From: a virus
DNA: 42,307 bases
Virus record (IMG/VR): IMGVR_UViG_3300037474_000239
Reading direction: 5' to 3' (one strand)
This document shows positions 1-42,307 of this stretch, one piece after another. Made by a program: the position numbers and the translations under genes. The notes under the pieces are model-generated. The model saw only the letters and a program-made list of their open reading frames with translations, made no database searches and was not told the origin of the DNA. Numbering within the stretch: the first letter of the stretch is position 1; each line of letters opens with the position of its first letter.

Positions 1-127
1 TGACTTCCTGCAGCAGCGCGCGCTGCTCTGAGACGCTCAGCGGCTGTTCGTCGCCACCGGCCGCCCCGCCTTCGCCGCCATCGCTCCCTTCCCCGGGCCT
101 GGCGCCTTCGCCGTCCTCGCCCGCCCC
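1..127. repeat. 127-bp terminal overlap identical to 42181-42307. Implies a 42,180-bp circular assembly or terminally redundant molecule.
   Basis: Base-by-base comparison of both window ends (tgacttcctgcagcagcgcg ... gtcctcgcccgcccc at both). Confidence 0.95.
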
Positions 128-265
128 GGCCCCACCCTCACCGCCGTCCTCGCCGCCGGCGCCCCCATCCTCGCCGGCACCCGCGGCAGCCGCGATGGCC
201 TCTCCGAGATCCAGACCTTCTTCGCCGGCCGCCGCCGGCGCCCCACCACCATTCGCTCCAAGCAT
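1..265 (-). CDS. 5' part of a 298-aa scaffolding-like protein split by the window junction. ATG at 265-263; the ORF continues at 42180 down to the stop at 41549.
   Basis: Hand translation gives MLGANGGGAPAAAGEEGLDLGEAIAAAAGAGEDGG...GGDEQPLSVSEQRALLQEVT, in frame with the ORF ending at 41549. 265+632 nt = 299 codons. Lies between the portal and capsid genes. Confidence 0.6.
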   Translation of the reverse strand, partial: MLGANGGGAPAAAGEEGLDLGEAIAAAAGAGEDGGAGGEDGGEGGAGAGEDGEGARPGEGSDGGEGGAAGGDEQPLSVSEQRALLQEV

Positions 266-266
266 G

Positions 267-620
267 TCACCCTCCTCTCATCGGTCTTTTCTTCATCTGC
301 CGCAGCCGCTCCCTGGCGGATGCGTTCTCCTGCGAAAGCTGGCTCAAGAGGGCCTGCGCCGTCTTGGGCAGGTCCCGCAATTCCTTTATCTCGATCTCTC
401 TGGCGATGGCCACCTTCAGGTCGACCTCGCCCATCTTCAAGAAATTGTCCTCGCGTTCGCGCTCGATGTGCCGGAGCCTGATGTCAAGGCGCTCGGAGAT
501 CTCATTCCACAGGTCGGCATCGTAGGCCGCCACCAGGCGCCGGAGCTTGGAGATCTGCTTGGCCTGACCCTGGACCCTGGCCTCGAGGTTGGCCGCGGGG
601 ATGGCGCTTCCCCTACGCAC
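267..620 (-). CDS. Hypothetical charged coiled-coil protein (117 aa).
   Basis: ORF track. 8-nt overlap with the portal stop. Its stop lies 1 nt before the next ATG. High GC3. Confidence 0.6.
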   Translation of the reverse strand: MRRGSAIPAANLEARVQGQAKQISKLRRLVAAYDADLWNEISERLDIRLRHIEREREDNFLKMGEVDLKVAIAREIEIKELRDLPKTAQALLSQLSQENASARERLRQMKKRPMRGG

Positions 621-2706
621 CGGCGGGCACCATGGGTGGCATTGCCGGCGGGGCGGCGGGAGGCAAAGGGCCCGCTCCGGGCGGCATCATCGGACCCGCG
701 GGAGGGGGCGGCGGCGGGATCGCCCCGGCCTTGATGAGCTTCGTCATGACCCGGGCCTCCGCCTTCTTCTCCATATCGGCCATCTGGGCCTGTTCAACCT
801 CCGGACGGGGAGGCATGAGCGCGTCCCGGCTGGGGTTCCGCCCGCTCACGAGGAGATCGGAAAGCAGCTGGCGCCGGCGGCCGGGATCGCCGCCCACCAT
901 CGGCTCGTCCTTGAGCAGCACCCACCAGTTCGCGGCCTTGGCATATTCGACCTCGGGTGACAGGTTGACCGTGACCCCGTGCATGGCCATACGTCCCTTC
1001 GAACCAAAGAGTGAGCTTTCGACGCTGCTGACGTTCCCCTCAGAGTCCATGTAGTCCAGGGTGCTGCTGCCGAATTGCCTGTACAGGCTCCGGATGAACT
1101 CCCCGAGGTCGTCGAAACCAAGGCCGAATTCCTTGATGTAGTCCTCGATCCGCATGTTGCTCTGCTGGATCAAGGCGATGGTCTTGTTTCCGGGCGCATT
1201 CGGATCGACCCTGGATTCCTGGCCGGAGAGGAGCTGTGTCGGTCCGATGAGCATCTCCGCGTAGCGAATGATCTCCTGGCGCCGAGACTTGGCGTCCGCC
1301 TTGGCGCCGCCATTGATCTGCATGGAGACAAAGTCGCCAGGGCTATCCATCCACAGCGTCGCCCCCGGCCTGATCCAGTTCTCTTCCAGCGCCGGGTCGA
1401 AGTCCGAGTCCTTGTTCTTCAAGGTCTTCTTCCCTTTGAAGATAGGTGCCATCTCCAGCGTGTCCGAGTTCTCCTCGTAGTTGATGCTGGCGTCCAGAGA
1501 GGCGTTCATGTCCTCCAACTGCTCCGGCACCGACTTCCCGCTCATGCGCCCCGGGCGGCGGATGATCCGGAATGGGATGGCGCAGTCGCGGGCATAGGGA
1601 TACTTCGATATCCCCAAGCAGCGCTTGGTGTCGTGGCTGTAGCAGCAGAGGAAGAGGCGCTCCTTCTTTTCCCCCTGCATCTTGTACCGGACCACCAGGC
1701 GGAAGAGGCGACGTTCGTCAGAGAAGTCACCCTGGTCGTCCTCCGAGATCCCCTCGATGGCGTCCAGGGCCCGGCTCCACTTGTTGTCGTCCGTGGCCTT
1801 GGTCTTGGCGTTGATGGTCCAGGCCTTGACCGCTGACACCCACAACTTCCCATCCTCGGCCTCTTCCTTCATCGTTTCCGTGCGCGCCCGGAACATCCGC
1901 CCGTAGACCCTGCACTCCTTGAGGGTCTGGGCCGTCATGGGCGCGCGCACGAAGACAGCCTCGTCCACCACCTCAAACTTGGGGCCCAGGTAGTCGACCC
2001 GGTCCCGTTCGATCCGTACCCCGTATGGCGCGTCCGGCCCGGCTGCCGAGATTTCCTTCAAGACATCGGCGTAGGCGGTATCGTCCAGCCCAGCAGCCTC
2101 GGGCGTGGGGAATTCATTCTGGAACTCCTCCACCGTGCCGAAGGGGATGACTTCTTCCACGGGCGTCGTCTCCTCCGCCCACCAGCCCCACAGCCAGCCC
2201 AGGCCGTCTCGGGGCGTGGTGTAGAGGACGTCGCGCACGGCCTGGATGACGTTCAGCTCCGACTTGGCCTTGTAGTTGATCGCCTCTTCCTGATCCGCCG
2301 CCCTTTCCCGTGCGGCCGGGTCCAGCGTCCTGAAGTGCCAGAGCGGGTCCACGGTCGTGATAGACCTGGCCATGACGCTGTGCAGCGTCACGACGTGGAT
2401 GGCGATGAGCGGGATGTGCAGGTTCGAGGCTCCCTCCCAGGGGAAACTGGTCTGCTCCATCACCCCTTCCAGGAGGTCGTTCCACCGCACCAGGTTCTCA
2501 TGGTGGGTGCCTGAGTTCCTGATCCAGGATTCGATGCCCTTCCTGCAGAGGCTCTCAATGGCGCCCCTGGTCTTGGCGTCCAACGCCAGCAAGTCCCCGG
2601 GCACGGCTTCGGCCCATGGCTTGCCATCGGTCATGGCGCCGCCGCTGGAGACCTTCTCCTCCAGCGGTCTGGCCGAGACCTGGTCGTTGTAGCGCCGGTT
2701 TGGCAT
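613..2706 (-). CDS. Portal protein (697 aa) with a Pro/Ala/Gly-rich C-terminal tail.
   Basis: Size and position in the terminase-to-capsid module. Portal-like segment FPWEGASNLHIPLIAIH. No homology search run. Confidence 0.7.
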   Translation of the reverse strand: MPNRRYNDQVSARPLEEKVSSGGAMTDGKPWAEAVPGDLLALDAKTRGAIESLCRKGIESWIRNSGTHHENLVRWNDLLEGVMEQTSFPWEGASNLHIPLIAIHVVTLHSVMARSITTVDPLWHFRTLDPAARERAADQEEAINYKAKSELNVIQAVRDVLYTTPRDGLGWLWGWWAEETTPVEEVIPFGTVEEFQNEFPTPEAAGLDDTAYADVLKEISAAGPDAPYGVRIERDRVDYLGPKFEVVDEAVFVRAPMTAQTLKECRVYGRMFRARTETMKEEAEDGKLWVSAVKAWTINAKTKATDDNKWSRALDAIEGISEDDQGDFSDERRLFRLVVRYKMQGEKKERLFLCCYSHDTKRCLGISKYPYARDCAIPFRIIRRPGRMSGKSVPEQLEDMNASLDASINYEENSDTLEMAPIFKGKKTLKNKDSDFDPALEENWIRPGATLWMDSPGDFVSMQINGGAKADAKSRRQEIIRYAEMLIGPTQLLSGQESRVDPNAPGNKTIALIQQSNMRIEDYIKEFGLGFDDLGEFIRSLYRQFGSSTLDYMDSEGNVSSVESSLFGSKGRMAMHGVTVNLSPEVEYAKAANWWVLLKDEPMVGGDPGRRRQLLSDLLVSGRNPSRDALMPPRPEVEQAQMADMEKKAEARVMTKLIKAGAIPPPPPPAGPMMPPGAGPLPPAAPPAMPPMVPAGA

Positions 2707-2766
2707 CAGACGGGACCGGTGTCTGGCATCACTTGCCTCTCCACCACGGGCTGCGCCAGCGGGGCA

Positions 2767-3060
2767 TCAGAACGTCCGCCCCGCCTTCTCGCGCATCCGC
2801 GTCACCCGGGCCCCATCTTCCATGGGCTCGGCCGTGACGCTAATGATTTCGGGCTCGATCATGCCTTCCTCCCCCTCCATGTCCTGGGGCAGGCGCACTT
2901 TCACCGTGAGGTTGACGGTGTCGTTGCCGCGGTAGTTCTCCAGGCCCTTGATGCTCTTGGGATTGATGGAGAGGCTGGCCTCTGGCTTGTCGTTCAGGTC
3001 ATCGTAGCTGCCGCTGTTGGGGCGGTAGCCGCCCTCCTCATCCATCTCTGCGGGAGGCAT
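2767..3060 (-). CDS. Hypothetical acidic protein (97 aa).
   Basis: ORF track. TGATG 1-nt overlap with the upstream gene. High GC3. Confidence 0.6.
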   Translation of the reverse strand: MPPAEMDEEGGYRPNSGSYDDLNDKPEASLSINPKSIKGLENYRGNDTVNLTVKVRLPQDMEGEEGMIEPEIISVTAEPMEDGARVTRMREKAGRTF

Positions 3061-3227
3061 CAGAGGACCTGGCGGCCGTCCGACGTCACGACCACGTCCG
3101 CCTTCAGTTCCTTGGCGCGGGACACAGCCTGGGCGTCCTTGTCGGCCTGGGTCAGGACTTTGCCCTTGACCTCGGAATGGTTGAAGCGTTCGAGCAGCTC
3201 GTCGCCTTTCTTGATCTCGTAGAACAT
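3060..3227 (-). CDS. Small hypothetical protein (55 aa, MFYEIKKGDELLERF...).
   Basis: Internal ATG of ORF 3060..3464 at 3227, overlapping the upstream stop as TGATG. The N-terminal extension in the track looks like out-of-frame shadow. Confidence 0.5.
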   Translation of the reverse strand: MFYEIKKGDELLERFNHSEVKGKVLTQADKDAQAVSRAKELKADVVVTSDGRQVL

Positions 3228-3577
3228 CAGCGTCCTCCTCTGATCTTGTGCATGAGATGCTGGAAACCGTTCTTCGCCTGGGTCTTCTGAACCGCCGCCC
3301 GCAAGCTCGCCCGCTGCTGCTGGGCGTTCACCATCTGCGCCAGGCCCACGGCCTTGTGGCGATCCATGAAGCCCACGAACTGATCGATCAGCTCGTTGTG
3401 CTCGCTCACGACGGCCATGTTGATCTCCAGGCGCATGATGCCGTTGGCATCGATCTGGCCCCACAGCGCCGGCTTCTGGGGTTCTTCCGGCGTCTTGGCC
3501 GCGGCCGTGTCCGGCTTTGTGGTCTCTTCGGGCTTCGGTAGCTCCTGCTTGCTTCCGTCCGGCTTGATCAGGTCCAT
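3227..3577 (-). CDS. Hypothetical protein (116 aa, MDLIKPDGSKQELPKPEE...).
   Basis: ATG at 3577 is preceded by GAGGAGGA. This start avoids overlap with 3591..3827. Confidence 0.55.
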   Translation of the reverse strand: MDLIKPDGSKQELPKPEETTKPDTAAAKTPEEPQKPALWGQIDANGIMRLEINMAVVSEHNELIDQFVGFMDRHKAVGLAQMVNAQQQRASLRAAVQKTQAKNGFQHLMHKIRGGR

Positions 3578-3590
3578 GTCCCCATCCTCC

Positions 3591-3827
3591 TCAAAGGCCA
3601 GTTCGTGACGCGGCTTCAACGATCTCGCCCATGAGCCGTTCGGCCTTGCATCCAGGAATCCTAAAACCATCCCCCGTCTTCATCCGTACGAAGACGTCGG
3701 TCCCTTCGATCTTCTCCGCGGAGGCTACGTCCTCGATCGAAAGTATTTGGCCGACGTTCAAGAATACCGGCCTTCCTCCAACTCCAATCAACTTGAAGAA
3801 GAAGCCGTCCAACCGCGACGGATTCAC
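3591..3827 (-). CDS. Hypothetical protein (78 aa).
   Basis: GTG start in a GTGA overlap with the upstream stop. High GC3. Confidence 0.55.
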   Translation of the reverse strand: MNPSRLDGFFFKLIGVGGRPVFLNVGQILSIEDVASAEKIEGTDVFVRMKTGDGFRIPGCKAERLMGEIVEAASRTGL

Positions 3828-4474
3828 GCCGCCACCTCGATAGGCTCGTCGATCCCCAGCACGGCGTCGTTGTCGATCACCAGCACCACCTCAGCGTTGT
3901 GGTCGCCCAGGTGGACCTGTGTGGCATGGGTGGCGTCGAAGGCGATGCGGTCTCCGGCGCGGCAGGTGTCCACGAAGCCGCCAGCGCTCAGGACCTTGCC
4001 GACCAGGCCCTGCTGCTGGCGCTGGGCGCGCGCCCTAGCCTGGCCTGGGATGGTCAGGCCGAAGGCGGTGCGATCGGGCTGGGCTTCGGGGCGGACCAGA
4101 AGCCAGTCGCCGACCATGTCGAGGCGCGGTATGGCGCCGACGACTGCTTGGGCGAGTTCGGCATCACCCTTCCATCCCTCTGCCTCCGGTGCCCGGTCCA
4201 CAAGCCCGAATACGTTCTCCACACGCGTCACGAACACCGTGTCCCTGTCCACCGGGTCCTGAACACCCAGGAACTCCTTGTCCGAGATCCCGTTGAACTC
4301 CACCAGAAGGCCGGGCTGCAGCTTGGGGTCGCACTGCGGGCCCACGGCCAGCAGCTGGCCCTTCATGAAGTGAGCGCGCTGGCGGTTCTGCGGAAGGATG
4401 ACACCACCCTTTGTCTCCGTCTTCTTCAGCCAGCGGATCACCACGTGCATGGGTCGGGGCAGGAAAGTCGCCAT
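3824..4474 (-). CDS. Tandem double GroES/Cpn10-like co-chaperonin (216 aa from ATG 4474; alternative TTG start at 4513).
   Basis: Two Cpn10-like halves. First: RPMHVVIRWLKKTETKGGVILPQ..KGQLLAVGP..LQPGLLVEF. Second: GDWLLVRPE..FGLTIPG..GKVLSAGG..RAGDRIAFD..VLVIDNDAVLGI. Compared by eye with E. coli GroES (RPLHDRVIVKR.EVETKSAGGIVL..GEVLAVG). Confidence 0.65.
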   Translation of the reverse strand: MATFLPRPMHVVIRWLKKTETKGGVILPQNRQRAHFMKGQLLAVGPQCDPKLQPGLLVEFNGISDKEFLGVQDPVDRDTVFVTRVENVFGLVDRAPEAEGWKGDAELAQAVVGAIPRLDMVGDWLLVRPEAQPDRTAFGLTIPGQARARAQRQQQGLVGKVLSAGGFVDTCRAGDRIAFDATHATQVHLGDHNAEVVLVIDNDAVLGIDEPIEVAA

Positions 4475-4509
4475 GTCGACGCCTTCGATGACCTCGTAGC
4501 CGGCGGGGA

Positions 4510-4863
4510 TCAAGAGGGCACCGCCTCGGCCGGCTCGTAGGTTTCGGCGAAGATGCCAGGCTTGCAGGGGTAGCGTTCACCTTGGACTCCGGTGATGATC
4601 CAGTCGCCCGGGCAAACCTGGTAGCCGCCTTCCAGTGTGTCGATGAAGCCGTGATCGTGGAACATCCTCCCGCAATAGGCGCAGTTGTCAGCGCCCGGGA
4701 CGAACGGGTGGCGGAAGTAGCGCACCACCGCCCCCTCCCGCGGCTCTACGGGCACAGCACCCGTGTCCTCGAAGGGGCGAAACACATCATCCTGGGGATG
4801 GTCCCCATTCTTGAACCACTGCGTTGCCTCAACTACACACGGCTTCTTCCTGAATTTCGACAT
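4510..4863 (-). CDS. Conserved-looking phage protein of unknown function (117 aa, MSKFRKKPCVVEATQW...GDWIITGVQGERYPCKPGIFAETYE).
   Basis: ATG at 4863 with GAGGAGGGTGGGA upstream. The KKP..V.A.QW / GDW..G..GE.YPCKP.IF..TYE pattern is reminiscent of small phage proteins. Confidence 0.6.
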   Translation of the reverse strand: MSKFRKKPCVVEATQWFKNGDHPQDDVFRPFEDTGAVPVEPREGAVVRYFRHPFVPGADNCAYCGRMFHDHGFIDTLEGGYQVCPGDWIITGVQGERYPCKPGIFAETYEPAEAVPS

Positions 4864-4874
4864 TCCCACCCTCC

Positions 4875-6533
4875 TCACCTGAATCCGGCCAGGGCCCCAC
4901 CACGGGATCTGGCTCTCGAAACCATCTGCTGCCGGGTCCGCCCGGGAAGGCTCACTCCGCCAGTCACTATCACCGCCGGCTCCAGGTCCCCCTCGATCTC
5001 CCGGGCCACCGGGTCATAGGTCATGGCATGCACGGCGATCGCCGCCGCCATGACTTGGTCGTCGTGGCAGCCGGCGCGGGCCTCCGGCTTTCCGGACTTG
5101 TTGCGGACGAAGTTGTAGAACTCGTCCACCAGAGAACGATCGCGAAGCGTCAGCCGCTTCTTGCGGATGGCGTCCTGAAGATGGGCGACGGCGTCGGGGC
5201 GGGTGGCGGAGGTCGTCTCCCATCCGTATTCCTCGCCGCTCTCGCGCTCGCCGTTGTTGAGAACGGTCTGCCGGTAGAGGCGGGGATACCGCAACTCCAC
5301 CAGCTTGGCGCCGGTCGTTCCACCCGGGCCGGGCCACACCTCCACCGCGATCTTGGCGGTGTTGTAGTACGTCCCCAGGCCGAACAGGATTCGGCCGAAC
5401 TCCATAGGCTCGATCTTGCCGTGCCACTTGGCGGCCAGGGTCCAGGAGTCGCGGTCGAAGACGAGAGCGACGCTGCTGTCCCCCTTGTCCCCGCCCTTGG
5501 CCACGTCCGCCGCGATGAAATAGCGCCGGCGATCATCCGGCACGTCCCAGACCAGAAGGCGTCCGCTGGGATCGGGAACGAACTCCGGGAACTCGCCGGC
5601 GTCCTGGAGCACGCCTCGCCACTTCGGCTCTCGGATCGTGGTCTCCTGGGCCTCCAGACCTGCGGCGTCGAAGATGCACTTTCCGCTGGCCAGGAAGGCC
5701 TCCCGGGCGTTGGATGGGTGCTCCTGCGGCATCTTGCTTTTGTCGACCATGCCGTCGTGCTTCTTGCGGTACCACGCCAGCTGGCGTTCGGTGAGGCGAT
5801 ACCTCTTCTGCATGGCGAGTTCTTCCGGCCGCCACGAGATTCCCATCGGCACGTCCGCCACGTTGGTCGGGTCCTCGAACCAAGCGAAAAAGTGGAACTT
5901 CCACGGGCCCTGGTAGTCCGGCTGCGTCGCCTCCACCACCATCCGGTGGAAGAAGCCGCCGACGCCGTTGGCGGTGGTCTCGATGACCTTGTGGGCGCCT
6001 GGGACGCAGGCCTCGAGGACGCTGGTGACGGCCTCCTCCGAACCGTAGAAGGCAGCCTCGGAGAGATGGGCGTGGGTGACGTCGCGGCCGCGGCCGAAGG
6101 CGCGGCTGCCGGCGGTCCCGATCCAGTAGCGGCTGTGGGAGTGGGGGAAGTAGATCTCCCGCTGGTTGTCTTTCTCGAGGCCGACCTTCACGCGGACGTC
6201 GTTGAGGCCCATGGTGTCCAGGAAATACTTCACCCGGTCCATGTGGATGACGGTGTCGTCCAGGGTGTGCGCCATCGTGATGGCGTTGGTGTTGTCGTTG
6301 AAGATGCAGGCGTGCAGGAACAGCGCCTCGATCTCGGTGGAGAACCCCTCCTTCCTGGCCTTCAGGATGATGTCGGCGAGGGTGCGCTCTTTGTAGTAGC
6401 GCTCCTGCATGGGGTTGAAGAGGAACGGGACCTTCTTCCGCTCCTTGTCCACCACGTAGAGGAACGTCTCGATGAAGAAGCGGGGGTCCTTCTCGAGGCG
6501 CGCAATGAGGTCGGCGTCAGCGGTCTTGGACAT
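4875..6533 (-). CDS. terL: Terminase large subunit (552 aa).
   Basis: Size, position directly after the small terminase subunit with a 17-nt overlap, and Walker-A-like ILKARKEGFST. Confidence 0.85.
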   Translation of the reverse strand: MSKTADADLIARLEKDPRFFIETFLYVVDKERKKVPFLFNPMQERYYKERTLADIILKARKEGFSTEIEALFLHACIFNDNTNAITMAHTLDDTVIHMDRVKYFLDTMGLNDVRVKVGLEKDNQREIYFPHSHSRYWIGTAGSRAFGRGRDVTHAHLSEAAFYGSEEAVTSVLEACVPGAHKVIETTANGVGGFFHRMVVEATQPDYQGPWKFHFFAWFEDPTNVADVPMGISWRPEELAMQKRYRLTERQLAWYRKKHDGMVDKSKMPQEHPSNAREAFLASGKCIFDAAGLEAQETTIREPKWRGVLQDAGEFPEFVPDPSGRLLVWDVPDDRRRYFIAADVAKGGDKGDSSVALVFDRDSWTLAAKWHGKIEPMEFGRILFGLGTYYNTAKIAVEVWPGPGGTTGAKLVELRYPRLYRQTVLNNGERESGEEYGWETTSATRPDAVAHLQDAIRKKRLTLRDRSLVDEFYNFVRNKSGKPEARAGCHDDQVMAAAIAVHAMTYDPVAREIEGDLEPAVIVTGGVSLPGRTRQQMVSRARSRGGALAGFR

Positions 6534-6984
6534 TCCTCGCCTTCCTTGCCCGCCTGATCAGCTCCACCAAGTCCTGGTCGGCTGAGTGCTGCACCTTCTC
6601 GGTGAACAGAGCCAGGTGCTGGCCCAGCATCTTGAGGGCGGCGTTCGCGCCCATGGAATCGAACTCCCAGACGCCATTGCCGTCCTCATCGACCGCCTGC
6701 TGCCGGTCCTTGCCCTGGCCGACCATCACCGGCACCCGCTGCATGGTGCGCTCCACGATCTCCTTTAGCGAAGAGAGGACGTACTCGGCTGTGACATCTG
6801 CCTTCGCGGCCACCTTCTGCAGCCTTTCCTCGATGGCCGCCTTAACGTGAGGGAATGTCAGGAGCTCGGATGCGATGGCCCGCGCGGTCTTGGCCGAGTA
6901 TCCGGCCCGAATCGCGGCTTGGGCGCCGTTGGAGTCCTTCAGGTATTCGTCGACGAAACGCCGCTGCTTGGGCTTCAGCGTCAC
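6517..6984 (-). CDS. terS: Terminase small subunit, Terminase_2-like (155 aa).
   Basis: N-terminus LKPKQRRFVDEYLKDSNGAQAAIRAGYSAKTARAIASELL matches the classic small-terminase HTH signature. GTG start with GAAGAGG upstream. Confidence 0.85.
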   Translation of the reverse strand: MTLKPKQRRFVDEYLKDSNGAQAAIRAGYSAKTARAIASELLTFPHVKAAIEERLQKVAAKADVTAEYVLSSLKEIVERTMQRVPVMVGQGKDRQQAVDEDGNGVWEFDSMGANAALKMLGQHLALFTEKVQHSADQDLVELIRRARKARNVQDR

Positions 6985-7022
6985 AGCTTTGGCCTCTTCG
7001 GAAAAACCCTGCCGTCCCGATG

Positions 7023-7094
7023 AGCCCCCGCGAGGACTTGAACCCCGATCAACCGCTTACAAGGCGGCCGCTCTGCCGGCTGAGCTACAAGGGC
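7023..7094 (-). tRNA. tRNA-Thr, anticodon UGU, 72 nt, no encoded CCA.
   Basis: Hand-folded cloverleaf: GCCCTTG TA GCTC AGCCGGCA GAGC G GCCGC CTTGTAA GCGGT TGAT CGGGG TTCAAGT CCTCG CGGGGGC T. All four stems pair (with G-U pairs). U33 and A37 are present and the T-loop is TTCAAGT. Confidence 0.8.
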
Positions 7095-7099
7095 GAAAG

Positions 7100-7333
7100 T
7101 CACGGGAGGGCGATCCTCCGCAGATCCTTGGAGATCTGCCGGGCGAGGACATCGCTGAGGCGGACGTAGACGGCCCCCTCATGGCCCGCCGGCTCCCCAG
7201 GCTGGACACCCATTCGCTCCGCGTTGTCCAGCGCATTCGCCAGGTTGATGAGGACGTTGCTGTCGCGAAGGCTGAGCTCCCGCGTGGGCCGGACCGCCTT
7301 TTCCTGGGCGGCGGCCTGGATGGCGGAGGTCAC
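7100..7333 (-). CDS. Hypothetical protein (77 aa).
   Basis: GTG start in a GTGA overlap with the upstream stop. Ends 6 nt before the tRNA. Confidence 0.5.
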   Translation of the reverse strand: MTSAIQAAAQEKAVRPTRELSLRDSNVLINLANALDNAERMGVQPGEPAGHEGAVYVRLSDVLARQISKDLRRIALP

Positions 7334-7626
7334 TTGCCCTCCGCGTCAACGCAGAGATCGTTGACGAGCTCGCGACCTTTCTGTTCTTCGCACGCCAGCT
7401 TCAGCCTCAGGAGGAGGTAGTCGGCGCGGTTCTTCAGCACCTGAACCTTGTCGGACCAGGACTTCAGGTCCAGCGAGCACCTCTCCGCCCGGCCGGCGCG
7501 GTAGGCGGCCTCGACCGCCTTCCGGTTGGCGGTAGCGGTGACGCAACCGCCCAGCAGGCTCATGACGAGGCAGCACCATACGATCCAGAGCACCAGCGCC
7601 CGCAATGAGATCGTCCGCTCCAACAT
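7330..7626 (-). CDS. Putative lipoprotein with a coiled-coil body (98 aa from ATG 7626; upstream alternative starts at 7674 and 7707).
   Basis: Signal plus lipobox MLERTISLRALVLWIVWCCLVMSLLGG|C. GC3 drops upstream of 7626. First gene of the leftward late block. Confidence 0.55.
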   Translation of the reverse strand: MLERTISLRALVLWIVWCCLVMSLLGGCVTATANRKAVEAAYRAGRAERCSLDLKSWSDKVQVLKNRADYLLLRLKLACEEQKGRELVNDLCVDAEGK

Positions 7627-7628
7627 CG

Positions 7629-7656
7629 AAAAAAAGCGGGTCCCATTAGGACGCGC
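7629..7656 (-). terminator. Intrinsic-terminator-like hairpin plus T7 run, immediately upstream of the first late gene.
   Basis: Minus strand reads GCGCGTCC-TAATG-GGACCCGC-TTTTTTT: an 8-bp stem with one mismatch, a 5-nt loop and 7 T. Confidence 0.5.
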
Positions 7657-7816
7657 GCGAGGCAACGTCGTCATGGGACCCGAATCGGTGTGCGCCTTTC
7701 CGGTCACGCCCCTGTTATACCGTCCAGGGTTACATTTTCGCCACGATATAATTCAGATTTACACGGGTCATCTTCGACGGAAAAGATGGGCTGACCCCCC
7801 GGGGGGCATGTTTACG

Positions 7817-7842
7817 CACCCGATGGTGATATAATAGGCCTC
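7817..7842 (+). promoter_or_regulatory. Extended -10 promoter (TGATATAAT) with a GGTGATAT operator half-site. The -10 ends 7 nt before ATG 7843, consistent with a leaderless mRNA.
   Basis: cacccgatGGTGATATAATaggcctcATG. No Shine-Dalgarno. CACCnnnnGGTG partial dyad. Confidence 0.5.
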
Positions 7843-8025
7843 ATGCCGTTGACGAAGTCCCCACCCACCAAATACGACGTCCTGCTGCCGGCGTGGAAAT
7901 GCCGGCGCTGCGCCTACGAGTGGCCCACCAAGGGCCAGGCCAGGCCACGGCGCTGCTCCAAGTGCAAGTCGTTCTACTGGTGGAACCCGCCGCGCGACAA
8001 GAACCAGTCACCTCCGTCGGAGTAG
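7843..8025 (+). CDS. Small zinc-ribbon protein (60 aa; CxxC..CxxC), candidate regulator.
   Basis: WKCRRCAYEW...RRCSKCKSFYW. First gene of the rightward block. Flanked by GGTGATAT boxes. Confidence 0.55.
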   Translation: MPLTKSPPTKYDVLLPAWKCRRCAYEWPTKGQARPRRCSKCKSFYWWNPPRDKNQSPPSE

Positions 8026-8032
8026 CGCCCCC

Positions 8033-8061
8033 TTGCATATATCACCGTTTGGTGATATACT
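8033..8061 (+). promoter_or_regulatory. Sigma70-type promoter TTGCAT-N17-TATACT. Its spacer is a 22-bp dyad TATATCACC-GTTT-GGTGATATA (8038-8059) with lambda-like TATCACC half-sites.
   Basis: Read directly: ccTTGCATATATCACCGTTTGGTGATATACTcacc. Lies upstream of the integrase. Confidence 0.6.
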
Positions 8062-8178
8062 CACCGCGTAAGGAATCGCCGCAGAAAGACCCCTTGCAGT
8101 TTTGAAGTTTCCGGTTTTACTTCAGGCCAGGGGAAGCGGGCGCGGTCCTCGTGATGACCGCCATCTCACGCATGGAGC

Positions 8179-9117
8179 ATGAGCATGAGCGATGACACCT
8201 GTGTTTCCGACAGCGAATTCCTTGGGCAGTTCGTGCAGCACATCTCCGCTGTTCGGTGTCTGGCCAGCGGAACCGTGGACGAATACAGCGGCCATTGCGC
8301 CAGGTTCTTGCGGTTTCTTTCCGACCGCGGCGTTGCGGTGGTCAACAGCTGCGAGCAGGACGTGGAGGCCTGGCTGGCTTCACGGATCAATTCCGGGGTC
8401 CGACCCAACAGCAACCGGCCGGCCTTGAATGCGATCAGGCGCTTCCTGCGATACCTGAAGAGAAATGGTGTCATCCACGCCAACCCCGCAGAGTACGTCG
8501 AGCTCCCGCAGGAGCAACTGGCGATCCCCAACTTCCTCCGGGAAACCGAGGTCGCACGACTGATGGGGAGTATTCCCTGGAACTCCCCAGCCTTCGCCGA
8601 CAAGCGCTTCTCCTGCATGCTTTCGCTCCTCTACGCGGCCGGGCTGAGGGTCGGAGAACTGGTCAAGATCAGACTCCAGGACATGAACCTGGAAGATCGG
8701 GCCGTGTTCGTTGTTGGAAAAGGCGGTCGCCAGGGATGGGCGCCGTTCAGCGAGAGCATGGCCACGATGTTGCAGGAGTACATGATCGCCAGGCAGGAAT
8801 GGGTGACGAAGATGGGATATGGCACCGACGCCCTATTCCCTGTGCGCGGGGGGAAACCGGCTTCAGCGTGTTCACTTCGGGGATGGCTTCATAGCTGGGC
8901 GCGGTCGATAGGGTTCTCGCGGCGCATCCACCCGCACCTCTTCCGCCACAGCTATGCGACACACCTCCTGGAGCATGGGGCGGAGCTGCGGACGGTGCAG
9001 GAGTTGCTGCGGCACAAGAGCATCATATCCACGGTGCGCTACACGCACGTGATGGTGGCGATGCGGCGCCGGGCCTACGACAGGTACCACCCGCAGGCCC
9101 AGCCGGCGGCGGCATAG
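8179..9117 (+). CDS. int: Tyrosine recombinase/integrase, XerC/XerD-like (312 aa; alternative ATG at 8185).
   Basis: Catalytic signature: AGLRVGEL (R), GKGGRQG (K), HLFRHSYATH (HxxR), LLRHKS, RYTHV (Y). SAM-like N-terminal domain. Confidence 0.9.
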   Translation: MSMSDDTCVSDSEFLGQFVQHISAVRCLASGTVDEYSGHCARFLRFLSDRGVAVVNSCEQDVEAWLASRINSGVRPNSNRPALNAIRRFLRYLKRNGVIHANPAEYVELPQEQLAIPNFLRETEVARLMGSIPWNSPAFADKRFSCMLSLLYAAGLRVGELVKIRLQDMNLEDRAVFVVGKGGRQGWAPFSESMATMLQEYMIARQEWVTKMGYGTDALFPVRGGKPASACSLRGWLHSWARSIGFSRRIHPHLFRHSYATHLLEHGAELRTVQELLRHKSIISTVRYTHVMVAMRRRAYDRYHPQAQPAAA

Positions 9118-9122
9118 CGGGG

Positions 9123-9164
9123 AAGCGGCCGGCGCCCGCGGGCGCCGCCGGGCGCCGGCCGCTT
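9123..9164. terminator. 15-bp GC-rich inverted repeat just after int: AAGCGGCCGGCGCCC ... GGGCGCCGGCCGCTT.
   Basis: Arms at 9123-9137 and 9150-9164 with a 12-nt loop. Only a weak AAATTT tract follows. Confidence 0.5.
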
Positions 9165-9179
9165 GGGATCAAATTTCGG

Positions 9180-9211
9180 TTGACAGGTTGCGGGTGGATG
9201 TGGTTTATTTT
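9180..9211 (+). promoter_or_regulatory. Candidate early promoter: perfect -35 TTGACA, weak A/T-rich -10 (TTTATT/TATTTT).
   Basis: TTGACAggttgcgggtggatgtggTTTATTTT in the lower-GC gap between int and the early genes. Confidence 0.3.
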
Positions 9212-9301
9212 CGCAAGTTGAGCTTCCGGTAGCCCTGCCTCGAATCAGCGAGTTCTACATAATTCGCGGGTTCGGCAGGCTCCGGCACCAGGAGCAAGAG
9301 T

Positions 9302-9625
9302 ATGCCGATCTCAGATAGCCGTATCCGCCCCCTCAAAGTCGTCGTCCCGGTCACCGCCTGGGGCATCCTGATCTCCAGCTTCGTCTACGGTATTTTCAAC
9401 AGCAACATCCAGTCCAACCTCCGCCGCTACTACCTGGGCACGATCGATTCCAACCTCGCCCAGATCTCCAACAACATCCGCTGTCTCGAGATGGTCAACC
9501 TTTCCAATGTTGCCCAGATTTCCAGCGTCCGCTATGGCTCCCAAGCCATGCGCGTTGACCGCACGCCACCTCAGCACGAGACCACCACGAAGGGCGAGAA
9601 CCCTGGGACGAGGACCGGACTCTGA
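9302..9625 (+). CDS. Hypothetical membrane protein (107 aa) with 18-nt-periodic SN(L/V)AQIS-type repeats.
   Basis: AGGAG lies 9 nt upstream of the ATG. GC3 about 90 percent in this frame versus about 50 percent for the antisense ORF. TM segment VVPVTAWGILISSFVYGIF. Confidence 0.55.
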   Translation: MPISDSRIRPLKVVVPVTAWGILISSFVYGIFNSNIQSNLRRYYLGTIDSNLAQISNNIRCLEMVNLSNVAQISSVRYGSQAMRVDRTPPQHETTTKGENPGTRTGL

Positions 9626-9881
9626 TGACGCCGAGCATCCTCGCAAGTTCTACGCGGCGCCGGCCGACCGCGGGCGCAAGGGCGGCCGCCGGAACGCCGG
9701 CCAGCGCCGGCGCGGTCGCATCCGCGTGGTGGAGGTCCTGAGGACCATGCTCAACCGCCGGCCACCCGCCCTCTTCTCTGAGATCCATCACGCCGTTCGC
9801 CGCGCGTGCCCCTGGTCCCATTTCGACTACGAGCTCTTCACCAAGACGTACCTGCCGCGGTGGAGGAAAGGAAAGCTATGA
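9507..9881 (+). CDS. Basic hypothetical protein; start unresolved. Coding signal in this frame begins at about 9625.
   Basis: GC1/GC2/GC3 pattern is typical of coding from about 9625 to 9881. No canonical start in this frame between 9558 and 9720. ATGA coupling to the next gene. Confidence 0.45.
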   Translation: MLPRFPASAMAPKPCALTARHLSTRPPRRARTLGRGPDSDDAEHPRKFYAAPADRGRKGGRRNAGQRRRGRIRVVEVLRTMLNRRPPALFSEIHHAVRRACPWSHFDYELFTKTYLPRWRKGKL

Positions 9882-10276
9882 GCACCGCCCCCCAGATCAA
9901 CGAGCGCACGGTCTACCTGACCAACTACCGCGGCCAGGAAATCACCGACGCCAAGAGCTTCGGCAAGGTCAAGTTCATCACCACGGGCAACGTCATCGAC
10001 ACGTTCCGGCTCGACCAGCTGGCAGGCCAGGTCTTCGACGCCCTCAAGACCTCCAAACCCGAGGACTGGCTGGTCCCTACCGGCCACATGGTCCTGGGCG
10101 CGCTCGCCATTCTCGAGCTCCTGCGCAGGCACGGGCGCGTCAATCTCCTGCTGTGGCACGCGCGGATCCACAAGTACATCCCGCGGACAGTGATCCTGAA
10201 GCCGAATGCCCAGGATCTGAGCGAGCCCGCCCTCCAGGAGTTGGTGCAGAGCGAGGTCCCCATCGACATCCCGTAG
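9878..10276 (+). CDS. Hypothetical protein (132 aa) with an alternating beta/alpha pattern.
   Basis: ATG 9878 in an ATGA overlap. High GC3. Confidence 0.6.
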   Translation: MSTAPQINERTVYLTNYRGQEITDAKSFGKVKFITTGNVIDTFRLDQLAGQVFDALKTSKPEDWLVPTGHMVLGALAILELLRRHGRVNLLLWHARIHKYIPRTVILKPNAQDLSEPALQELVQSEVPIDIP

Positions 10277-10307
10277 AAGCCAAACGTCGAGCACAAGGAG
10301 CAATCCC

Positions 10308-10586
10308 ATGGAGCATGGAATCACCCACAGCAGTCACGCAGAACCAGGGCCGGCGCGCAGTGCCGCCAAGGTTGCCGTCGACGCCGCGTTCGCGGCGGAA
10401 GAGTCCGCCCTTGAGATGGAGCGCCGGGCGCAGGCTGCCCGGAGGGCGGCCGACCGTGCTCGTGTCCACGCCATGCTGGCCCGCGACGCCGAGTCGAAGG
10501 GCCACCACATCATCGCCAAGACCAACGCCAAGGACGCCCTCCTGGCCTCCCAGGAAGCGGCCAACGCAGCCCGGGTCATCTTCTAG
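10308..10586 (+). CDS. Hypothetical Ala/Arg-rich helical protein (92 aa).
   Basis: AAGGAG RBS 7 nt upstream. Confidence 0.55.
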   Translation: MEHGITHSSHAEPGPARSAAKVAVDAAFAAEESALEMERRAQAARRAADRARVHAMLARDAESKGHHIIAKTNAKDALLASQEAANAARVIF

Positions 10587-10597
10587 GGTGCGCGCCA

Positions 10598-10837
10598 ATG
10601 ACCCTCCCATGCTCCGCCGGACACTCCCACACCGACAGCACCGCCGTCTTCATGTGCCTCATGCGGCGGATCTATTACGGCCCCGCGATTCGGACGCCGA
10701 GGCGCAGTCACGAAGAGGTTGTCCTGGAAAAGGAAGCCCGGGCCAGGGCGGTGACGGCGCGGCGGGAGTTCCACGCCAGGCAGCGCGCGGAGCGGGCGGC
10801 GAGGAAGGCTGCGACCACTCAACGCGGGGCGAGCTGA
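10598..10837 (+). CDS. Hypothetical basic protein (79 aa).
   Basis: ORF track. High GC3. Followed by the GGGGCGAGCTCGCCCC palindrome at 10850-10865. Confidence 0.45.
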   Translation: MTLPCSAGHSHTDSTAVFMCLMRRIYYGPAIRTPRRSHEEVVLEKEARARAVTARREFHARQRAERAARKAATTQRGAS

Positions 10838-10923
10838 GAGGAACTGTGGGGGGCGAGCTCGCCCCGCCGATTTACCCCGGGCACCACGACCACAGCACGA
10901 CCCGGGCACTTTGACGGAAGGAG

Positions 10924-11859
10924 ATGGACATGGAAAACGCGAAGAAAGAAATGCAGTTGAGCGGCGGCTGGACGCTTGAGCCCCAGAGCCTCAAGGAGGC
11001 GATGGAGTACGCGAAACTCATGTCGGACAGCGACTTGGTGCCGGCGGCCTACAAGGGGAAGCCGGGCAACGTCCTGATCGCCGTCCAGATGGGGGCGGAA
11101 CTGGGCGTTTCACCCATGCAGTCCGTCCAGAACATCGCCGTCATCAACGGCAAGCCCGGGATCTACGGCGACATCGGCAAGGCCATCCTGCTGGCTGCCG
11201 GATTCCGCATCGAAGAGGACGACATCGAAGTCGTCAGGAAGAACCAGCGGGCCCGCTGCAAGATCACCCGGCCCAATGGAAGCGCCATCGAGCGGACCTT
11301 CTCTCTGGAGGACGCCAAGACGGCCGGCCTGTGGAGCAAGGCGGGACCGTGGACTCAGTACCCGTGGCGCCAGATGGCCTGGCGCGCCTTCTGGTTCGCA
11401 GCCCGCGACGGCGCCGCCGACATCCTCAATGGGATGCGCGGAGCCGAGGAGCTGCTGGACATCGACGAGACCAGGGTCATTGAGGCGGAGCCGGCCGGCG
11501 GACCCCGGCGCGCCAGCGAGACCAAGGCCCTGGCGGCGCCCACAGCCGCGGCGCCGGCGCCCGCTACTCCCCCGCCCCCCATCTCCCCCGCCCCCGCGCC
11601 GGCCCCCGAGCCCGTTACCGGCCCCGCTGACCAGGTCGAGCCCCAGGCCTTCGCCGGCACGATCAAGGAAGTCACCTTCGCCAGGCTCGTTCAGGGCGGC
11701 TTCGACTATACGGCCACGGTCGAGGACGAGGAGGGGGCGATCTTCATCTGGACTCGGGACAAGGACCTGGCGAAGCTCCTCAACGAGAAGAGGGGGACGC
11801 AGGTCCGCGGCAGCTTCCGCATCAACGGTGCCCGCAATGAGCTCGTCGCCATCGAGTAG
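10924..11859 (+). CDS. recT: RecT-family single-strand annealing protein with a Pro-rich linker and a C-terminal extra domain (311 aa; alternative ATG at 10930).
   Basis: AKLMSDSDLVPAAYKGKPGNVLIAVQMGAELGVSPMQSVQNIAVINGKPGIYGD is the RecT core signature. Confidence 0.85.
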   Translation: MDMENAKKEMQLSGGWTLEPQSLKEAMEYAKLMSDSDLVPAAYKGKPGNVLIAVQMGAELGVSPMQSVQNIAVINGKPGIYGDIGKAILLAAGFRIEEDDIEVVRKNQRARCKITRPNGSAIERTFSLEDAKTAGLWSKAGPWTQYPWRQMAWRAFWFAARDGAADILNGMRGAEELLDIDETRVIEAEPAGGPRRASETKALAAPTAAAPAPATPPPPISPAPAPAPEPVTGPADQVEPQAFAGTIKEVTFARLVQGGFDYTATVEDEEGAIFIWTRDKDLAKLLNEKRGTQVRGSFRINGARNELVAIE

Positions 11860-12460
11860 CGGCTTCGTCTACGACCCGGACCTCCACCGCTACACGTTGG
11901 ACGGCCGCGTCATCCCTGGGATCACCAAGGTCCTCGAACTCACGGGATTCGTGGACAAGCAGTGGTTCACGGAGGCCTCCCGGCGCCGGGGCACGGAGGT
12001 CCACCGGGCGTGCCTGTTCCTGGCCGAGAACGACTTGGATTGGAACACGGTTGCTCCCGAGCATCAGCCACGGGTGGAGGGGTTCGCCAGGTTCCTGGAG
12101 GACGTGAAGCCGACGCTGCTGCTGGCGGAAAAGCCTCTCCACAGTGAGGTCTACAGCTTCGGTGGAACGCCTGACTTCGTGTTCAACATCAACGCCGAGA
12201 CGTGGATCGTGGATGCGAAGACGGGGAAGGCCGGCTTGGCGGCGGAGCTGCAGACGGCCGCGCAGGAGGTCCTGATCCGGGAGCGCATGCTGGACGCCTG
12301 GACGGGCCTTTTTACGCGAGTCCGCCGCTTCGCCCTCGAGCTGCCGGAGCGGGGGAAATACCGCCTCGTGCCGCACAAGGATCCCGGCGACGAGCTGATG
12401 TTCTTGAACGCCGTGGCCATGGTTCACCGGCGCATCAACAAAGGAGAGCTGAGCCTATGA
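11837..12460 (+). CDS. PD-(D/E)XK (RecB/Cas4-like) exonuclease, partner of RecT (207 aa).
   Basis: HRYTLDGRVIPGITKVL..GTEVHRA..GTPDFVF..WIVDAKTG..ELQTAAQ (D..D-x-K and QxxxY-like motifs). The ATG at 11837 lies inside the long shadow ORF 11276..12460. Confidence 0.7.
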   Translation: MSSSPSSSGFVYDPDLHRYTLDGRVIPGITKVLELTGFVDKQWFTEASRRRGTEVHRACLFLAENDLDWNTVAPEHQPRVEGFARFLEDVKPTLLLAEKPLHSEVYSFGGTPDFVFNINAETWIVDAKTGKAGLAAELQTAAQEVLIRERMLDAWTGLFTRVRRFALELPERGKYRLVPHKDPGDELMFLNAVAMVHRRINKGELSL

Positions 12461-13116
12461 CGACAGCAATCGCCGAGCAGGACCCGAAAGCCCAGGAGCT
12501 GCAAGCCCAGGTGGCGCAGCTCGTCCCCATCCCGGTGGTCGACGCCGACAGCTACGGCGCCGCCGGCATCCGCTGGAAGGCCATCGTGGCCATGGAGAAG
12601 GAGGTCAACGCCTTCTGGGACCCGCTGGTGGACCAGGCCCACAAGACCCACAAGGCGCTCACGGCCAAGCGCGCTGAGTTCCTGGACCCTCTGGGGAAGG
12701 CCAAGACCGAGCAGACCCGGCTGATGAAGGCCTGGGCCCAGGAGGAGGAGCGCAAGCGCCTTGAGTTGGAGCGCCTGGCCCAGGAGAGGGCCCGGAAAGA
12801 AGCCGAGGACAAGGCCCTGGCCGAGGCCGCCGAGCTTGAGAAGGCCGGCTTCAAGGAGGCGGCGGAGCAGACCCTAGCCGCCCCGCCTCCGCCAGCCCAA
12901 ATCGTCCAGCCCAAGGCCGTGCCGAAAGGCTTCGGGTCAGCCATCAAGACGACCTGGAAGGCTCAGGTCACGGACATGAAGGCCTTCGTGGAGGCCGTGG
13001 CCGCCGGCCGGATCCCGATGGGGGCGGTCCTCCCCAACCAGGTCCTGCTCAACGATCAGGCGCGGATGCTCAAGAAGGAACTGACCTGGCCGGGGGTGCG
13101 CGTATGGGAGGAATAG
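12457..13116 (+). CDS. Coiled-coil protein of the recombination module (219 aa), function unknown.
   Basis: ATGA overlap at 12457. Central EERKRLELERLAQERARKEAEDKALAEAAELEK segment. Confidence 0.55.
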   Translation: MTTAIAEQDPKAQELQAQVAQLVPIPVVDADSYGAAGIRWKAIVAMEKEVNAFWDPLVDQAHKTHKALTAKRAEFLDPLGKAKTEQTRLMKAWAQEEERKRLELERLAQERARKEAEDKALAEAAELEKAGFKEAAEQTLAAPPPPAQIVQPKAVPKGFGSAIKTTWKAQVTDMKAFVEAVAAGRIPMGAVLPNQVLLNDQARMLKKELTWPGVRVWEE

Positions 13117-13295
13117 CCGACCAGCTCGCCGCGCCGGACGCCCCGCTCACCGAGCCCCGCGGCGAGCTCATGCACGAGGTCTTCCGCCTCGACGCCCTCT
13201 TCTCCGCCATCGGCCGCTACGACTTCATGCTCCTCGTCGCCGACGAAATCCTGAGGCTTCGGGAGGAGCTGCGGGTCGCCAGGGGTGGCGCCTGA
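13104..13295 (+). CDS. Hypothetical protein (63 aa).
   Basis: ORF track; ATG start. Confidence 0.45.
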   Translation: MGGIADQLAAPDAPLTEPRGELMHEVFRLDALFSAIGRYDFMLLVADEILRLREELRVARGGA

Positions 13296-13507
13296 TGCCG
13301 CCCTGCAATGACTGCGGCGCCGACCTCCTTTTTGTGAAAACCCACGACGGGAACAGCGTGCCGGTGGAAAGGAACACCCCGGTCTTTGCCGTTCACATGG
13401 ACGAGCACAGCAACTTCCGGGCCGCGCGCGTGGACGGGCATCGGGCGCTTGGAGACGAGAAGGCGGCCTACATGGCGCTCCACGTCTGCCCCAAGAAGGG
13501 GAGCTGA
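13295..13507 (+). CDS. Hypothetical protein (70 aa) with an N-terminal CxxC.
   Basis: TGATG overlap with the upstream stop. Confidence 0.5.
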   Translation: MPPCNDCGADLLFVKTHDGNSVPVERNTPVFAVHMDEHSNFRAARVDGHRALGDEKAAYMALHVCPKKGS

Positions 13508-13509
13508 CC

Positions 13510-14019
13510 ATGCCGAAGCCCAAGAGCCCGACGGACTTCAAGGCCGTCATGGACGAGGCCCTGGATAGCCTGGAGAGGAGGATGGAGGAGATCAACACCA
13601 CCATCATCACCCTCAAGGCGGCGCGGGACGTGAACCTGGCCCACCTCTTGGGGCCTGTGGACATGGCCCGTGTTCCAGGCAGCCCCCTCCCCCCCCCCCG
13701 CGAGAATGGGTCCCGCCAGGTGAAGGAGAGCGCGGCGCCATGCGTCGGCTGCGGCGGCACCGGAAAGACGAAGGCCTGTGCCGGGTGCGGGAAGCCCAAG
13801 TGCGGGAAGTGCGGGATGAAGGCCCGGGCGACGTCGTGCCGGGAATGCCGGGAGAGCGGGGCGGTTTCCAGAGATCCCGGGGAATCGGGAGAGGCGCCGG
13901 CCGCCAAGCCGGCATCGGAGACCGGAAAGGCCTCGGCCTGCAAGATCTGCAAGGCCCCGTCCACCAAGGACCGGCGCATCAATAAGGACGGCTACTGCAA
14001 GACGTGCGAGAAGCTTTGA
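13510..14019 (+). CDS. Cys-rich zinc-finger protein (169 aa) containing a DnaJ-type CxxCxGxG motif.
   Basis: CVGCGGTGKTKACAGCGKPKCGKCG...CRECRESG...CKICK...CKTCEKL gives six CxxC pairs. Confidence 0.6.
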   Translation: MPKPKSPTDFKAVMDEALDSLERRMEEINTTIITLKAARDVNLAHLLGPVDMARVPGSPLPPPRENGSRQVKESAAPCVGCGGTGKTKACAGCGKPKCGKCGMKARATSCRECRESGAVSRDPGESGEAPAAKPASETGKASACKICKAPSTKDRRINKDGYCKTCEKL

Positions 14020-14030
14020 AGGAGAACGAT

Positions 14031-14453
14031 ATGGAGAACACGAAGAAGGATGACGGCGGGCCGGCGTTTCCGCTTCCGGTTGATGCCGACATAGATTGCG
14101 CCGGCCGCGCGGCAAGCGGCTACGGTGGCATATCCATCCGTGACTACTTCATCGCCCATGCGCCTGCGGAGCCTCAGCCGTGGTTCCAGCCGACGATGCG
14201 CCCGAGGATGGAAGTCCCTGGGTGGGCTACGGATCCTAAATGGGGGATGACTCCAGACCAAGCGCGACATGCCGAAAAGTGGCGGAACGACCAGGATTAT
14301 CTGATCGATGAGGAATGGGCGAAACCATTTCAAATAGCCTGGAACGCCTATTGGGACGACGGCGCCGCCTGGAACCGAGAGCGTGATGCGGCCAGATACG
14401 TCCAATGGCCCGCCGCCTGGGCCGACGCCATGCTGAAGGAGCGCCGCCGATGA
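14031..14453 (+). CDS. Hypothetical protein (140 aa) with a GGPAFP motif.
   Basis: AAGGAGAACGAT precedes ATG 14031. Confidence 0.55.
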   Translation: MENTKKDDGGPAFPLPVDADIDCAGRAASGYGGISIRDYFIAHAPAEPQPWFQPTMRPRMEVPGWATDPKWGMTPDQARHAEKWRNDQDYLIDEEWAKPFQIAWNAYWDDGAAWNRERDAARYVQWPAAWADAMLKERRR

Positions 14454-14620
14454 CCGACCACCTCCTCAACCTCGACATCCAGAACGACCGCGCGCTGGCC
14501 CGGGCGGAGGCCGCCAGCCTGATCCCGCCCGAGGACCTGGGCCAGATCCGGAACCCCTTCGCGCCGCCGCTGCATGATGAGGACGACATGGGCGAGATCA
14601 GGACCAGGGGGATGGGCTGA
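14450..14620 (+). CDS. Small hypothetical protein (56 aa).
   Basis: ATGA overlap at 14450. Confidence 0.4.
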   Translation: MTDHLLNLDIQNDRALARAEAASLIPPEDLGQIRNPFAPPLHDEDDMGEIRTRGMG

Positions 14621-14850
14621 TGCTGAAATTCACCGGCACCATGCACGACGGACGGAAGGTCATCGGATTCGGCCTCAGCGAAGAGAACCGCCGGCGCCTA
14701 GCACTTGGGGAACCCATCTATGTCCAGGGGCATGAGGTGGACCAGCCAGGCCTGGCGTTCCTGATCTTCGCGGGGTCTGACGAAAGACAGATGGTGGATC
14801 AGCTGAAGAACGCCGGCATGAAGCCGCCGGAAACGGGGTGGCCCGCATGA
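14620..14850 (+). CDS. Hypothetical protein (76 aa).
   Basis: TGATG overlap at 14620. Confidence 0.5.
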   Translation: MLKFTGTMHDGRKVIGFGLSEENRRRLALGEPIYVQGHEVDQPGLAFLIFAGSDERQMVDQLKNAGMKPPETGWPA

Positions 14851-15404
14851 GCACCTACGCCCGCAACACCAACGTCTCCAGCGAGCGCTCCCGCGGGGAC
14901 GGTGGTCTTGTCTCACGAGCCATCGCGAACGGACTATCCCTGTCCTGGGCGGCCGGCCTATTCGAGGGAGAGGGGACAGCCTCGATCACGCGTAGTGGGC
15001 GTAGGGGTTATACGAGGCCTCTCATCTCACTGACCAGCACGGACAGCAATATGATTCAGAGACTTCATATGCGGTGGCCAGGCTGCATTCGAACGTTCCA
15101 GCCCAAAGGCAACGCCAAACTCGCTCACACATGGACGCTCAACGCGCGCCGAAGCATCGCACGCTTCATTTTCGATGTCGTTCCGTTCATCAGGACAGAG
15201 CGCGTTCGCAGGAAGATGTGGCTCGTCTGGGATGACATTGGAGCCCGCATTCAAGGCCCCGGATCACCCGGCTACTTGGCGGCTTGCCACACGAGGCGAG
15301 AACAGATCCATGCCCTAAATCGCCGGGGGACCTCTGCGGCGATCGACAACGCCTACAAGACAGGGAAGATGCCGTCGCTCCTGGGCTGGGAGGGGAAGCG
15401 GTGA
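14847..15404 (+). CDS. LAGLIDADG-type homing endonuclease, single-motif (185 aa).
   Basis: WAAGLFEGEGTASI matches the LAGLIDADG/GDG signature. Local GC is visibly lower than in the flanks. ATGA overlap at 14847. Confidence 0.6.
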   Translation: MSTYARNTNVSSERSRGDGGLVSRAIANGLSLSWAAGLFEGEGTASITRSGRRGYTRPLISLTSTDSNMIQRLHMRWPGCIRTFQPKGNAKLAHTWTLNARRSIARFIFDVVPFIRTERVRRKMWLVWDDIGARIQGPGSPGYLAACHTRREQIHALNRRGTSAAIDNAYKTGKMPSLLGWEGKR

Positions 15405-15958
15405 GAAGAGTTCCTCCGGCCGAATTAGAGCGCGCCACCATCGAAGCCTGGCTCCGCGCCCAGGGCGCCGAAGTCCTGGCGCCCACCAACGCCTACGAGC
15501 TGGTGCGCTTCCGCGCCCGCGGCGGGGTCCACGTCATCTACGAGGGCCGCCGCGGAATCACCGCCAATGGATTCGCCGAGACCGCTCTCAAAGCCTACGA
15601 GAAGGGCTCCAACCTCTGGATGGGGATCACCACCAAACCCAGGGACAGCATGGCCAAGACGCGGGCGGCTCTGCTGGAGCGGGACGGGAACCTCTGTTTC
15701 TTCTGCGCCCTGGAGATGCCACTGGACGACATGACGGTCGAGCACCTGGTCGGCCGCGCGAAGGGTGGGCCCGATCACCAGGACAACCTGGCCCTGGCTC
15801 ATGAGGCCTGCAACAGATTCGCGAACAACTTGCCGCTCATGGAGAAGATCAAGTCCCACAGATCAGCGTGGATGGCCAGAGCTCAATTCGGCCATGGTCT
15901 GGCCAGGCCTCCGGCAGACGGTGAGACGGGCCAGGCGCCGGCGGGGATACAGCCGTGA
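15401..15958 (+). CDS. HNH endonuclease (185 aa).
   Basis: CFFCALEMPLDDMTVEHLVGRAKGGPDHQDNLALAHEACN. GTGA overlap with GGGAGGGGAAG upstream. Confidence 0.8.
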   Translation: MRRVPPAELERATIEAWLRAQGAEVLAPTNAYELVRFRARGGVHVIYEGRRGITANGFAETALKAYEKGSNLWMGITTKPRDSMAKTRAALLERDGNLCFFCALEMPLDDMTVEHLVGRAKGGPDHQDNLALAHEACNRFANNLPLMEKIKSHRSAWMARAQFGHGLARPPADGETGQAPAGIQP

Positions 15959-16311
15959 GCTGCGGAACCGTCCCAAACTGCGCCGCCATCATCGGCGCCG
16001 GTCGCTGCCAGGGGGACTGTTGCGGACCTGTCCCGTTCCCAAGATCGGAATGGGCCGAACTGCGCTTTCGGGCGGTCCGCCCCGTTCTCAAGGTCCTGGA
16101 AGACAACCCGCACCCCGGACTTGTCCTCCCGCTTGGCCCGGGCGCCAACTGCGTCTTCCTCACCAACGACTGGCGATGCGCCATCTATGACCGGCGGCCC
16201 CACGTGTGCCGGATCTTCGGCGACTCTCGGGAGAAATCACCTTTCCTGTGCTGCCCACACGCCCAGAGCCCAGCTGATCGTGTCCCGGCCCAAGGAGGCG
16301 GTGTTTCGTGA
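15955..16311 (+). CDS. YkgJ/UPF0153-like CxxCxxCC zinc/iron-chelating domain protein (118 aa).
   Basis: GRCQGDCCGPVP ... NCVFLTNDWRCAIYDRRPHVCRIFG. GTGA overlap. Confidence 0.6.
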   Translation: MSCGTVPNCAAIIGAGRCQGDCCGPVPFPRSEWAELRFRAVRPVLKVLEDNPHPGLVLPLGPGANCVFLTNDWRCAIYDRRPHVCRIFGDSREKSPFLCCPHAQSPADRVPAQGGGVS

Positions 16312-16324
16312 GCCTCGCACCCAT
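16303..16324 (+). repeat. Copy A of the 22-nt dispersed motif: GTTTCGTGAGCCTCGCACCCAT.
   Basis: The exact 14-nt core TGAGCCTCGCACCC is shared with the copies at 23553, 36640 and 41521. Confidence 0.9.
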
Positions 16325-16352
16325 TGCAGAAGTCCATCAGAGAGGAGGATTC

Positions 16353-16637
16353 ATGGAAACGTCAGGGAAAGAAGACGCTGTCATAGGCGCCAAATCGGAA
16401 CGATCGTCCGACCGGGTGTTGAGGGAGAAGACATGGTCCGAGCGCGGCCTTGAGGAAAAGGTCGAGTTGCTGCGGGGGGCTATCTGCTCTCTTTCCCGGG
16501 AGGTCGACTCCGAAGGCCGCCGTGTCAACGCCCTCACCAAGCACGTCCATGTTGACGGGAAGATCCATGTTCCGTACGCCGACGGCGTCGAGAGGCCGGA
16601 GGCATCGCTCCCGTACTGGGCCTGGCAGCTCAAGTAG
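16353..16637 (+). CDS. Hypothetical protein (94 aa, METSGKEDAV...).
   Basis: AGAGGAGGA RBS 5 nt upstream of ATG 16353. Confidence 0.6.
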   Translation: METSGKEDAVIGAKSERSSDRVLREKTWSERGLEEKVELLRGAICSLSREVDSEGRRVNALTKHVHVDGKIHVPYADGVERPEASLPYWAWQLK

Positions 16638-16645
16638 AGCCAAGA

Positions 16646-16671
16646 CCTGGGGAGCCCGGCATCGCCCCAGG
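16646..16671 (+). terminator. Hairpin CCTGGGG-N12-CCCCAGG after the gene; weak CTCTTTC tract.
   Basis: Read directly 9 nt after the stop at 16637. Confidence 0.35.
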
Positions 16672-17020
16672 CACTCTTTCGCGCGGGTCACGTCGCGCAC
16701 AGCGGCACAAATAGCGTGGCTGAGGGATCAAGGCCCACCGAGACCGCAAAACGGGCCGAGTCCAACTAGACCCCCGCTGGGCGGCCGCGGGGGCTCCGAT
16801 TCGCCCAGGCTCAAGGCCCGGCACCGAAGAGGAGCCCCCCCGAACGCCCAGGGCGTCGGCAGGCGACGTGCCTTCGCCAGGGGATGAACGTGAGCGTCGG
16901 GGCAGCCCGGCTTCGAGCAGCATGGCTCCAATGTTGGCAGGAAGGCTTCCACCGGGTTCAGGGGGGCGTCAGAGGCGGCAGGCAATGCATACGGTTAATA
17001 CTGCGATTCGCATACACCGA

Positions 17021-17089
17021 TAGGGGACATGAAAGGGGACATTTTTCCGAGTTTTCCGTCTGAGAAATAGGGGACATGAAAGGGGACAT
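17021..17089. promoter_or_regulatory. Two perfect 22-bp direct repeats TAGGGGACATGAAAGGGGACAT (17021-17042 and 17068-17089). This gives four GGGGACAT boxes, 11 bp apart within each pair. Putative operator or iteron array.
   Basis: Read directly. Lower-GC gap that also contains TTTTCCG x2 and GCATAC x2. Immediately upstream of the HTH gene at 17119. Confidence 0.7.
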
Positions 17090-17118
17090 CACGTTTGGAG
17101 CCACGGACGGATCTCAAC

Positions 17119-17268
17119 ATGCAGGAAGCGGCCAGGAAGTTGAGGATGAGCTACAGGCACGTGAAGCGTTTGGTTTCTTCCGGTCGGATTCAGGTCCGCA
17201 GGCGTGGCCGGGAAAAGATGATCTCGATGAAGGAGCTTTTGAGGTTCATGGGAGGAGGCTCACGATGA
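17119..17268 (+). CDS. Excisionase/MerR-type HTH DNA-binding protein (49 aa), Xis- or Cro-like. Not in the ORF track because it is under 60 aa.
   Basis: Hand translation: MQEAARKLRMSYRHVKRLVSSGRIQVRRRGREKMISMKELLRFMGGGSR. This is the typical excisionase-family HTH pattern (AA..L..S...V..L...G.I....G++..I...EL..F). ATGA coupling to the next gene. Confidence 0.65.
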   Translation: MQEAARKLRMSYRHVKRLVSSGRIQVRRRGREKMISMKELLRFMGGGSR

Positions 17269-17660
17269 CAGACGGGGAAGACGAGAAGACCGAGGCTGGG
17301 GAGACGCTGGCGGCGATGGGCCGGCAGATGGCCGAAGTGGCTGCGGACCTGCCGCGGCGGTGGGAAGCGGTGAAGGCGGAGACGCTGGCCCAGGTGTCGG
17401 CGAAGCTGGACGATCTGAGGCGGACCAGGCAGTGGGACATGCCGCCGATGGCCGAGACCAGCGACGTGCAGAGCATCGTGCGGATGGAGACCTACTTCAT
17501 CGGCCGGGCCGCCGAGATGGTGCTGACGGCGGTCAGCCTCGCCTTCAACCGCGGCGCCGGGTCATTGGCCGGGGAGGCCAAGCAAGGCGAGCAGAGTCCT
17601 GCCAACGGTGAGTGCCATCGGCCCCCGGCCACACCGGAGAACCTCGGGGAGAGCCTATGA
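17265..17660 (+). CDS. Hypothetical protein (131 aa).
   Basis: GGAGGAGG RBS. The ATG at 17265 lies inside ORF 17076..17660. Confidence 0.55.
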   Translation: MTDGEDEKTEAGETLAAMGRQMAEVAADLPRRWEAVKAETLAQVSAKLDDLRRTRQWDMPPMAETSDVQSIVRMETYFIGRAAEMVLTAVSLAFNRGAGSLAGEAKQGEQSPANGECHRPPATPENLGESL

Positions 17661-17851
17661 CAGCCCTTGTGGCCTCCGTGGGACTCGGCTTCATCCTCAA
17701 GACCGTCGCTATGGCCGCGGGCGTCTTTGCGGCCACATTCGGTCTTCTGATGCTGTGGGGGCTGTGCCGGGTGGCGGGGAAGCCCATGCCCAGGCCGGAC
17801 CAGGATCCGGGGGACCGGGGTCCGGCGGTGGTCAACGTGAGAAAGGTCTGA
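17657..17851 (+). CDS. Small membrane protein (64 aa, 2 predicted TM segments).
   Basis: MTALVASVGLGFILKTVAMAAGVFAATFGLLMLWGLC. ATGA overlap. Confidence 0.5.
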   Translation: MTALVASVGLGFILKTVAMAAGVFAATFGLLMLWGLCRVAGKPMPRPDQDPGDRGPAVVNVRKV

Positions 17852-18039
17852 TGTTCCGCATCGTTCGGGCCGTATTCCTCTACCCTGCGATCCTTGTCTC
17901 CGCGCCGGTGATCGTCATCCTACTCCCGCTTCTGGACGCCGGCGGGTGGCACGACTTCAGGGCCCATGCGGTCTCGAATGCCCTGGACCTGTGGGATCTC
18001 GCGATCCATCGGCACGACAATCTTTCCCGCTGGCCATGA
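17851..18039 (+). CDS. Small membrane protein (62 aa).
   Basis: MFRIVRAVFLYPAILVSAPVIVILLPLL. TGATG overlap. Confidence 0.45.
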   Translation: MFRIVRAVFLYPAILVSAPVIVILLPLLDAGGWHDFRAHAVSNALDLWDLAIHRHDNLSRWP

Positions 18040-18470
18040 GCTTCTGGCAGGCGCGCACCAAGATCGACGCGGCGGACCGTCTCTTCTCCCAGTTCATCCG
18101 GGAGAGGGACGGGAACCGCTGCCAGAGTTGCGGGGCGGACGGAAGGCTGACACAGCTCGAGTGCTCCCACTTCTTCGGGCGGCGGATGGAGTCTGTGCGG
18201 TTCGACCAGGAGAACGCGGACGCGTTCTGTAGAACGTGCCACCAGATATTTGAGCCGCAGAAGGGGTTCGTACGGTCAGGAGTTGCGGGTACTCCAGACG
18301 CTCCAGCGCCCTACCGCGCATGGAAGATGGCCCATCTCGGGGCCAAGCGGTTCGCGGCGCTAGAAGTCAGGGCCCACACCACGGCAAAGAAGGACCGGAA
18401 GATGATGCTGCTCTACGTGAAGTCTCTCATCGCAGAGCTCCGGAAGACACGGCCAGGGGTGGTCGGGTGA
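18036..18470 (+). CDS. NinG/Rap-like recombination endonuclease (144 aa).
   Basis: DRLFSQFIRERDGNRCQSCGADG..LECSHFFGRRMESVRFDQENADAFCRTCH resembles the lambda NinG zinc/HNH-like core. ATGA overlap. Confidence 0.6.
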   Translation: MSFWQARTKIDAADRLFSQFIRERDGNRCQSCGADGRLTQLECSHFFGRRMESVRFDQENADAFCRTCHQIFEPQKGFVRSGVAGTPDAPAPYRAWKMAHLGAKRFAALEVRAHTTAKKDRKMMLLYVKSLIAELRKTRPGVVG

Positions 18471-18652
18471 GCGAGACCGCGGGCGTAGAAGTGCGCTACG
18501 ACGAGAGAGGCTGGCCCATGGTGGATTGCCCTTCAGGTCTTCCAGGTCATCGGATGTGGTGGATTGGTTCGGTGTTCTTCGTCTGCGACGTCTGCAAGCC
18601 GGCGCCGAAGGGAAAGGGGAACATCTTCGGGCTGCAGATGGAGGCGGAATGA
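18467..18652 (+). CDS. Small hypothetical protein (61 aa).
   Basis: GTGA overlap at 18467. Confidence 0.4.
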   Translation: MSETAGVEVRYDERGWPMVDCPSGLPGHRMWWIGSVFFVCDVCKPAPKGKGNIFGLQMEAE

Positions 18653-18810
18653 CCGAGGAAACCACGCTGCCAGCCCCATGCCCCAAGTGCGGCGCCACCG
18701 CTGACGGCCGCCCCACCCGGCGGGAGCTGGTGAGCAAGGACGAAGGCTTTGAGCTGCAGGCCTGCGACTGCGCGGGCAAGGATCAGATCTTCAAAAGGAG
18801 ACCCCAATGA
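18649..18810 (+). CDS. Small zinc-ribbon-like protein (53 aa).
   Basis: ATGA overlap. CPKCG ... CDC. Confidence 0.4.
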   Translation: MTEETTLPAPCPKCGATADGRPTRRELVSKDEGFELQACDCAGKDQIFKRRPQ

Positions 18811-20330
18811 CCAAGACACAGGAGAAACGGGACGCCGCCGCCGAGGCCCTGCCCAGCATCGAAGTCCCAATCAACGCGGTGCGCGTGCTCGAGCAGCACC
18901 GGCGCCACTTCGACGAGAAGAAGATCAAGGAACTGGCCGGCAGCATCGCCAAGGCGGGCGTGCTGCAGCCCCTCCTCATGCGCCAGGACCCAGAGGATCC
19001 GGCGCTCTACATCCTGGTCGCCGGCGAGCGCCGGCTCCGGGCGGCCAAGTTGGCCGGGCGCGAGACCGTGCCGGCCCGGGTCGGCGCGTGGACGGAGGAG
19101 GAGGCGGCGGAGATCCAGGCCTTCGAGAACCTGCACCGGGCGGACCTCACCCCCGTGGAAGAGGCGCGGGCCTTCAAGACCCTCAAGGACGTCGGCGGCC
19201 ACGACGTGGAGGCCTTGGCCGAACGCGTGGACAAGAGCGTCGCCTACGTCTACCGCGCCCTGGCACTCCTGGAGCTCCCCGCGGCGATCCTCAAGGAGAT
19301 CGAGGTCTGGGAGCTGACGCCGGCGCACGGCCACCAGCTCATGCGCTGCCCGCCCGAGGACCGCCTGGGCGTCTACAAGGAATGGCGCGACGACTGGGAC
19401 AGCAAGGACAAGGGCTTCACGGCTCTGTCCCTACGGGAGTTCGTCGACCAGCGCCAGGGTCAGGACCTGACCAAAGCCATCTTCCCCAAGGACAAGCCCT
19501 ACGCCGGCCAGGTCGCCTGCGCCGGCTGCGCCTTCAACAGCGGCAACCAGGGCCAGCTCTTCGACGGCGCCGAGAAGGGCAAGTGCCTCAACACCTCCTG
19601 CTTCAAGACCAAGACCGACGCCTTCCGCCAGGACGTGGCCGAAAAGGCCGCGAAGGCCTTCCCCGGCGTCAAGTCCGCCGGCGTCGTGGACCGCGACTAC
19701 AGCGGCCTCCCGAAGACGAATGGCGTCGTCATCCAGGCCAAGGACGCCGACACGAAGAAGTTGAGGGCCCTCGTGGAGGAGTCCCCGGAGAAGTTCTCCC
19801 TGGTCGTGGCCAAGGAGTCGACGTGGGGCGAGAAGAAGGCGCCGGAGGCCTTCCTGGTCTGCAAGGACAGGGCGCTCCTGGAGAAGGCCGGAGTGGTCAA
19901 GCCCGAGCCCAAGGCACCGGCGGCGGCCCGGCAGTCCCAGGAGGACGTCTTCGTGGACCAGGCGGTGGACCAGGCCGTCTGGGCGCTGGCGGCCAGGTCC
20001 GCGGGTAAGGTCGGGGACAAGAGGATGCTCGAGAAGATCGTGGAGTCCTTCATCGACATGACCGGCCAGGTGGACGGGGCGGAGGTGTTCGAGGCCCTGG
20101 GCGTGCCGGTCCCGGAGTCCAGGAACGACTGGGAGGCGCTCAGCGCCAAGCAGCTCCTGGCTGCGGCCTGGTTGTTCAGCTTCGACTGCGGAACCGGCAA
20201 CCTGGAAGAGGCCCTCAAGAAGGCCGGGGTCGACGTCGCCAAGGAGAAGAAGCGGGCCAAGGAGGCCGCGAAAGGCGAGTGGGCGCTGCGCGAGGCGGGG
20301 AAGAAGGCCGAGAAGGGGCACACGTCATGA
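18807..20330 (+). CDS. ParB/Spo0J-like N-terminal-domain protein with a long C-terminal extension (507 aa).
   Basis: GVLQPLLMRQ...YILVAGERRLRAAKLAG (GERR box). HTH region DVEALAERVDKSVAYVYRALALLELP. AAGGAG RBS. Confidence 0.85.
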   Translation: MTKTQEKRDAAAEALPSIEVPINAVRVLEQHRRHFDEKKIKELAGSIAKAGVLQPLLMRQDPEDPALYILVAGERRLRAAKLAGRETVPARVGAWTEEEAAEIQAFENLHRADLTPVEEARAFKTLKDVGGHDVEALAERVDKSVAYVYRALALLELPAAILKEIEVWELTPAHGHQLMRCPPEDRLGVYKEWRDDWDSKDKGFTALSLREFVDQRQGQDLTKAIFPKDKPYAGQVACAGCAFNSGNQGQLFDGAEKGKCLNTSCFKTKTDAFRQDVAEKAAKAFPGVKSAGVVDRDYSGLPKTNGVVIQAKDADTKKLRALVEESPEKFSLVVAKESTWGEKKAPEAFLVCKDRALLEKAGVVKPEPKAPAAARQSQEDVFVDQAVDQAVWALAARSAGKVGDKRMLEKIVESFIDMTGQVDGAEVFEALGVPVPESRNDWEALSAKQLLAAAWLFSFDCGTGNLEEALKKAGVDVAKEKKRAKEAAKGEWALREAGKKAEKGHTS

Positions 20331-20935
20331 CCGCCGCCGTCCTCTTCGCGGACACTGAGACCACGGGCCTCCCCAAGGACTACAAGGCTTCGGTCACGGA
20401 CGTCGCCAACTGGCCGCGAATGGTCCAGCTGGCCTGGCTGGTCCAGGGCATGGGAGGGAGCACCACGTTCAAGAAGCGCTCCCTCATCATCAAGCCGGAG
20501 GGGTTCGTGATCCCGGCCGAGGCCTCCGCCATCCACGGCATCACCCAGGAGCGCGCCATGGATGAGGGCGTGAACCTGGCCGACGCCATGGAGGAGTTCG
20601 ACGCCGACCTGGTCGCCCTCCCCCTGGCCGTCTGCCACAACGCGCCCTTCGACCGCGCCATCACCGGCGCCGAGCGGGTCCGCCTCGGCCGGCCCTGGGG
20701 CTTCACTACGGCCTTCAAGTGCACGATGGCCGAGGGCACGAACATGTGCCGGCTCCCGGGCCCGCGAGGCTTCAAGTGGCCGACCCTCCAGGAGCTCTAC
20801 ACCTTCCTCTTCGGGAAGGGCTTCGAGGGCGCCCACGACGCTCTGGTGGACGTGGAGGCCTGCGCCCGGTGCTACTGGGAGATCCAGCGCCGGAAGAACG
20901 CGGATCCCCGCGGGGTCGCGGCGGTGCCGGCGTGA
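20327..20935 (+). CDS. DnaQ-like DEDDh 3'-5' exonuclease (202 aa).
   Basis: FADTETTGL (ExoI), CHNAPFDRA (ExoII), GAHDALVDVEA (ExoIII). Confidence 0.85.
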   Translation: MTAAVLFADTETTGLPKDYKASVTDVANWPRMVQLAWLVQGMGGSTTFKKRSLIIKPEGFVIPAEASAIHGITQERAMDEGVNLADAMEEFDADLVALPLAVCHNAPFDRAITGAERVRLGRPWGFTTAFKCTMAEGTNMCRLPGPRGFKWPTLQELYTFLFGKGFEGAHDALVDVEACARCYWEIQRRKNADPRGVAAVPA

Positions 20936-21324
20936 GCCGCCCGATAAAGTTCCGGGCATGGGACAAGGAGCGCAGGGAATATCTCTCTGGCGGCCACGTC
21001 CTGCTCTCCATTCCGCAGGGCCGGGGAGAGCGGGAAACCGGCGTCTTCCTGGACCTCTTTGATCGCCGGGGTGCCGGCTATCGGGACCGCTTCGACATCG
21101 AACAGTTCACCGGCCTCCACGACAAGAACGGGCGGGAGATATGGGAGGGCGACGTCCTGCAGTTGGACGACACCGTGAGCCCAATGTTTCGGCGGTTCGT
21201 CGAATTCGACCGAGGCTCTTTCGGCTACCGAGATAGAGTCGGCGATTGGGTTCTGCTGATGCACTGTTCACGGGACTTCCTTGTGATCGGAAACATCCAC
21301 GAGCAAACGGAGCTTCTGAAATGA
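20932..21324 (+). CDS. YopX-family protein (130 aa).
   Basis: IKFRAWDKERREY...EQFTGLHDKNGREIWEGDVL...VIGNIHEQTELL. Confidence 0.8.
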   Translation: MSRPIKFRAWDKERREYLSGGHVLLSIPQGRGERETGVFLDLFDRRGAGYRDRFDIEQFTGLHDKNGREIWEGDVLQLDDTVSPMFRRFVEFDRGSFGYRDRVGDWVLLMHCSRDFLVIGNIHEQTELLK

Positions 21325-21560
21325 GGCCCATCCTCCCCTTCGCCCTCCTCCTCTGCTCCTGCGTCCAGCCCCACCGCGCCACCCGGGAGCTGGAGGCACA
21401 GGGGTTCACGGGCGTGACCATCACAGGCCGGGGCCACTGCGAAGAGAACGAGGACTTCGGCGCCGCCTTCGAGGCCCAGCGGGACGGGGAGCGGTTCGCC
21501 GGGAGCGTGTGCCATGAGCCGTTTGGAGCGGACGTGGTGAGATTCAGGAGGCGGCAGTGA
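21321..21560 (+). CDS. Small putative lipoprotein or secreted protein (79 aa).
   Basis: MRPILPFALLLCS|C, an atypical lipobox. ATGA overlap. Confidence 0.4.
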   Translation: MRPILPFALLLCSCVQPHRATRELEAQGFTGVTITGRGHCEENEDFGAAFEAQRDGERFAGSVCHEPFGADVVRFRRRQ

Positions 21561-22267
21561 AAGAGAGGCCGATACTCTTCAGCGGGGAGATGGTGCGGAA
21601 GATCATGACCTGCGCCAAGTGCGGGGCCGTCAGCGCCGCTTTTCCCTGCGCCTGCGGAAGCGTCGACTTCGTGAAGACGGTTACGCGGCGGGTGGTGAAG
21701 CCGCAGCCCGGGCCGTCCGCCTCTCTCTCCTGGGACGGGGGCAAAGATCACTGGTATGCCGACGGACTGATCGTTGACTGCAAGATGGGTCCGTGGCGTT
21801 GCCCCTTCGGCCGTCCCGGGGACAGGCTGTGGGTTCGCGAGGGCTACACCATCCGCCAGTGGGTGGAGGAGCTGGGGGTCGCCCGGCTTCTCGGCACATA
21901 CGACGCCGATGGAAAGACCTTCGACATCCATCTGACGCGGGCCGAGTCCAAGCTGTTCCTCCGGTGGAAGCGCAAGACCGGGAGGAAGGGCTCCATCTAT
22001 ATGTTCCGGTCCCTCTCACGGATCAATCTCGATCAGGCGGGCGTCAGGGTGGAGAGGGTGAGGGAGATCGAGCATGAGGGTGCTATAGCTGAGGGCTGCA
22101 GCGGCGCCCACTGGAAGGTGAGTCAGAGCGAAGGAAAGACAATTTATCCGGTGGATGAGTTCCGCGTCCTCTGGGACTCCATCAACGACAAGAATGACAT
22201 GTCGTGGAAAACGTCGTGGGAAGCTAACCCCTGGGTCTGGGTCATCGAGTTCAGGAGGGTCAAGTGA
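21557..22267 (+). CDS. ASCH-like conserved phage protein (236 aa).
   Basis: RPILFSGEMVRKI..KTVTRR..PGDRLWVREGY...VRVERVREIEHEGAIAEG...FRVLWDSIN...NPWVWVIEF. This pattern is widespread in prophages. Confidence 0.6.
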   Translation: MKERPILFSGEMVRKIMTCAKCGAVSAAFPCACGSVDFVKTVTRRVVKPQPGPSASLSWDGGKDHWYADGLIVDCKMGPWRCPFGRPGDRLWVREGYTIRQWVEELGVARLLGTYDADGKTFDIHLTRAESKLFLRWKRKTGRKGSIYMFRSLSRINLDQAGVRVERVREIEHEGAIAEGCSGAHWKVSQSEGKTIYPVDEFRVLWDSINDKNDMSWKTSWEANPWVWVIEFRRVK

Positions 22268-22548
22268 CCCCGCCTCCGGATGGGAAGCTGGCAACGACCA
22301 GAGTTGTCAACCACATGCGGAGGGTATTCGTTGGCGAGATGGAACTGCCGATTGACCCCATGTGGGCGAAAGAGGCCACGGACGATATCAACGTCGCCGC
22401 CGACGCCTGGAGGGACAGGGCGGTGGAGGAGGAGAGGGAGGCCATAGCGAAGCACATTGAAGACCATTACTGGGATTCATGCGGTGAGGCGGGAGAAGCG
22501 CACGGGAAGGCCCTTGCCGCCGCCATCCGGGCCAGGAGTTCCAAATGA
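22264..22548 (+). CDS. Hypothetical protein (94 aa).
   Basis: GTGA overlap. Confidence 0.5.
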   Translation: MTPPPDGKLATTRVVNHMRRVFVGEMELPIDPMWAKEATDDINVAADAWRDRAVEEEREAIAKHIEDHYWDSCGEAGEAHGKALAAAIRARSSK

Positions 22549-22889
22549 CCGACCAGGGGCAGTGGGGATTTGCAGAAGTCAACGGGAGGATATTTCTTCC
22601 TGATGGAACGTCATTTAATCCACGGCTGTTGCGGTTGGATGTTATGTGTTCGGTCCTCAACTCCGCCTTCGCCGCCAGGACGGAGGAGTTGAGGAAGGAG
22701 ATTGCCGCGGAAAAGGAGAAGGTTCGCCAGTGGGAGGAGTCGTTCAAGGCCCTGGGCGCTCAGGCTCGGGTCTGGGCGGAGGGTGCTGGGCAGGCCGTGG
22801 AGTTGAGAAACGCCCTGGACGACATGCAGGACAAGCTGAATGGCGAGAGGCATGAAGGAACGCGAAGCCCTCAAGGCGCGGGTCGATAA
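22545..22889 (+). CDS. Hypothetical coiled-coil protein (114 aa).
   Basis: CAGGAG RBS. ATGA overlap. Confidence 0.5.
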   Translation: MTDQGQWGFAEVNGRIFLPDGTSFNPRLLRLDVMCSVLNSAFAARTEELRKEIAAEKEKVRQWEESFKALGAQARVWAEGAGQAVELRNALDDMQDKLNGERHEGTRSPQGAGR

Positions 22890-23025
22890 GCTGTCCGAAT
22901 ATCTCTGCCTCGAACATGACTGCTCCGCCTGCCCTGGATGTGTGGATGATCTGAGGAGGGCACAGGCGCGGGTCGCGGAGTTGGAGGAGAAACTGATGAA
23001 GGCACTGGAGGGGTCTCATGGCTGA
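22840..23025 (+). CDS. Hypothetical coiled-coil/CxxC protein (61 aa; alternative ATG at 22852).
   Basis: ORF track. Overlaps the upstream gene by 38-50 nt. Confidence 0.4.
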   Translation: MARGMKEREALKARVDKLSEYLCLEHDCSACPGCVDDLRRAQARVAELEEKLMKALEGSHG

Positions 23026-23161
23026 GGAACTGGCGAAGGTGGAAGTTATGGATGGGTGGGCCAAGGTCTACCTCGGGGAAAAGCGGATATTTGATTCGGT
23101 CGCCATCACCGCGTCGGACCTGGTAGAGGGGTGGGGTGGGCATGAGGCCAGTCTACCATGA
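23018..23161 (+). CDS. Small hypothetical protein (47 aa). Not in the ORF track.
   Basis: Hand translation: MAEELAKVEVMDGWAKVYLGEKRIFDSVAITASDLVEGWGGHEASLP. Coupled on both sides. Confidence 0.35.
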   Translation: MAEELAKVEVMDGWAKVYLGEKRIFDSVAITASDLVEGWGGHEASLP

Positions 23162-23322
23162 GGGCCCACCGCCGCCTCGAGCGGACCTGCCCCCCCCCAT
23201 GCGGCCGGGCCTTCCAGGCCAGGGCAGCGGACGTCGCCCGCGGGCGCGGCGTCTACTGCTCCAGAGCCTGCGCGGCCCGGGCCGGCCGAGCCCGGCGGCC
23301 GGGTAGGGCGGCGCTGCCGTGA
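23158..23322 (+). CDS. Small zinc-ribbon protein (54 aa). Not in the ORF track.
   Basis: Hand translation: MRAHRRLERTCPPPCGRAFQARAADVARGRGVYCSRACAARAGRARRPGRAALP. The C..CG..F....RGRG.YCS..C pattern is common in small phage proteins. ATGA and GTGA couplings. Confidence 0.45.
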   Translation: MRAHRRLERTCPPPCGRAFQARAADVARGRGVYCSRACAARAGRARRPGRAALP

Positions 23323-23534
23323 TCCGCCATCTGCTCGAGTTCTGGGGGTGGTGCTACCTGCTCGGCTTTTATTTCAGCATGGGGTGGTGCTTCGGAATCG
23401 CGGAAGAGGAAATCCAGAGCGGGGCGGTGCCCCCTCATGTTGCCGTTGTCGGCGCCGTTCTTGTGTCCGCGATGTGGCCGGTCAAGCTGCTGTGGGACAC
23501 GTTCAGACCGGCCAGGCCTCCAGAAGACGAGTAA
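23319..23534 (+). CDS. Small membrane protein (71 aa); last gene of the rightward block.
   Basis: LLEFWGWCYLLGFYFSMGWCFGI and VAVVGAVLVSAMWPV look like TM segments. Confidence 0.5.
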   Translation: MIRHLLEFWGWCYLLGFYFSMGWCFGIAEEEIQSGAVPPHVAVVGAVLVSAMWPVKLLWDTFRPARPPEDE

Positions 23535-23552
23535 GCCAGGCAGGACGGGCCG

Positions 23553-23574
23553 GTTTTGTGAGCCTCGCACCCAT
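23553..23574 (+). repeat. Copy B of the 22-nt dispersed motif: GTTTTGTGAGCCTCGCACCCAT.
   Basis: Lies in the convergent gap between the two gene blocks. Confidence 0.9.
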
Positions 23575-23593
23575 TCCAGCAGGCGAGCCAACG

Positions 23594-23917
23594 TCAATCG
23601 AACCGGATAGAGAACCCAACGCCCAAGCAGAGAATGCCGGCAACCAGGCCGATGGTGGTGGCGCCGGCGTAGAGCCCAGCCTTGTGATGGAACCTCTGGT
23701 CTGACGTGTTTCCGTTGGCCAGCTGAGCGTGATATTTGTGATGCATGATGCTGGCTTGCCGGGCCGCCAGACCGGCGCCGATGAGGGACATCACGCCGAT
23801 GGCGATCAGACTCCCGCCAGTCTCCTGCTGGGGGTTCTCGAAGTAAGGCTTATACTCGGCGTGCGCCGAAGCGAAGGGAATCAGGGCGGCAAGGGTGATC
23901 ACGAGCATCTTCTTCAT
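23594..23917 (-). CDS. Secreted/membrane protein (107 aa): signal peptide plus 2 Gly-rich TM segments. Last gene of the lysis region.
   Basis: MKKMLVITLAALIPFASAHA|EY. GGAGG lies 5 nt upstream of ATG 23917. Confidence 0.55.
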   Translation of the reverse strand: MKKMLVITLAALIPFASAHAEYKPYFENPQQETGGSLIAIGVMSLIGAGLAARQASIMHHKYHAQLANGNTSDQRFHHKAGLYAGATTIGLVAGILCLGVGFSIRFD

Positions 23918-23988
23918 CGCGGCCTCCATGGTGCCGTATTTGACGATCTTTCAGAATGCCATGCAACGGATCGGCCGTCAATGGGCCT

Positions 23989-24612
23989 TCAGAACGGGTA
24001 GTTGGACCCCACCCACAGCGTCCGCAGTTCGCACACCTCTGGGCGCGCCTCCGCCCACTCCTGCAGGTCCCACGGCGCCGTGTTGAACGGCTCCTGGTCC
24101 GACACCTTCAGCCCCGCCGCGGCGAAGGCCTCAACCACGTTCTCCGAGCAGAAGTCCTTTTTGGACGGCCGGACGGCCTTCACCAGGAACCGGAGGTAGT
24201 CGGTGACGGCGTAGTCGGGCAGCATGAACCCGACCTTCGGCGACGACGTGTCACGGTAGGCGGCGCCAACCACATCCCGACGCGCCATCGCCGACAGGGC
24301 CTTGTAGATGACGACGTCGACCCGTCGCGTGGACCGGAGCTGACGCTCCACGAGCTCGATCGTCTTGAACTTGCCGACGTTCAGGAAGCGGCCCTCCTCC
24401 AGGTAGAGGGCTGCGTGGAAGGCCGGCGGCCAGTAGCGGTGACCGAAGAGGCGCATGCCGGCGCGCTCGGTCACCTTGTTGCCGTTGTAGAAGAGCAGGG
24501 CGGACGCCGGCGGGATATCGGCCAAGGAGATCCACGGGTAGGCGGCCTGGCGTTTCCCCTCCACGTTCTTCGGGTCCTTGGTGAGCAGAGCCGCGCGCTG
24601 GAAGAAGTTCAT
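23989..24612 (-). CDS. Permuted papain-like (YiiX/C92, NlpC/P60-like) cysteine peptidase; putative second endolysin (207 aa).
   Basis: ALLFYNGNKV...FHAALYLEEGRFLNVG...DFCSENVVEAF. ATGA coupling to the amidase gene. Confidence 0.5.
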   Translation of the reverse strand: MNFFQRAALLTKDPKNVEGKRQAAYPWISLADIPPASALLFYNGNKVTERAGMRLFGHRYWPPAFHAALYLEEGRFLNVGKFKTIELVERQLRSTRRVDVVIYKALSAMARRDVVGAAYRDTSSPKVGFMLPDYAVTDYLRFLVKAVRPSKKDFCSENVVEAFAAAGLKVSDQEPFNTAPWDLQEWAEARPEVCELRTLWVGSNYPF

Positions 24613-25217
24613 CGTCTGCCTCCTTGGGCTACTGAGCGCCCGATGGTGCTCCACCAGGTCACCCGGTTCATGAAGTGCTCCATGGGGAAGAAGGGCCCCG
24701 GGTCCCAGTGGTCACTCATCTTGAAAGCCCGGGACACCGCGGCGTGGGTGGTGATCCCCCGCCGGCAGGCCTTCAGGCCGTCCTCATCCACCTGGGCCAC
24801 CGGGATCCCCCAGCGGCCGCAGATCCCAGCCGCGAGCCAGGCCGCCAGTTCCAACGCCTTGACCGAGAAGTCGTCGGCCCACTCCTCCGTCGTCTGCCTG
24901 GCCCGGCCGCAGATCTCGATCCCGATGGCGCGGCTGTTGGCGCCCGGGGCGTGCCAGGCGCGGTCGGTTTCGAGCACGCTCTGGGTGACGGAGTCGGCGT
25001 CCACGGCGTAGTGCCAGCTCGCCCTCCTGGCGTCCGGGGCCGCGCACCGCCGCATCAGGGCCTCCGCCCCATCCATTTCCTCCCCAACCTCGGCCGAGTG
25101 GATCACGACGAGGTCTATCGGCCGGGGCGCCGCGGGCCGGGTGAACCAGGTCGCCTGGAGGAACGGTATCCGCGCCGGCGGGGTGGCGGCGGGGAGGTCC
25201 TCCGCGGGATCAGGCAT
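24609..25217 (-). CDS. N-acetylmuramoyl-L-alanine amidase, Amidase_2/PGRP (T7-lysozyme-like) endolysin (202 aa; alternative start at 25274).
   Basis: DLVVIHSAE...ASWHYAVD...RAWHAPGANSRAIGIEICG...GITTHAAVS...DPGP. Confidence 0.8.
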   Translation of the reverse strand: MPDPAEDLPAATPPARIPFLQATWFTRPAAPRPIDLVVIHSAEVGEEMDGAEALMRRCAAPDARRASWHYAVDADSVTQSVLETDRAWHAPGANSRAIGIEICGRARQTTEEWADDFSVKALELAAWLAAGICGRWGIPVAQVDEDGLKACRRGITTHAAVSRAFKMSDHWDPGPFFPMEHFMNRVTWWSTIGRSVAQGGRR

Positions 25218-25485
25218 TCGGGCCGCCCGGAGTTCCGGCCTGGTCGTCTTCGTCCAGCCCTTCCCGAAGACCAACCAGGAAGACGCCCGAGGAGTTCTCC
25301 AGGAAGTCCTCGATCTTCTCCCAGAAGGCCCGGCCCAGCTTGTGGACGCCGATCGAGCTCGCGGCGCGACCGATGGCGAGTCCGGCGGCGCGCAGCTTGT
25401 CGTTGGGCAACAGGCGCGCGACCACGAACAGAAGGAAGGTGGCGCCGGCGCCGCTGAGGACGATGTTGGAGATGACGTCTTTCAT
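25210..25485 (-). CDS. Putative holin (91 aa).
   Basis: TM segment ISNIVLSGAGATFLLFVVARLL with a charged C-terminus. ATGA coupling upstream and an 8-nt overlap with the amidase gene. Confidence 0.5.
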   Translation of the reverse strand: MKDVISNIVLSGAGATFLLFVVARLLPNDKLRAAGLAIGRAASSIGVHKLGRAFWEKIEDFLENSSGVFLVGLREGLDEDDQAGTPGGPNA

Positions 25486-25817
25486 TGCGATCCCCTCCTG
25501 TGAAACAGGTTCAACAAGAATTCGGTCACGGCGATGGCTGCAGTGGTCAGGCCAACCACGGCGCTCGCCCACCGCCGGTGGGAATCCTCGTGGTCTCTTT
25601 GCTTCTGGCCAATGGCGCCGACGTCCTTTTTGAGGCCGACGATCTCAATTGAGTGCTCGCCGTGGGTCTGGTGATCCCGCTCGAGGTTCCTTTCGATGGT
25701 CTCAGTCAGCCTGTCGACGCTCTTGGTGAGGTCCTGGACGGACTGATGGGTGGCGGCCTGACCTTTCTGGAGTTCGCTGATCGCCTTCCACATACTTTCG
25801 CGGTCGTCTGCCATCAT
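25482..25817 (-). CDS. XhlA-like tail-anchored coiled-coil membrane protein (111 aa).
   Basis: N-terminal coiled coil (WKAISELQKGQAATHQSVQDLTKSVDRLTETIERNLE) plus a C-terminal TM (WASAVVGLTTAAIAVTEFLLNLF). Precedes the holin and amidase. Confidence 0.45.
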   Translation of the reverse strand: MMADDRESMWKAISELQKGQAATHQSVQDLTKSVDRLTETIERNLERDHQTHGEHSIEIVGLKKDVGAIGQKQRDHEDSHRRWASAVVGLTTAAIAVTEFLLNLFHRRGSQ

Positions 25818-25837
25818 CGCCTCCCTCGAGATTCAAA

Positions 25838-26170
25838 TCAGACCCGCGGGGCTCCCGCACCCGGCGAGGACGTCGGGGGTGGTGCCTTTTCCTTGGCTCC
25901 GGCCATCTCCGGCAATGTCTTAAGCCATCCATAGGCAGACGCCTCGATGTTCGAAGGCACCTGTTGGAGCATCGCCGCCAGGTCGTAGAAGACGAAGGAG
26001 AACGTATCGAGTGGCGCCCGGCCAGCCGCAAAGGACTGATCGGAGGCGAAAATTCGTCCGTAGACCTGCGCCTTGTTTTCCTGGAAATTCACGTTGACCA
26101 GGTCTATGACGTGGAAGGCCGGGACAATCCTGCCGTCGTATTTGCTCTCGATGTTCTTTTCCAGACCCAT
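25838..26170 (-). CDS. Hypothetical protein downstream of the tail fibre (110 aa); possible fibre chaperone.
   Basis: AGGGGG RBS. Position only. Confidence 0.4.
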   Translation of the reverse strand: MGLEKNIESKYDGRIVPAFHVIDLVNVNFQENKAQVYGRIFASDQSFAAGRAPLDTFSFVFYDLAAMLQQVPSNIEASAYGWLKTLPEMAGAKEKAPPPTSSPGAGAPRV

Positions 26171-26179
26171 TCGTGCCCC

Positions 26180-27052
26180 CTATATCCCGGCGTAGATGAT
26201 GAAGACAATCCCAAGGCTCTGTGGCTCAGTTGTATGTCCAGTCCTTGGCGTTCCGTTGGTTCCGTCGGTGATTGGATCGCCAATACCTCCTGTAAAATTC
26301 GTTTGGTTGGTTGCATCAATCGTAGAATACCGTCCGTCAGAAAATGAGACTGATGGGCTCCAATTGACACTATTATTGTGATAGGCGGAATGCCTATGTC
26401 CCTGCATCTTGTCCTGGCTATAGGTTCCCAGCGTTGCCGCGTAAGCATTCCCGCTCGCGTCCACGCCTGCGGCCCTGTTCGTTGTCCCCTGGCCTTTGGG
26501 AAAGACGCCACGGAAGTCCGGGAGATTGAAAGTCGTTGAGCCGTTTCCCGTTCCAAACGTCGTACCAATGACAGCAAACAGTCTGGAATACGTCGTACGG
26601 GACACCGCTGAACCGTCGCAATTCAGCCAGCCAGAAGGGGCGGTCGTGTTCACATACATCACGACGGTTCCAACCGGATTTCCGGCGTAGAGGAGTCCGT
26701 TTATGGTGATCGTGTCTACATAAAGATTTGCCCATTCCCTTCCAGATGCCCCGAGATCAAAGATTGAGTCGCTCTCCGGCAGGACGTCGTGGAGGCGTCC
26801 TGATCCGTCGTTGTCGTGCCGGTGAGTCTCCATGAGATGGAATATCTTCTCGAGGTTACCGGCGGACGCCGGATCCTCGTTCTGAAACGGCGGCATCGCA
26901 GCCCGCGCGCCGGCGGCCGCCATGAACATCAGGATAGCGGCTGCCAGCCAGAGGATGGCCGGCGCCGGGGGAGGTGGGGGAACCCCCGGCGCCGGTTGGT
27001 CCAGGGGAAGCCCAGCGCGCCGGGCCTCCGTCCCCTGGGAAGCGCTCATCAT
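26180..27052 (-). CDS. Tail fibre with a phage tail-collar domain and an N-terminal Pro-rich segment plus hydrophobic anchor (290 aa).
   Basis: GTVVMYVNTTAPSGWLNCDGSAVSRTTYSRLFAVIGTTFGTGNGSTTFNLPDFRGVFPKG..TLGTYSQDKMQGHRH is the collar-domain signature. Marked GC drop: 26281-26340 has 26 G+C in 60 nt. Confidence 0.8.
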   Translation of the reverse strand: MMSASQGTEARRAGLPLDQPAPGVPPPPPAPAILWLAAAILMFMAAAGARAAMPPFQNEDPASAGNLEKIFHLMETHRHDNDGSGRLHDVLPESDSIFDLGASGREWANLYVDTITINGLLYAGNPVGTVVMYVNTTAPSGWLNCDGSAVSRTTYSRLFAVIGTTFGTGNGSTTFNLPDFRGVFPKGQGTTNRAAGVDASGNAYAATLGTYSQDKMQGHRHSAYHNNSVNWSPSVSFSDGRYSTIDATNQTNFTGGIGDPITDGTNGTPRTGHTTEPQSLGIVFIIYAGI

Positions 27053-30000
27053 CGGAGGATCACCGCTCTAGAACCCGGCCGGCGAGGCGGTGCCGATCTG
27101 GACCCTTGCCGGGCGGGACCGCCCGAGCCCACAACGTTCTTGGCGATGTCGGCCAGCTGGCTCGGGATCGGAATGCCGGCGATCGTGGCCAAGCTCTGGG
27201 CGAGATCGATCTTGCCCCGGTCCCGCGCCGCCGGGGTATCCCCCTTCGCAACCTGTGCGCCGCCCTTGATGGCTCGCGCGACGAGGTCGACAGACGGTGC
27301 GAACTCCCTCCCATAGAAAGCGGACATGATGTTCGACACGAAGGGCACGTTCGAAAGAAGGTTCTTTCCGACCTCATTCCAGTAGTCCCTGTTGTCGTCA
27401 TGGCCGCCGCTGAGGGCGTCCTTGACGACGCCGCGGATGCCGGTGGCGGCCATGACAGCCATGAGCGACCACAGGGCCGTGTTGACACCCTGAGCGATGT
27501 TCCCCTTCCCGATCCCAGTCCGAATGCCTTCGTGCGTGAGCAGGCTCCAATCGTTGAGGACGAAACTCTGGAACTGGAGGATGGCGCGGTCCAGGGAACG
27601 GTTCCCGGTGAGTCGGCCGCGCGTGAGCGCTTGCGGCGCGTCCTTGAAGGAGCTCGAGGACTGAGTCCGCCGCACCACCCGTTGCGCGTACTCAATGGCC
27701 TGCTGGTTCGGGTTCTCAAGGTCCATGGGGATTCCGCGGTCCGCCAGGAACTTCCGGTAGGCGCCGGCGGCCACGCTCCTGGCGGCGAGGATGTCCAGCT
27801 TCTGCAGCGGCATCAGCATGAGCTGGCCGGCCTTGTCTTTGATGCCCTGGCCGTTGAAGTCCAGGAAGGCGATGTCGTCGCCGGCGCGCTCACGCAGCTC
27901 CGGGAAGTTATCGATAATGAACTGCCGCCACGGCCGGCTCACCGCGATGTCGGTCATTCCCTGGAACACCCGTGGCCCGATGAGGGCTCCTCCCTGCAGG
28001 ATCGTTGTCGGCTGCACCAGCGCCGAACTCACGCGCAGCCCCAGGGCGGCGAGGCCGGCATTCCGCCGCAGGGCGTCCAGGACACGGATCTGCTGATCGC
28101 CGAAGCCTCCACCCTTCCTGGCAATGGTGTCGATCCACTCCCGCGCCATCCGCTGGCCGACGTTGCCAACGGCCTGACCGTATTCGGCGGAGCCGGCCAG
28201 TTCACCCAGATACTTGGCGGTGGGTCCGACGTTGATGAGGTAGGAGGCGTCGTCCACGTGCTTGAGGTAGACGTCGAGAGCGTTCAGGTTCACCTTCTGC
28301 TTGCCGGCGCCTTTTCGTTCCTTGGTGAACCCCTGCTCGGCGCTCTTCCGCAGGCCCGTCATTTCCGTCAGCATCCGGTCCCGGAGGTCCTGCTCCGACA
28401 TCTGGTCCCAGTCTGTCACGAAGGGGAAATAGTGCTGCACCTGACCGAGCTCGGCGTTATAGACCTTCCGCATGGTCTCCGCGATCCTGGGCCGGAGGCG
28501 GTCCAGGTTCTGGCGCATGTAGTTGTAGAACCCGGCCTCGGCCGGCGTGAGCTTGATGGCGCCGATGTCCTCGTCCGAGAGTCCGAGGTTATAGAGCTTC
28601 TGGCGGCCACCTTCCTGGTTGTCGATAGCGAAGACGCCGATCCGCTCCATGCTCTTCTCGTTGAGGCCGAGCTTCTGCGACCGGGCCCGCGCCTCCTCCC
28701 GCAGATTCATGGCTTCGTCGGCGTAGGTGCCAAAGGCGTTGTCGACCCTGGCCTTGAAGATGCGGTAGTTGGGCCCGGCGTAGTTTGCGCTGCCGTCCAT
28801 GACGTCGAAGACGACGTCCATGGGCGTGATGGCGTAGTGGGCGTTCTGGGCGGCGTTGTAGGCCCAGCGGAGGCCATTGCGGATGCGGTCCGAGATGGCC
28901 AGCTCCTGGCCCGGAAGCGCCCGGATCTGCTCCCTGGATTCGATGGGCGTGCTGCCGGCCATGATGTCGCCGATGTCGGACTCTTTCTGGGCGGAGTCGA
29001 TGGCCTGCATGGCCTCGAGCTTGGTCTTTCCCAGGTCAGCCAGGCGTTTGATCTGATCGAGGACGTCCTCGATCCTGGCCACCGGCATGTCGGCCAGCGG
29101 CCGGGCGGTGAGCGCCCTGATCTTGTCGACTACGTACTGGGGAACCTCTACCTGCTGGCCGGCTGCGCGGGCGTTGTTGATGGCGCGCTGGGTCTCTGCC
29201 AGGCGCGCCATGGTCTCGGCCCTGGGTTTGGCGAGGAGGACGTCCTGCATGAGCCCCTTCACCCGGCCCACGTAATCGACGGCGATGGACTTGGACGCGA
29301 TCACGCGCTCGAAGTTGCGCTTGATGCGGCCGATCAGTGTGCGCTTCTGCACCTGTTCAACGGCCTGGTCCACCCTCACCAGGGCCTTCGCAAGATCCTT
29401 TGGTGTGCGAGCGCTGGCGATGGCCTGGGCGAACTTGCCCCTAGCCTCTGGCGGCAGCACCTCTTTGACCTTGTCGGCCAGGCTCTTCTTGATGCGGTCC
29501 CGCTCAGCGCCCAGCCACCGCTCAGACATCTTGGCGTCGGCCTGGCCGGCCGTATATGCGGCCGCGGCGGCGCGAGCCTCCCGCTGGAGCGAGATCCGGA
29601 GAGCCTGGGCCTCGGTGTAGGTCCGTGGCATCCCCGCCCGGGACGGGAGGCGAGCCTTTTCCGTGTCCTGCTGGGCCAGATGCTCCGCCCTCTTCGCCTC
29701 AGCCATTGACCTGGCCGCCACCTCTTCCTGCCGGGCTACGCCCACCACGGGGTTGAACATCTCCGATAGCGGCGGCTCCGGGGCCTGGGTTCCGCCAGCG
29801 GCAGTCTCACCATTTCCCGGTGCCCGTCTCTCTATAGGCGCCCCCGTGTCAGGCCGGAACGATTTCGCCAGGAACGACTTCACCTCCAGCTCCTCCGAGG
29901 CCTTGGTCCAGTCCTCGTAGCTGGGGATCTCCGGCACTGGGATCCCGCGGGCCTGCAGTGTCTTGGCCGACACGGTGTCGCCGCTGGGAAGGTTGAAGAG

Positions 30001-31956
30001 AGGGATGGGAGGGATGACGCCGTCGCTGGAACCGGGGTTGTAGCCGATGAACTGCGGAGCAGCCGGTGCCGCGGGGCGGCTGGCGGAGGCCGGCGGCGCC
30101 GCCTTTTCGGCCTCGATGCCACCCAAGGACCGCCGGCCCTCGACGTATTTGTCCAGAAGGCTGGTGATGTAGGGGTCCGTGACGGCCGGCATCTTGAGGC
30201 TCTGGTTGACGATGGCCTGGCCGGCGCCCATCAGAAGCGGAAGGTCGTTGCCGAGCCGGGTCATATCGAGATTGCCGTAGGTCTTCTTGAAGGCCTCGAT
30301 GGCGGCGGCGCGCGCCTCCGCGGTCCGGGCTGTTCGGATGGCGTTCATGGCGGTGTGGATCTCCGCGCCCAGGCGCACGGCGGTCTGGGGGGTCATGTCG
30401 GCCCCGATCCGTTTGGCGTAGTCCCGGACCACCGCGTCTGCGTCGGAAAAGAACTTGACGAAGTTGGGATGGGCCCTTATACTTTCCGTGTATGGAACCG
30501 ACGGCTCAAGCATCGGCTTCTGGCCCTGGAAAGTTGGGTGAACAGGCATCTCGCCTGCAGGAGTATCTGTTCTACCCTCCGGCGACACCGGAATCTCTGG
30601 CCGGGAAAGAGCTGTGGGATTCTCCCTGGTTTGAGCGCTGGTCCCGGCTTCGGGAGCAGCTGACGGCGGAAGGCCTGGTTGACCAGCAGGGCCTTGTGCC
30701 GGCGCCGGTGCTCCAGAAGTATTCGCCTCTGTTCCAGCGGCCGGCGTAGCCTCGGCCGCACCCCCACCCTCTCCAGCCACACGATCCGACGCCTCCGCCC
30801 CGGCAAGCGCCGGCAGGCTCTCATGGATCGCCCCTGCCCCGAGGCCCACGATGCCGCCGATTCCGGCCGCATCCAGCGCCTTGCGCCAGTCCACTGGCCT
30901 ACCAGCCGTGAAGTCCTCGATCACCGATTGGCCGGCCTCCTGCAGGCCCTCCATGGAAGCCGACCGGATCTCTCCCATGACGTGACCCACCTGCTTGGCA
31001 TCAAAAATGCCGCTGAGCTTGTTGGTCACGGTCAGAAGCAGCAGGTTCCCCCAGAAACTCGCATCGGCCCGCTGGGCCGCCTCTTCCCGCGGCACCCCGG
31101 CCGCCAGCTGGTCCATGAACTGCCCGCCAGACTCCGAGGCCGCCTCCAGGAGAGTGGACGCACCGGCGCCCACGGCCGGCGCCAGGCGGAGGGCCAGGGG
31201 GCCCAGGGTCGCCGCGGCTCCGGCGCCGCGGGCGATGCCCATGCCGGGGATCAGGAAGACGGCGGAAGAAGTAGCGCCCTGAACCACCTTGTCCACGAAG
31301 TTCTGTTCGTCCGGAGCCAGGTCCTGGGACAGCTGCCCCAGCTTCTTGGCGAAGGCCTCCACCGGCCTCGCCAGTCGCCCGCCCACACCCGCGCGCTCGG
31401 CCAGGAGCGGAACGGCGCCGGCCATCCCCGCGGCGGTCCCCAGCAGGCCGGCGCCGACGTCCCCAGCTACCCGCTGGGCCCTGGGGTCATTCAGGATCGC
31501 ACGCGGGGCGAAGGGCTCAGCCGCGCCGCGGACCACGTCTTGGGTGGATGCGGGCGCCCGGGGAAGGGGCGGCAAGGCGCGGCGTGTCAGGTCAGCGGCC
31601 GCGGCGGCGGCGCGTTCAAAGAACCCAGGGCCCCCGGCCGAGTCAGGGGCCCCAGGAATGGGTGCGAGGCTGCCGGAACCGGCCTGCGGCGGGGCTGGTG
31701 GTGTGGGCGGAGGGGTTGGGGCACCCACGGCGGCGCGGCGGGCCGCTAAGCGGTCGAAGACGTCGCCGCCGGATGCAGCGGGCGGCGTGGGGCCAGCGGG
31801 CTGTTGGCGGGCGGCCGAGACCCTGTCGAAGATGTCCCCTTCCGGCGCGCCTGGCGCCGGGGCCGATGGTGCGCCGCCGGGCCCGGAGGCCGGCGGCGCG
31901 GCGGCCGGCCGCTGCCGGCGGCGCTTCTCCTCGATGAGGTCGAAGACGTCCGGCAT
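27049..31956 (-). CDS. Giant virion-associated protein (1635 aa), T7 gp16-like by position (internal/ejection protein). P/A-rich N-terminus and Gly/Ala-rich hydrophobic helices.
   Basis: Uninterrupted high-GC3 ORF. Sits between core-like genes and the fibre. No catalytic motif recognised by eye. Confidence 0.5.
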   Translation of the reverse strand: MPDVFDLIEEKRRRQRPAAAPPASGPGGAPSAPAPGAPEGDIFDRVSAARQQPAGPTPPAASGGDVFDRLAARRAAVGAPTPPPTPPAPPQAGSGSLAPIPGAPDSAGGPGFFERAAAAAADLTRRALPPLPRAPASTQDVVRGAAEPFAPRAILNDPRAQRVAGDVGAGLLGTAAGMAGAVPLLAERAGVGGRLARPVEAFAKKLGQLSQDLAPDEQNFVDKVVQGATSSAVFLIPGMGIARGAGAAATLGPLALRLAPAVGAGASTLLEAASESGGQFMDQLAAGVPREEAAQRADASFWGNLLLLTVTNKLSGIFDAKQVGHVMGEIRSASMEGLQEAGQSVIEDFTAGRPVDWRKALDAAGIGGIVGLGAGAIHESLPALAGAEASDRVAGEGGGAAEATPAAGTEANTSGAPAPAQGPAGQPGLPPSAAPEAGTSAQTRENPTALSRPEIPVSPEGRTDTPAGEMPVHPTFQGQKPMLEPSVPYTESIRAHPNFVKFFSDADAVVRDYAKRIGADMTPQTAVRLGAEIHTAMNAIRTARTAEARAAAIEAFKKTYGNLDMTRLGNDLPLLMGAGQAIVNQSLKMPAVTDPYITSLLDKYVEGRRSLGGIEAEKAAPPASASRPAAPAAPQFIGYNPGSSDGVIPPIPLFNLPSGDTVSAKTLQARGIPVPEIPSYEDWTKASEELEVKSFLAKSFRPDTGAPIERRAPGNGETAAGGTQAPEPPLSEMFNPVVGVARQEEVAARSMAEAKRAEHLAQQDTEKARLPSRAGMPRTYTEAQALRISLQREARAAAAAYTAGQADAKMSERWLGAERDRIKKSLADKVKEVLPPEARGKFAQAIASARTPKDLAKALVRVDQAVEQVQKRTLIGRIKRNFERVIASKSIAVDYVGRVKGLMQDVLLAKPRAETMARLAETQRAINNARAAGQQVEVPQYVVDKIRALTARPLADMPVARIEDVLDQIKRLADLGKTKLEAMQAIDSAQKESDIGDIMAGSTPIESREQIRALPGQELAISDRIRNGLRWAYNAAQNAHYAITPMDVVFDVMDGSANYAGPNYRIFKARVDNAFGTYADEAMNLREEARARSQKLGLNEKSMERIGVFAIDNQEGGRQKLYNLGLSDEDIGAIKLTPAEAGFYNYMRQNLDRLRPRIAETMRKVYNAELGQVQHYFPFVTDWDQMSEQDLRDRMLTEMTGLRKSAEQGFTKERKGAGKQKVNLNALDVYLKHVDDASYLINVGPTAKYLGELAGSAEYGQAVGNVGQRMAREWIDTIARKGGGFGDQQIRVLDALRRNAGLAALGLRVSSALVQPTTILQGGALIGPRVFQGMTDIAVSRPWRQFIIDNFPELRERAGDDIAFLDFNGQGIKDKAGQLMLMPLQKLDILAARSVAAGAYRKFLADRGIPMDLENPNQQAIEYAQRVVRRTQSSSSFKDAPQALTRGRLTGNRSLDRAILQFQSFVLNDWSLLTHEGIRTGIGKGNIAQGVNTALWSLMAVMAATGIRGVVKDALSGGHDDNRDYWNEVGKNLLSNVPFVSNIMSAFYGREFAPSVDLVARAIKGGAQVAKGDTPAARDRGKIDLAQSLATIAGIPIPSQLADIAKNVVGSGGPARQGSRSAPPRRPGSRAVILR

Positions 31957-32894
31957 CAGAGCTTATACCCCATGGCCCGGGCCGCGGCCCTGGCGCGCTC
32001 CTTGTCACCACCGACAGCCTCCAGCAGCTGCAGGGCCTGCTCCTCGCTAAGTTGGGCACCGGCCGCCGGAGCCGGTCCAGTGGCCGCTGGAGCGGAAGGG
32101 GCCGAAACATCACCTCCGATCTTCAGGGTATCGGCTGTCACCCTCCCCGATTCCCCGCCAGGAATGGTCCTTTCCAACCAGCCGATGAACCCGGGCTTGT
32201 TGACCTGCTCCTGGACCGTCCGCCACGGCAGGCCGAAGTGCTGCGCCGCCAGGATCGCGGCGTCCTGAATCTCGGGAGTGATCGGAAGGGGATTGCCGGT
32301 CTTGCGGTCTATCGCCGAGGCGGCGTGGTAGAACTGGGCCAGGGCAAGGCGGTGGGCCTCGTCTTCGGGGGTTCTCGGAGGCTGCCGCGGCGCCGGCTCG
32401 CGGGAAAGGACAACGGTATGGTCTTCGCTTCCCTTCCAAGGCATGGTTCTGATGAGCTTCCCGTTGGGATCGAAGACGTAGAGTTGGGAAGCCTGGCTCT
32501 TGGTCACCGTTGGATCGTAGGTCAGGACCTCGTTGCCCGCCGGGATGTCGCTGATCGTCCGGTAGTCTCCGGTCTCCTTGTTGAGGAGGGTGTAGCCCTT
32601 GGCGAGGCGGATGGGGGCCTTCTCCGGGCGGACCTCTGTTGTCGGGAATGTCGTGATCGGAACGCCCTCGTCCGTCGTTCCTTCAACCTTGGGAGTGATA
32701 TCCGTCCGGGCCTCACGGCCAGTTCTCACGGCCGCAGGAACGATCCCGGTGCGCATGTAATCTTTGACGGCGCTGTTGTAGGTGGCTTCGTCCTGGAGGA
32801 GCTGGGGATTCTTCTGAACGATGTCGTTCCATTCCTGCCGGCGTTTTTCCTTCTTCCCGCCAAGGCTGTAGTCGATCAAGAGTTGGGGTGGCAT
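31956..32894 (-). CDS. Virion-module protein (312 aa), gp15-like by position.
   Basis: ORF track. TGATG coupling to the 1635-aa gene. Confidence 0.45.
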   Translation of the reverse strand: MPPQLLIDYSLGGKKEKRRQEWNDIVQKNPQLLQDEATYNSAVKDYMRTGIVPAAVRTGREARTDITPKVEGTTDEGVPITTFPTTEVRPEKAPIRLAKGYTLLNKETGDYRTISDIPAGNEVLTYDPTVTKSQASQLYVFDPNGKLIRTMPWKGSEDHTVVLSREPAPRQPPRTPEDEAHRLALAQFYHAASAIDRKTGNPLPITPEIQDAAILAAQHFGLPWRTVQEQVNKPGFIGWLERTIPGGESGRVTADTLKIGGDVSAPSAPAATGPAPAAGAQLSEEQALQLLEAVGGDKERARAAARAMGYKL

Positions 32895-32994
32895 TCCCGG
32901 CGCCCTCCTGCTAGGATTGACGTGTTACGCACTCGTCAGAAGACATGGCTACGAATATCCCTGTCGCCGCTGAACGAACACAGAGAGGCCAACG

Positions 32995-33237
32995 ATGAAA
33001 CCAGCGCTTGCTGCACTCCTCCTGCTCGTCGGATGCTCCGCGAGCTACCTCGGCTTGACCAAAGCGCAACTCGTCGACCGGCATGGCGTTCCCAACCGCA
33101 CAGTGAAGCTGGACGACGGCGGCGAGGCCTGGGAGTACGAACCCAAGATCACCTATCTTTTCCGCAACGGTGTGGTGGTCGAGCGGAAAAGACACTGGTC
33201 GTTCGGCGTGTCCGTTAATGACCACGGGGATCGCTGA
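32995..33237 (+). CDS. BamE/SmpA-OmlA-like outer-membrane lipoprotein (80 aa). Opposite-strand moron inside the tail module.
   Basis: MKPALAALLLLVG|CSAS lipobox. LGLTKAQLVDRHGVPN...GGEAWEYE...YLFRNGVVV matches the BamE-like pattern. AGAGAGG RBS. High GC3 on the plus strand. Confidence 0.65.
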   Translation: MKPALAALLLLVGCSASYLGLTKAQLVDRHGVPNRTVKLDDGGEAWEYEPKITYLFRNGVVVERKRHWSFGVSVNDHGDR

Positions 33238-33239
33238 GA

Positions 33240-33935
33240 TCATGTCCCCAGCCTGATCTGGATGTTGTCCGCGATGTTGCGCAGGATCCCAGGGTTTCTC
33301 TGCGTCGCCTGCGCCTGTTGTCCCGCCCCCGTCGTCAGATTCCCCGCCAGCCCCAGCCGCCGCTGCATCTCTCTATCCGCATTCCCCGTCAGTCCCTGCG
33401 CATACTGCGACAGTAAGTTCCCCGCCTCCTGCTCTCCCATCTGGTAGCGCTGGCCGTAGGCGTCCCGCGCCGCCTGATCCCGCGCGCTCAGACGGTCGAG
33501 GTTCGCCATGTACATCTTGGTGTAGGCGTCCGACGCCGCGCGGCCGCCGGATGAGGCGATCTGGGCGAGAGCGTTGCCGGCGATGTCAGAAGAGCTGCCG
33601 TCTCCGGTCAGCCCCTTCAAGTACTGTTCCATGATCCCCTGACCGAAACGCTGCCTGGTGTCACGCTCGATGTCGTTGAGGGTGTTATTGAGCCCCGTCT
33701 GGTCGACCTCACTGCGGACCTGGTCCACCGAAGACGGTGCCTGGATGGAATTGATGTAGTCGCTGAAGGTGCCGCCGCCGGCGAGGCCGCCGGCCCGGTC
33801 CGTGGCCTCCCGGAGGAAGTCGTAGTTCACCGCGGGCGCGGCATCGCGCAGGAAGTCGAGGTTCGGCGGCTTGTAGGTTGTGCTGCTTCCGCCGCCGAAG
33901 AGCGCCCGGCCGGCGTTGCTCAAGAAATTCGCCAT
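33240..33935 (-). CDS. Virion-module protein (231 aa), gp14-like by position.
   Basis: AGGGGGA RBS. Gly/Gln/Ala-rich. Confidence 0.45.
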   Translation of the reverse strand: MANFLSNAGRALFGGGSSTTYKPPNLDFLRDAAPAVNYDFLREATDRAGGLAGGGTFSDYINSIQAPSSVDQVRSEVDQTGLNNTLNDIERDTRQRFGQGIMEQYLKGLTGDGSSSDIAGNALAQIASSGGRAASDAYTKMYMANLDRLSARDQAARDAYGQRYQMGEQEAGNLLSQYAQGLTGNADREMQRRLGLAGNLTTGAGQQAQATQRNPGILRNIADNIQIRLGT

Positions 33936-33943
33936 TTTTCCCC

Positions 33944-36661
33944 CTATTCCGGCACTACGTCCGGCGTAAAGTCCAAGGTCGCGCCGAGGATCCGCCAGAA
34001 CGTCGTGCCGGAGACCGCAAACTTGACGCTGATGTTCCGCCCCGACTGGGCCTGCGAGAACGGGAACGATAGACGGAAGTTCTGGATGCCCGCGTCCTCG
34101 TTCATGACCTGGCTGGCGAGGCTGTAGTCGGTGGAAGTGTCGCCGTTGAGCTGGAAGGTCGAGGCGAGCGTCTGGGCGCTCAGCTCCGTGGTGACCTCCA
34201 GGTCGTCGTAGGCGTTGGAGAGGTTCGGCCCGGACGGCGAGTATGTGGCCGTCCTGAAATACGCCGAGATCGCTGATCCCGCGTCGGCGTAGGCGGTCTC
34301 ATATTGGAAGACGCCGCTTGAATTCCCGAAGAAGAGGTTGCCGTTGTAGAGCACCAACGACGCCGCGCTGATCCCGCTATACCTCTGCCATTGGCGGTTG
34401 CGGTCGAAGACGATCACGCGGTTGTTGCTGGTCGAATTCTGAGATACTCCAAGCCAGTAGCGCTGTCGGAACCAGGTCGACGGGGTCTTCGTCGTGTTGC
34501 CCTCCGACCAGGACAAGGTCAGGCTGTGGTTGGTGGGGTTCTGAGTCGACACGGCGATCGTCTCCGTTTCCCCCACGCGGACGTAGGCCGACGTCGAGAG
34601 CGTGATGAAGGATCCAGATGTGATGGTCTGGCTCGAGACGAATTGGGCCGTGGGGACACCGTTGGTGATGGTCATGACGGTATCGGTATCGGTGTAGACC
34701 GCGTACGCCACAGTCCCGCCGTCGGCAGTCGTGTCGGCGCCAAAGGTGCCCCATGAGGTGGGGGACCCCGTGGCGATCGAGGAAGAGATGAAGGCGCCGT
34801 AGTTGGCCCGGGCGGCCAGGGTGACGTCGTCCAGGAACGGCAGCGCCGTGCCGTTGGTGCTGTTTCCCGTGGAAATAGTGACCACCCATCGAATGTAGCG
34901 GCGGAAGTCGGACGCCGGCGCGCTGCCCGTGGACCACGCCACCGCCGTCTGCCAGGTCGACCCGTTGGACGACGACTGGGTCTGCATGGTGATGGAGTGC
35001 CCATTCGTGGTCCAGCTCGCGCCGGACGATAGCCAGGCCGCGCTCGTGAGGGATGTGTCGAAGGCCTGGGACGAAAGCGTTCCCGAATAGATCGAGGAGC
35101 GGCCGCCGCCGAAGTTGTCGTAGGCGACGATGGCGTTGCTGCCCTGGGAGTAGGCGTAGAACGTCATCGTGCCGCCGGAGCACAGGAACGTTGCGGTCTT
35201 CACGCCGGAGCCGTTTTGACGGTAGGAATTGATCTTGATGTAGCGCCCTACGTAGGCGGAGAGGTCCACCGTGATCGGATTCCAGGCGCAGGTCGTCAGC
35301 GACGTGAAGTTGTATGGTGTCGCGAGGATGTTGCCCGCGGCATCTTGAATCTCCACTAAGATGGAATCGCTTCCGATCGGCGCAAGGCCGGTGGCACCCA
35401 CGAAAAACGAACCGCTTTGTGGACTGATGGTCCCGCAGGCTGTCCCCGTCAGGCTCGCCACTCGTGAGAGAGACGTCAGCGTCCACTCCGAGCCAACGGC
35501 GCTCTCGAAGCTGCCGTTGTCGACGGCGGTGTTGCTGGTCGAAAGATAGACCCGGTTGTCGACGACCGTGACGTTGGACGAAGACGTGAAGGCGTTGAAG
35601 TCCGCCGTGGCGGTGTCGGTGCGGGTCCAGGTGGTGAGCATGATGTCGCCGCTGACGATGGCCGAGGACTTCTGATATAAGGTGCCGTTGTTGTAGTCGG
35701 ACTGGGTGGTGAGGGTGAAGGAGCGGGAATTCGCGTCACCCTGGCCGATCTGGGACAGATACCCCTTGATGTTCTTGCCGATGTTCTCCAGGTGAGAGCC
35801 ATTCCACTCGTAGATGGTCCGGGCCGGGCCCAGCCACCGCAGGAGACCGTCGCAGTCGCGGATGCTATCGGGATAGGCGGTGCCTACGTTGTCAGAGTAG
35901 GTCCGGACCGTGAAGTCGGCGCGGCTGTTGCCATCGATGACGCCGAAACTCATGGATTTCATCCAAACGATGGCGTCACGGTGGCTTGAGTATAGGGCCG
36001 TCAGTGGTTCGTCTACGGCGCCTCCAATGACGAACTGAGCTGGATCCGTCACGGCCGGGTCCACGACCAGGTCCCAGCTCGTGCCGTCCCCGAACTTCGA
36101 GGCGAAGACCGTGCGCGGGAACGAACTATGCCCGGCGGCCCACAGGCGGTTCTTGTGGGCCACCAGCTGGGTGATCTTGAGGGAGGCCGATGCCACCACC
36201 ACGGAGCTCGTGTCCCAGTATTTGAGGCCGTCGGTGGTGCTGGCGAAGAAGAACTTGTCGCCCAGGACCGCGGCGGTGACGTTGATGTTGGCGGCGACGG
36301 TTGAGACCGTGATGCCGAAGCTGCAGCTCCCGGTGTCGGCCTTGAGCACGCCACCGCTCTGGATGATCTGATAGCGGGTGCCGTTGGAATGGGGGAAGAC
36401 CCAGGCGGCGGTGGCGGAAGAGGCGTTGCAGAGGGTGAAGCCATACCGCGGCGAGAGGCCCGGGCCCTCGTCAGTGACGACGTTCTCCGCGTCCGGCGTC
36501 TGTCCATCCGTGAGCGTGGCGGGGCTGTAGTCGGTATTGAGACCGGAGAATTGGTTGATGATGACGGTCTCGGACGTCGCCGGCGCCGCGCCCAGAAGGG
36601 CGATGCCCAGGACAGTCCAGATCGGCCCAAGGCGTGCCAGTTTCATGAGCCTCGCACCCAT
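33944..36661 (-). CDS. Tail nozzle/tubular-protein-B-like protein (905 aa; alternative ATG at 36646) with a signal-like N-terminus and a central carbohydrate-binding-like insert.
   Basis: MGARLMKLARLGPIWTVLGIALLGAAPATSETVIINQFSGLNTDYSP... Propeller-like KFFFASTTDGLKYWD and NRLWAAG. Size and order follow the adaptor-like gene, as in T7 gp11-gp12. Confidence 0.45.
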   Translation of the reverse strand: MGARLMKLARLGPIWTVLGIALLGAAPATSETVIINQFSGLNTDYSPATLTDGQTPDAENVVTDEGPGLSPRYGFTLCNASSATAAWVFPHSNGTRYQIIQSGGVLKADTGSCSFGITVSTVAANINVTAAVLGDKFFFASTTDGLKYWDTSSVVVASASLKITQLVAHKNRLWAAGHSSFPRTVFASKFGDGTSWDLVVDPAVTDPAQFVIGGAVDEPLTALYSSHRDAIVWMKSMSFGVIDGNSRADFTVRTYSDNVGTAYPDSIRDCDGLLRWLGPARTIYEWNGSHLENIGKNIKGYLSQIGQGDANSRSFTLTTQSDYNNGTLYQKSSAIVSGDIMLTTWTRTDTATADFNAFTSSSNVTVVDNRVYLSTSNTAVDNGSFESAVGSEWTLTSLSRVASLTGTACGTISPQSGSFFVGATGLAPIGSDSILVEIQDAAGNILATPYNFTSLTTCAWNPITVDLSAYVGRYIKINSYRQNGSGVKTATFLCSGGTMTFYAYSQGSNAIVAYDNFGGGRSSIYSGTLSSQAFDTSLTSAAWLSSGASWTTNGHSITMQTQSSSNGSTWQTAVAWSTGSAPASDFRRYIRWVVTISTGNSTNGTALPFLDDVTLAARANYGAFISSSIATGSPTSWGTFGADTTADGGTVAYAVYTDTDTVMTITNGVPTAQFVSSQTITSGSFITLSTSAYVRVGETETIAVSTQNPTNHSLTLSWSEGNTTKTPSTWFRQRYWLGVSQNSTSNNRVIVFDRNRQWQRYSGISAASLVLYNGNLFFGNSSGVFQYETAYADAGSAISAYFRTATYSPSGPNLSNAYDDLEVTTELSAQTLASTFQLNGDTSTDYSLASQVMNEDAGIQNFRLSFPFSQAQSGRNISVKFAVSGTTFWRILGATLDFTPDVVPE
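36640..36661 (+). repeat. Copy C of the 22-nt dispersed motif: GTTTCATGAGCCTCGCACCCAT.
   Basis: Overlaps both candidate start codons of the nozzle-like gene on the opposite strand. Confidence 0.9.
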
Positions 36662-36680
36662 CAGAGCGACCCCTGGCCGG

Positions 36681-37424
36681 TCACCGCGGCGCCGCCTGCA
36701 CAGACGGGGTGTAGTTCGGGGCGGCGCCAAACCGGGCCGACATGGTTTGGACGTAGCGCTCGTACTCCTTCAGGTAGAACTGGGACTCATCGAACTTGCC
36801 CTGAATGGCCTTGATCTTCGCCGTCACTTGGGCCACGATGACGTAGTGGTATGGCTTCAGGTGATTGAAGCCGTCGAAGGGCACGTCGGAGTCCGACGCC
36901 ATGTCCGAGGGGAAGTAGGCATACCAGACCTTCACCGTCCCGGTGGACGATGTCACCGGTACCGGCACGTAGGCGATCTCCAGGGCGTCGTTCGAATTCC
37001 CGGGGTAGCGGGTGAAGTAGTGGTCCGGCGTGCCGGAACTGGCCGCCTCGAAGTTGGCCTCGTCCTGGTAGACCTTCCGGAAAGAGAATTCATCGAGCCG
37101 CGTCGTTAGGCCAGAAGTGTCCGTGAAAGTCACGAGCTTTGCGGCGATGAAGTTGGACGGCAGCGCGTAGTAGGTCGTCCCCACCGTGAGGGCATAGGAC
37201 GTCGACGTTTCCACGCACCAGGTGAGGTTCACCACCTCCCGCTGCGCCTCATTGATCCAGTCGTCGAGGATGGCGTCCGAGTAGCGGTTTCCGGACGTGG
37301 CGGTGTCGCGGACGTTCCTCCGGATCTGGGTCTCCAGGTCCGCGAGTGTGAGCGCCCGCGCGCCGGCCGGCAGCAACGCCGCCAATCCCAGGGCAAGAAG
37401 AAGCGCTCTGCGAAGCCTTTGCAT
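36681..37424 (-). CDS. Tail adaptor/tubular-protein-A-like protein (247 aa) with a signal-peptide-like N-terminus.
   Basis: GAGGAGG RBS 8 nt before ATG 37424. MQRLRRALLLALGLAALLPAGARA|LTLADLETQIRRNVRD... Confidence 0.4.
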   Translation of the reverse strand: MQRLRRALLLALGLAALLPAGARALTLADLETQIRRNVRDTATSGNRYSDAILDDWINEAQREVVNLTWCVETSTSYALTVGTTYYALPSNFIAAKLVTFTDTSGLTTRLDEFSFRKVYQDEANFEAASSGTPDHYFTRYPGNSNDALEIAYVPVPVTSSTGTVKVWYAYFPSDMASDSDVPFDGFNHLKPYHYVIVAQVTAKIKAIQGKFDESQFYLKEYERYVQTMSARFGAAPNYTPSVQAAPR

Positions 37425-37438
37425 GGCCAGCCTCCTCG

Positions 37439-37867
37439 TCAGGACGGTCCGTTTCGCCGCGACAGCTCCTGGAAGTGCAGGTTCTCGGCCGCGGTGTGGA
37501 GCGAGAGGACCCACAGGCAGACGTCGCCGCCGAGCTGGTAGGTTCGGTCGGGCTCTCCCTTGACGAGCTCGATCGGCCGGACAGTCGTGGCGATGCTGGT
37601 CGACGTGCAGTTGCCGACGTGGGCGACCATGTTGGCGTTGTTTGATGCGGGAACGTCCAGGACGACCTCGGTGCGACTGTTCAGGGTGCGGCTGCTGGGC
37701 ACCTTGGTCCAGGCCGAGGTCGAGATGGACACGGTCGTGGGGGTGCCGTAGCGGGAGATCGAAGTCACGATGACCTGGGCAGGCTCCGCCGCGGCCGGCC
37801 GGGCCACCGAGATGGCCGCCATGACCAGGACCCCCCACAGGGGGGGAATGTGTATTTTCATTCTCAT
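37439..37867 (-). CDS. Hypothetical secreted-looking protein (142 aa).
   Basis: AGGAGA RBS. MRMKIHIPPLWGVLVMAAISVARPAAA|EP. Confidence 0.5.
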   Translation of the reverse strand: MRMKIHIPPLWGVLVMAAISVARPAAAEPAQVIVTSISRYGTPTTVSISTSAWTKVPSSRTLNSRTEVVLDVPASNNANMVAHVGNCTSTSIATTVRPIELVKGEPDRTYQLGGDVCLWVLSLHTAAENLHFQELSRRNGPS

Positions 37868-37877
37868 GGACGATCTC

Positions 37878-38534
37878 CTAGTGCGGGCAGGCGCCGGTGC
37901 CGGTGGAGACCGTGATGGAGGTCTGCACCGTCCCGGACGCCACGCACACCACCCCGTTCGTCGTGTCCTGGAACCTGGTGCCGATCGGGATGGGGTATGC
38001 CGTGTAATAGGCGGCCACATCCGACGCGGTCCGCGGCGCCGTGCTGGTGATCGCGCCAGTGAAGATCGGCATGATCGTCGTCTGGGCGGTCCCGGTGGAC
38101 ACGGAGAACACGTTCAGCGTCGTATCCAGGAACGGCGTCCCGGCCGGGATCGTGTACGCGGAGTAGAGCGCCGCCACGGCCGCCGCCGTTCTCGGCGCCG
38201 AACTCGTGACCACGCTCGCTCCCGCGGACGATGTGATGGGGCCGGAGAAGTTGCCCAGGACCCCATAGACGTTGGAGAACCGGAGCGAACTCGTTCCCAA
38301 CGCGTTGGTGTTGTCCGTGCCCGGCACCAGGTTGGCCGCTCCGATGGAGTTTCCGGAGGTGATCTTGAACTGGTACGTGTTGTTGCGACTGCCCTTCCCG
38401 AACCAGCCCGTGATGAGCCCGATCTCCTGTGCGGCATGGACGATGGCGGGGGCCAACAGGTTCCCCACAACGCCCAGGCCGAGACCCAGGGTCAGGACGG
38501 CCAGTATGAGGCCGAGCTTCTTGAAGTGCCGCAT
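37878..38534 (-). CDS. Fibre-like protein (218 aa) with an N-terminal hydrophobic anchor and an internal roughly 45-aa tandem repeat.
   Basis: MRHFKKLGLILAVLTLGLGLGVVGNLLAPAIVHAA. Repeat units SSAPRTAAAVAALYSAYTIPAGTPFLDTT..VSTGTAQT and STAPRTASDVAAYYTAYPIPIGTRFQDTT..VASGTVQT. Confidence 0.5.
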   Translation of the reverse strand: MRHFKKLGLILAVLTLGLGLGVVGNLLAPAIVHAAQEIGLITGWFGKGSRNNTYQFKITSGNSIGAANLVPGTDNTNALGTSSLRFSNVYGVLGNFSGPITSSAGASVVTSSAPRTAAAVAALYSAYTIPAGTPFLDTTLNVFSVSTGTAQTTIMPIFTGAITSTAPRTASDVAAYYTAYPIPIGTRFQDTTNGVVCVASGTVQTSITVSTGTGACPH

Positions 38535-38540
38535 GGCGCC

Positions 38541-38858
38541 CTACTCCTGCGCCGGCTGCCCGCCGGCGGCCTTGGCCTTGTCGGCCTGCGCCTTCGCTTC
38601 CTTGGCGGCCCTGGCCTTCCGCTGCATCTTGGTCTCCGGCTGCCCGCCGGCGGCCTTGGGGCCGTCGTACAGCAACACCACCAGGACCTGGCTGTAGCTG
38701 TTGGGCTTGACGTCGCCGGAGATCCCGATGTTCCGGACCTCCGCCTTGGGGTTGGCGTCCAGGAAGCCCTGGACAGCCTGGTCCACCCGGACCGAGATGC
38801 TCTTGTTCTCCCCGCGGGCGGCGGGGGACGATTCCACGAGAAGCGTTTTGACGTTCAT
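38541..38858 (-). CDS. Hypothetical protein (105 aa) with KAAGGQP x2.
   Basis: ATGA coupling. A 24-nt direct repeat in the coding DNA (about 38555 and 38639). Confidence 0.5.
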   Translation of the reverse strand: MNVKTLLVESSPAARGENKSISVRVDQAVQGFLDANPKAEVRNIGISGDVKPNSYSQVLVVLLYDGPKAAGGQPETKMQRKARAAKEAKAQADKAKAAGGQPAQE

Positions 38859-39343
38859 GCCACGATCCTCCTGTCTTCCCGAAGGTCAACGATCTTGCCG
38901 GCGTTCGGGTCGTCCGGCTCGCGTTCGCGGCGGAGGTTCTTGAGCCTGTCTTCCAACTGCCTCCGCCTCTGGTTCCTCGCCTGGTCCACCAGGGTGTCGA
39001 CCACCTTGTGGTAGTCCTTGGAGTCCGCGCGTTTGAGGTGGAAGTGCTGCGCCGGGACGACGTCCTTACGCAGCTCCTCCTCGATCTCTCGGATCTCCTT
39101 GTCGCGGGCCCGCCTGTAGGCGGCCGTCTCGTCATGGGGCGATCCGGCGTCCAGGATCGCCTGGAGCCGCTTGCGCTTCTGCGCCGTCACGACGGGGTCG
39201 TGGTTGCTGTCCCGCGGGTTCTGGTACCAGACGTCACCGACCCCAACGTCCGACGCCCCCACGCCGAGAGGGCCTTCGCCCAGCTCGGCGCGGAGTTGGT
39301 CGCGCTCCGTGGTGGTGAGGATCCTGCGCCTCGGCGGTCGCAT
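38855..39343 (-). CDS. Arg/Glu-rich hypothetical protein after the capsid gene (162 aa).
   Basis: ATG at 39343, 2 nt after the capsid stop. The longer ORF 38855..39895 in the track is an out-of-frame overlap with the capsid gene. Confidence 0.5.
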   Translation of the reverse strand: MRPPRRRILTTTERDQLRAELGEGPLGVGASDVGVGDVWYQNPRDSNHDPVVTAQKRKRLQAILDAGSPHDETAAYRRARDKEIREIEEELRKDVVPAQHFHLKRADSKDYHKVVDTLVDQARNQRRRQLEDRLKNLRREREPDDPNAGKIVDLREDRRIVA

Positions 39344-39345
39344 GA

Positions 39346-40245
39346 TCAGCTCACCGCGTGCCCGTACGTCCAGAACGGGTCGGCGCAACCGATGCCGTAG
39401 AAGCTGTAGACGACCCAGCGGGACACGAGCGAGGACAGCTCCTTGTCCTTCAGGGTCAGCTTCTTCTCGACGTTGAACCAGTACATCGCCTCCTTCATCC
39501 GGGCCTTGTTCAGCATCCCCCAGTTGTTGGTGTCGGCGATGACCCGGGACTCGATGACGTCGAACTGACCGTAGTAGTAGTTCGTGTTGTTGGTCACGGC
39601 GTCGGGCTTGCCCTTGGAGCCGACGATCTCGTTGGCGTAGGCGCACATGTCCGACGGCACCCAGATCGCGTCCGGCTTCCGATCGAAGAGGGGCTGGTCG
39701 TTGGGGCTGTTGAACTTCTTCATCAGAACCACTGTCGCGTCCACCGAGGAGTAGGCGAGCTCGGACGTCCCGAGGTTGCCCTGGTTGGAGCCGCCGACGT
39801 TGGAGGTGTGCGCGGTGTGGTACAGAGCCAGGGTGTCGCCAACCGTGAAGGTGGAGAAGCCCAGGTTCGCCCAGGCGTAGGTGGATGTGATCCACCGCAG
39901 CGGGAGCGCTCGGGAGAGGGCCTTCAGGCTGGACTCCACCACCGCCACCTGCTGCGTCTTGATGAGGCGGTACTGGATGGAGGTTCCCTTCACGTACTCC
40001 ACCATGGAGATGTTCTTCCGGTAATTCTGCTTCGCGCCTTCGAAGGCGATCTGCCCGGTGAAAGGCTCCGCCGCGCCGAGGTCTCCCGTAGTCAGGATCG
40101 ACTCGGTTTCCCGGTCGGTGTCCTTGACGGTGAAATACTTGCCAACCTCTTCCGGCACGTCGCCGGTCCAGGTGTCGATCTTCTTGCGGACCGAGGCGTC
40201 GATCGCGTCGGCCCAGTTCGCTTGTGTGGCTGGGGTTGCGGGCAT
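39346..40245 (-). CDS. Major capsid protein, HK97-fold-like (299 aa).
   Basis: Strong AAGGAGGAG RBS. Size and position. Capsid-like segments YFTVKDTDRETESILTTGDLGAAEPFTGQIAFEGAK and C-terminal WVVYSFYGIGCADPFWTYG. Confidence 0.7.
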   Translation of the reverse strand: MPATPATQANWADAIDASVRKKIDTWTGDVPEEVGKYFTVKDTDRETESILTTGDLGAAEPFTGQIAFEGAKQNYRKNISMVEYVKGTSIQYRLIKTQQVAVVESSLKALSRALPLRWITSTYAWANLGFSTFTVGDTLALYHTAHTSNVGGSNQGNLGTSELAYSSVDATVVLMKKFNSPNDQPLFDRKPDAIWVPSDMCAYANEIVGSKGKPDAVTNNTNYYYGQFDVIESRVIADTNNWGMLNKARMKEAMYWFNVEKKLTLKDKELSSLVSRWVVYSFYGIGCADPFWTYGHAVS

Positions 40246-40257
40246 GTCATCTCCTCC

Positions 40258-40983
40258 TTAGTCGATCGTGTAGCCGCCGGCGTTCCGGACCATGAGGTCG
40301 CAGAAGAACTTCGTGGCGCGGCCGGTGGCGTTGAGGCCGTCCAGGTTGTCGTGGACGGTGGGGTCGAGGATCTCGAGTCCGCGGACGGTGTTCTGGATCC
40401 AGTTCTGGAGAACGAGCATGGTCCAGGAACCGGCGGCGGCGTCCGTGCCGATCTTGTCGGCGGCGGCGTTCAGCTTCGCCAGCTGGTGGAAGAGGCGAAG
40501 GATCTTGATGACGGTGGTGTCCGAAGACCATCCCATCGCCGTCTTCTGCGTCGCCGAGCCCGAGGCCGAGGAGGCCAGGAAAGAGAGTTCGCCCGCCCCG
40601 GTACCGGTAACCGCGTAGGCCCAGCTGGTGTCGATGTTGTCTTCCAGGGACGTGATGGTGAGAGTCGTCCCGGAGTTGCTGGCCACGGCCGCGGTGTCGG
40701 TCAGGTCGTATTCGGACCGGATGACGGCGCCCGAGAAGGCCGGGCTAACCGTCCGCAGGTTCCATACCGTTCCCGTCACGAGGGTGTTGCCGGCTGTTGT
40801 CGCCAGAGGCCCCTGCAGGGCGCCGATGGCGTCGGCGCCGGCGGTCGCGGCCACGATGAGGACACCGAGGTCGGTGTCGGCCGTGACGCCGGGCATCAGC
40901 AGGGCCCCGTCCACCATGGCGGTGCCGCCGTGCTTGACGGGCCAGCTGAAGTACTGGCTTTCGATTGCGCTCAGAACTCGCAT
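40258..40983 (-). CDS. Ala/Gly/Thr-rich head protein (241 aa); decoration-like by its lambda D-before-E position.
   Basis: AAGGAGGAACAAAAG RBS. Immediately upstream of the capsid gene. Confidence 0.35.
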   Translation of the reverse strand: MRVLSAIESQYFSWPVKHGGTAMVDGALLMPGVTADTDLGVLIVAATAGADAIGALQGPLATTAGNTLVTGTVWNLRTVSPAFSGAVIRSEYDLTDTAAVASNSGTTLTITSLEDNIDTSWAYAVTGTGAGELSFLASSASGSATQKTAMGWSSDTTVIKILRLFHQLAKLNAAADKIGTDAAAGSWTMLVLQNWIQNTVRGLEILDPTVHDNLDGLNATGRATKFFCDLMVRNAGGYTID

Positions 40984-41009
40984 CTTTTGTTCCTCCTTGG
41001 AGACGGAAA

Positions 41010-41060
41010 AGGGGCCGTGAGACCAAAGATCAATCGCTTGATCTTGGCTTCACGGCCCCT
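41010..41060 (-). terminator. Long imperfect stem-loop (about 20 bp) followed by TTTTCC on the minus strand, just upstream of the RBS of gene 40983. Could be an attenuator, a processing site or a stabiliser.
   Basis: AGGGGCCGTGA..CCAAAGATCAA-tcgc-TTGATCTTGG..TCACGGCCCCT, read directly. Confidence 0.45.
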
Positions 41061-41154
41061 AAGTGCCGTCTAGAGCGCGCCGGCTTTAGGCCGGAATTTC
41101 ACCTCGGAGCTTATCCCTCGGTCGCGCTTTCAATTTGATGAGCGGGGTTTCCGC

Positions 41155-41484
41155 TCAGAACCTGGTTACTCGCCTCCTGGTCATGGACAAGAGCGGCCTC
41201 ACGCGCCGCCTGTTCAGCGTCTTCGAGTCGGTCCGGCGTGGATTTGCCATCGCCGCCCACCGGAAGCGTCCGCAGCATGGGCAACCGGCCCTTGCTTCCA
41301 CGCTCGAGACGACACTGCTGGCCGTCGTCACCACGTTCCCGTCAGCCACGTTCTCCGGGGCCGTGTTGGACCTCAGCCTCGCGTTCACCGGGAACCCGCA
41401 CCAGCGGCACTTATAGCGGCCGGTGATGCCAAGCTGCTTGCCGTTCCCCCCTCCGGTGACGATGTCGACGAATCCGTAGGCCAT
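41155..41484 (-). CDS. Zinc-ribbon protein with an Arg-rich tail (109 aa) in the head module.
   Basis: GGAGGA RBS. CRWCG ... CPCCG. High GC3 throughout. Confidence 0.5.
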   Translation of the reverse strand: MAYGFVDIVTGGGNGKQLGITGRYKCRWCGFPVNARLRSNTAPENVADGNVVTTASSVVSSVEARAGCPCCGRFRWAAMANPRRTDSKTLNRRRVRPLLSMTRRRVTRF

Positions 41485-41520
41485 CTATCCTCCAACGGTA
41501 TTTCGGCCCGCCGCAGCCCA

Positions 41521-41542
41521 ATTCCGTGAGCCTCGCACCCCT
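41521..41542 (+). repeat. Copy D of the 22-nt dispersed motif: ATTCCGTGAGCCTCGCACCCCT.
   Basis: Lies in the 64-nt gap between the scaffold-like gene stop (41549) and the start at 41484. Confidence 0.9.
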
Positions 41543-41548
41543 CCCAGG

Positions 41549-42307
41549 CTACCAGCCCGACTTGGCGAGGAAGGCTGCGGCGGTGCTGTCTCTGGCAACC
41601 GGCGGCTTGCCGTTCCCACCCCCCGCCGCTCCGCCCCCGCCGCCGGCCGGGTGGATGACGCGCTTCTTCTCCACCTGGCGCTGCTCCACGCGCTTGATGG
41701 TGTCCTTGAGGCCTTGCCCCTTGATGATGAAGTAGGCCTCTTTGATGTACTCCGGGTTCGTGTGATCCTGCGGCCGGAACCGCTTCTTCAGGTGGGCCCG
41801 GATGCCGTCCCTGTACTGGCCAATGTCCACGAATTTCTTGGTCGGATCCTTCTCCAGCTGGGCGAAGACGTCCTGGATGCGAAGGCTGCTGACGTTGTCG
41901 TGCAGCTGCCCCTCCAGGTCCTGCCGCGTCTTGTTGACGGCGAACTCCACCATCCCAGAAACGAACTCGATGAGCTTCCGAGGCTCGATCGCCATGCGCT
42001 CCTCGCCGGTATCCTTGTCCTTGGTTCGGACGAACCCGGCCCGGGCCTCGATCTTGGAAAACTCCTCGTCCGAGATCGGCGCCGGCGGCTGGTTGCGGGC
42101 AGCCGCTTCCCTCTTTTCCTGCGCCTCCCGGTCCTCCGCGAAGCGGTTCTCCTGCTCCTCCCGCCACGTGCGCAGGGACGTGACTTCCTGCAGCAGCGCG
42201 CGCTGCTCTGAGACGCTCAGCGGCTGTTCGTCGCCACCGGCCGCCCCGCCTTCGCCGCCATCGCTCCCTTCCCCGGGCCTGGCGCCTTCGCCGTCCTCGC
42301 CCGCCCC
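41549..42307 (-). CDS. 3' part of the scaffolding-like protein. Open to the right window edge; true start at 265 after circular closure.
   Basis: The frame is open from 42307 to TAG at 41549: ...EEQENRFAEDREAQEKREAAARNQPPAPISDEEFSKIEARAGFVRTKDKDTGEERMAIEPRKLIEF... The track shows only the internal-Met ORF 41549..41995. Confidence 0.6.
   Translation of the reverse strand, partial: GAGEDGEGARPGEGSDGGEGGAAGGDEQPLSVSEQRALLQEVTSLRTWREEQENRFAEDREAQEKREAAARNQPPAPISDEEFSKIEARAGFVRTKDKDTGEERMAIEPRKLIEFVSGMVEFAVNKTRQDLEGQLHDNVSSLRIQDVFAQLEKDPTKKFVDIGQYRDGIRAHLKKRFRPQDHTNPEYIKEAYFIIKGQGLKDTIKRVEQRQVEKKRVIHPAGGGGGAAGGGNGKPPVARDSTAAAFLAKSGW
42181..42307. repeat. Second copy of the 127-bp terminal overlap (identical to 1-127).
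   Basis: Identical sequence. Confidence 0.95.

Follow-up and report, generated by a model that had tools for sequence, protein, structure and literature searches.

A conserved asymmetric element at gene boundaries of uncultured temperate phages: a possible strand-polar protein recognition site

Introduction

Why does one phage genome carry the same long, asymmetric sequence at several distant gene boundaries? The question is raised by a 42,307-nt stretch of viral DNA (IMGVR_UViG_3300037474_000239), hereafter the window, in which a 22-nt motif occurs at 16303–16324, 23553–23574, 36640–36661 and 41521–41542, in all four cases on the + strand (sites 1 to 4). A preliminary description of this DNA had read the motif as a site of programmed single-strand nicking. 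To our knowledge, what such nicks do for phages T5, phiKMV and tf has been a question for decades, and few of the enzymes have been identified.

The window is a circular assembly, with bases 1–127 identical to 42181–42307, and about 6.8% of the genome is non-coding. The phage is temperate, as an integrase is present, and its structural module (portal, adaptor) is SU10-like. The T7/phiKMV-like gene order proposed earlier is not supported, because no phage RNA polymerase was found in Pfam, PHROGs and PDB searches; the giant open reading frame (ORF) of the window lacks a DxDxD motif, and no phage sigma factor was found in the window.

The element and its copies in the window

The coordinates and 22-mers first described match the window, and the exact 14-mer TGAGCCTCGCACCC is found at 16309, 23559, 36646 and 41527, always on the + strand. 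Similarity among the copies reaches about 45 nt, the 14-mer and the 22-nt motif being the core of a larger asymmetric element. Read on the + strand, this consists of a GC-rich box (often a mini-stem of 3–4 bp), GTTTYG, three variable bases, AGCCTCGCACCC and AT.

By ORF positions, all four sites lie at gene boundaries, as originally stated. Site 1 (16286–16328, +) is a complete element of the early (+) arm. It lies between an ORF with a CxxCxxCC domain (15955–16311), whose stop codon TGA is included in the motif, and a 94-aa gene with its ATG at 16353, 29 nt beyond the motif. Site 2 (23539–23579, +) occupies the convergent junction of the early and late arms and is flanked by the last early ORF (23319–23534) and the last late gene (23594–23929, − strand). 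Site 3 (36623–36666, +) lies 19 nt past the stop of the SU10-like adaptor gene (36681–37424, − strand), and its reverse complement, ATG GGT GCG AGG CTC, provides the start codon (MGARL) of a 905-aa gene. Site 4 (41504–41546, +) fills a 64-nt spacer between a gene ending at 41549 and a 109-aa gene (41155–41484), upstream of the scaffold and capsid genes; its motif lies 7 nt past one stop codon and 36 nt ahead of the next ATG.

A fifth copy, GTTCCGGCAGCCTCGCACCCAT, was found at 31658–31679 on the − strand, within the giant gene. It belongs to an inverted full element (31655–31696, −) with an intact 11-nt core, GCCTCGCACCC, inside the giant ORF (27049–31956). This copy is in frame and encodes GSGSLAPIPG, part of the Pro/Ala-rich linker that follows the third D[VI]FD repeat. 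The placement of all copies on the + strand thus holds for sites 1–4 and fails for the set as a whole, because copy 5 is on the − strand. Over 42 nt, copy 5 and site 4 are 81% identical in inverted orientation, with matching flanks, and the non-homologous sites 1 and 3 share the flank CGGCCCAAGG. With flanks that repeat those of sites 3 and 4, site 1 and copy 5 may have arisen recently by ectopic duplication. The giant ORF also contains a putative decayed direct copy, AGCCT-CGGC-CGCACCC (30748–30763, +), which is uncertain, since chance alone would give about 0.5 split matches of this type.

The recurrence was said to be far beyond chance, and this is borne out by shuffled sequences, which gave 1.08 motif matches at up to two mismatches and never five, and 0.00 matches to the 22-mer at up to three mismatches. 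With permuted 11-mers, 0.08 exact matches were expected, compared with five observed. Almost no degenerate extras accompany the exact copies: the 11-nt core has five exact, no one-mismatch and 17 two-mismatch occurrences in the window, although this depletion of near matches is not significant (P = 0.08). The copies are spaced more evenly than random (P = 0.03 in the window; P = 0.003 in the related phage B, described below). They sit in spacers or in the Pro/Ala linker-coding stretch, places tolerant of a long fixed sequence.

Conservation among related phages

Two related uncultured phages, B and C, have capsid proteins 78–84% identical to that of the window. The core GGGTGCGAGGC is identical in all three phages, although the other DNA is only about 70–78% identical, and it recurs at three homologous places. 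One is the junction where the early and late arms converge, another is the start codon of the gene that follows the adaptor gene, and the third is the spacer ahead of the scaffold and capsid genes. Sites 2, 3 and 4 keep their positions in phage B, and sites 3 and 4 do so in phage C; at site 2 of phage B, 37 nt of sequence are conserved along with the position. The conservation in relatives that the nick proposal implied is thus found for the motif and for three of its positions. The element is real and conserved, with four to five exact copies of a signal of about 45 bases in a small group of uncultured temperate phages.

Phage B contains exactly four cores within 40.2 of its 43.2 kb (93%). 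The strand counts are 4 + and 1 − in the window, four of four on one strand in phage B and three of three in phage C; this bias is not significant, since there are only about six independent placements (5 versus 1). Phages B and C have the giant-gene copy in direct orientation and the window has it inverted, while the only inverted copy of phage B is split and degenerate and lies 94 nt from its site 3 copy. The latter follows a 173-nt spacer, and in neither B nor C is the counterpart of the 905-aa gene preceded by a Shine-Dalgarno sequence. Site 1 is specific to the window, and the early arm of phage B lacks a copy. Indels adjoin sites 2 and 3. The early regions of the window and phage B are largely unrelated, and the motif tracks the conserved late module instead. 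There, the conserved copies share the strand that serves as template for the late genes and fall, at intervals of 5–8 kb, where a 26-kb late operon is punctuated.

The motif is confined to this small clade, apart from one copy in L058, an otherwise unrelated 144-kb viral contig. The L058 copy is full-length, has the invariant core and lies next to HNH genes; it is single, with no partner within the 11 kb examined. More distant relatives lack the motif and have hairpins at two of the three homologous positions. In the relative L289, no motif was found in 13.9 kb including its junction.

RNA folds and hairpins at the sites

No conserved hairpin or shared fold was found across the copies (z-scores −2.0 to +1.35), in keeping with the original description of the motif as not palindromic and free of any conserved hairpin. 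The covariance models of Rfam 15 gave no match at any site, tRNA-Thr being the sole match, and the folding energy of windows upstream of the sites equals that of random windows. Stems of 3–4 bp are positionally enriched upstream of the T-rich hexamer (11 of 13 copies, compared with 40% of random anchors). An intrinsic terminator was rejected, as there is no stable GC-rich hairpin with a U-tract and these stems are too weak. Between 6.5 and 26 kb, the region of sites 1 and 2, sigma-70-like promoter signals are lacking and terminator-like sites are not in excess; neither in the window nor in phage B does the convergent junction carry a hairpin terminator. In the motif-less L289, the junction carries a 15-bp hairpin (z = −3.7); where site 4 would lie, hairpins are present in L287 and L331. 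Hairpins at the same positions in motif-less relatives point to a role in RNA or transcription.

Candidate proteins encoded by the window

HNH and LAGLIDADG nucleases had been suggested as the cognate enzymes. The two nuclease genes at 14838–15958 are both HNH, and no LAGLIDADG signal was found in the window. Phage B keeps four sites, yet no homologue of either HNH gene occurs in the 40.2 kb (93%) covered, and the HNH genes of the window are unrelated to those of L058.

The 507-aa ParB-like protein (18807–20330), whose loading site was another proposal, does contain ParB_N and HTH_ParB domains, and precedents are known in the dispersed centromere sites of prophage N15 and the KorB operators of plasmid RK2. 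However, the motif lacks the dyad symmetry of parS sites, canonical parS was not found in the window, and thousands of phages carry this type of ParB while the motif is limited to one small clade. Furthermore, the motif-less L289 has the ParB closer to that of the window (59%), whereas that of the motif-bearing phage B is at 45%. A loading or centromere-like site for ParB is very improbable. The proposed proteins are unsupported because the HNH genes are absent from that part of phage B, no LAGLIDADG gene is present, and the phage with the closer ParB lacks the motif.

Possible functions of the element

Judged from its sequence features, the element may tentatively be regarded as DNA that a protein recognises in a strand-polar way, with the nick sites of phiKMV and tf as its closest parallels; transcription punctuation by a polar stop has almost the same probability. 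In the nick reading, a sequence-specific protein would recognise the approximately 45-bp element in double-stranded DNA and act with strand polarity, most likely by introducing a programmed single-strand nick of the sort found in T5, tf and phiKMV-like phages. The nick or the bound protein would form a polar barrier to late transcription until sealed or removed, and the enzyme could come from the shared late module, from one of the few shared early genes or from the host. Recognition by a protein, nicking, the choice of strand and possible consequences for transcription or packaging are what we infer from several features: the exactness of the cores with no one-mismatch variant, their restriction to one strand in phages B and C, their identity at homologous positions in diverged DNA, their placement in spacers or linker-coding DNA, their even spacing, and their association with the late module rather than with the largely unrelated early genes. 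The lack of a stable or conserved RNA fold, of an Rfam family, and of promoter or terminator signals around sites 1 and 2 agrees with a site read on DNA. On the other hand, no conserved nickase candidate emerges, given the distribution of the HNH genes, and one intact copy is inverted, while known nick systems are strictly one-stranded. The strand bias, as noted, is not significant; at 22–45 nt, the element is longer than known nick consensuses and matches none of them; and the phage is temperate, whereas the known nicked phages are mostly virulent. The hairpins of motif-less relatives also count against nicking. Overall, the nick interpretation is partly supported, by the scarcity of degenerate copies, the conservation and a resemblance to published nick motifs with the same anatomy (PMC3604761, PMC3517423); its proposed enzymes fail and its strand argument is weakened. 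The latter held that the sites cannot all be transcription signals; it depends on site 1 alone and is weak, because site 2 at the junction fits either arm and copy 5 is inverted.

Transcription punctuation would require a protein-dependent polar block, either a stoperator-like roadblock or a hairpin-independent, factor-dependent terminator or insulator, which would halt RNA polymerase at the late-operon boundaries and the convergent junction and leave the DNA uncut. In line with this, the conserved copies (sites 2, 3 and 4, and the giant-gene copy of B and C) share one orientation relative to late transcription and lie 1–35 nt past late-gene stop codons or in the linker, with the exception of site 3 of phage B behind its 173-nt spacer. 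The junction is hairpin-free in the window and phage B and hairpin-bearing in the motif-less L289, and L287 and L331 are hairpin-bearing where site 4 would be. The phage is temperate, and stoperators of the L5 type likewise combine asymmetry and polarity with dispersed intergenic positions (PMC9283540). Site 1 and copy 5, which depart from the common orientation, occur only in the window, and their flanks repeat those of sites 3 and 4; however, they and the L058 copy do run opposite to the local genes, and the giant-gene copies of B and C would halt transcription in mid-gene. Moreover, there are just four to five sites per genome, none of them in the early-promoter region at about 7.7–9.3 kb, and the core stays identical despite almost unrelated early regions, unlike immunity-repressor sites. 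The 3–4 bp stems, enriched in position as they are, have energies no better than random and are too weak for intrinsic termination.

Three further explanations have lower probability. RNA–RNA pairing, which we consider unlikely, would join the motif-sense copies carried by early transcripts (from sites 1 and 2) and by the mRNA of the giant gene (from copy 5) to the complementary late-mRNA copies, in a duplex that would cover the start codon of the post-adaptor gene and the scaffold/capsid leader and control translation or create RNase III sites. The two transcript sets share exact complementarity of 14–22 nt, inverted pairs extend to 30–42 nt, site 3 covers an ATG whose gene lacks a Shine-Dalgarno sequence in B and C, the split inverted copy of phage B pairs with the neighbouring site 3 copy in the minimum-energy fold, and intramolecular hairpins occupy these places in related phages. 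However, if pairing were all that mattered, both partners could change together from phage to phage, whereas the core is the same in all three phages and in L058, whose copy has no partner within the 11 kb examined; the giant-gene copies of B and C have no evident regulatory target, and no terminator defines a small RNA. An even less probable role is that of a leftward late promoter or late-activator binding site, with the core upstream of weak −35/−10 elements. Temperate phages such as P2 and Mu often have about four late promoters, and site 4, immediately ahead of the scaffold and capsid genes, keeps the same geometry in three phages (core, RAAAC, N14, a GCCGA-like box, and 15–17 nt to the ATG with GGAGG between). 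No −10 or −35 element is conserved across copies, though, and transcription from site 3 would start within the gene whose ATG sits in the motif. From sites 1 and 2 and from the L058 copy, only antisense RNA would arise, no copy precedes the terminase genes where the late operon begins, and neither a phage RNA polymerase nor a sigma factor was found. Finally, the element could be a mini-element that is selfish or prone to copying, or a sequence targeted by a homing or recombination enzyme, spreading by gene conversion with little phage function; this, too, has a low probability. It would account for the flanks shared by non-homologous copies, for copy sets that differ between close phages (site 1 and an intact inverted copy 5 only in the window), for the reversed giant-gene copy, for the indels beside sites 2 and 3, and for the full-length copy beside HNH genes in L058. 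The stable positions and invariant core in relatives, with no series of decayed copies, speak against it, as do the unrelated HNH genes of the two genomes; terminal inverted repeats, target duplications and a transposase were not found for the element.

A further, rather unlikely reading takes the element as a new form of genome punctuation: a late-module or host protein would nick or clamp the late operon on its template strand, at boundary sites with even spacing, gating late transcription, or DNA entry or packaging, until the sites are sealed; in this clade the element would replace the RNA hairpins of relatives and would spread by copying of the approximately 45-bp unit.

Comparison with known systems

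In LUZ19 and phiKMV, the nick motif CGACNNNNNCCTACTCCGG has four intergenic copies on the non-coding strand, in LUZ19 at positions 3132, 6755, 14415 and 24767 (PMC3604761). The window resembles these phages in having about four copies in a podophage of about 42 kb, placed in gene spacers on the template strand of the structural genes, and a bipartite consensus of about 20 nt that is kept among relatives and has no link to promoter activity (PMC3604761, PMC3517423). It differs in being temperate, in its two gene arms, in the lack of a detectable phage RNA polymerase and in one inverted copy, and its element has no sequence similarity to theirs; the phiKMV pattern gave only three-mismatch matches in the window, none at the five sites. 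The Pseudomonas putida phage tf (nick site TACT/RTGMC) and T5 have strand-specific sites despite convergently transcribed arms, with 14 nick sites on one strand in tf (PMC3517423). As in the window, putative sites in related phages have similar positions and near-cognate variants are rare (PMC3517423). However, tf has 14 sites of 9 nt, compared with four to five sites with a 14–22 nt core in an element of about 45 nt, and the tf pattern has no match at all in the window.

Stoperators of Cluster A mycobacteriophages (L5 gp71) are monomer-bound and block elongating RNA polymerase in one direction; they are similarly asymmetric and dispersed in short spacers of a temperate phage (PMC9283540). They are 13 nt long, number more than 20 per genome, follow transcription in both arms, occur at the early promoter and vary by immunity type. 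In the window, by comparison, site 1 and copy 5 oppose the direction set by sites 3 and 4, the five sites leave 7.7–9.3 kb empty, and the core is constant between the window and phage B despite largely unrelated early genes; no cognate immunity repressor was identified in the window. Promoters of T7-like phage RNA polymerases are conserved asymmetric sequences of about 23 nt, present in several copies at gene boundaries; unlike these, the element occurs without a detectable polymerase gene and in an orientation independent of the genes.

In this clade the site is long, exact and simple to track, with some positions conserved and others recently turned over, together with hairpins at the same places in relatives and a sense/antisense layout across convergent operons. 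If the sites are nicked, the phenomenon would extend to temperate phages without polymerases of their own, with nick positions tied to operon punctuation; if not, they would mark transcription boundaries by specific sequence and without hairpins, something for which there is hardly any documentation beyond the mycobacteriophages. In both cases the motif gives a clean means of tracing the protein that binds it. Cluster K mycobacteriophages have another conserved asymmetric motif, the 13-nt start-associated sequence repeated by gene starts (PMC3203893); it lies directly upstream of start codons in the orientation of the genes, whereas in the window only site 3 touches a start codon.

Sequence and abundance of the motif

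The 14-mer TGAGCCTCGCACCC occurs four times on the + strand of the window, starting at 16309, 23559, 36646 and 41527, within the 22-nt copies that begin at 16303, 23553, 36640 and 41521 (sites 1–4). The preliminary description had quoted these 22-mers and regarded four exact 14-mers as far beyond chance, and our searches and shuffles confirmed the sequences, the coordinates and the abundance. In dinucleotide shuffles, the chance level of the 14-mer at up to two mismatches was approximately one match and five were never reached, and that of the 22-mer at up to three mismatches was 0. The claim that all copies lie on the same strand had to be given up: a fifth copy, GTTCCGGCAGCCTCGCACCCAT, absent from that description, lies on the − strand at 31658–31679 (copy 5) and resembles site 4 over 42 nt at 81%, inverted. 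All five sites contain AGCCTCGCACCC. The motif observation is thus real; it is stronger than first stated, being kept in relatives, and less clean owing to the inverted fifth copy.

The 11-nt core GGGTGCGAGGC was found in the window five times exactly, never at one mismatch and 17 times at two, whereas permuted 11-mers predict 0.08 exact copies. This agrees with the few degenerate extra copies expected under the earlier proposal of strand-specific nick sites. Depletion of near-cognate sites was considered and rejected, since the scarcity of near-matches is not significant compared with permuted motifs. A split match, AGCCT-CGGC-CGCACCC, at 30748–30763 (+) in the giant ORF may be a decayed direct copy or chance (approximately 0.5 expected).

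When the copies are aligned, their similarity reaches approximately 45 nt, and the consensus on the late-gene strand reads ctg-n-AT GGGTGCGAGGCT NNN RAAAC N11 GGGCCG. The copies did not fold consistently better than shuffled sequence on either strand, and the 34 nt upstream folded no better than random windows. A GC stem of 3–4 bp ending 0–3 nt before the T-rich hexamer accompanies 11 of 13 copies, compared with 40% of random anchors. Rfam returned no family at the motif sites. An RNA-structure reading was rejected, there being no shared fold, no Rfam family and no hammerhead-type core; likenesses to a 5′/3′ part of tRNA or to a 16S rRNA segment were seen only by eye and dropped. ARAGORN found only a tRNA-Thr in the window.

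Placement of the element in the genome

The window (GC 65%) corresponds to JGI contig 3300037510 Ga0400236_0000032 and has near-identical contigs in sister samples, three of which (L291–L293) showed no informative variation at the sites. The phage occurs in JGI samples 3300037510 and 3300037511 (reads SRR12692786, SRR12692787 and SRR12692973). Its first and last 127 bp (1–127 and 42181–42307) are an exact repeat and represent the overlap of a k=127 assembly; therefore, the genome is a circle of 42,180 bp and the late arm spans the window ends. This arm lies on the − strand, from approximately 8 kb leftward through the numbering origin to 23.6 kb, and encodes the small and large terminase subunits, an SU10-like portal, the capsid, an SU10-like adaptor, a 905-aa protein, a 1635-aa giant protein, a tail-collar protein and an amidase. 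The early arm (+ strand, 8.2–23.5 kb) encodes a tyrosine integrase, a RecT-like protein, an exonuclease, two tandem HNH proteins, a CxxCxxCC protein, a NinG-like nuclease, a 507-aa ParB-like protein, a DnaQ-like exonuclease and YopX. Neither a phage RNA polymerase nor a LAGLIDADG gene was found in the window, and INPHARED contained no cultured phage related by DNA or portal protein.

Site 1 (+) holds the stop codon of the CxxCxxCC ORF, 29 nt upstream of the next start codon, and site 2 (+) is found where the two arms converge. Site 3 (+) is located 19 nt past the adaptor stop codon; read as the reverse complement, it opens the 905-aa gene with ATG GGT GCG AGG CTC. Site 4 (+) takes up the 64-nt spacer ahead of a 109-aa gene, itself followed by the scaffold and capsid genes. 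Within the giant protein, copy 5 (−) lies in frame in the Pro/Ala-rich linker past the third D[VI]FD repeat. Relatives contain RadC, LPD38 or ART-PolyVal domains, and the giant protein is therefore a polyvalent injected protein. Its N-terminus carries three D[VI]FD repeats with Pro/Ala-rich linkers after them (window 31680–31956 (−); 15820–17520 of L284, a stretch of the relative phage B).

The gaps between sites are more even than random in both genomes (7250, 8098, 4989 and 4881 nt in the window, P=0.03; 7229, 6579 and 6720 nt in phage B, P=0.003). This is a lead and not evidence, because the homologous positions of the two phages do not count as independent.

Conservation in relatives

Protein searches that took the adaptor, ParB and capsid as queries led to the relatives. 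Phage B (NCBI JAXOUH010024184, 43,173 bp, of which 40,228 bp or 93% were examined) has a capsid 84% identical to that of the window and contains exactly four exact cores in those 40,228 bp, each of them antisense to the late genes. One lies at the convergent junction, 1 nt past the stop of the last late gene, where 37 nt are the same as at site 2; a second is in frame within the giant gene, a third is at the ATG of the gene that follows the adaptor, and a fourth is in the spacer before a 108-aa gene. Phage C, known from a partial Logan contig (reads SRR29078110 and SRR29078145), shares 78% capsid identity with the window and has three cores, in the giant gene, at the ATG of the post-adaptor gene and at the spacer position of the 108-aa gene in B. 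The motif and its positions are thus conserved in related phages, as had been predicted. In its flanks, site 1 resembles site 3 and copy 5 resembles site 4, which suggests that these copies, peculiar to the window, arose by recent duplication of an approximately 45-nt unit.

In phage B, the last early gene has its stop codon inside the junction core, unlike in the window, where the gene is apparently broken: the 131-aa gene of B (L288 10581–10976) matches 23158–23285, and the window ORF 23319–23534 ends with TAA nine codons ahead of an in-frame TGA within site 2. The giant-gene motif lies approximately 80 nt past a D[VI]FD repeat both in the window and in the direct copy of B, in opposite orientations. 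In B, a 173-nt spacer (L284 10745–10917, about 24798–24970 of the record) separates the adaptor gene from the site 3 copy and contains an inverted split copy, AAGCCT-GGAC-CGCACCC, which is 94 nt from the site 3 copy and pairs with it in the predicted fold. The spacer also holds a possible 43-codon ORF.

More distant relatives (capsid 46–71%, GC 51–62%) are without the motif, and no analogous motif was found in five of them (L287, L289, L331, L333 and L334). At the L289 junction (7445–7480), a 15-bp hairpin (z = −3.7) is accompanied by the remnant CGCACCCAT, and in L287 (2300–2345) and L331 (8774–8830) hairpins directly follow the gene preceding site 4. These hairpins occupy the site 2 and site 4 positions of the motif-bearing phages.

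A single full-length element (2196–2235, 29.5 bits) was found in L058 (IMG/VR 3300031999_001882, 144 kb, GC 53%), between co-directional genes. This contig is otherwise unrelated and shares only the gene of a PGDYG-like small protein with the window (4510–4878). A RecA-like gene and two apparent HNH genes, recognized by eye from conserved motifs, lie near the element. When IMG/VR, JGI metagenomes and GTDB genomes were scanned for the exact core, the matches were single and mostly due to chance, with no array and no host enrichment; many of those in actinobacteria belong to one and the same conserved coding stretch rather than to RNA genes. Since no array or high-copy host repeat was seen, CRISPR repeats, uptake sequences and REP-like host repeats were rejected.

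Possible function of the element

Several features together point to DNA that is recognized by a protein: the core is exact, an RNA fold is lacking, either reading direction is tolerated in the linker, and the core is identical across phages with mostly unrelated early genes. This protein would come from the conserved late module, from the host or from the few shared early genes, which encode ParB, the DnaQ-like exonuclease and small 71- and 131-aa proteins. When the shared small proteins, the giant protein and the late proteins were searched against Pfam, PHROGs and PDB, nothing hinted at a nuclease or at DNA binding.

Beyond site recognition, the favoured but tentative inference is a strand-polar DNA transaction, for which a programmed nick in the late-gene template strand would be the leading candidate. 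In LUZ19/phiKMV the nick motif occurs four times between genes, on the non-coding strand (PMC3604761), and the 14 sites of phage tf share a single strand although its arms converge (PMC3517423). The proposed likeness to published nick motifs stands at the level of pattern, and a nick, although unproven, would have the best-matching precedent. The enzymes suggested for it are not supported: both HNH genes lack a homologue in the examined part of phage B, and the supposed LAGLIDADG gene does not exist. The argument from strand, that copies facing one way across opposed gene blocks cannot all serve the local genes, is weak, since site 2 fits either arm, copy 5 is inverted and B also has an inverted split copy. 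A "same DNA strand" rule fits 11 of 12 cores and an "antisense to late transcription" rule 10 of 12; site 1 alone tells them apart, and only about six placements are independent, split 5 against 1.

A protein-dependent polar stop of transcription is nearly as likely as a nick. Such a stop best fits the conserved sites and agrees with the hairpins at the same places in relatives. Site 1, copy 5, the copy in L058 and those within the giant gene contradict it. Pairing of sense and antisense RNA is an unlikely role. The chance is similarly slim that the element is a copy-prone mini-element. A late promoter is improbable, and sigma-70, sigma-54, sigma-28 and ECF promoter readings each fit single copies only. 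Loading of ParB, one of the alternatives offered earlier, is highly improbable: the ParB of L289 is closer than that of B and yet L289 is motif-less, the motif is asymmetric and the window has no canonical parS. A dif/Xer-like site was rejected because the arms have no dyad symmetry, and DNA inversion between copy 5 and site 3 because it would destroy the giant gene.

By sequence, the element matches no described family. Its anatomy is that of a new variety among the dispersed asymmetric sites of nicked phages and of stoperator-bearing phages.

Other features of the window

The cumulative GC skew of the whole window is lowest near 10–11 kb and highest near 42 kb. The four direct copies all fall within the rising part, which may reflect the direction of replication. 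A tRNA-Thr(TGT) at 7022–7094 (−) lies 1.1 kb from the XerC/D-sized tyrosine integrase (8179–9117 (+)); this stretch is the probable attachment-site region and a handle on the host. The two tandem HNH genes at 14838–15958 are missing from the examined part of phage B, and in the sister-sample contig L292 the first 442 nt (1–442), upstream of 15904, have no match in the window; the DNA immediately left of site 1 is therefore a polymorphic cassette.

Follow-up and report, generated by a model that had tools for sequence, protein, structure and literature searches.

Tail-module genes and their N-termini

The window, that is, the whole 42,307-nucleotide stretch of DNA that was analysed, is a complete 42 kb phage genome. 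The phage is temperate (it encodes an integrase), and no cultured relative of it was found. All genes described below lie on the - strand, where four adjacent leftward genes encode proteins with a positively charged n-region, a hydrophobic core and an AxA-like site, just as a sequence-only reading of the window had quoted them. Together with the distal fibre, these four proteins form the external tail set.

The block opens with a 218-aa protein (37878..38534), read directly from the sequence, whose N-terminus from 38534 is MRHFKKLGLILAVLTLGLGLGVVGNLLAPAIVHA|AQE. Its signal-like N-terminus comprises residues 1-34 (38433-38534), and its uncharged run of 26 aa is long for a cleaved signal. The protein matches phrog_7121 'tail fiber protein' at E=2e-4, and its mature part is only weakly similar to a tail-fibre/tailspike segment. 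The orthologues in relatives L019, L020, L021, L005, L009 and L003 all start with a K/R-rich n-region that leads into a hydrophobic core; the conserved motif G(K/T)G(S/T)R(N/R)NT comes next. The 142-aa protein (37439..37867), likewise read directly, begins at 37867 with MRMKIHIPPLWGVLVMAAISVARPAAA|EP, and its predicted signal peptide covers residues 1-27 (37787-37867) with the site AAA|EP. A search against Pfam and PHROG gave no match; the orthologues in L019 (147 aa, ...APARA|AN), L020 (132 aa) and L021 (132 aa, ...GVRA|EL) are signal-positive. In one relative the block also contains a signal-bearing Beta_helix (pectate-lyase-like) protein.

The next gene (36681..37424) encodes a 247-aa tail adaptor of the SU10/T7 gp11 type (Pfam PF24175 SU10_adaptor, E=3.4e-23, 83.5 bits with a cutoff of 27). 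From 37424 the protein reads MQRLRRALLLALGLAALLPAGARA|LTLADLETQIRRN, with a predicted signal peptide at residues 1-24 (37353-37424) and the site ARA|LTL. Adaptor residues 26-230 align with profile positions 2-182. The last gene of the block (33944..36661) encodes a 905-aa tail nozzle of the T7 gp12/P22 gp10/SU10 gp17 type, identified by its fold. Its N-terminus from 36661 is MGARLMKLARLGPIWTVLGIALLGAAPATS|ETVIINQFSGLNTD, and the predicted signal peptide spans residues 1-30 (36572-36661) with the site ATS|ET. The top ~27 Foldseek matches of the AlphaFold model (pLDDT 80.5) in the PDB are podovirus nozzles, including those of P22 (gp10), T7 (gp12) and SU10, with E from 4.9e-17. The adaptor and nozzle identities proposed from the letters alone are therefore borne out by family and fold. 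In the nozzle model, pLDDT is <50 throughout residues 1-27 and the fold sets in near residue 31; the N-terminal extension is excluded from the predicted fold.

The tail fibre (290 aa, 26180..27052) has a Collar domain (Pfam Collar PF07484, E=3e-24), and its start overlaps the upstream stop as ATGA. The hydrophobic segment ILWLAAAILMFMAAAGARA pointed out earlier in this protein is present, but only behind an atypical 32-residue Pro-rich N-region, an extension specific to the window; the core occupies residues 33-51 (roughly 26900-26956), with the site ARA|AMPPFQ. In the fibre orthologues encoded after the giant protein in L019, L020, L021, L015 and L016, the signals are short and classical and stop immediately ahead of (M)PPF/PPY.

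Two genes for proteins of 162 and 105 aa (38541..39343), conserved in all relatives, separate the capsid gene from the signal-bearing block. Neither protein has a hydrophobic N-terminus, and both are candidate head-completion proteins; the helical model of the 162-aa protein has a pLDDT of 65 and gave no match in Foldseek. The major capsid protein (299 aa, 39346..40245; precomputed Pfam family Phage_capsid_4) has no signal-like N-terminus. Three post-nozzle proteins of 231, 312 and 1635 aa (27049..33935) occupy the position of the T7 gp13-16 internal/ejection proteins, in a gene order that agrees with T7-type modules, and none has a signal-like N-terminus in the window or in any relative. The giant post-nozzle protein of the relatives carries RadC. 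The lysis genes (24609..25572) encode an Amidase_2 endolysin (Pfam, E=4e-24) and, upstream, a small holin-like membrane protein; the product of 25210-25482 has the transmembrane-like segment ISNIVLSGAGATFLLFVVARLL. The N-terminus of the endolysin is not hydrophobic and carries no signal, so a hole-forming holin would be needed.

Start sites, conservation and distribution of the extensions

Of the strong ribosome-binding sites claimed for these starts, GAGGAGG was found 7 nt before 37424 and AGGAG before 38534 and 37867. Wrong starts were excluded by the lack of internal start codons, the upstream Shine-Dalgarno sequences and the in-frame extension in homologues. An annotation artefact, with true starts further downstream and hydrophobic stretches that are either not translated or a chance result of high GC, would draw on one gene caller, which took downstream Met starts for the 142-aa gene (127 aa) and the nozzle (900 aa), and on the Ala/Leu/Gly-rich peptides encoded by high-GC DNA. 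However, the 900-aa nozzle retains the hydrophobic core. In the adaptor and nozzle no in-frame ATG, GTG or TTG separates the hydrophobic stretch from the conserved mature sequence (the first mature codon of the adaptor is CTC), leaving neither gene the downstream start that had been considered earlier as a way of removing the hydrophobic segment. Strong Shine-Dalgarno sequences precede the upstream ATGs, and the extension stays in frame in 24/24 homologues of the adaptor and 29/29 of the nozzle, and also in relatives whose GC is as low as 35%. The feature is kept in relatives of 35-66% GC and is therefore not an effect of high-GC composition. An artefact is scarcely credible.

The extension is kept in all 24 full-length adaptor homologues, and a signal-like N-terminus is present in all 29 nozzle homologues, which answers the earlier question of whether homologues share it. 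Adaptor extensions are 18-29 aa long (mean 21.9); their n-regions carry a charge of +1 to +3 and their uncharged runs measure 11-21 aa. Position -1 is A/S/G/C and position -3 is A/G/S/C/L in 24/24, and position -2 is bulky (R, H, F, K, Q, Y or W). Nozzle extensions (mean 21.4 aa) end 5-6 residues before the conserved QFGGLNTD motif; -1 is A in 23/29 and +1 is mostly E/D/Q. Export signals, membrane anchors and pro-peptides had all been left as options by the sequence-only reading; the length of 18-29 aa and the -3/-1 residues favour a cleavable Sec export signal. Uncleaved signal anchors would tether the tail proteins to the inner membrane (N-in, C-out) as an assembly platform, to be released or clipped only at lysis. 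The 26-residue uncharged stretch of the 218-aa protein, similar in the L019 orthologue, and the long n-region ahead of the core in the window's fibre are consistent with anchoring. Yet adaptor and nozzle cores mostly have 11-18 uncharged residues, c-region included, and small -3/-1 residues, for which an uncleaved anchor would not select, are kept in 24/24 adaptors and about 25/29 nozzles. Anchoring would also leave the bulk of each protein periplasmic and the head-tail compartment problem unchanged, and we regard it as unlikely.

Identity is lower in the extension than in the next 30 columns, at 24% vs 57% for adaptors and 29% vs 51% for nozzles. The physico-chemical pattern of the extension persists although its sequence drifts, as is typical of signal peptides. 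Among further adaptor cluster representatives, 132/148 are signal-positive. The extension-free adaptors P0165, P0180, P0181 and P0184 (MNRGEIRDEIRR...) begin at the mature start of the signal-bearing adaptors, and the extension-free nozzle of L010 (MSQIVRSRSVVLQQFTGGLNN...) does so for nozzles. These starts, and the alignment of profile position 2 with adaptor residue 26, agree with the earlier observation that mature-like sequence begins right after the hydrophobic stretch. K/R occurs at +1..+6 in only 19/148 signal-bearing adaptors, and R is present at position 2-3 in 4/4 signal-free ones. The extensions have signal-peptide anatomy, directly precede the mature domains and are conserved.

It is conceivable that there is no export, and that the hydrophobic N-terminal helices stay on cytoplasmic tails and act in the virion or during infection, where they might for instance insert into the host envelope. 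This would retain the textbook route of cytoplasmic assembly, and podovirus tails must breach membranes. However, a structural or functional helix should be conserved no less than the remainder of the protein, whereas the extension is the least conserved part; nor would such a role give a reason for a conserved signal-peptidase-type site with scarce K/R after it, or for an extension ending exactly at the N-terminus of signal-free homologues. Such hydrophobic N-termini are normally captured by SRP/SecA in the bacterial cytoplasm, and AlphaFold leaves residues 1-27 unpacked on the nozzle fold. Retention in the cytoplasm is thus very unlikely.

Signal calls in the window and its relatives rest on a heuristic rule (net positive n-region; uncharged core of at least 8 aa with a Kyte-Doolittle mean of at least 1.7; small -3/-1 residues) and on the classical -3/-1 rule. 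The heuristic was positive for 9/9 textbook E. coli/M13 signal peptides. Within the window it was positive for 4/5 external tail genes vs 2/25 other late-strand genes (p=0.003), the fibre failing it. Across six genomes the counts were 31/32 vs 8/103, for which Fisher p=6e-22 is descriptive only because the orthologues are not independent. No signal was called in portal, capsid or internal proteins among the genes scored in the six genomes. The fibres of relatives are signal-positive, and in distant genomes an adaptor without the extension is accompanied by a nozzle without it; the distribution of signals over the tail set is concerted and all-or-none. The trait first noted in the window is real and was understated, encompassing all external tail genes, relatives' fibres included, and defining a large uncultured clade of relatives. 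Lipobox and signal-bearing proteins are also encoded in the window outside the tail block.

Proposed export of the external tail set

Export signals on every outer tail protein, among them the adaptor and nozzle, which usually assemble within the cell, are found in this genome and in its uncultured relatives. They suggest that tail production takes place outside the cytoplasm, a pathway undescribed for tailed phages; no published precedent for a signal-bearing tail set was found. The explanation we favour, with slightly better than even confidence, is that cleavable Sec/signal peptidase I signals direct all external tail proteins to the periplasm and that heads join them at the holin breach. 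The tail proteins would pass in unfolded form through the host SecYEG translocon and be trimmed by host signal peptidase at the AxA-like site, leaving the mature N-terminus of ordinary signal-free adaptors and nozzles. Once in the periplasm they would fold and might already pre-assemble; the host would be diderm, an envelope that we infer only from the lipobox proteins and the short signal length. The ORFs scanned with Pfam yielded no phage protease or peptidase. Actual export and cleavage of the tail proteins are quite probable.

The portal, scaffold, capsid and internal/ejection proteins have no signals, so heads would be built and filled in the cytoplasm. With tail parts exported and heads cytoplasmic, the two would therefore come together only after the holin has breached the inner membrane, or else in the lysate. 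Given export, late joining across a breached membrane has an even chance or a little better; the lysis genes fit the export model. Several observations count against it. Until lysis, heads lacking adaptor and nozzle would have to retain their DNA, and in P22 (gp4/gp10/gp26) and T7 the loss of these proteins makes heads leak. A plug protein was not identified, the 162-aa candidate having a low-confidence helical model without a structural match. Conserved cysteine pairs, as for periplasmic disulfide folding, are absent from adaptor and nozzle, which have one Cys and one invariant Cys, respectively. The 26-residue uncharged run of the 218-aa protein is more like a membrane anchor, and the window's fibre, with its atypical 32-aa n-region, does not pass the heuristic.

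Alternatively, export is real but gives the exported proteins some other job, and virions are assembled in the cytoplasm from the fraction that is not exported. The exported pool might mask or destroy receptors from inside, exclude superinfection or loosen capsule or biofilm for release, or export might serve to hide tail proteins from cytoplasmic immune sensors. The temperate lifestyle and the signal-bearing Beta_helix protein of one relative speak for such a job, and envelope-acting roles are plausible for fibres and spikes. However, we know of no envelope activity for adaptors or nozzles, each genome has a single copy of both with no internal start for a signal-free isoform, and precursors with a retained hydrophobic signal would be poor building blocks. 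An all-or-none trait over the tail set also fits co-localisation for assembly better than moonlighting. This alternative is unlikely, and periplasmic export for assembly remains the preferred reading.

Comparison with known systems

In the membrane-containing phages PRD1 and PM2, some virion proteins are first inserted in the host inner membrane. Those proteins end in an internal viral lipid membrane around a double-jelly-roll capsid, whereas here the capsid is of the HK97-like type (Phage_capsid_4) and the analysis showed no trace of a viral membrane. In filamentous Ff/M13 phages, the virion coat proteins pIII and pVIII are made with cleavable Sec-type signal peptides that the host signal peptidase removes ahead of assembly, and the heuristic rule is positive for both. 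Unlike the present phage, Ff/M13 are non-tailed; their coat proteins are membrane-inserted and extruded through the envelope without lysis, and there is no cytoplasmic capsid filling. The phage-encoded lysis and exclusion proteins T4 antiholin RI, SAR endolysins, spanins, T5 Llp and lambda Bor/Lom reach the periplasm via host Sec signals, SAR domains or lipoboxes, the signal of RI being cleavable (PMC8385771). These are non-virion proteins, whereas the signal-bearing set here is the tail itself.

There is a likeness to the podovirus tails of T7 (gp11/gp12), SU10 (gp11/gp17) and P22 (gp4/gp10), which share the adaptor family (SU10_adaptor) and the nozzle fold. The gene order portal, scaffold, capsid, adaptor, nozzle, internal proteins, fibre is also shared with T7/SU10-type tails. 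Described tails of this type are added to filled heads in the cytoplasm. According to PMC9509320, the SU10 tail is built from a portal, a dodecameric adaptor, a hexameric nozzle, a needle and fibres. The Pfam adaptor model begins at the mature part of this phage's protein, and here, in contrast to such tails, a Sec-type signal is present on every external part.

Genome organisation and the tail module

The window ends in an exact 127-bp direct repeat (1-127 and 42181-42307) and therefore represents a complete genome, circularly assembled or terminally redundant, with a late operon that wraps around the contig ends. The phage is temperate. Its genome (65% GC) encodes a tyrosine integrase and ParB, as well as a small terminase, a Cpn10-like protein and an SU10-type portal. 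The late genes occupy the - strand, first 6984 to 1 and next 42307 to 23594, in a T7-like order. The portal is followed by a scaffold-like protein (241 aa), the capsid protein (299 aa, Phage_capsid_4) and two small proteins of 162 and 105 aa. The tail block then comprises proteins of 218 aa (37878-38534) and 142 aa (37439-37867), the adaptor (247 aa, 36681-37424) and the nozzle (905 aa, 33944-36661). Internal proteins of 231, 312 and 1635 aa, a Collar-domain fibre of 290 aa (26180-27052) and the lysis genes complete the order.

Several genes of this region have features of their own. A 229-aa protein (3824-4513, - strand) has a C-terminal Cpn10/GroES domain (E=7e-12), is kept in relatives near the terminase and portal genes, and may be a phage co-chaperonin. 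A small conserved protein (41155-41484, - strand) has a CxxC...zinc-ribbon-like motif (GITGRYKCRWCGFPVNAR); in all relatives its gene separates the scaffold-like gene from the portal-side genes. The giant internal protein (27049-31956, - strand; 1635 aa) lacks a Pfam domain in the window; in relatives it has 2116-2284 aa and a RadC domain (loci L019 14849-21199, L020 14764-21567 and L021 14045-20899), and in the related locus L017 it gives an additional faint ART-PolyVal match.

The identities that the sequence-only reading gave to the adaptor and nozzle are right. The 247-aa protein matches Pfam PF24175 (SU10_adaptor) with E=3.4e-23 and 83.5 bits against a cutoff of 27, over profile positions 2-182 of 194. 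An adaptor profile gave no significant match in a sequence search of PDB chains. The adaptor gene is directly upstream of the nozzle gene, within a portal-capsid-tail module, both here and in every relative retrieved. The nozzle sequence has no match in Pfam or among PDB chains, and only one weak match at the sequence level (phrog_3287, 'virion structural protein', E=1.5e-6). Its identity comes from the fold. An AlphaFold model of the 905-aa protein, built from 29 homologues, has a pLDDT of 80.5 with the first 27 residues unstructured, and its approximately 27 top-ranking Foldseek matches among PDB structures are without exception podovirus nozzles, at probability 1.00, led by Pa223 (E=5e-17) and followed by LME-1, Pan3, P22 gp10, PhiM1, T7 gp12 and SU10 (E from 5e-17 to 1e-8). 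The TM-scores are modest (0.2-0.5) because the protein has several domains and the nozzles differ in length. Model and matches support a beta-propeller fold of the T7 gp12 / P22 gp10 / SU10 gp17 type. Pfam and PHROGs searches with nine orthologues and the window copies of the 218-aa and 142-aa proteins gave a single lead to function, a weak match to a tail-fibre segment for the 218-aa family.

Predicted signal peptides on the adaptor and nozzle

The four proteins of the tail block had been described as starting with Sec-signal-like hydrophobic N-termini. All four N-termini are present in the window as described, and Shine-Dalgarno sites precede the four starts. If the starts were mis-annotated, the hydrophobic segments would be artefacts of gene calling. 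That explanation is refuted by the start-codon check and by in-frame conservation in homologues; the adaptor has no alternative start downstream of its hydrophobic stretch before the conserved mature sequence begins. Public gene calls do differ on two of the genes, 37439-37867 and 33944-36661 (- strand), for which JGI gives 127 and 900 aa and Logan 142 and 905 aa. With the JGI start, the product of the 142-aa gene loses most of its n-region as well as some of the hydrophobic core. Annotators and gene callers may trim or misplace such starts, as one pipeline did here. An artefact of high-GC composition is also ruled out, since relatives at 35-51% GC, within an overall range of 35-66% among the relatives, retain the hydrophobic N-termini.

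Signal peptides were called by classical criteria and conservation. The heuristic used, which combines a net positive n-region, an uncharged core of at least 8 aa (Kyte-Doolittle mean at least 1.7) and small residues at -3/-1, flags nine of nine textbook signals. The n-regions of the four block proteins carry a net charge of +2 to +3. Uncharged runs in the adaptor and nozzle span 11-21 aa with a Kyte-Doolittle mean of approximately 1.2-2.8, and both N-termini follow the von Heijne rule of small neutral residues at -3 and -1. A Sec signal cleaved by signal peptidase I is expected to have a positive n-region, an h-region of roughly 7-15 residues in a total of approximately 18-30, small residues at -3/-1 and few positive charges early in the mature part, and the adaptor and nozzle N-termini agree with these criteria.

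The same pattern recurs in related phages (sampled from NCBI metagenome assemblies, JGI, Logan and IMG/VR), as a comparison of homologues proposed with the original description now confirms. Among 26 adaptor homologues (41-100% identical), all 24 that are full-length carry the extension (18-29 aa, mean 21.9), each with an n-region of net charge +1 to +3 and an uncharged core of 11-21 aa. Position -1 is A in 19, S in 2, G in 2 and C in 1; position -3 is A in 15, S in 5, G in 2, C in 1 and L in 1; and -2 is bulky. The SU10_adaptor profile starts at residue 26 of the window protein, directly after the predicted site ARA|LTL, and an invariant LTL(S/A)(D/E)IETQIRR follows the extension directly. 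For the nozzle, a signal-like N-terminus of mean length 21.4 aa is found in 29 of 29 homologues (31-65% identical to the window nozzle), with an n-region charge of +1 to +3 in 27, A at -1 in 23 and E, D or Q at +1 in 23. The extension stops 5-6 residues before a conserved QFGGLNTD motif. Identity is 24% in the extension versus 57% in the 30 alignment columns that follow it for the adaptor, and 29% versus 51% for the nozzle. The extensions are therefore the least conserved part of both proteins, a pattern expected of signal peptides and the opposite of that predicted for a structural helix.

It could be proposed that the extensions are retained on the tail proteins as functional helices. Their low conservation and cleavage-type site conflict with this, as does the fact that they end exactly where signal-free homologues begin. 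Clearly signal-free adaptors start precisely at the mature sequence, for example MNRGEIRDEIRR. Uncleaved membrane anchors would suit the 218-aa protein, the exception in core length with an uncharged run of 26 residues, but they do not suit the conserved -3/-1 sites of the adaptor and nozzle. Predicted signals cleaved by signal peptidase I fit the adaptor and nozzle better. Consistent with such signals, K and R are absent from +1 to +6 in 129 of 148 signal-bearing adaptors (present in 19), and all four signal-free adaptor homologues have R at position 2-3.

Other classes of export signal were considered. A Tat signal is rejected because the S/T-R-R-x-F-L-K motif is not conserved. RRALLL stands at the n/h boundary of the window adaptor, but the corresponding position in adaptor homologues is KK, RK, KR or a single K/R, and nozzle homologues lack a conserved RR. 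A lipoprotein signal for signal peptidase II is likewise rejected, as L-[AS]-[GA]-C with Cys at +1 is conserved neither in the adaptor and nozzle homologues nor in the four window proteins. Lipoboxes in the window are confined to two other genes, at 7330-7707 (- strand) and 32995-33237 (+ strand). The latter encodes an 80-aa protein (MKPALAALLLLVGC...) on the opposite strand between two internal-virion-protein genes, a slot occupied in L019 by a 171-aa opposite-strand gene. The gene resembles a moron and may encode an exclusion lipoprotein expressed from the prophage. A search for conserved cysteine pairs in the adaptor and nozzle found none, and periplasmic disulfide folding is therefore not supported as a reason for export.

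Distribution across genes and relatives

The trait extends to the whole external tail set. In every fetched relative, the signal-positive block is unbroken. It starts with the gene next to the two small post-capsid genes and runs as far as the nozzle, with two to seven genes per genome and, in one relative, a Beta_helix protein among the products. No portal, scaffold or capsid protein is positive, and the post-nozzle internal proteins give only one borderline match, in L017. With six genomes pooled, 31 of 32 external tail genes (the distal fibre included) are signal-positive versus 8 of 103 other genes; the Fisher p of 6e-22 is descriptive only, since orthologues are not independent. The eight positive genes outside the tail set are plausibly of lysis or lipoprotein type.

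In 5/5 readable relatives, the gene next after that of the giant internal protein encodes a signal-positive fibre, with N-termini such as MTKISGLILFLMASPALA|TMPPFQ and MKMMMTFLFLLLPATLIA|ATPPY. The window fibre, also pointed out in the sequence-only reading, carries a hydrophobic core and site (ARA|AMPPFQ) as in relatives, behind an unusual Pro-rich N-region of 32 residues. This extension is absent from relatives. The start of the window fibre gene (26896-27052, - strand) also contains an in-frame ATG that coincides with the first residue of the predicted mature protein (MPPFQ), and a fibre isoform without a signal is therefore conceivable, in the window genome only.

An exhaustive search with the adaptor profile yielded 2,398 relatives, of which 167 reach E<=1e-30. 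Among 148 further top cluster representatives, 132 are signal-positive and the remainder are mostly fragments. Three distant genomes with signal-free adaptors (L010, L011 and L037) served as controls, and none of their neighbouring structural ORFs has a signal. The nozzle of L010 is recognisable and signal-free, starting 12 residues before an FTGGLNN motif. A search of IMG/VR for genomes of two other signal-free adaptors found one remote locus for P0181 and none for P0184. Since genomes with signal-free adaptors also lack signals on neighbouring structural ORFs, the trait behaves as a unit across all the tail genes and marks out a clade.

A possible assembly route and its relation to known phages

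On the simplest reading of this distribution, Sec exports every virion part external to the capsid, signal peptidase I of the host removes the signals, and the capsid and the parts inside it stay cytoplasmic. The adaptor, nozzle, fibres and accessory proteins would be exported, trimmed and matured in the periplasm, and DNA-filled heads would be made in the cytoplasm. Heads and tail parts could meet once the holin breaches the inner membrane, or in the lysate. Export and cleavage are our inferences, as are the site of tail assembly and the moment of joining. There is a substantial chance that the pattern reflects a new two-compartment assembly route. The full account, in which a large, as yet uncultured clade of temperate T7/SU10-like podoviruses fills heads in the cytoplasm, matures a Sec-exported tail in the periplasm and forms infectious particles only at holin breach, is put forward tentatively, with a probability that we would place slightly short of even. 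Less probably, an exported pool of tail proteins may moonlight in another role. Each genome has a single adaptor gene and a single nozzle gene with no internal start, which argues against such a separate pool.

Among the ORFs scanned, Pfam detected no phage protease. The endolysin (Amidase_2), encoded with a holin-like gene within 24609-25572 (- strand), lacks a signal, and lysis should therefore depend on a hole-forming holin. Lesions made by lambda-type holins are of a size that lets proteins, and plausibly capsids, through. The lysis region ends with the gene of a 111-aa protein (23594-23929, - strand) whose signal peptide is clean (MEAAMKKMLVITLAALIPFASA|HAEY); it has no family match and may be spanin-like or a periplasmic lysis accessory. 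In L020, the lysis cassette (6734-9237) interrupts the signal-bearing tail block, where it separates the fibre-like proteins from the adaptor; it encodes a 103-aa holin-like protein, Amidase_2, DUF1353 and a 138-aa protein with a signal.

The main difficulty for assembly in two compartments is DNA retention in tailless heads. In podoviruses, the adaptor and nozzle join the portal straight after packaging and stop DNA escape, and heads without them normally lose DNA, as in P22 and T7. The clade would thus need another seal. The conserved, signal-free 162-aa and 105-aa post-capsid proteins are candidates by position. The AlphaFold model of the 162-aa protein is weak (pLDDT 65) and gave no Foldseek match (E>3). 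Signal-free relatives likewise carry a small gene in this slot.

The relatives are all on phage-sized contigs. Searches of 50,697 phage records with the adaptor, the portal and the nozzles of the window and of its relative L009 gave no match, and no cultured relative was found; the nozzle of another relative, L006, matched only weakly and in part, over no more than 21% of the query. The window large terminase is only approximately 31% identical to those of Roseobacter and Vibrio phages. A scan of GTDB genomes found only two relatives, remote and signal-free, in MAGs, and a literature search by accession gave no host. A full tRNA-Thr(TGT) (7022-7094, - strand) adjoins the lipobox protein at 7330-7707 (- strand; ...SLLGGC) and the tyrosine integrase (8179-9117, + strand). 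This neighbourhood may be the attP region and could aid host identification.

According to the textbook view, the virions of tailed phages assemble in the cytoplasm. A clade with export signals on all external tail proteins challenges that view. If the proposed route is true, this would be the first tailed phage with a tail built outside the cytoplasm, and an unknown means of DNA retention in tailless podovirus heads would be implied. The pattern raises the questions of how such heads keep their DNA, where and when heads and tails join, and what the phage gains. Candidate gains are that armed tails are kept from the cytoplasm, that the envelope is acted on from inside, and that cytoplasmic sensors are avoided. 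In practical terms, the signal should be left out when such tail proteins are produced recombinantly, and a signal peptide is no ground for excluding a virion role in the annotation of metagenomic phages.

No report of a signal-bearing adaptor, nozzle or fibre in a tailed phage was found in the literature within reach, which excludes most subscription journals, so that this absence is not proof. Virion proteins with signals are known in filamentous phages, membrane-inserted virion proteins are known in PRD1 and PM2, and phages are also known to export proteins that serve in lysis or exclusion. The window tail module belongs to the T7/SU10 type by family, fold and gene order; the tail architecture of SU10 has been described (PMC9509320). 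Unlike T7 and SU10 tails, all of its external parts bear predicted secretory signals.
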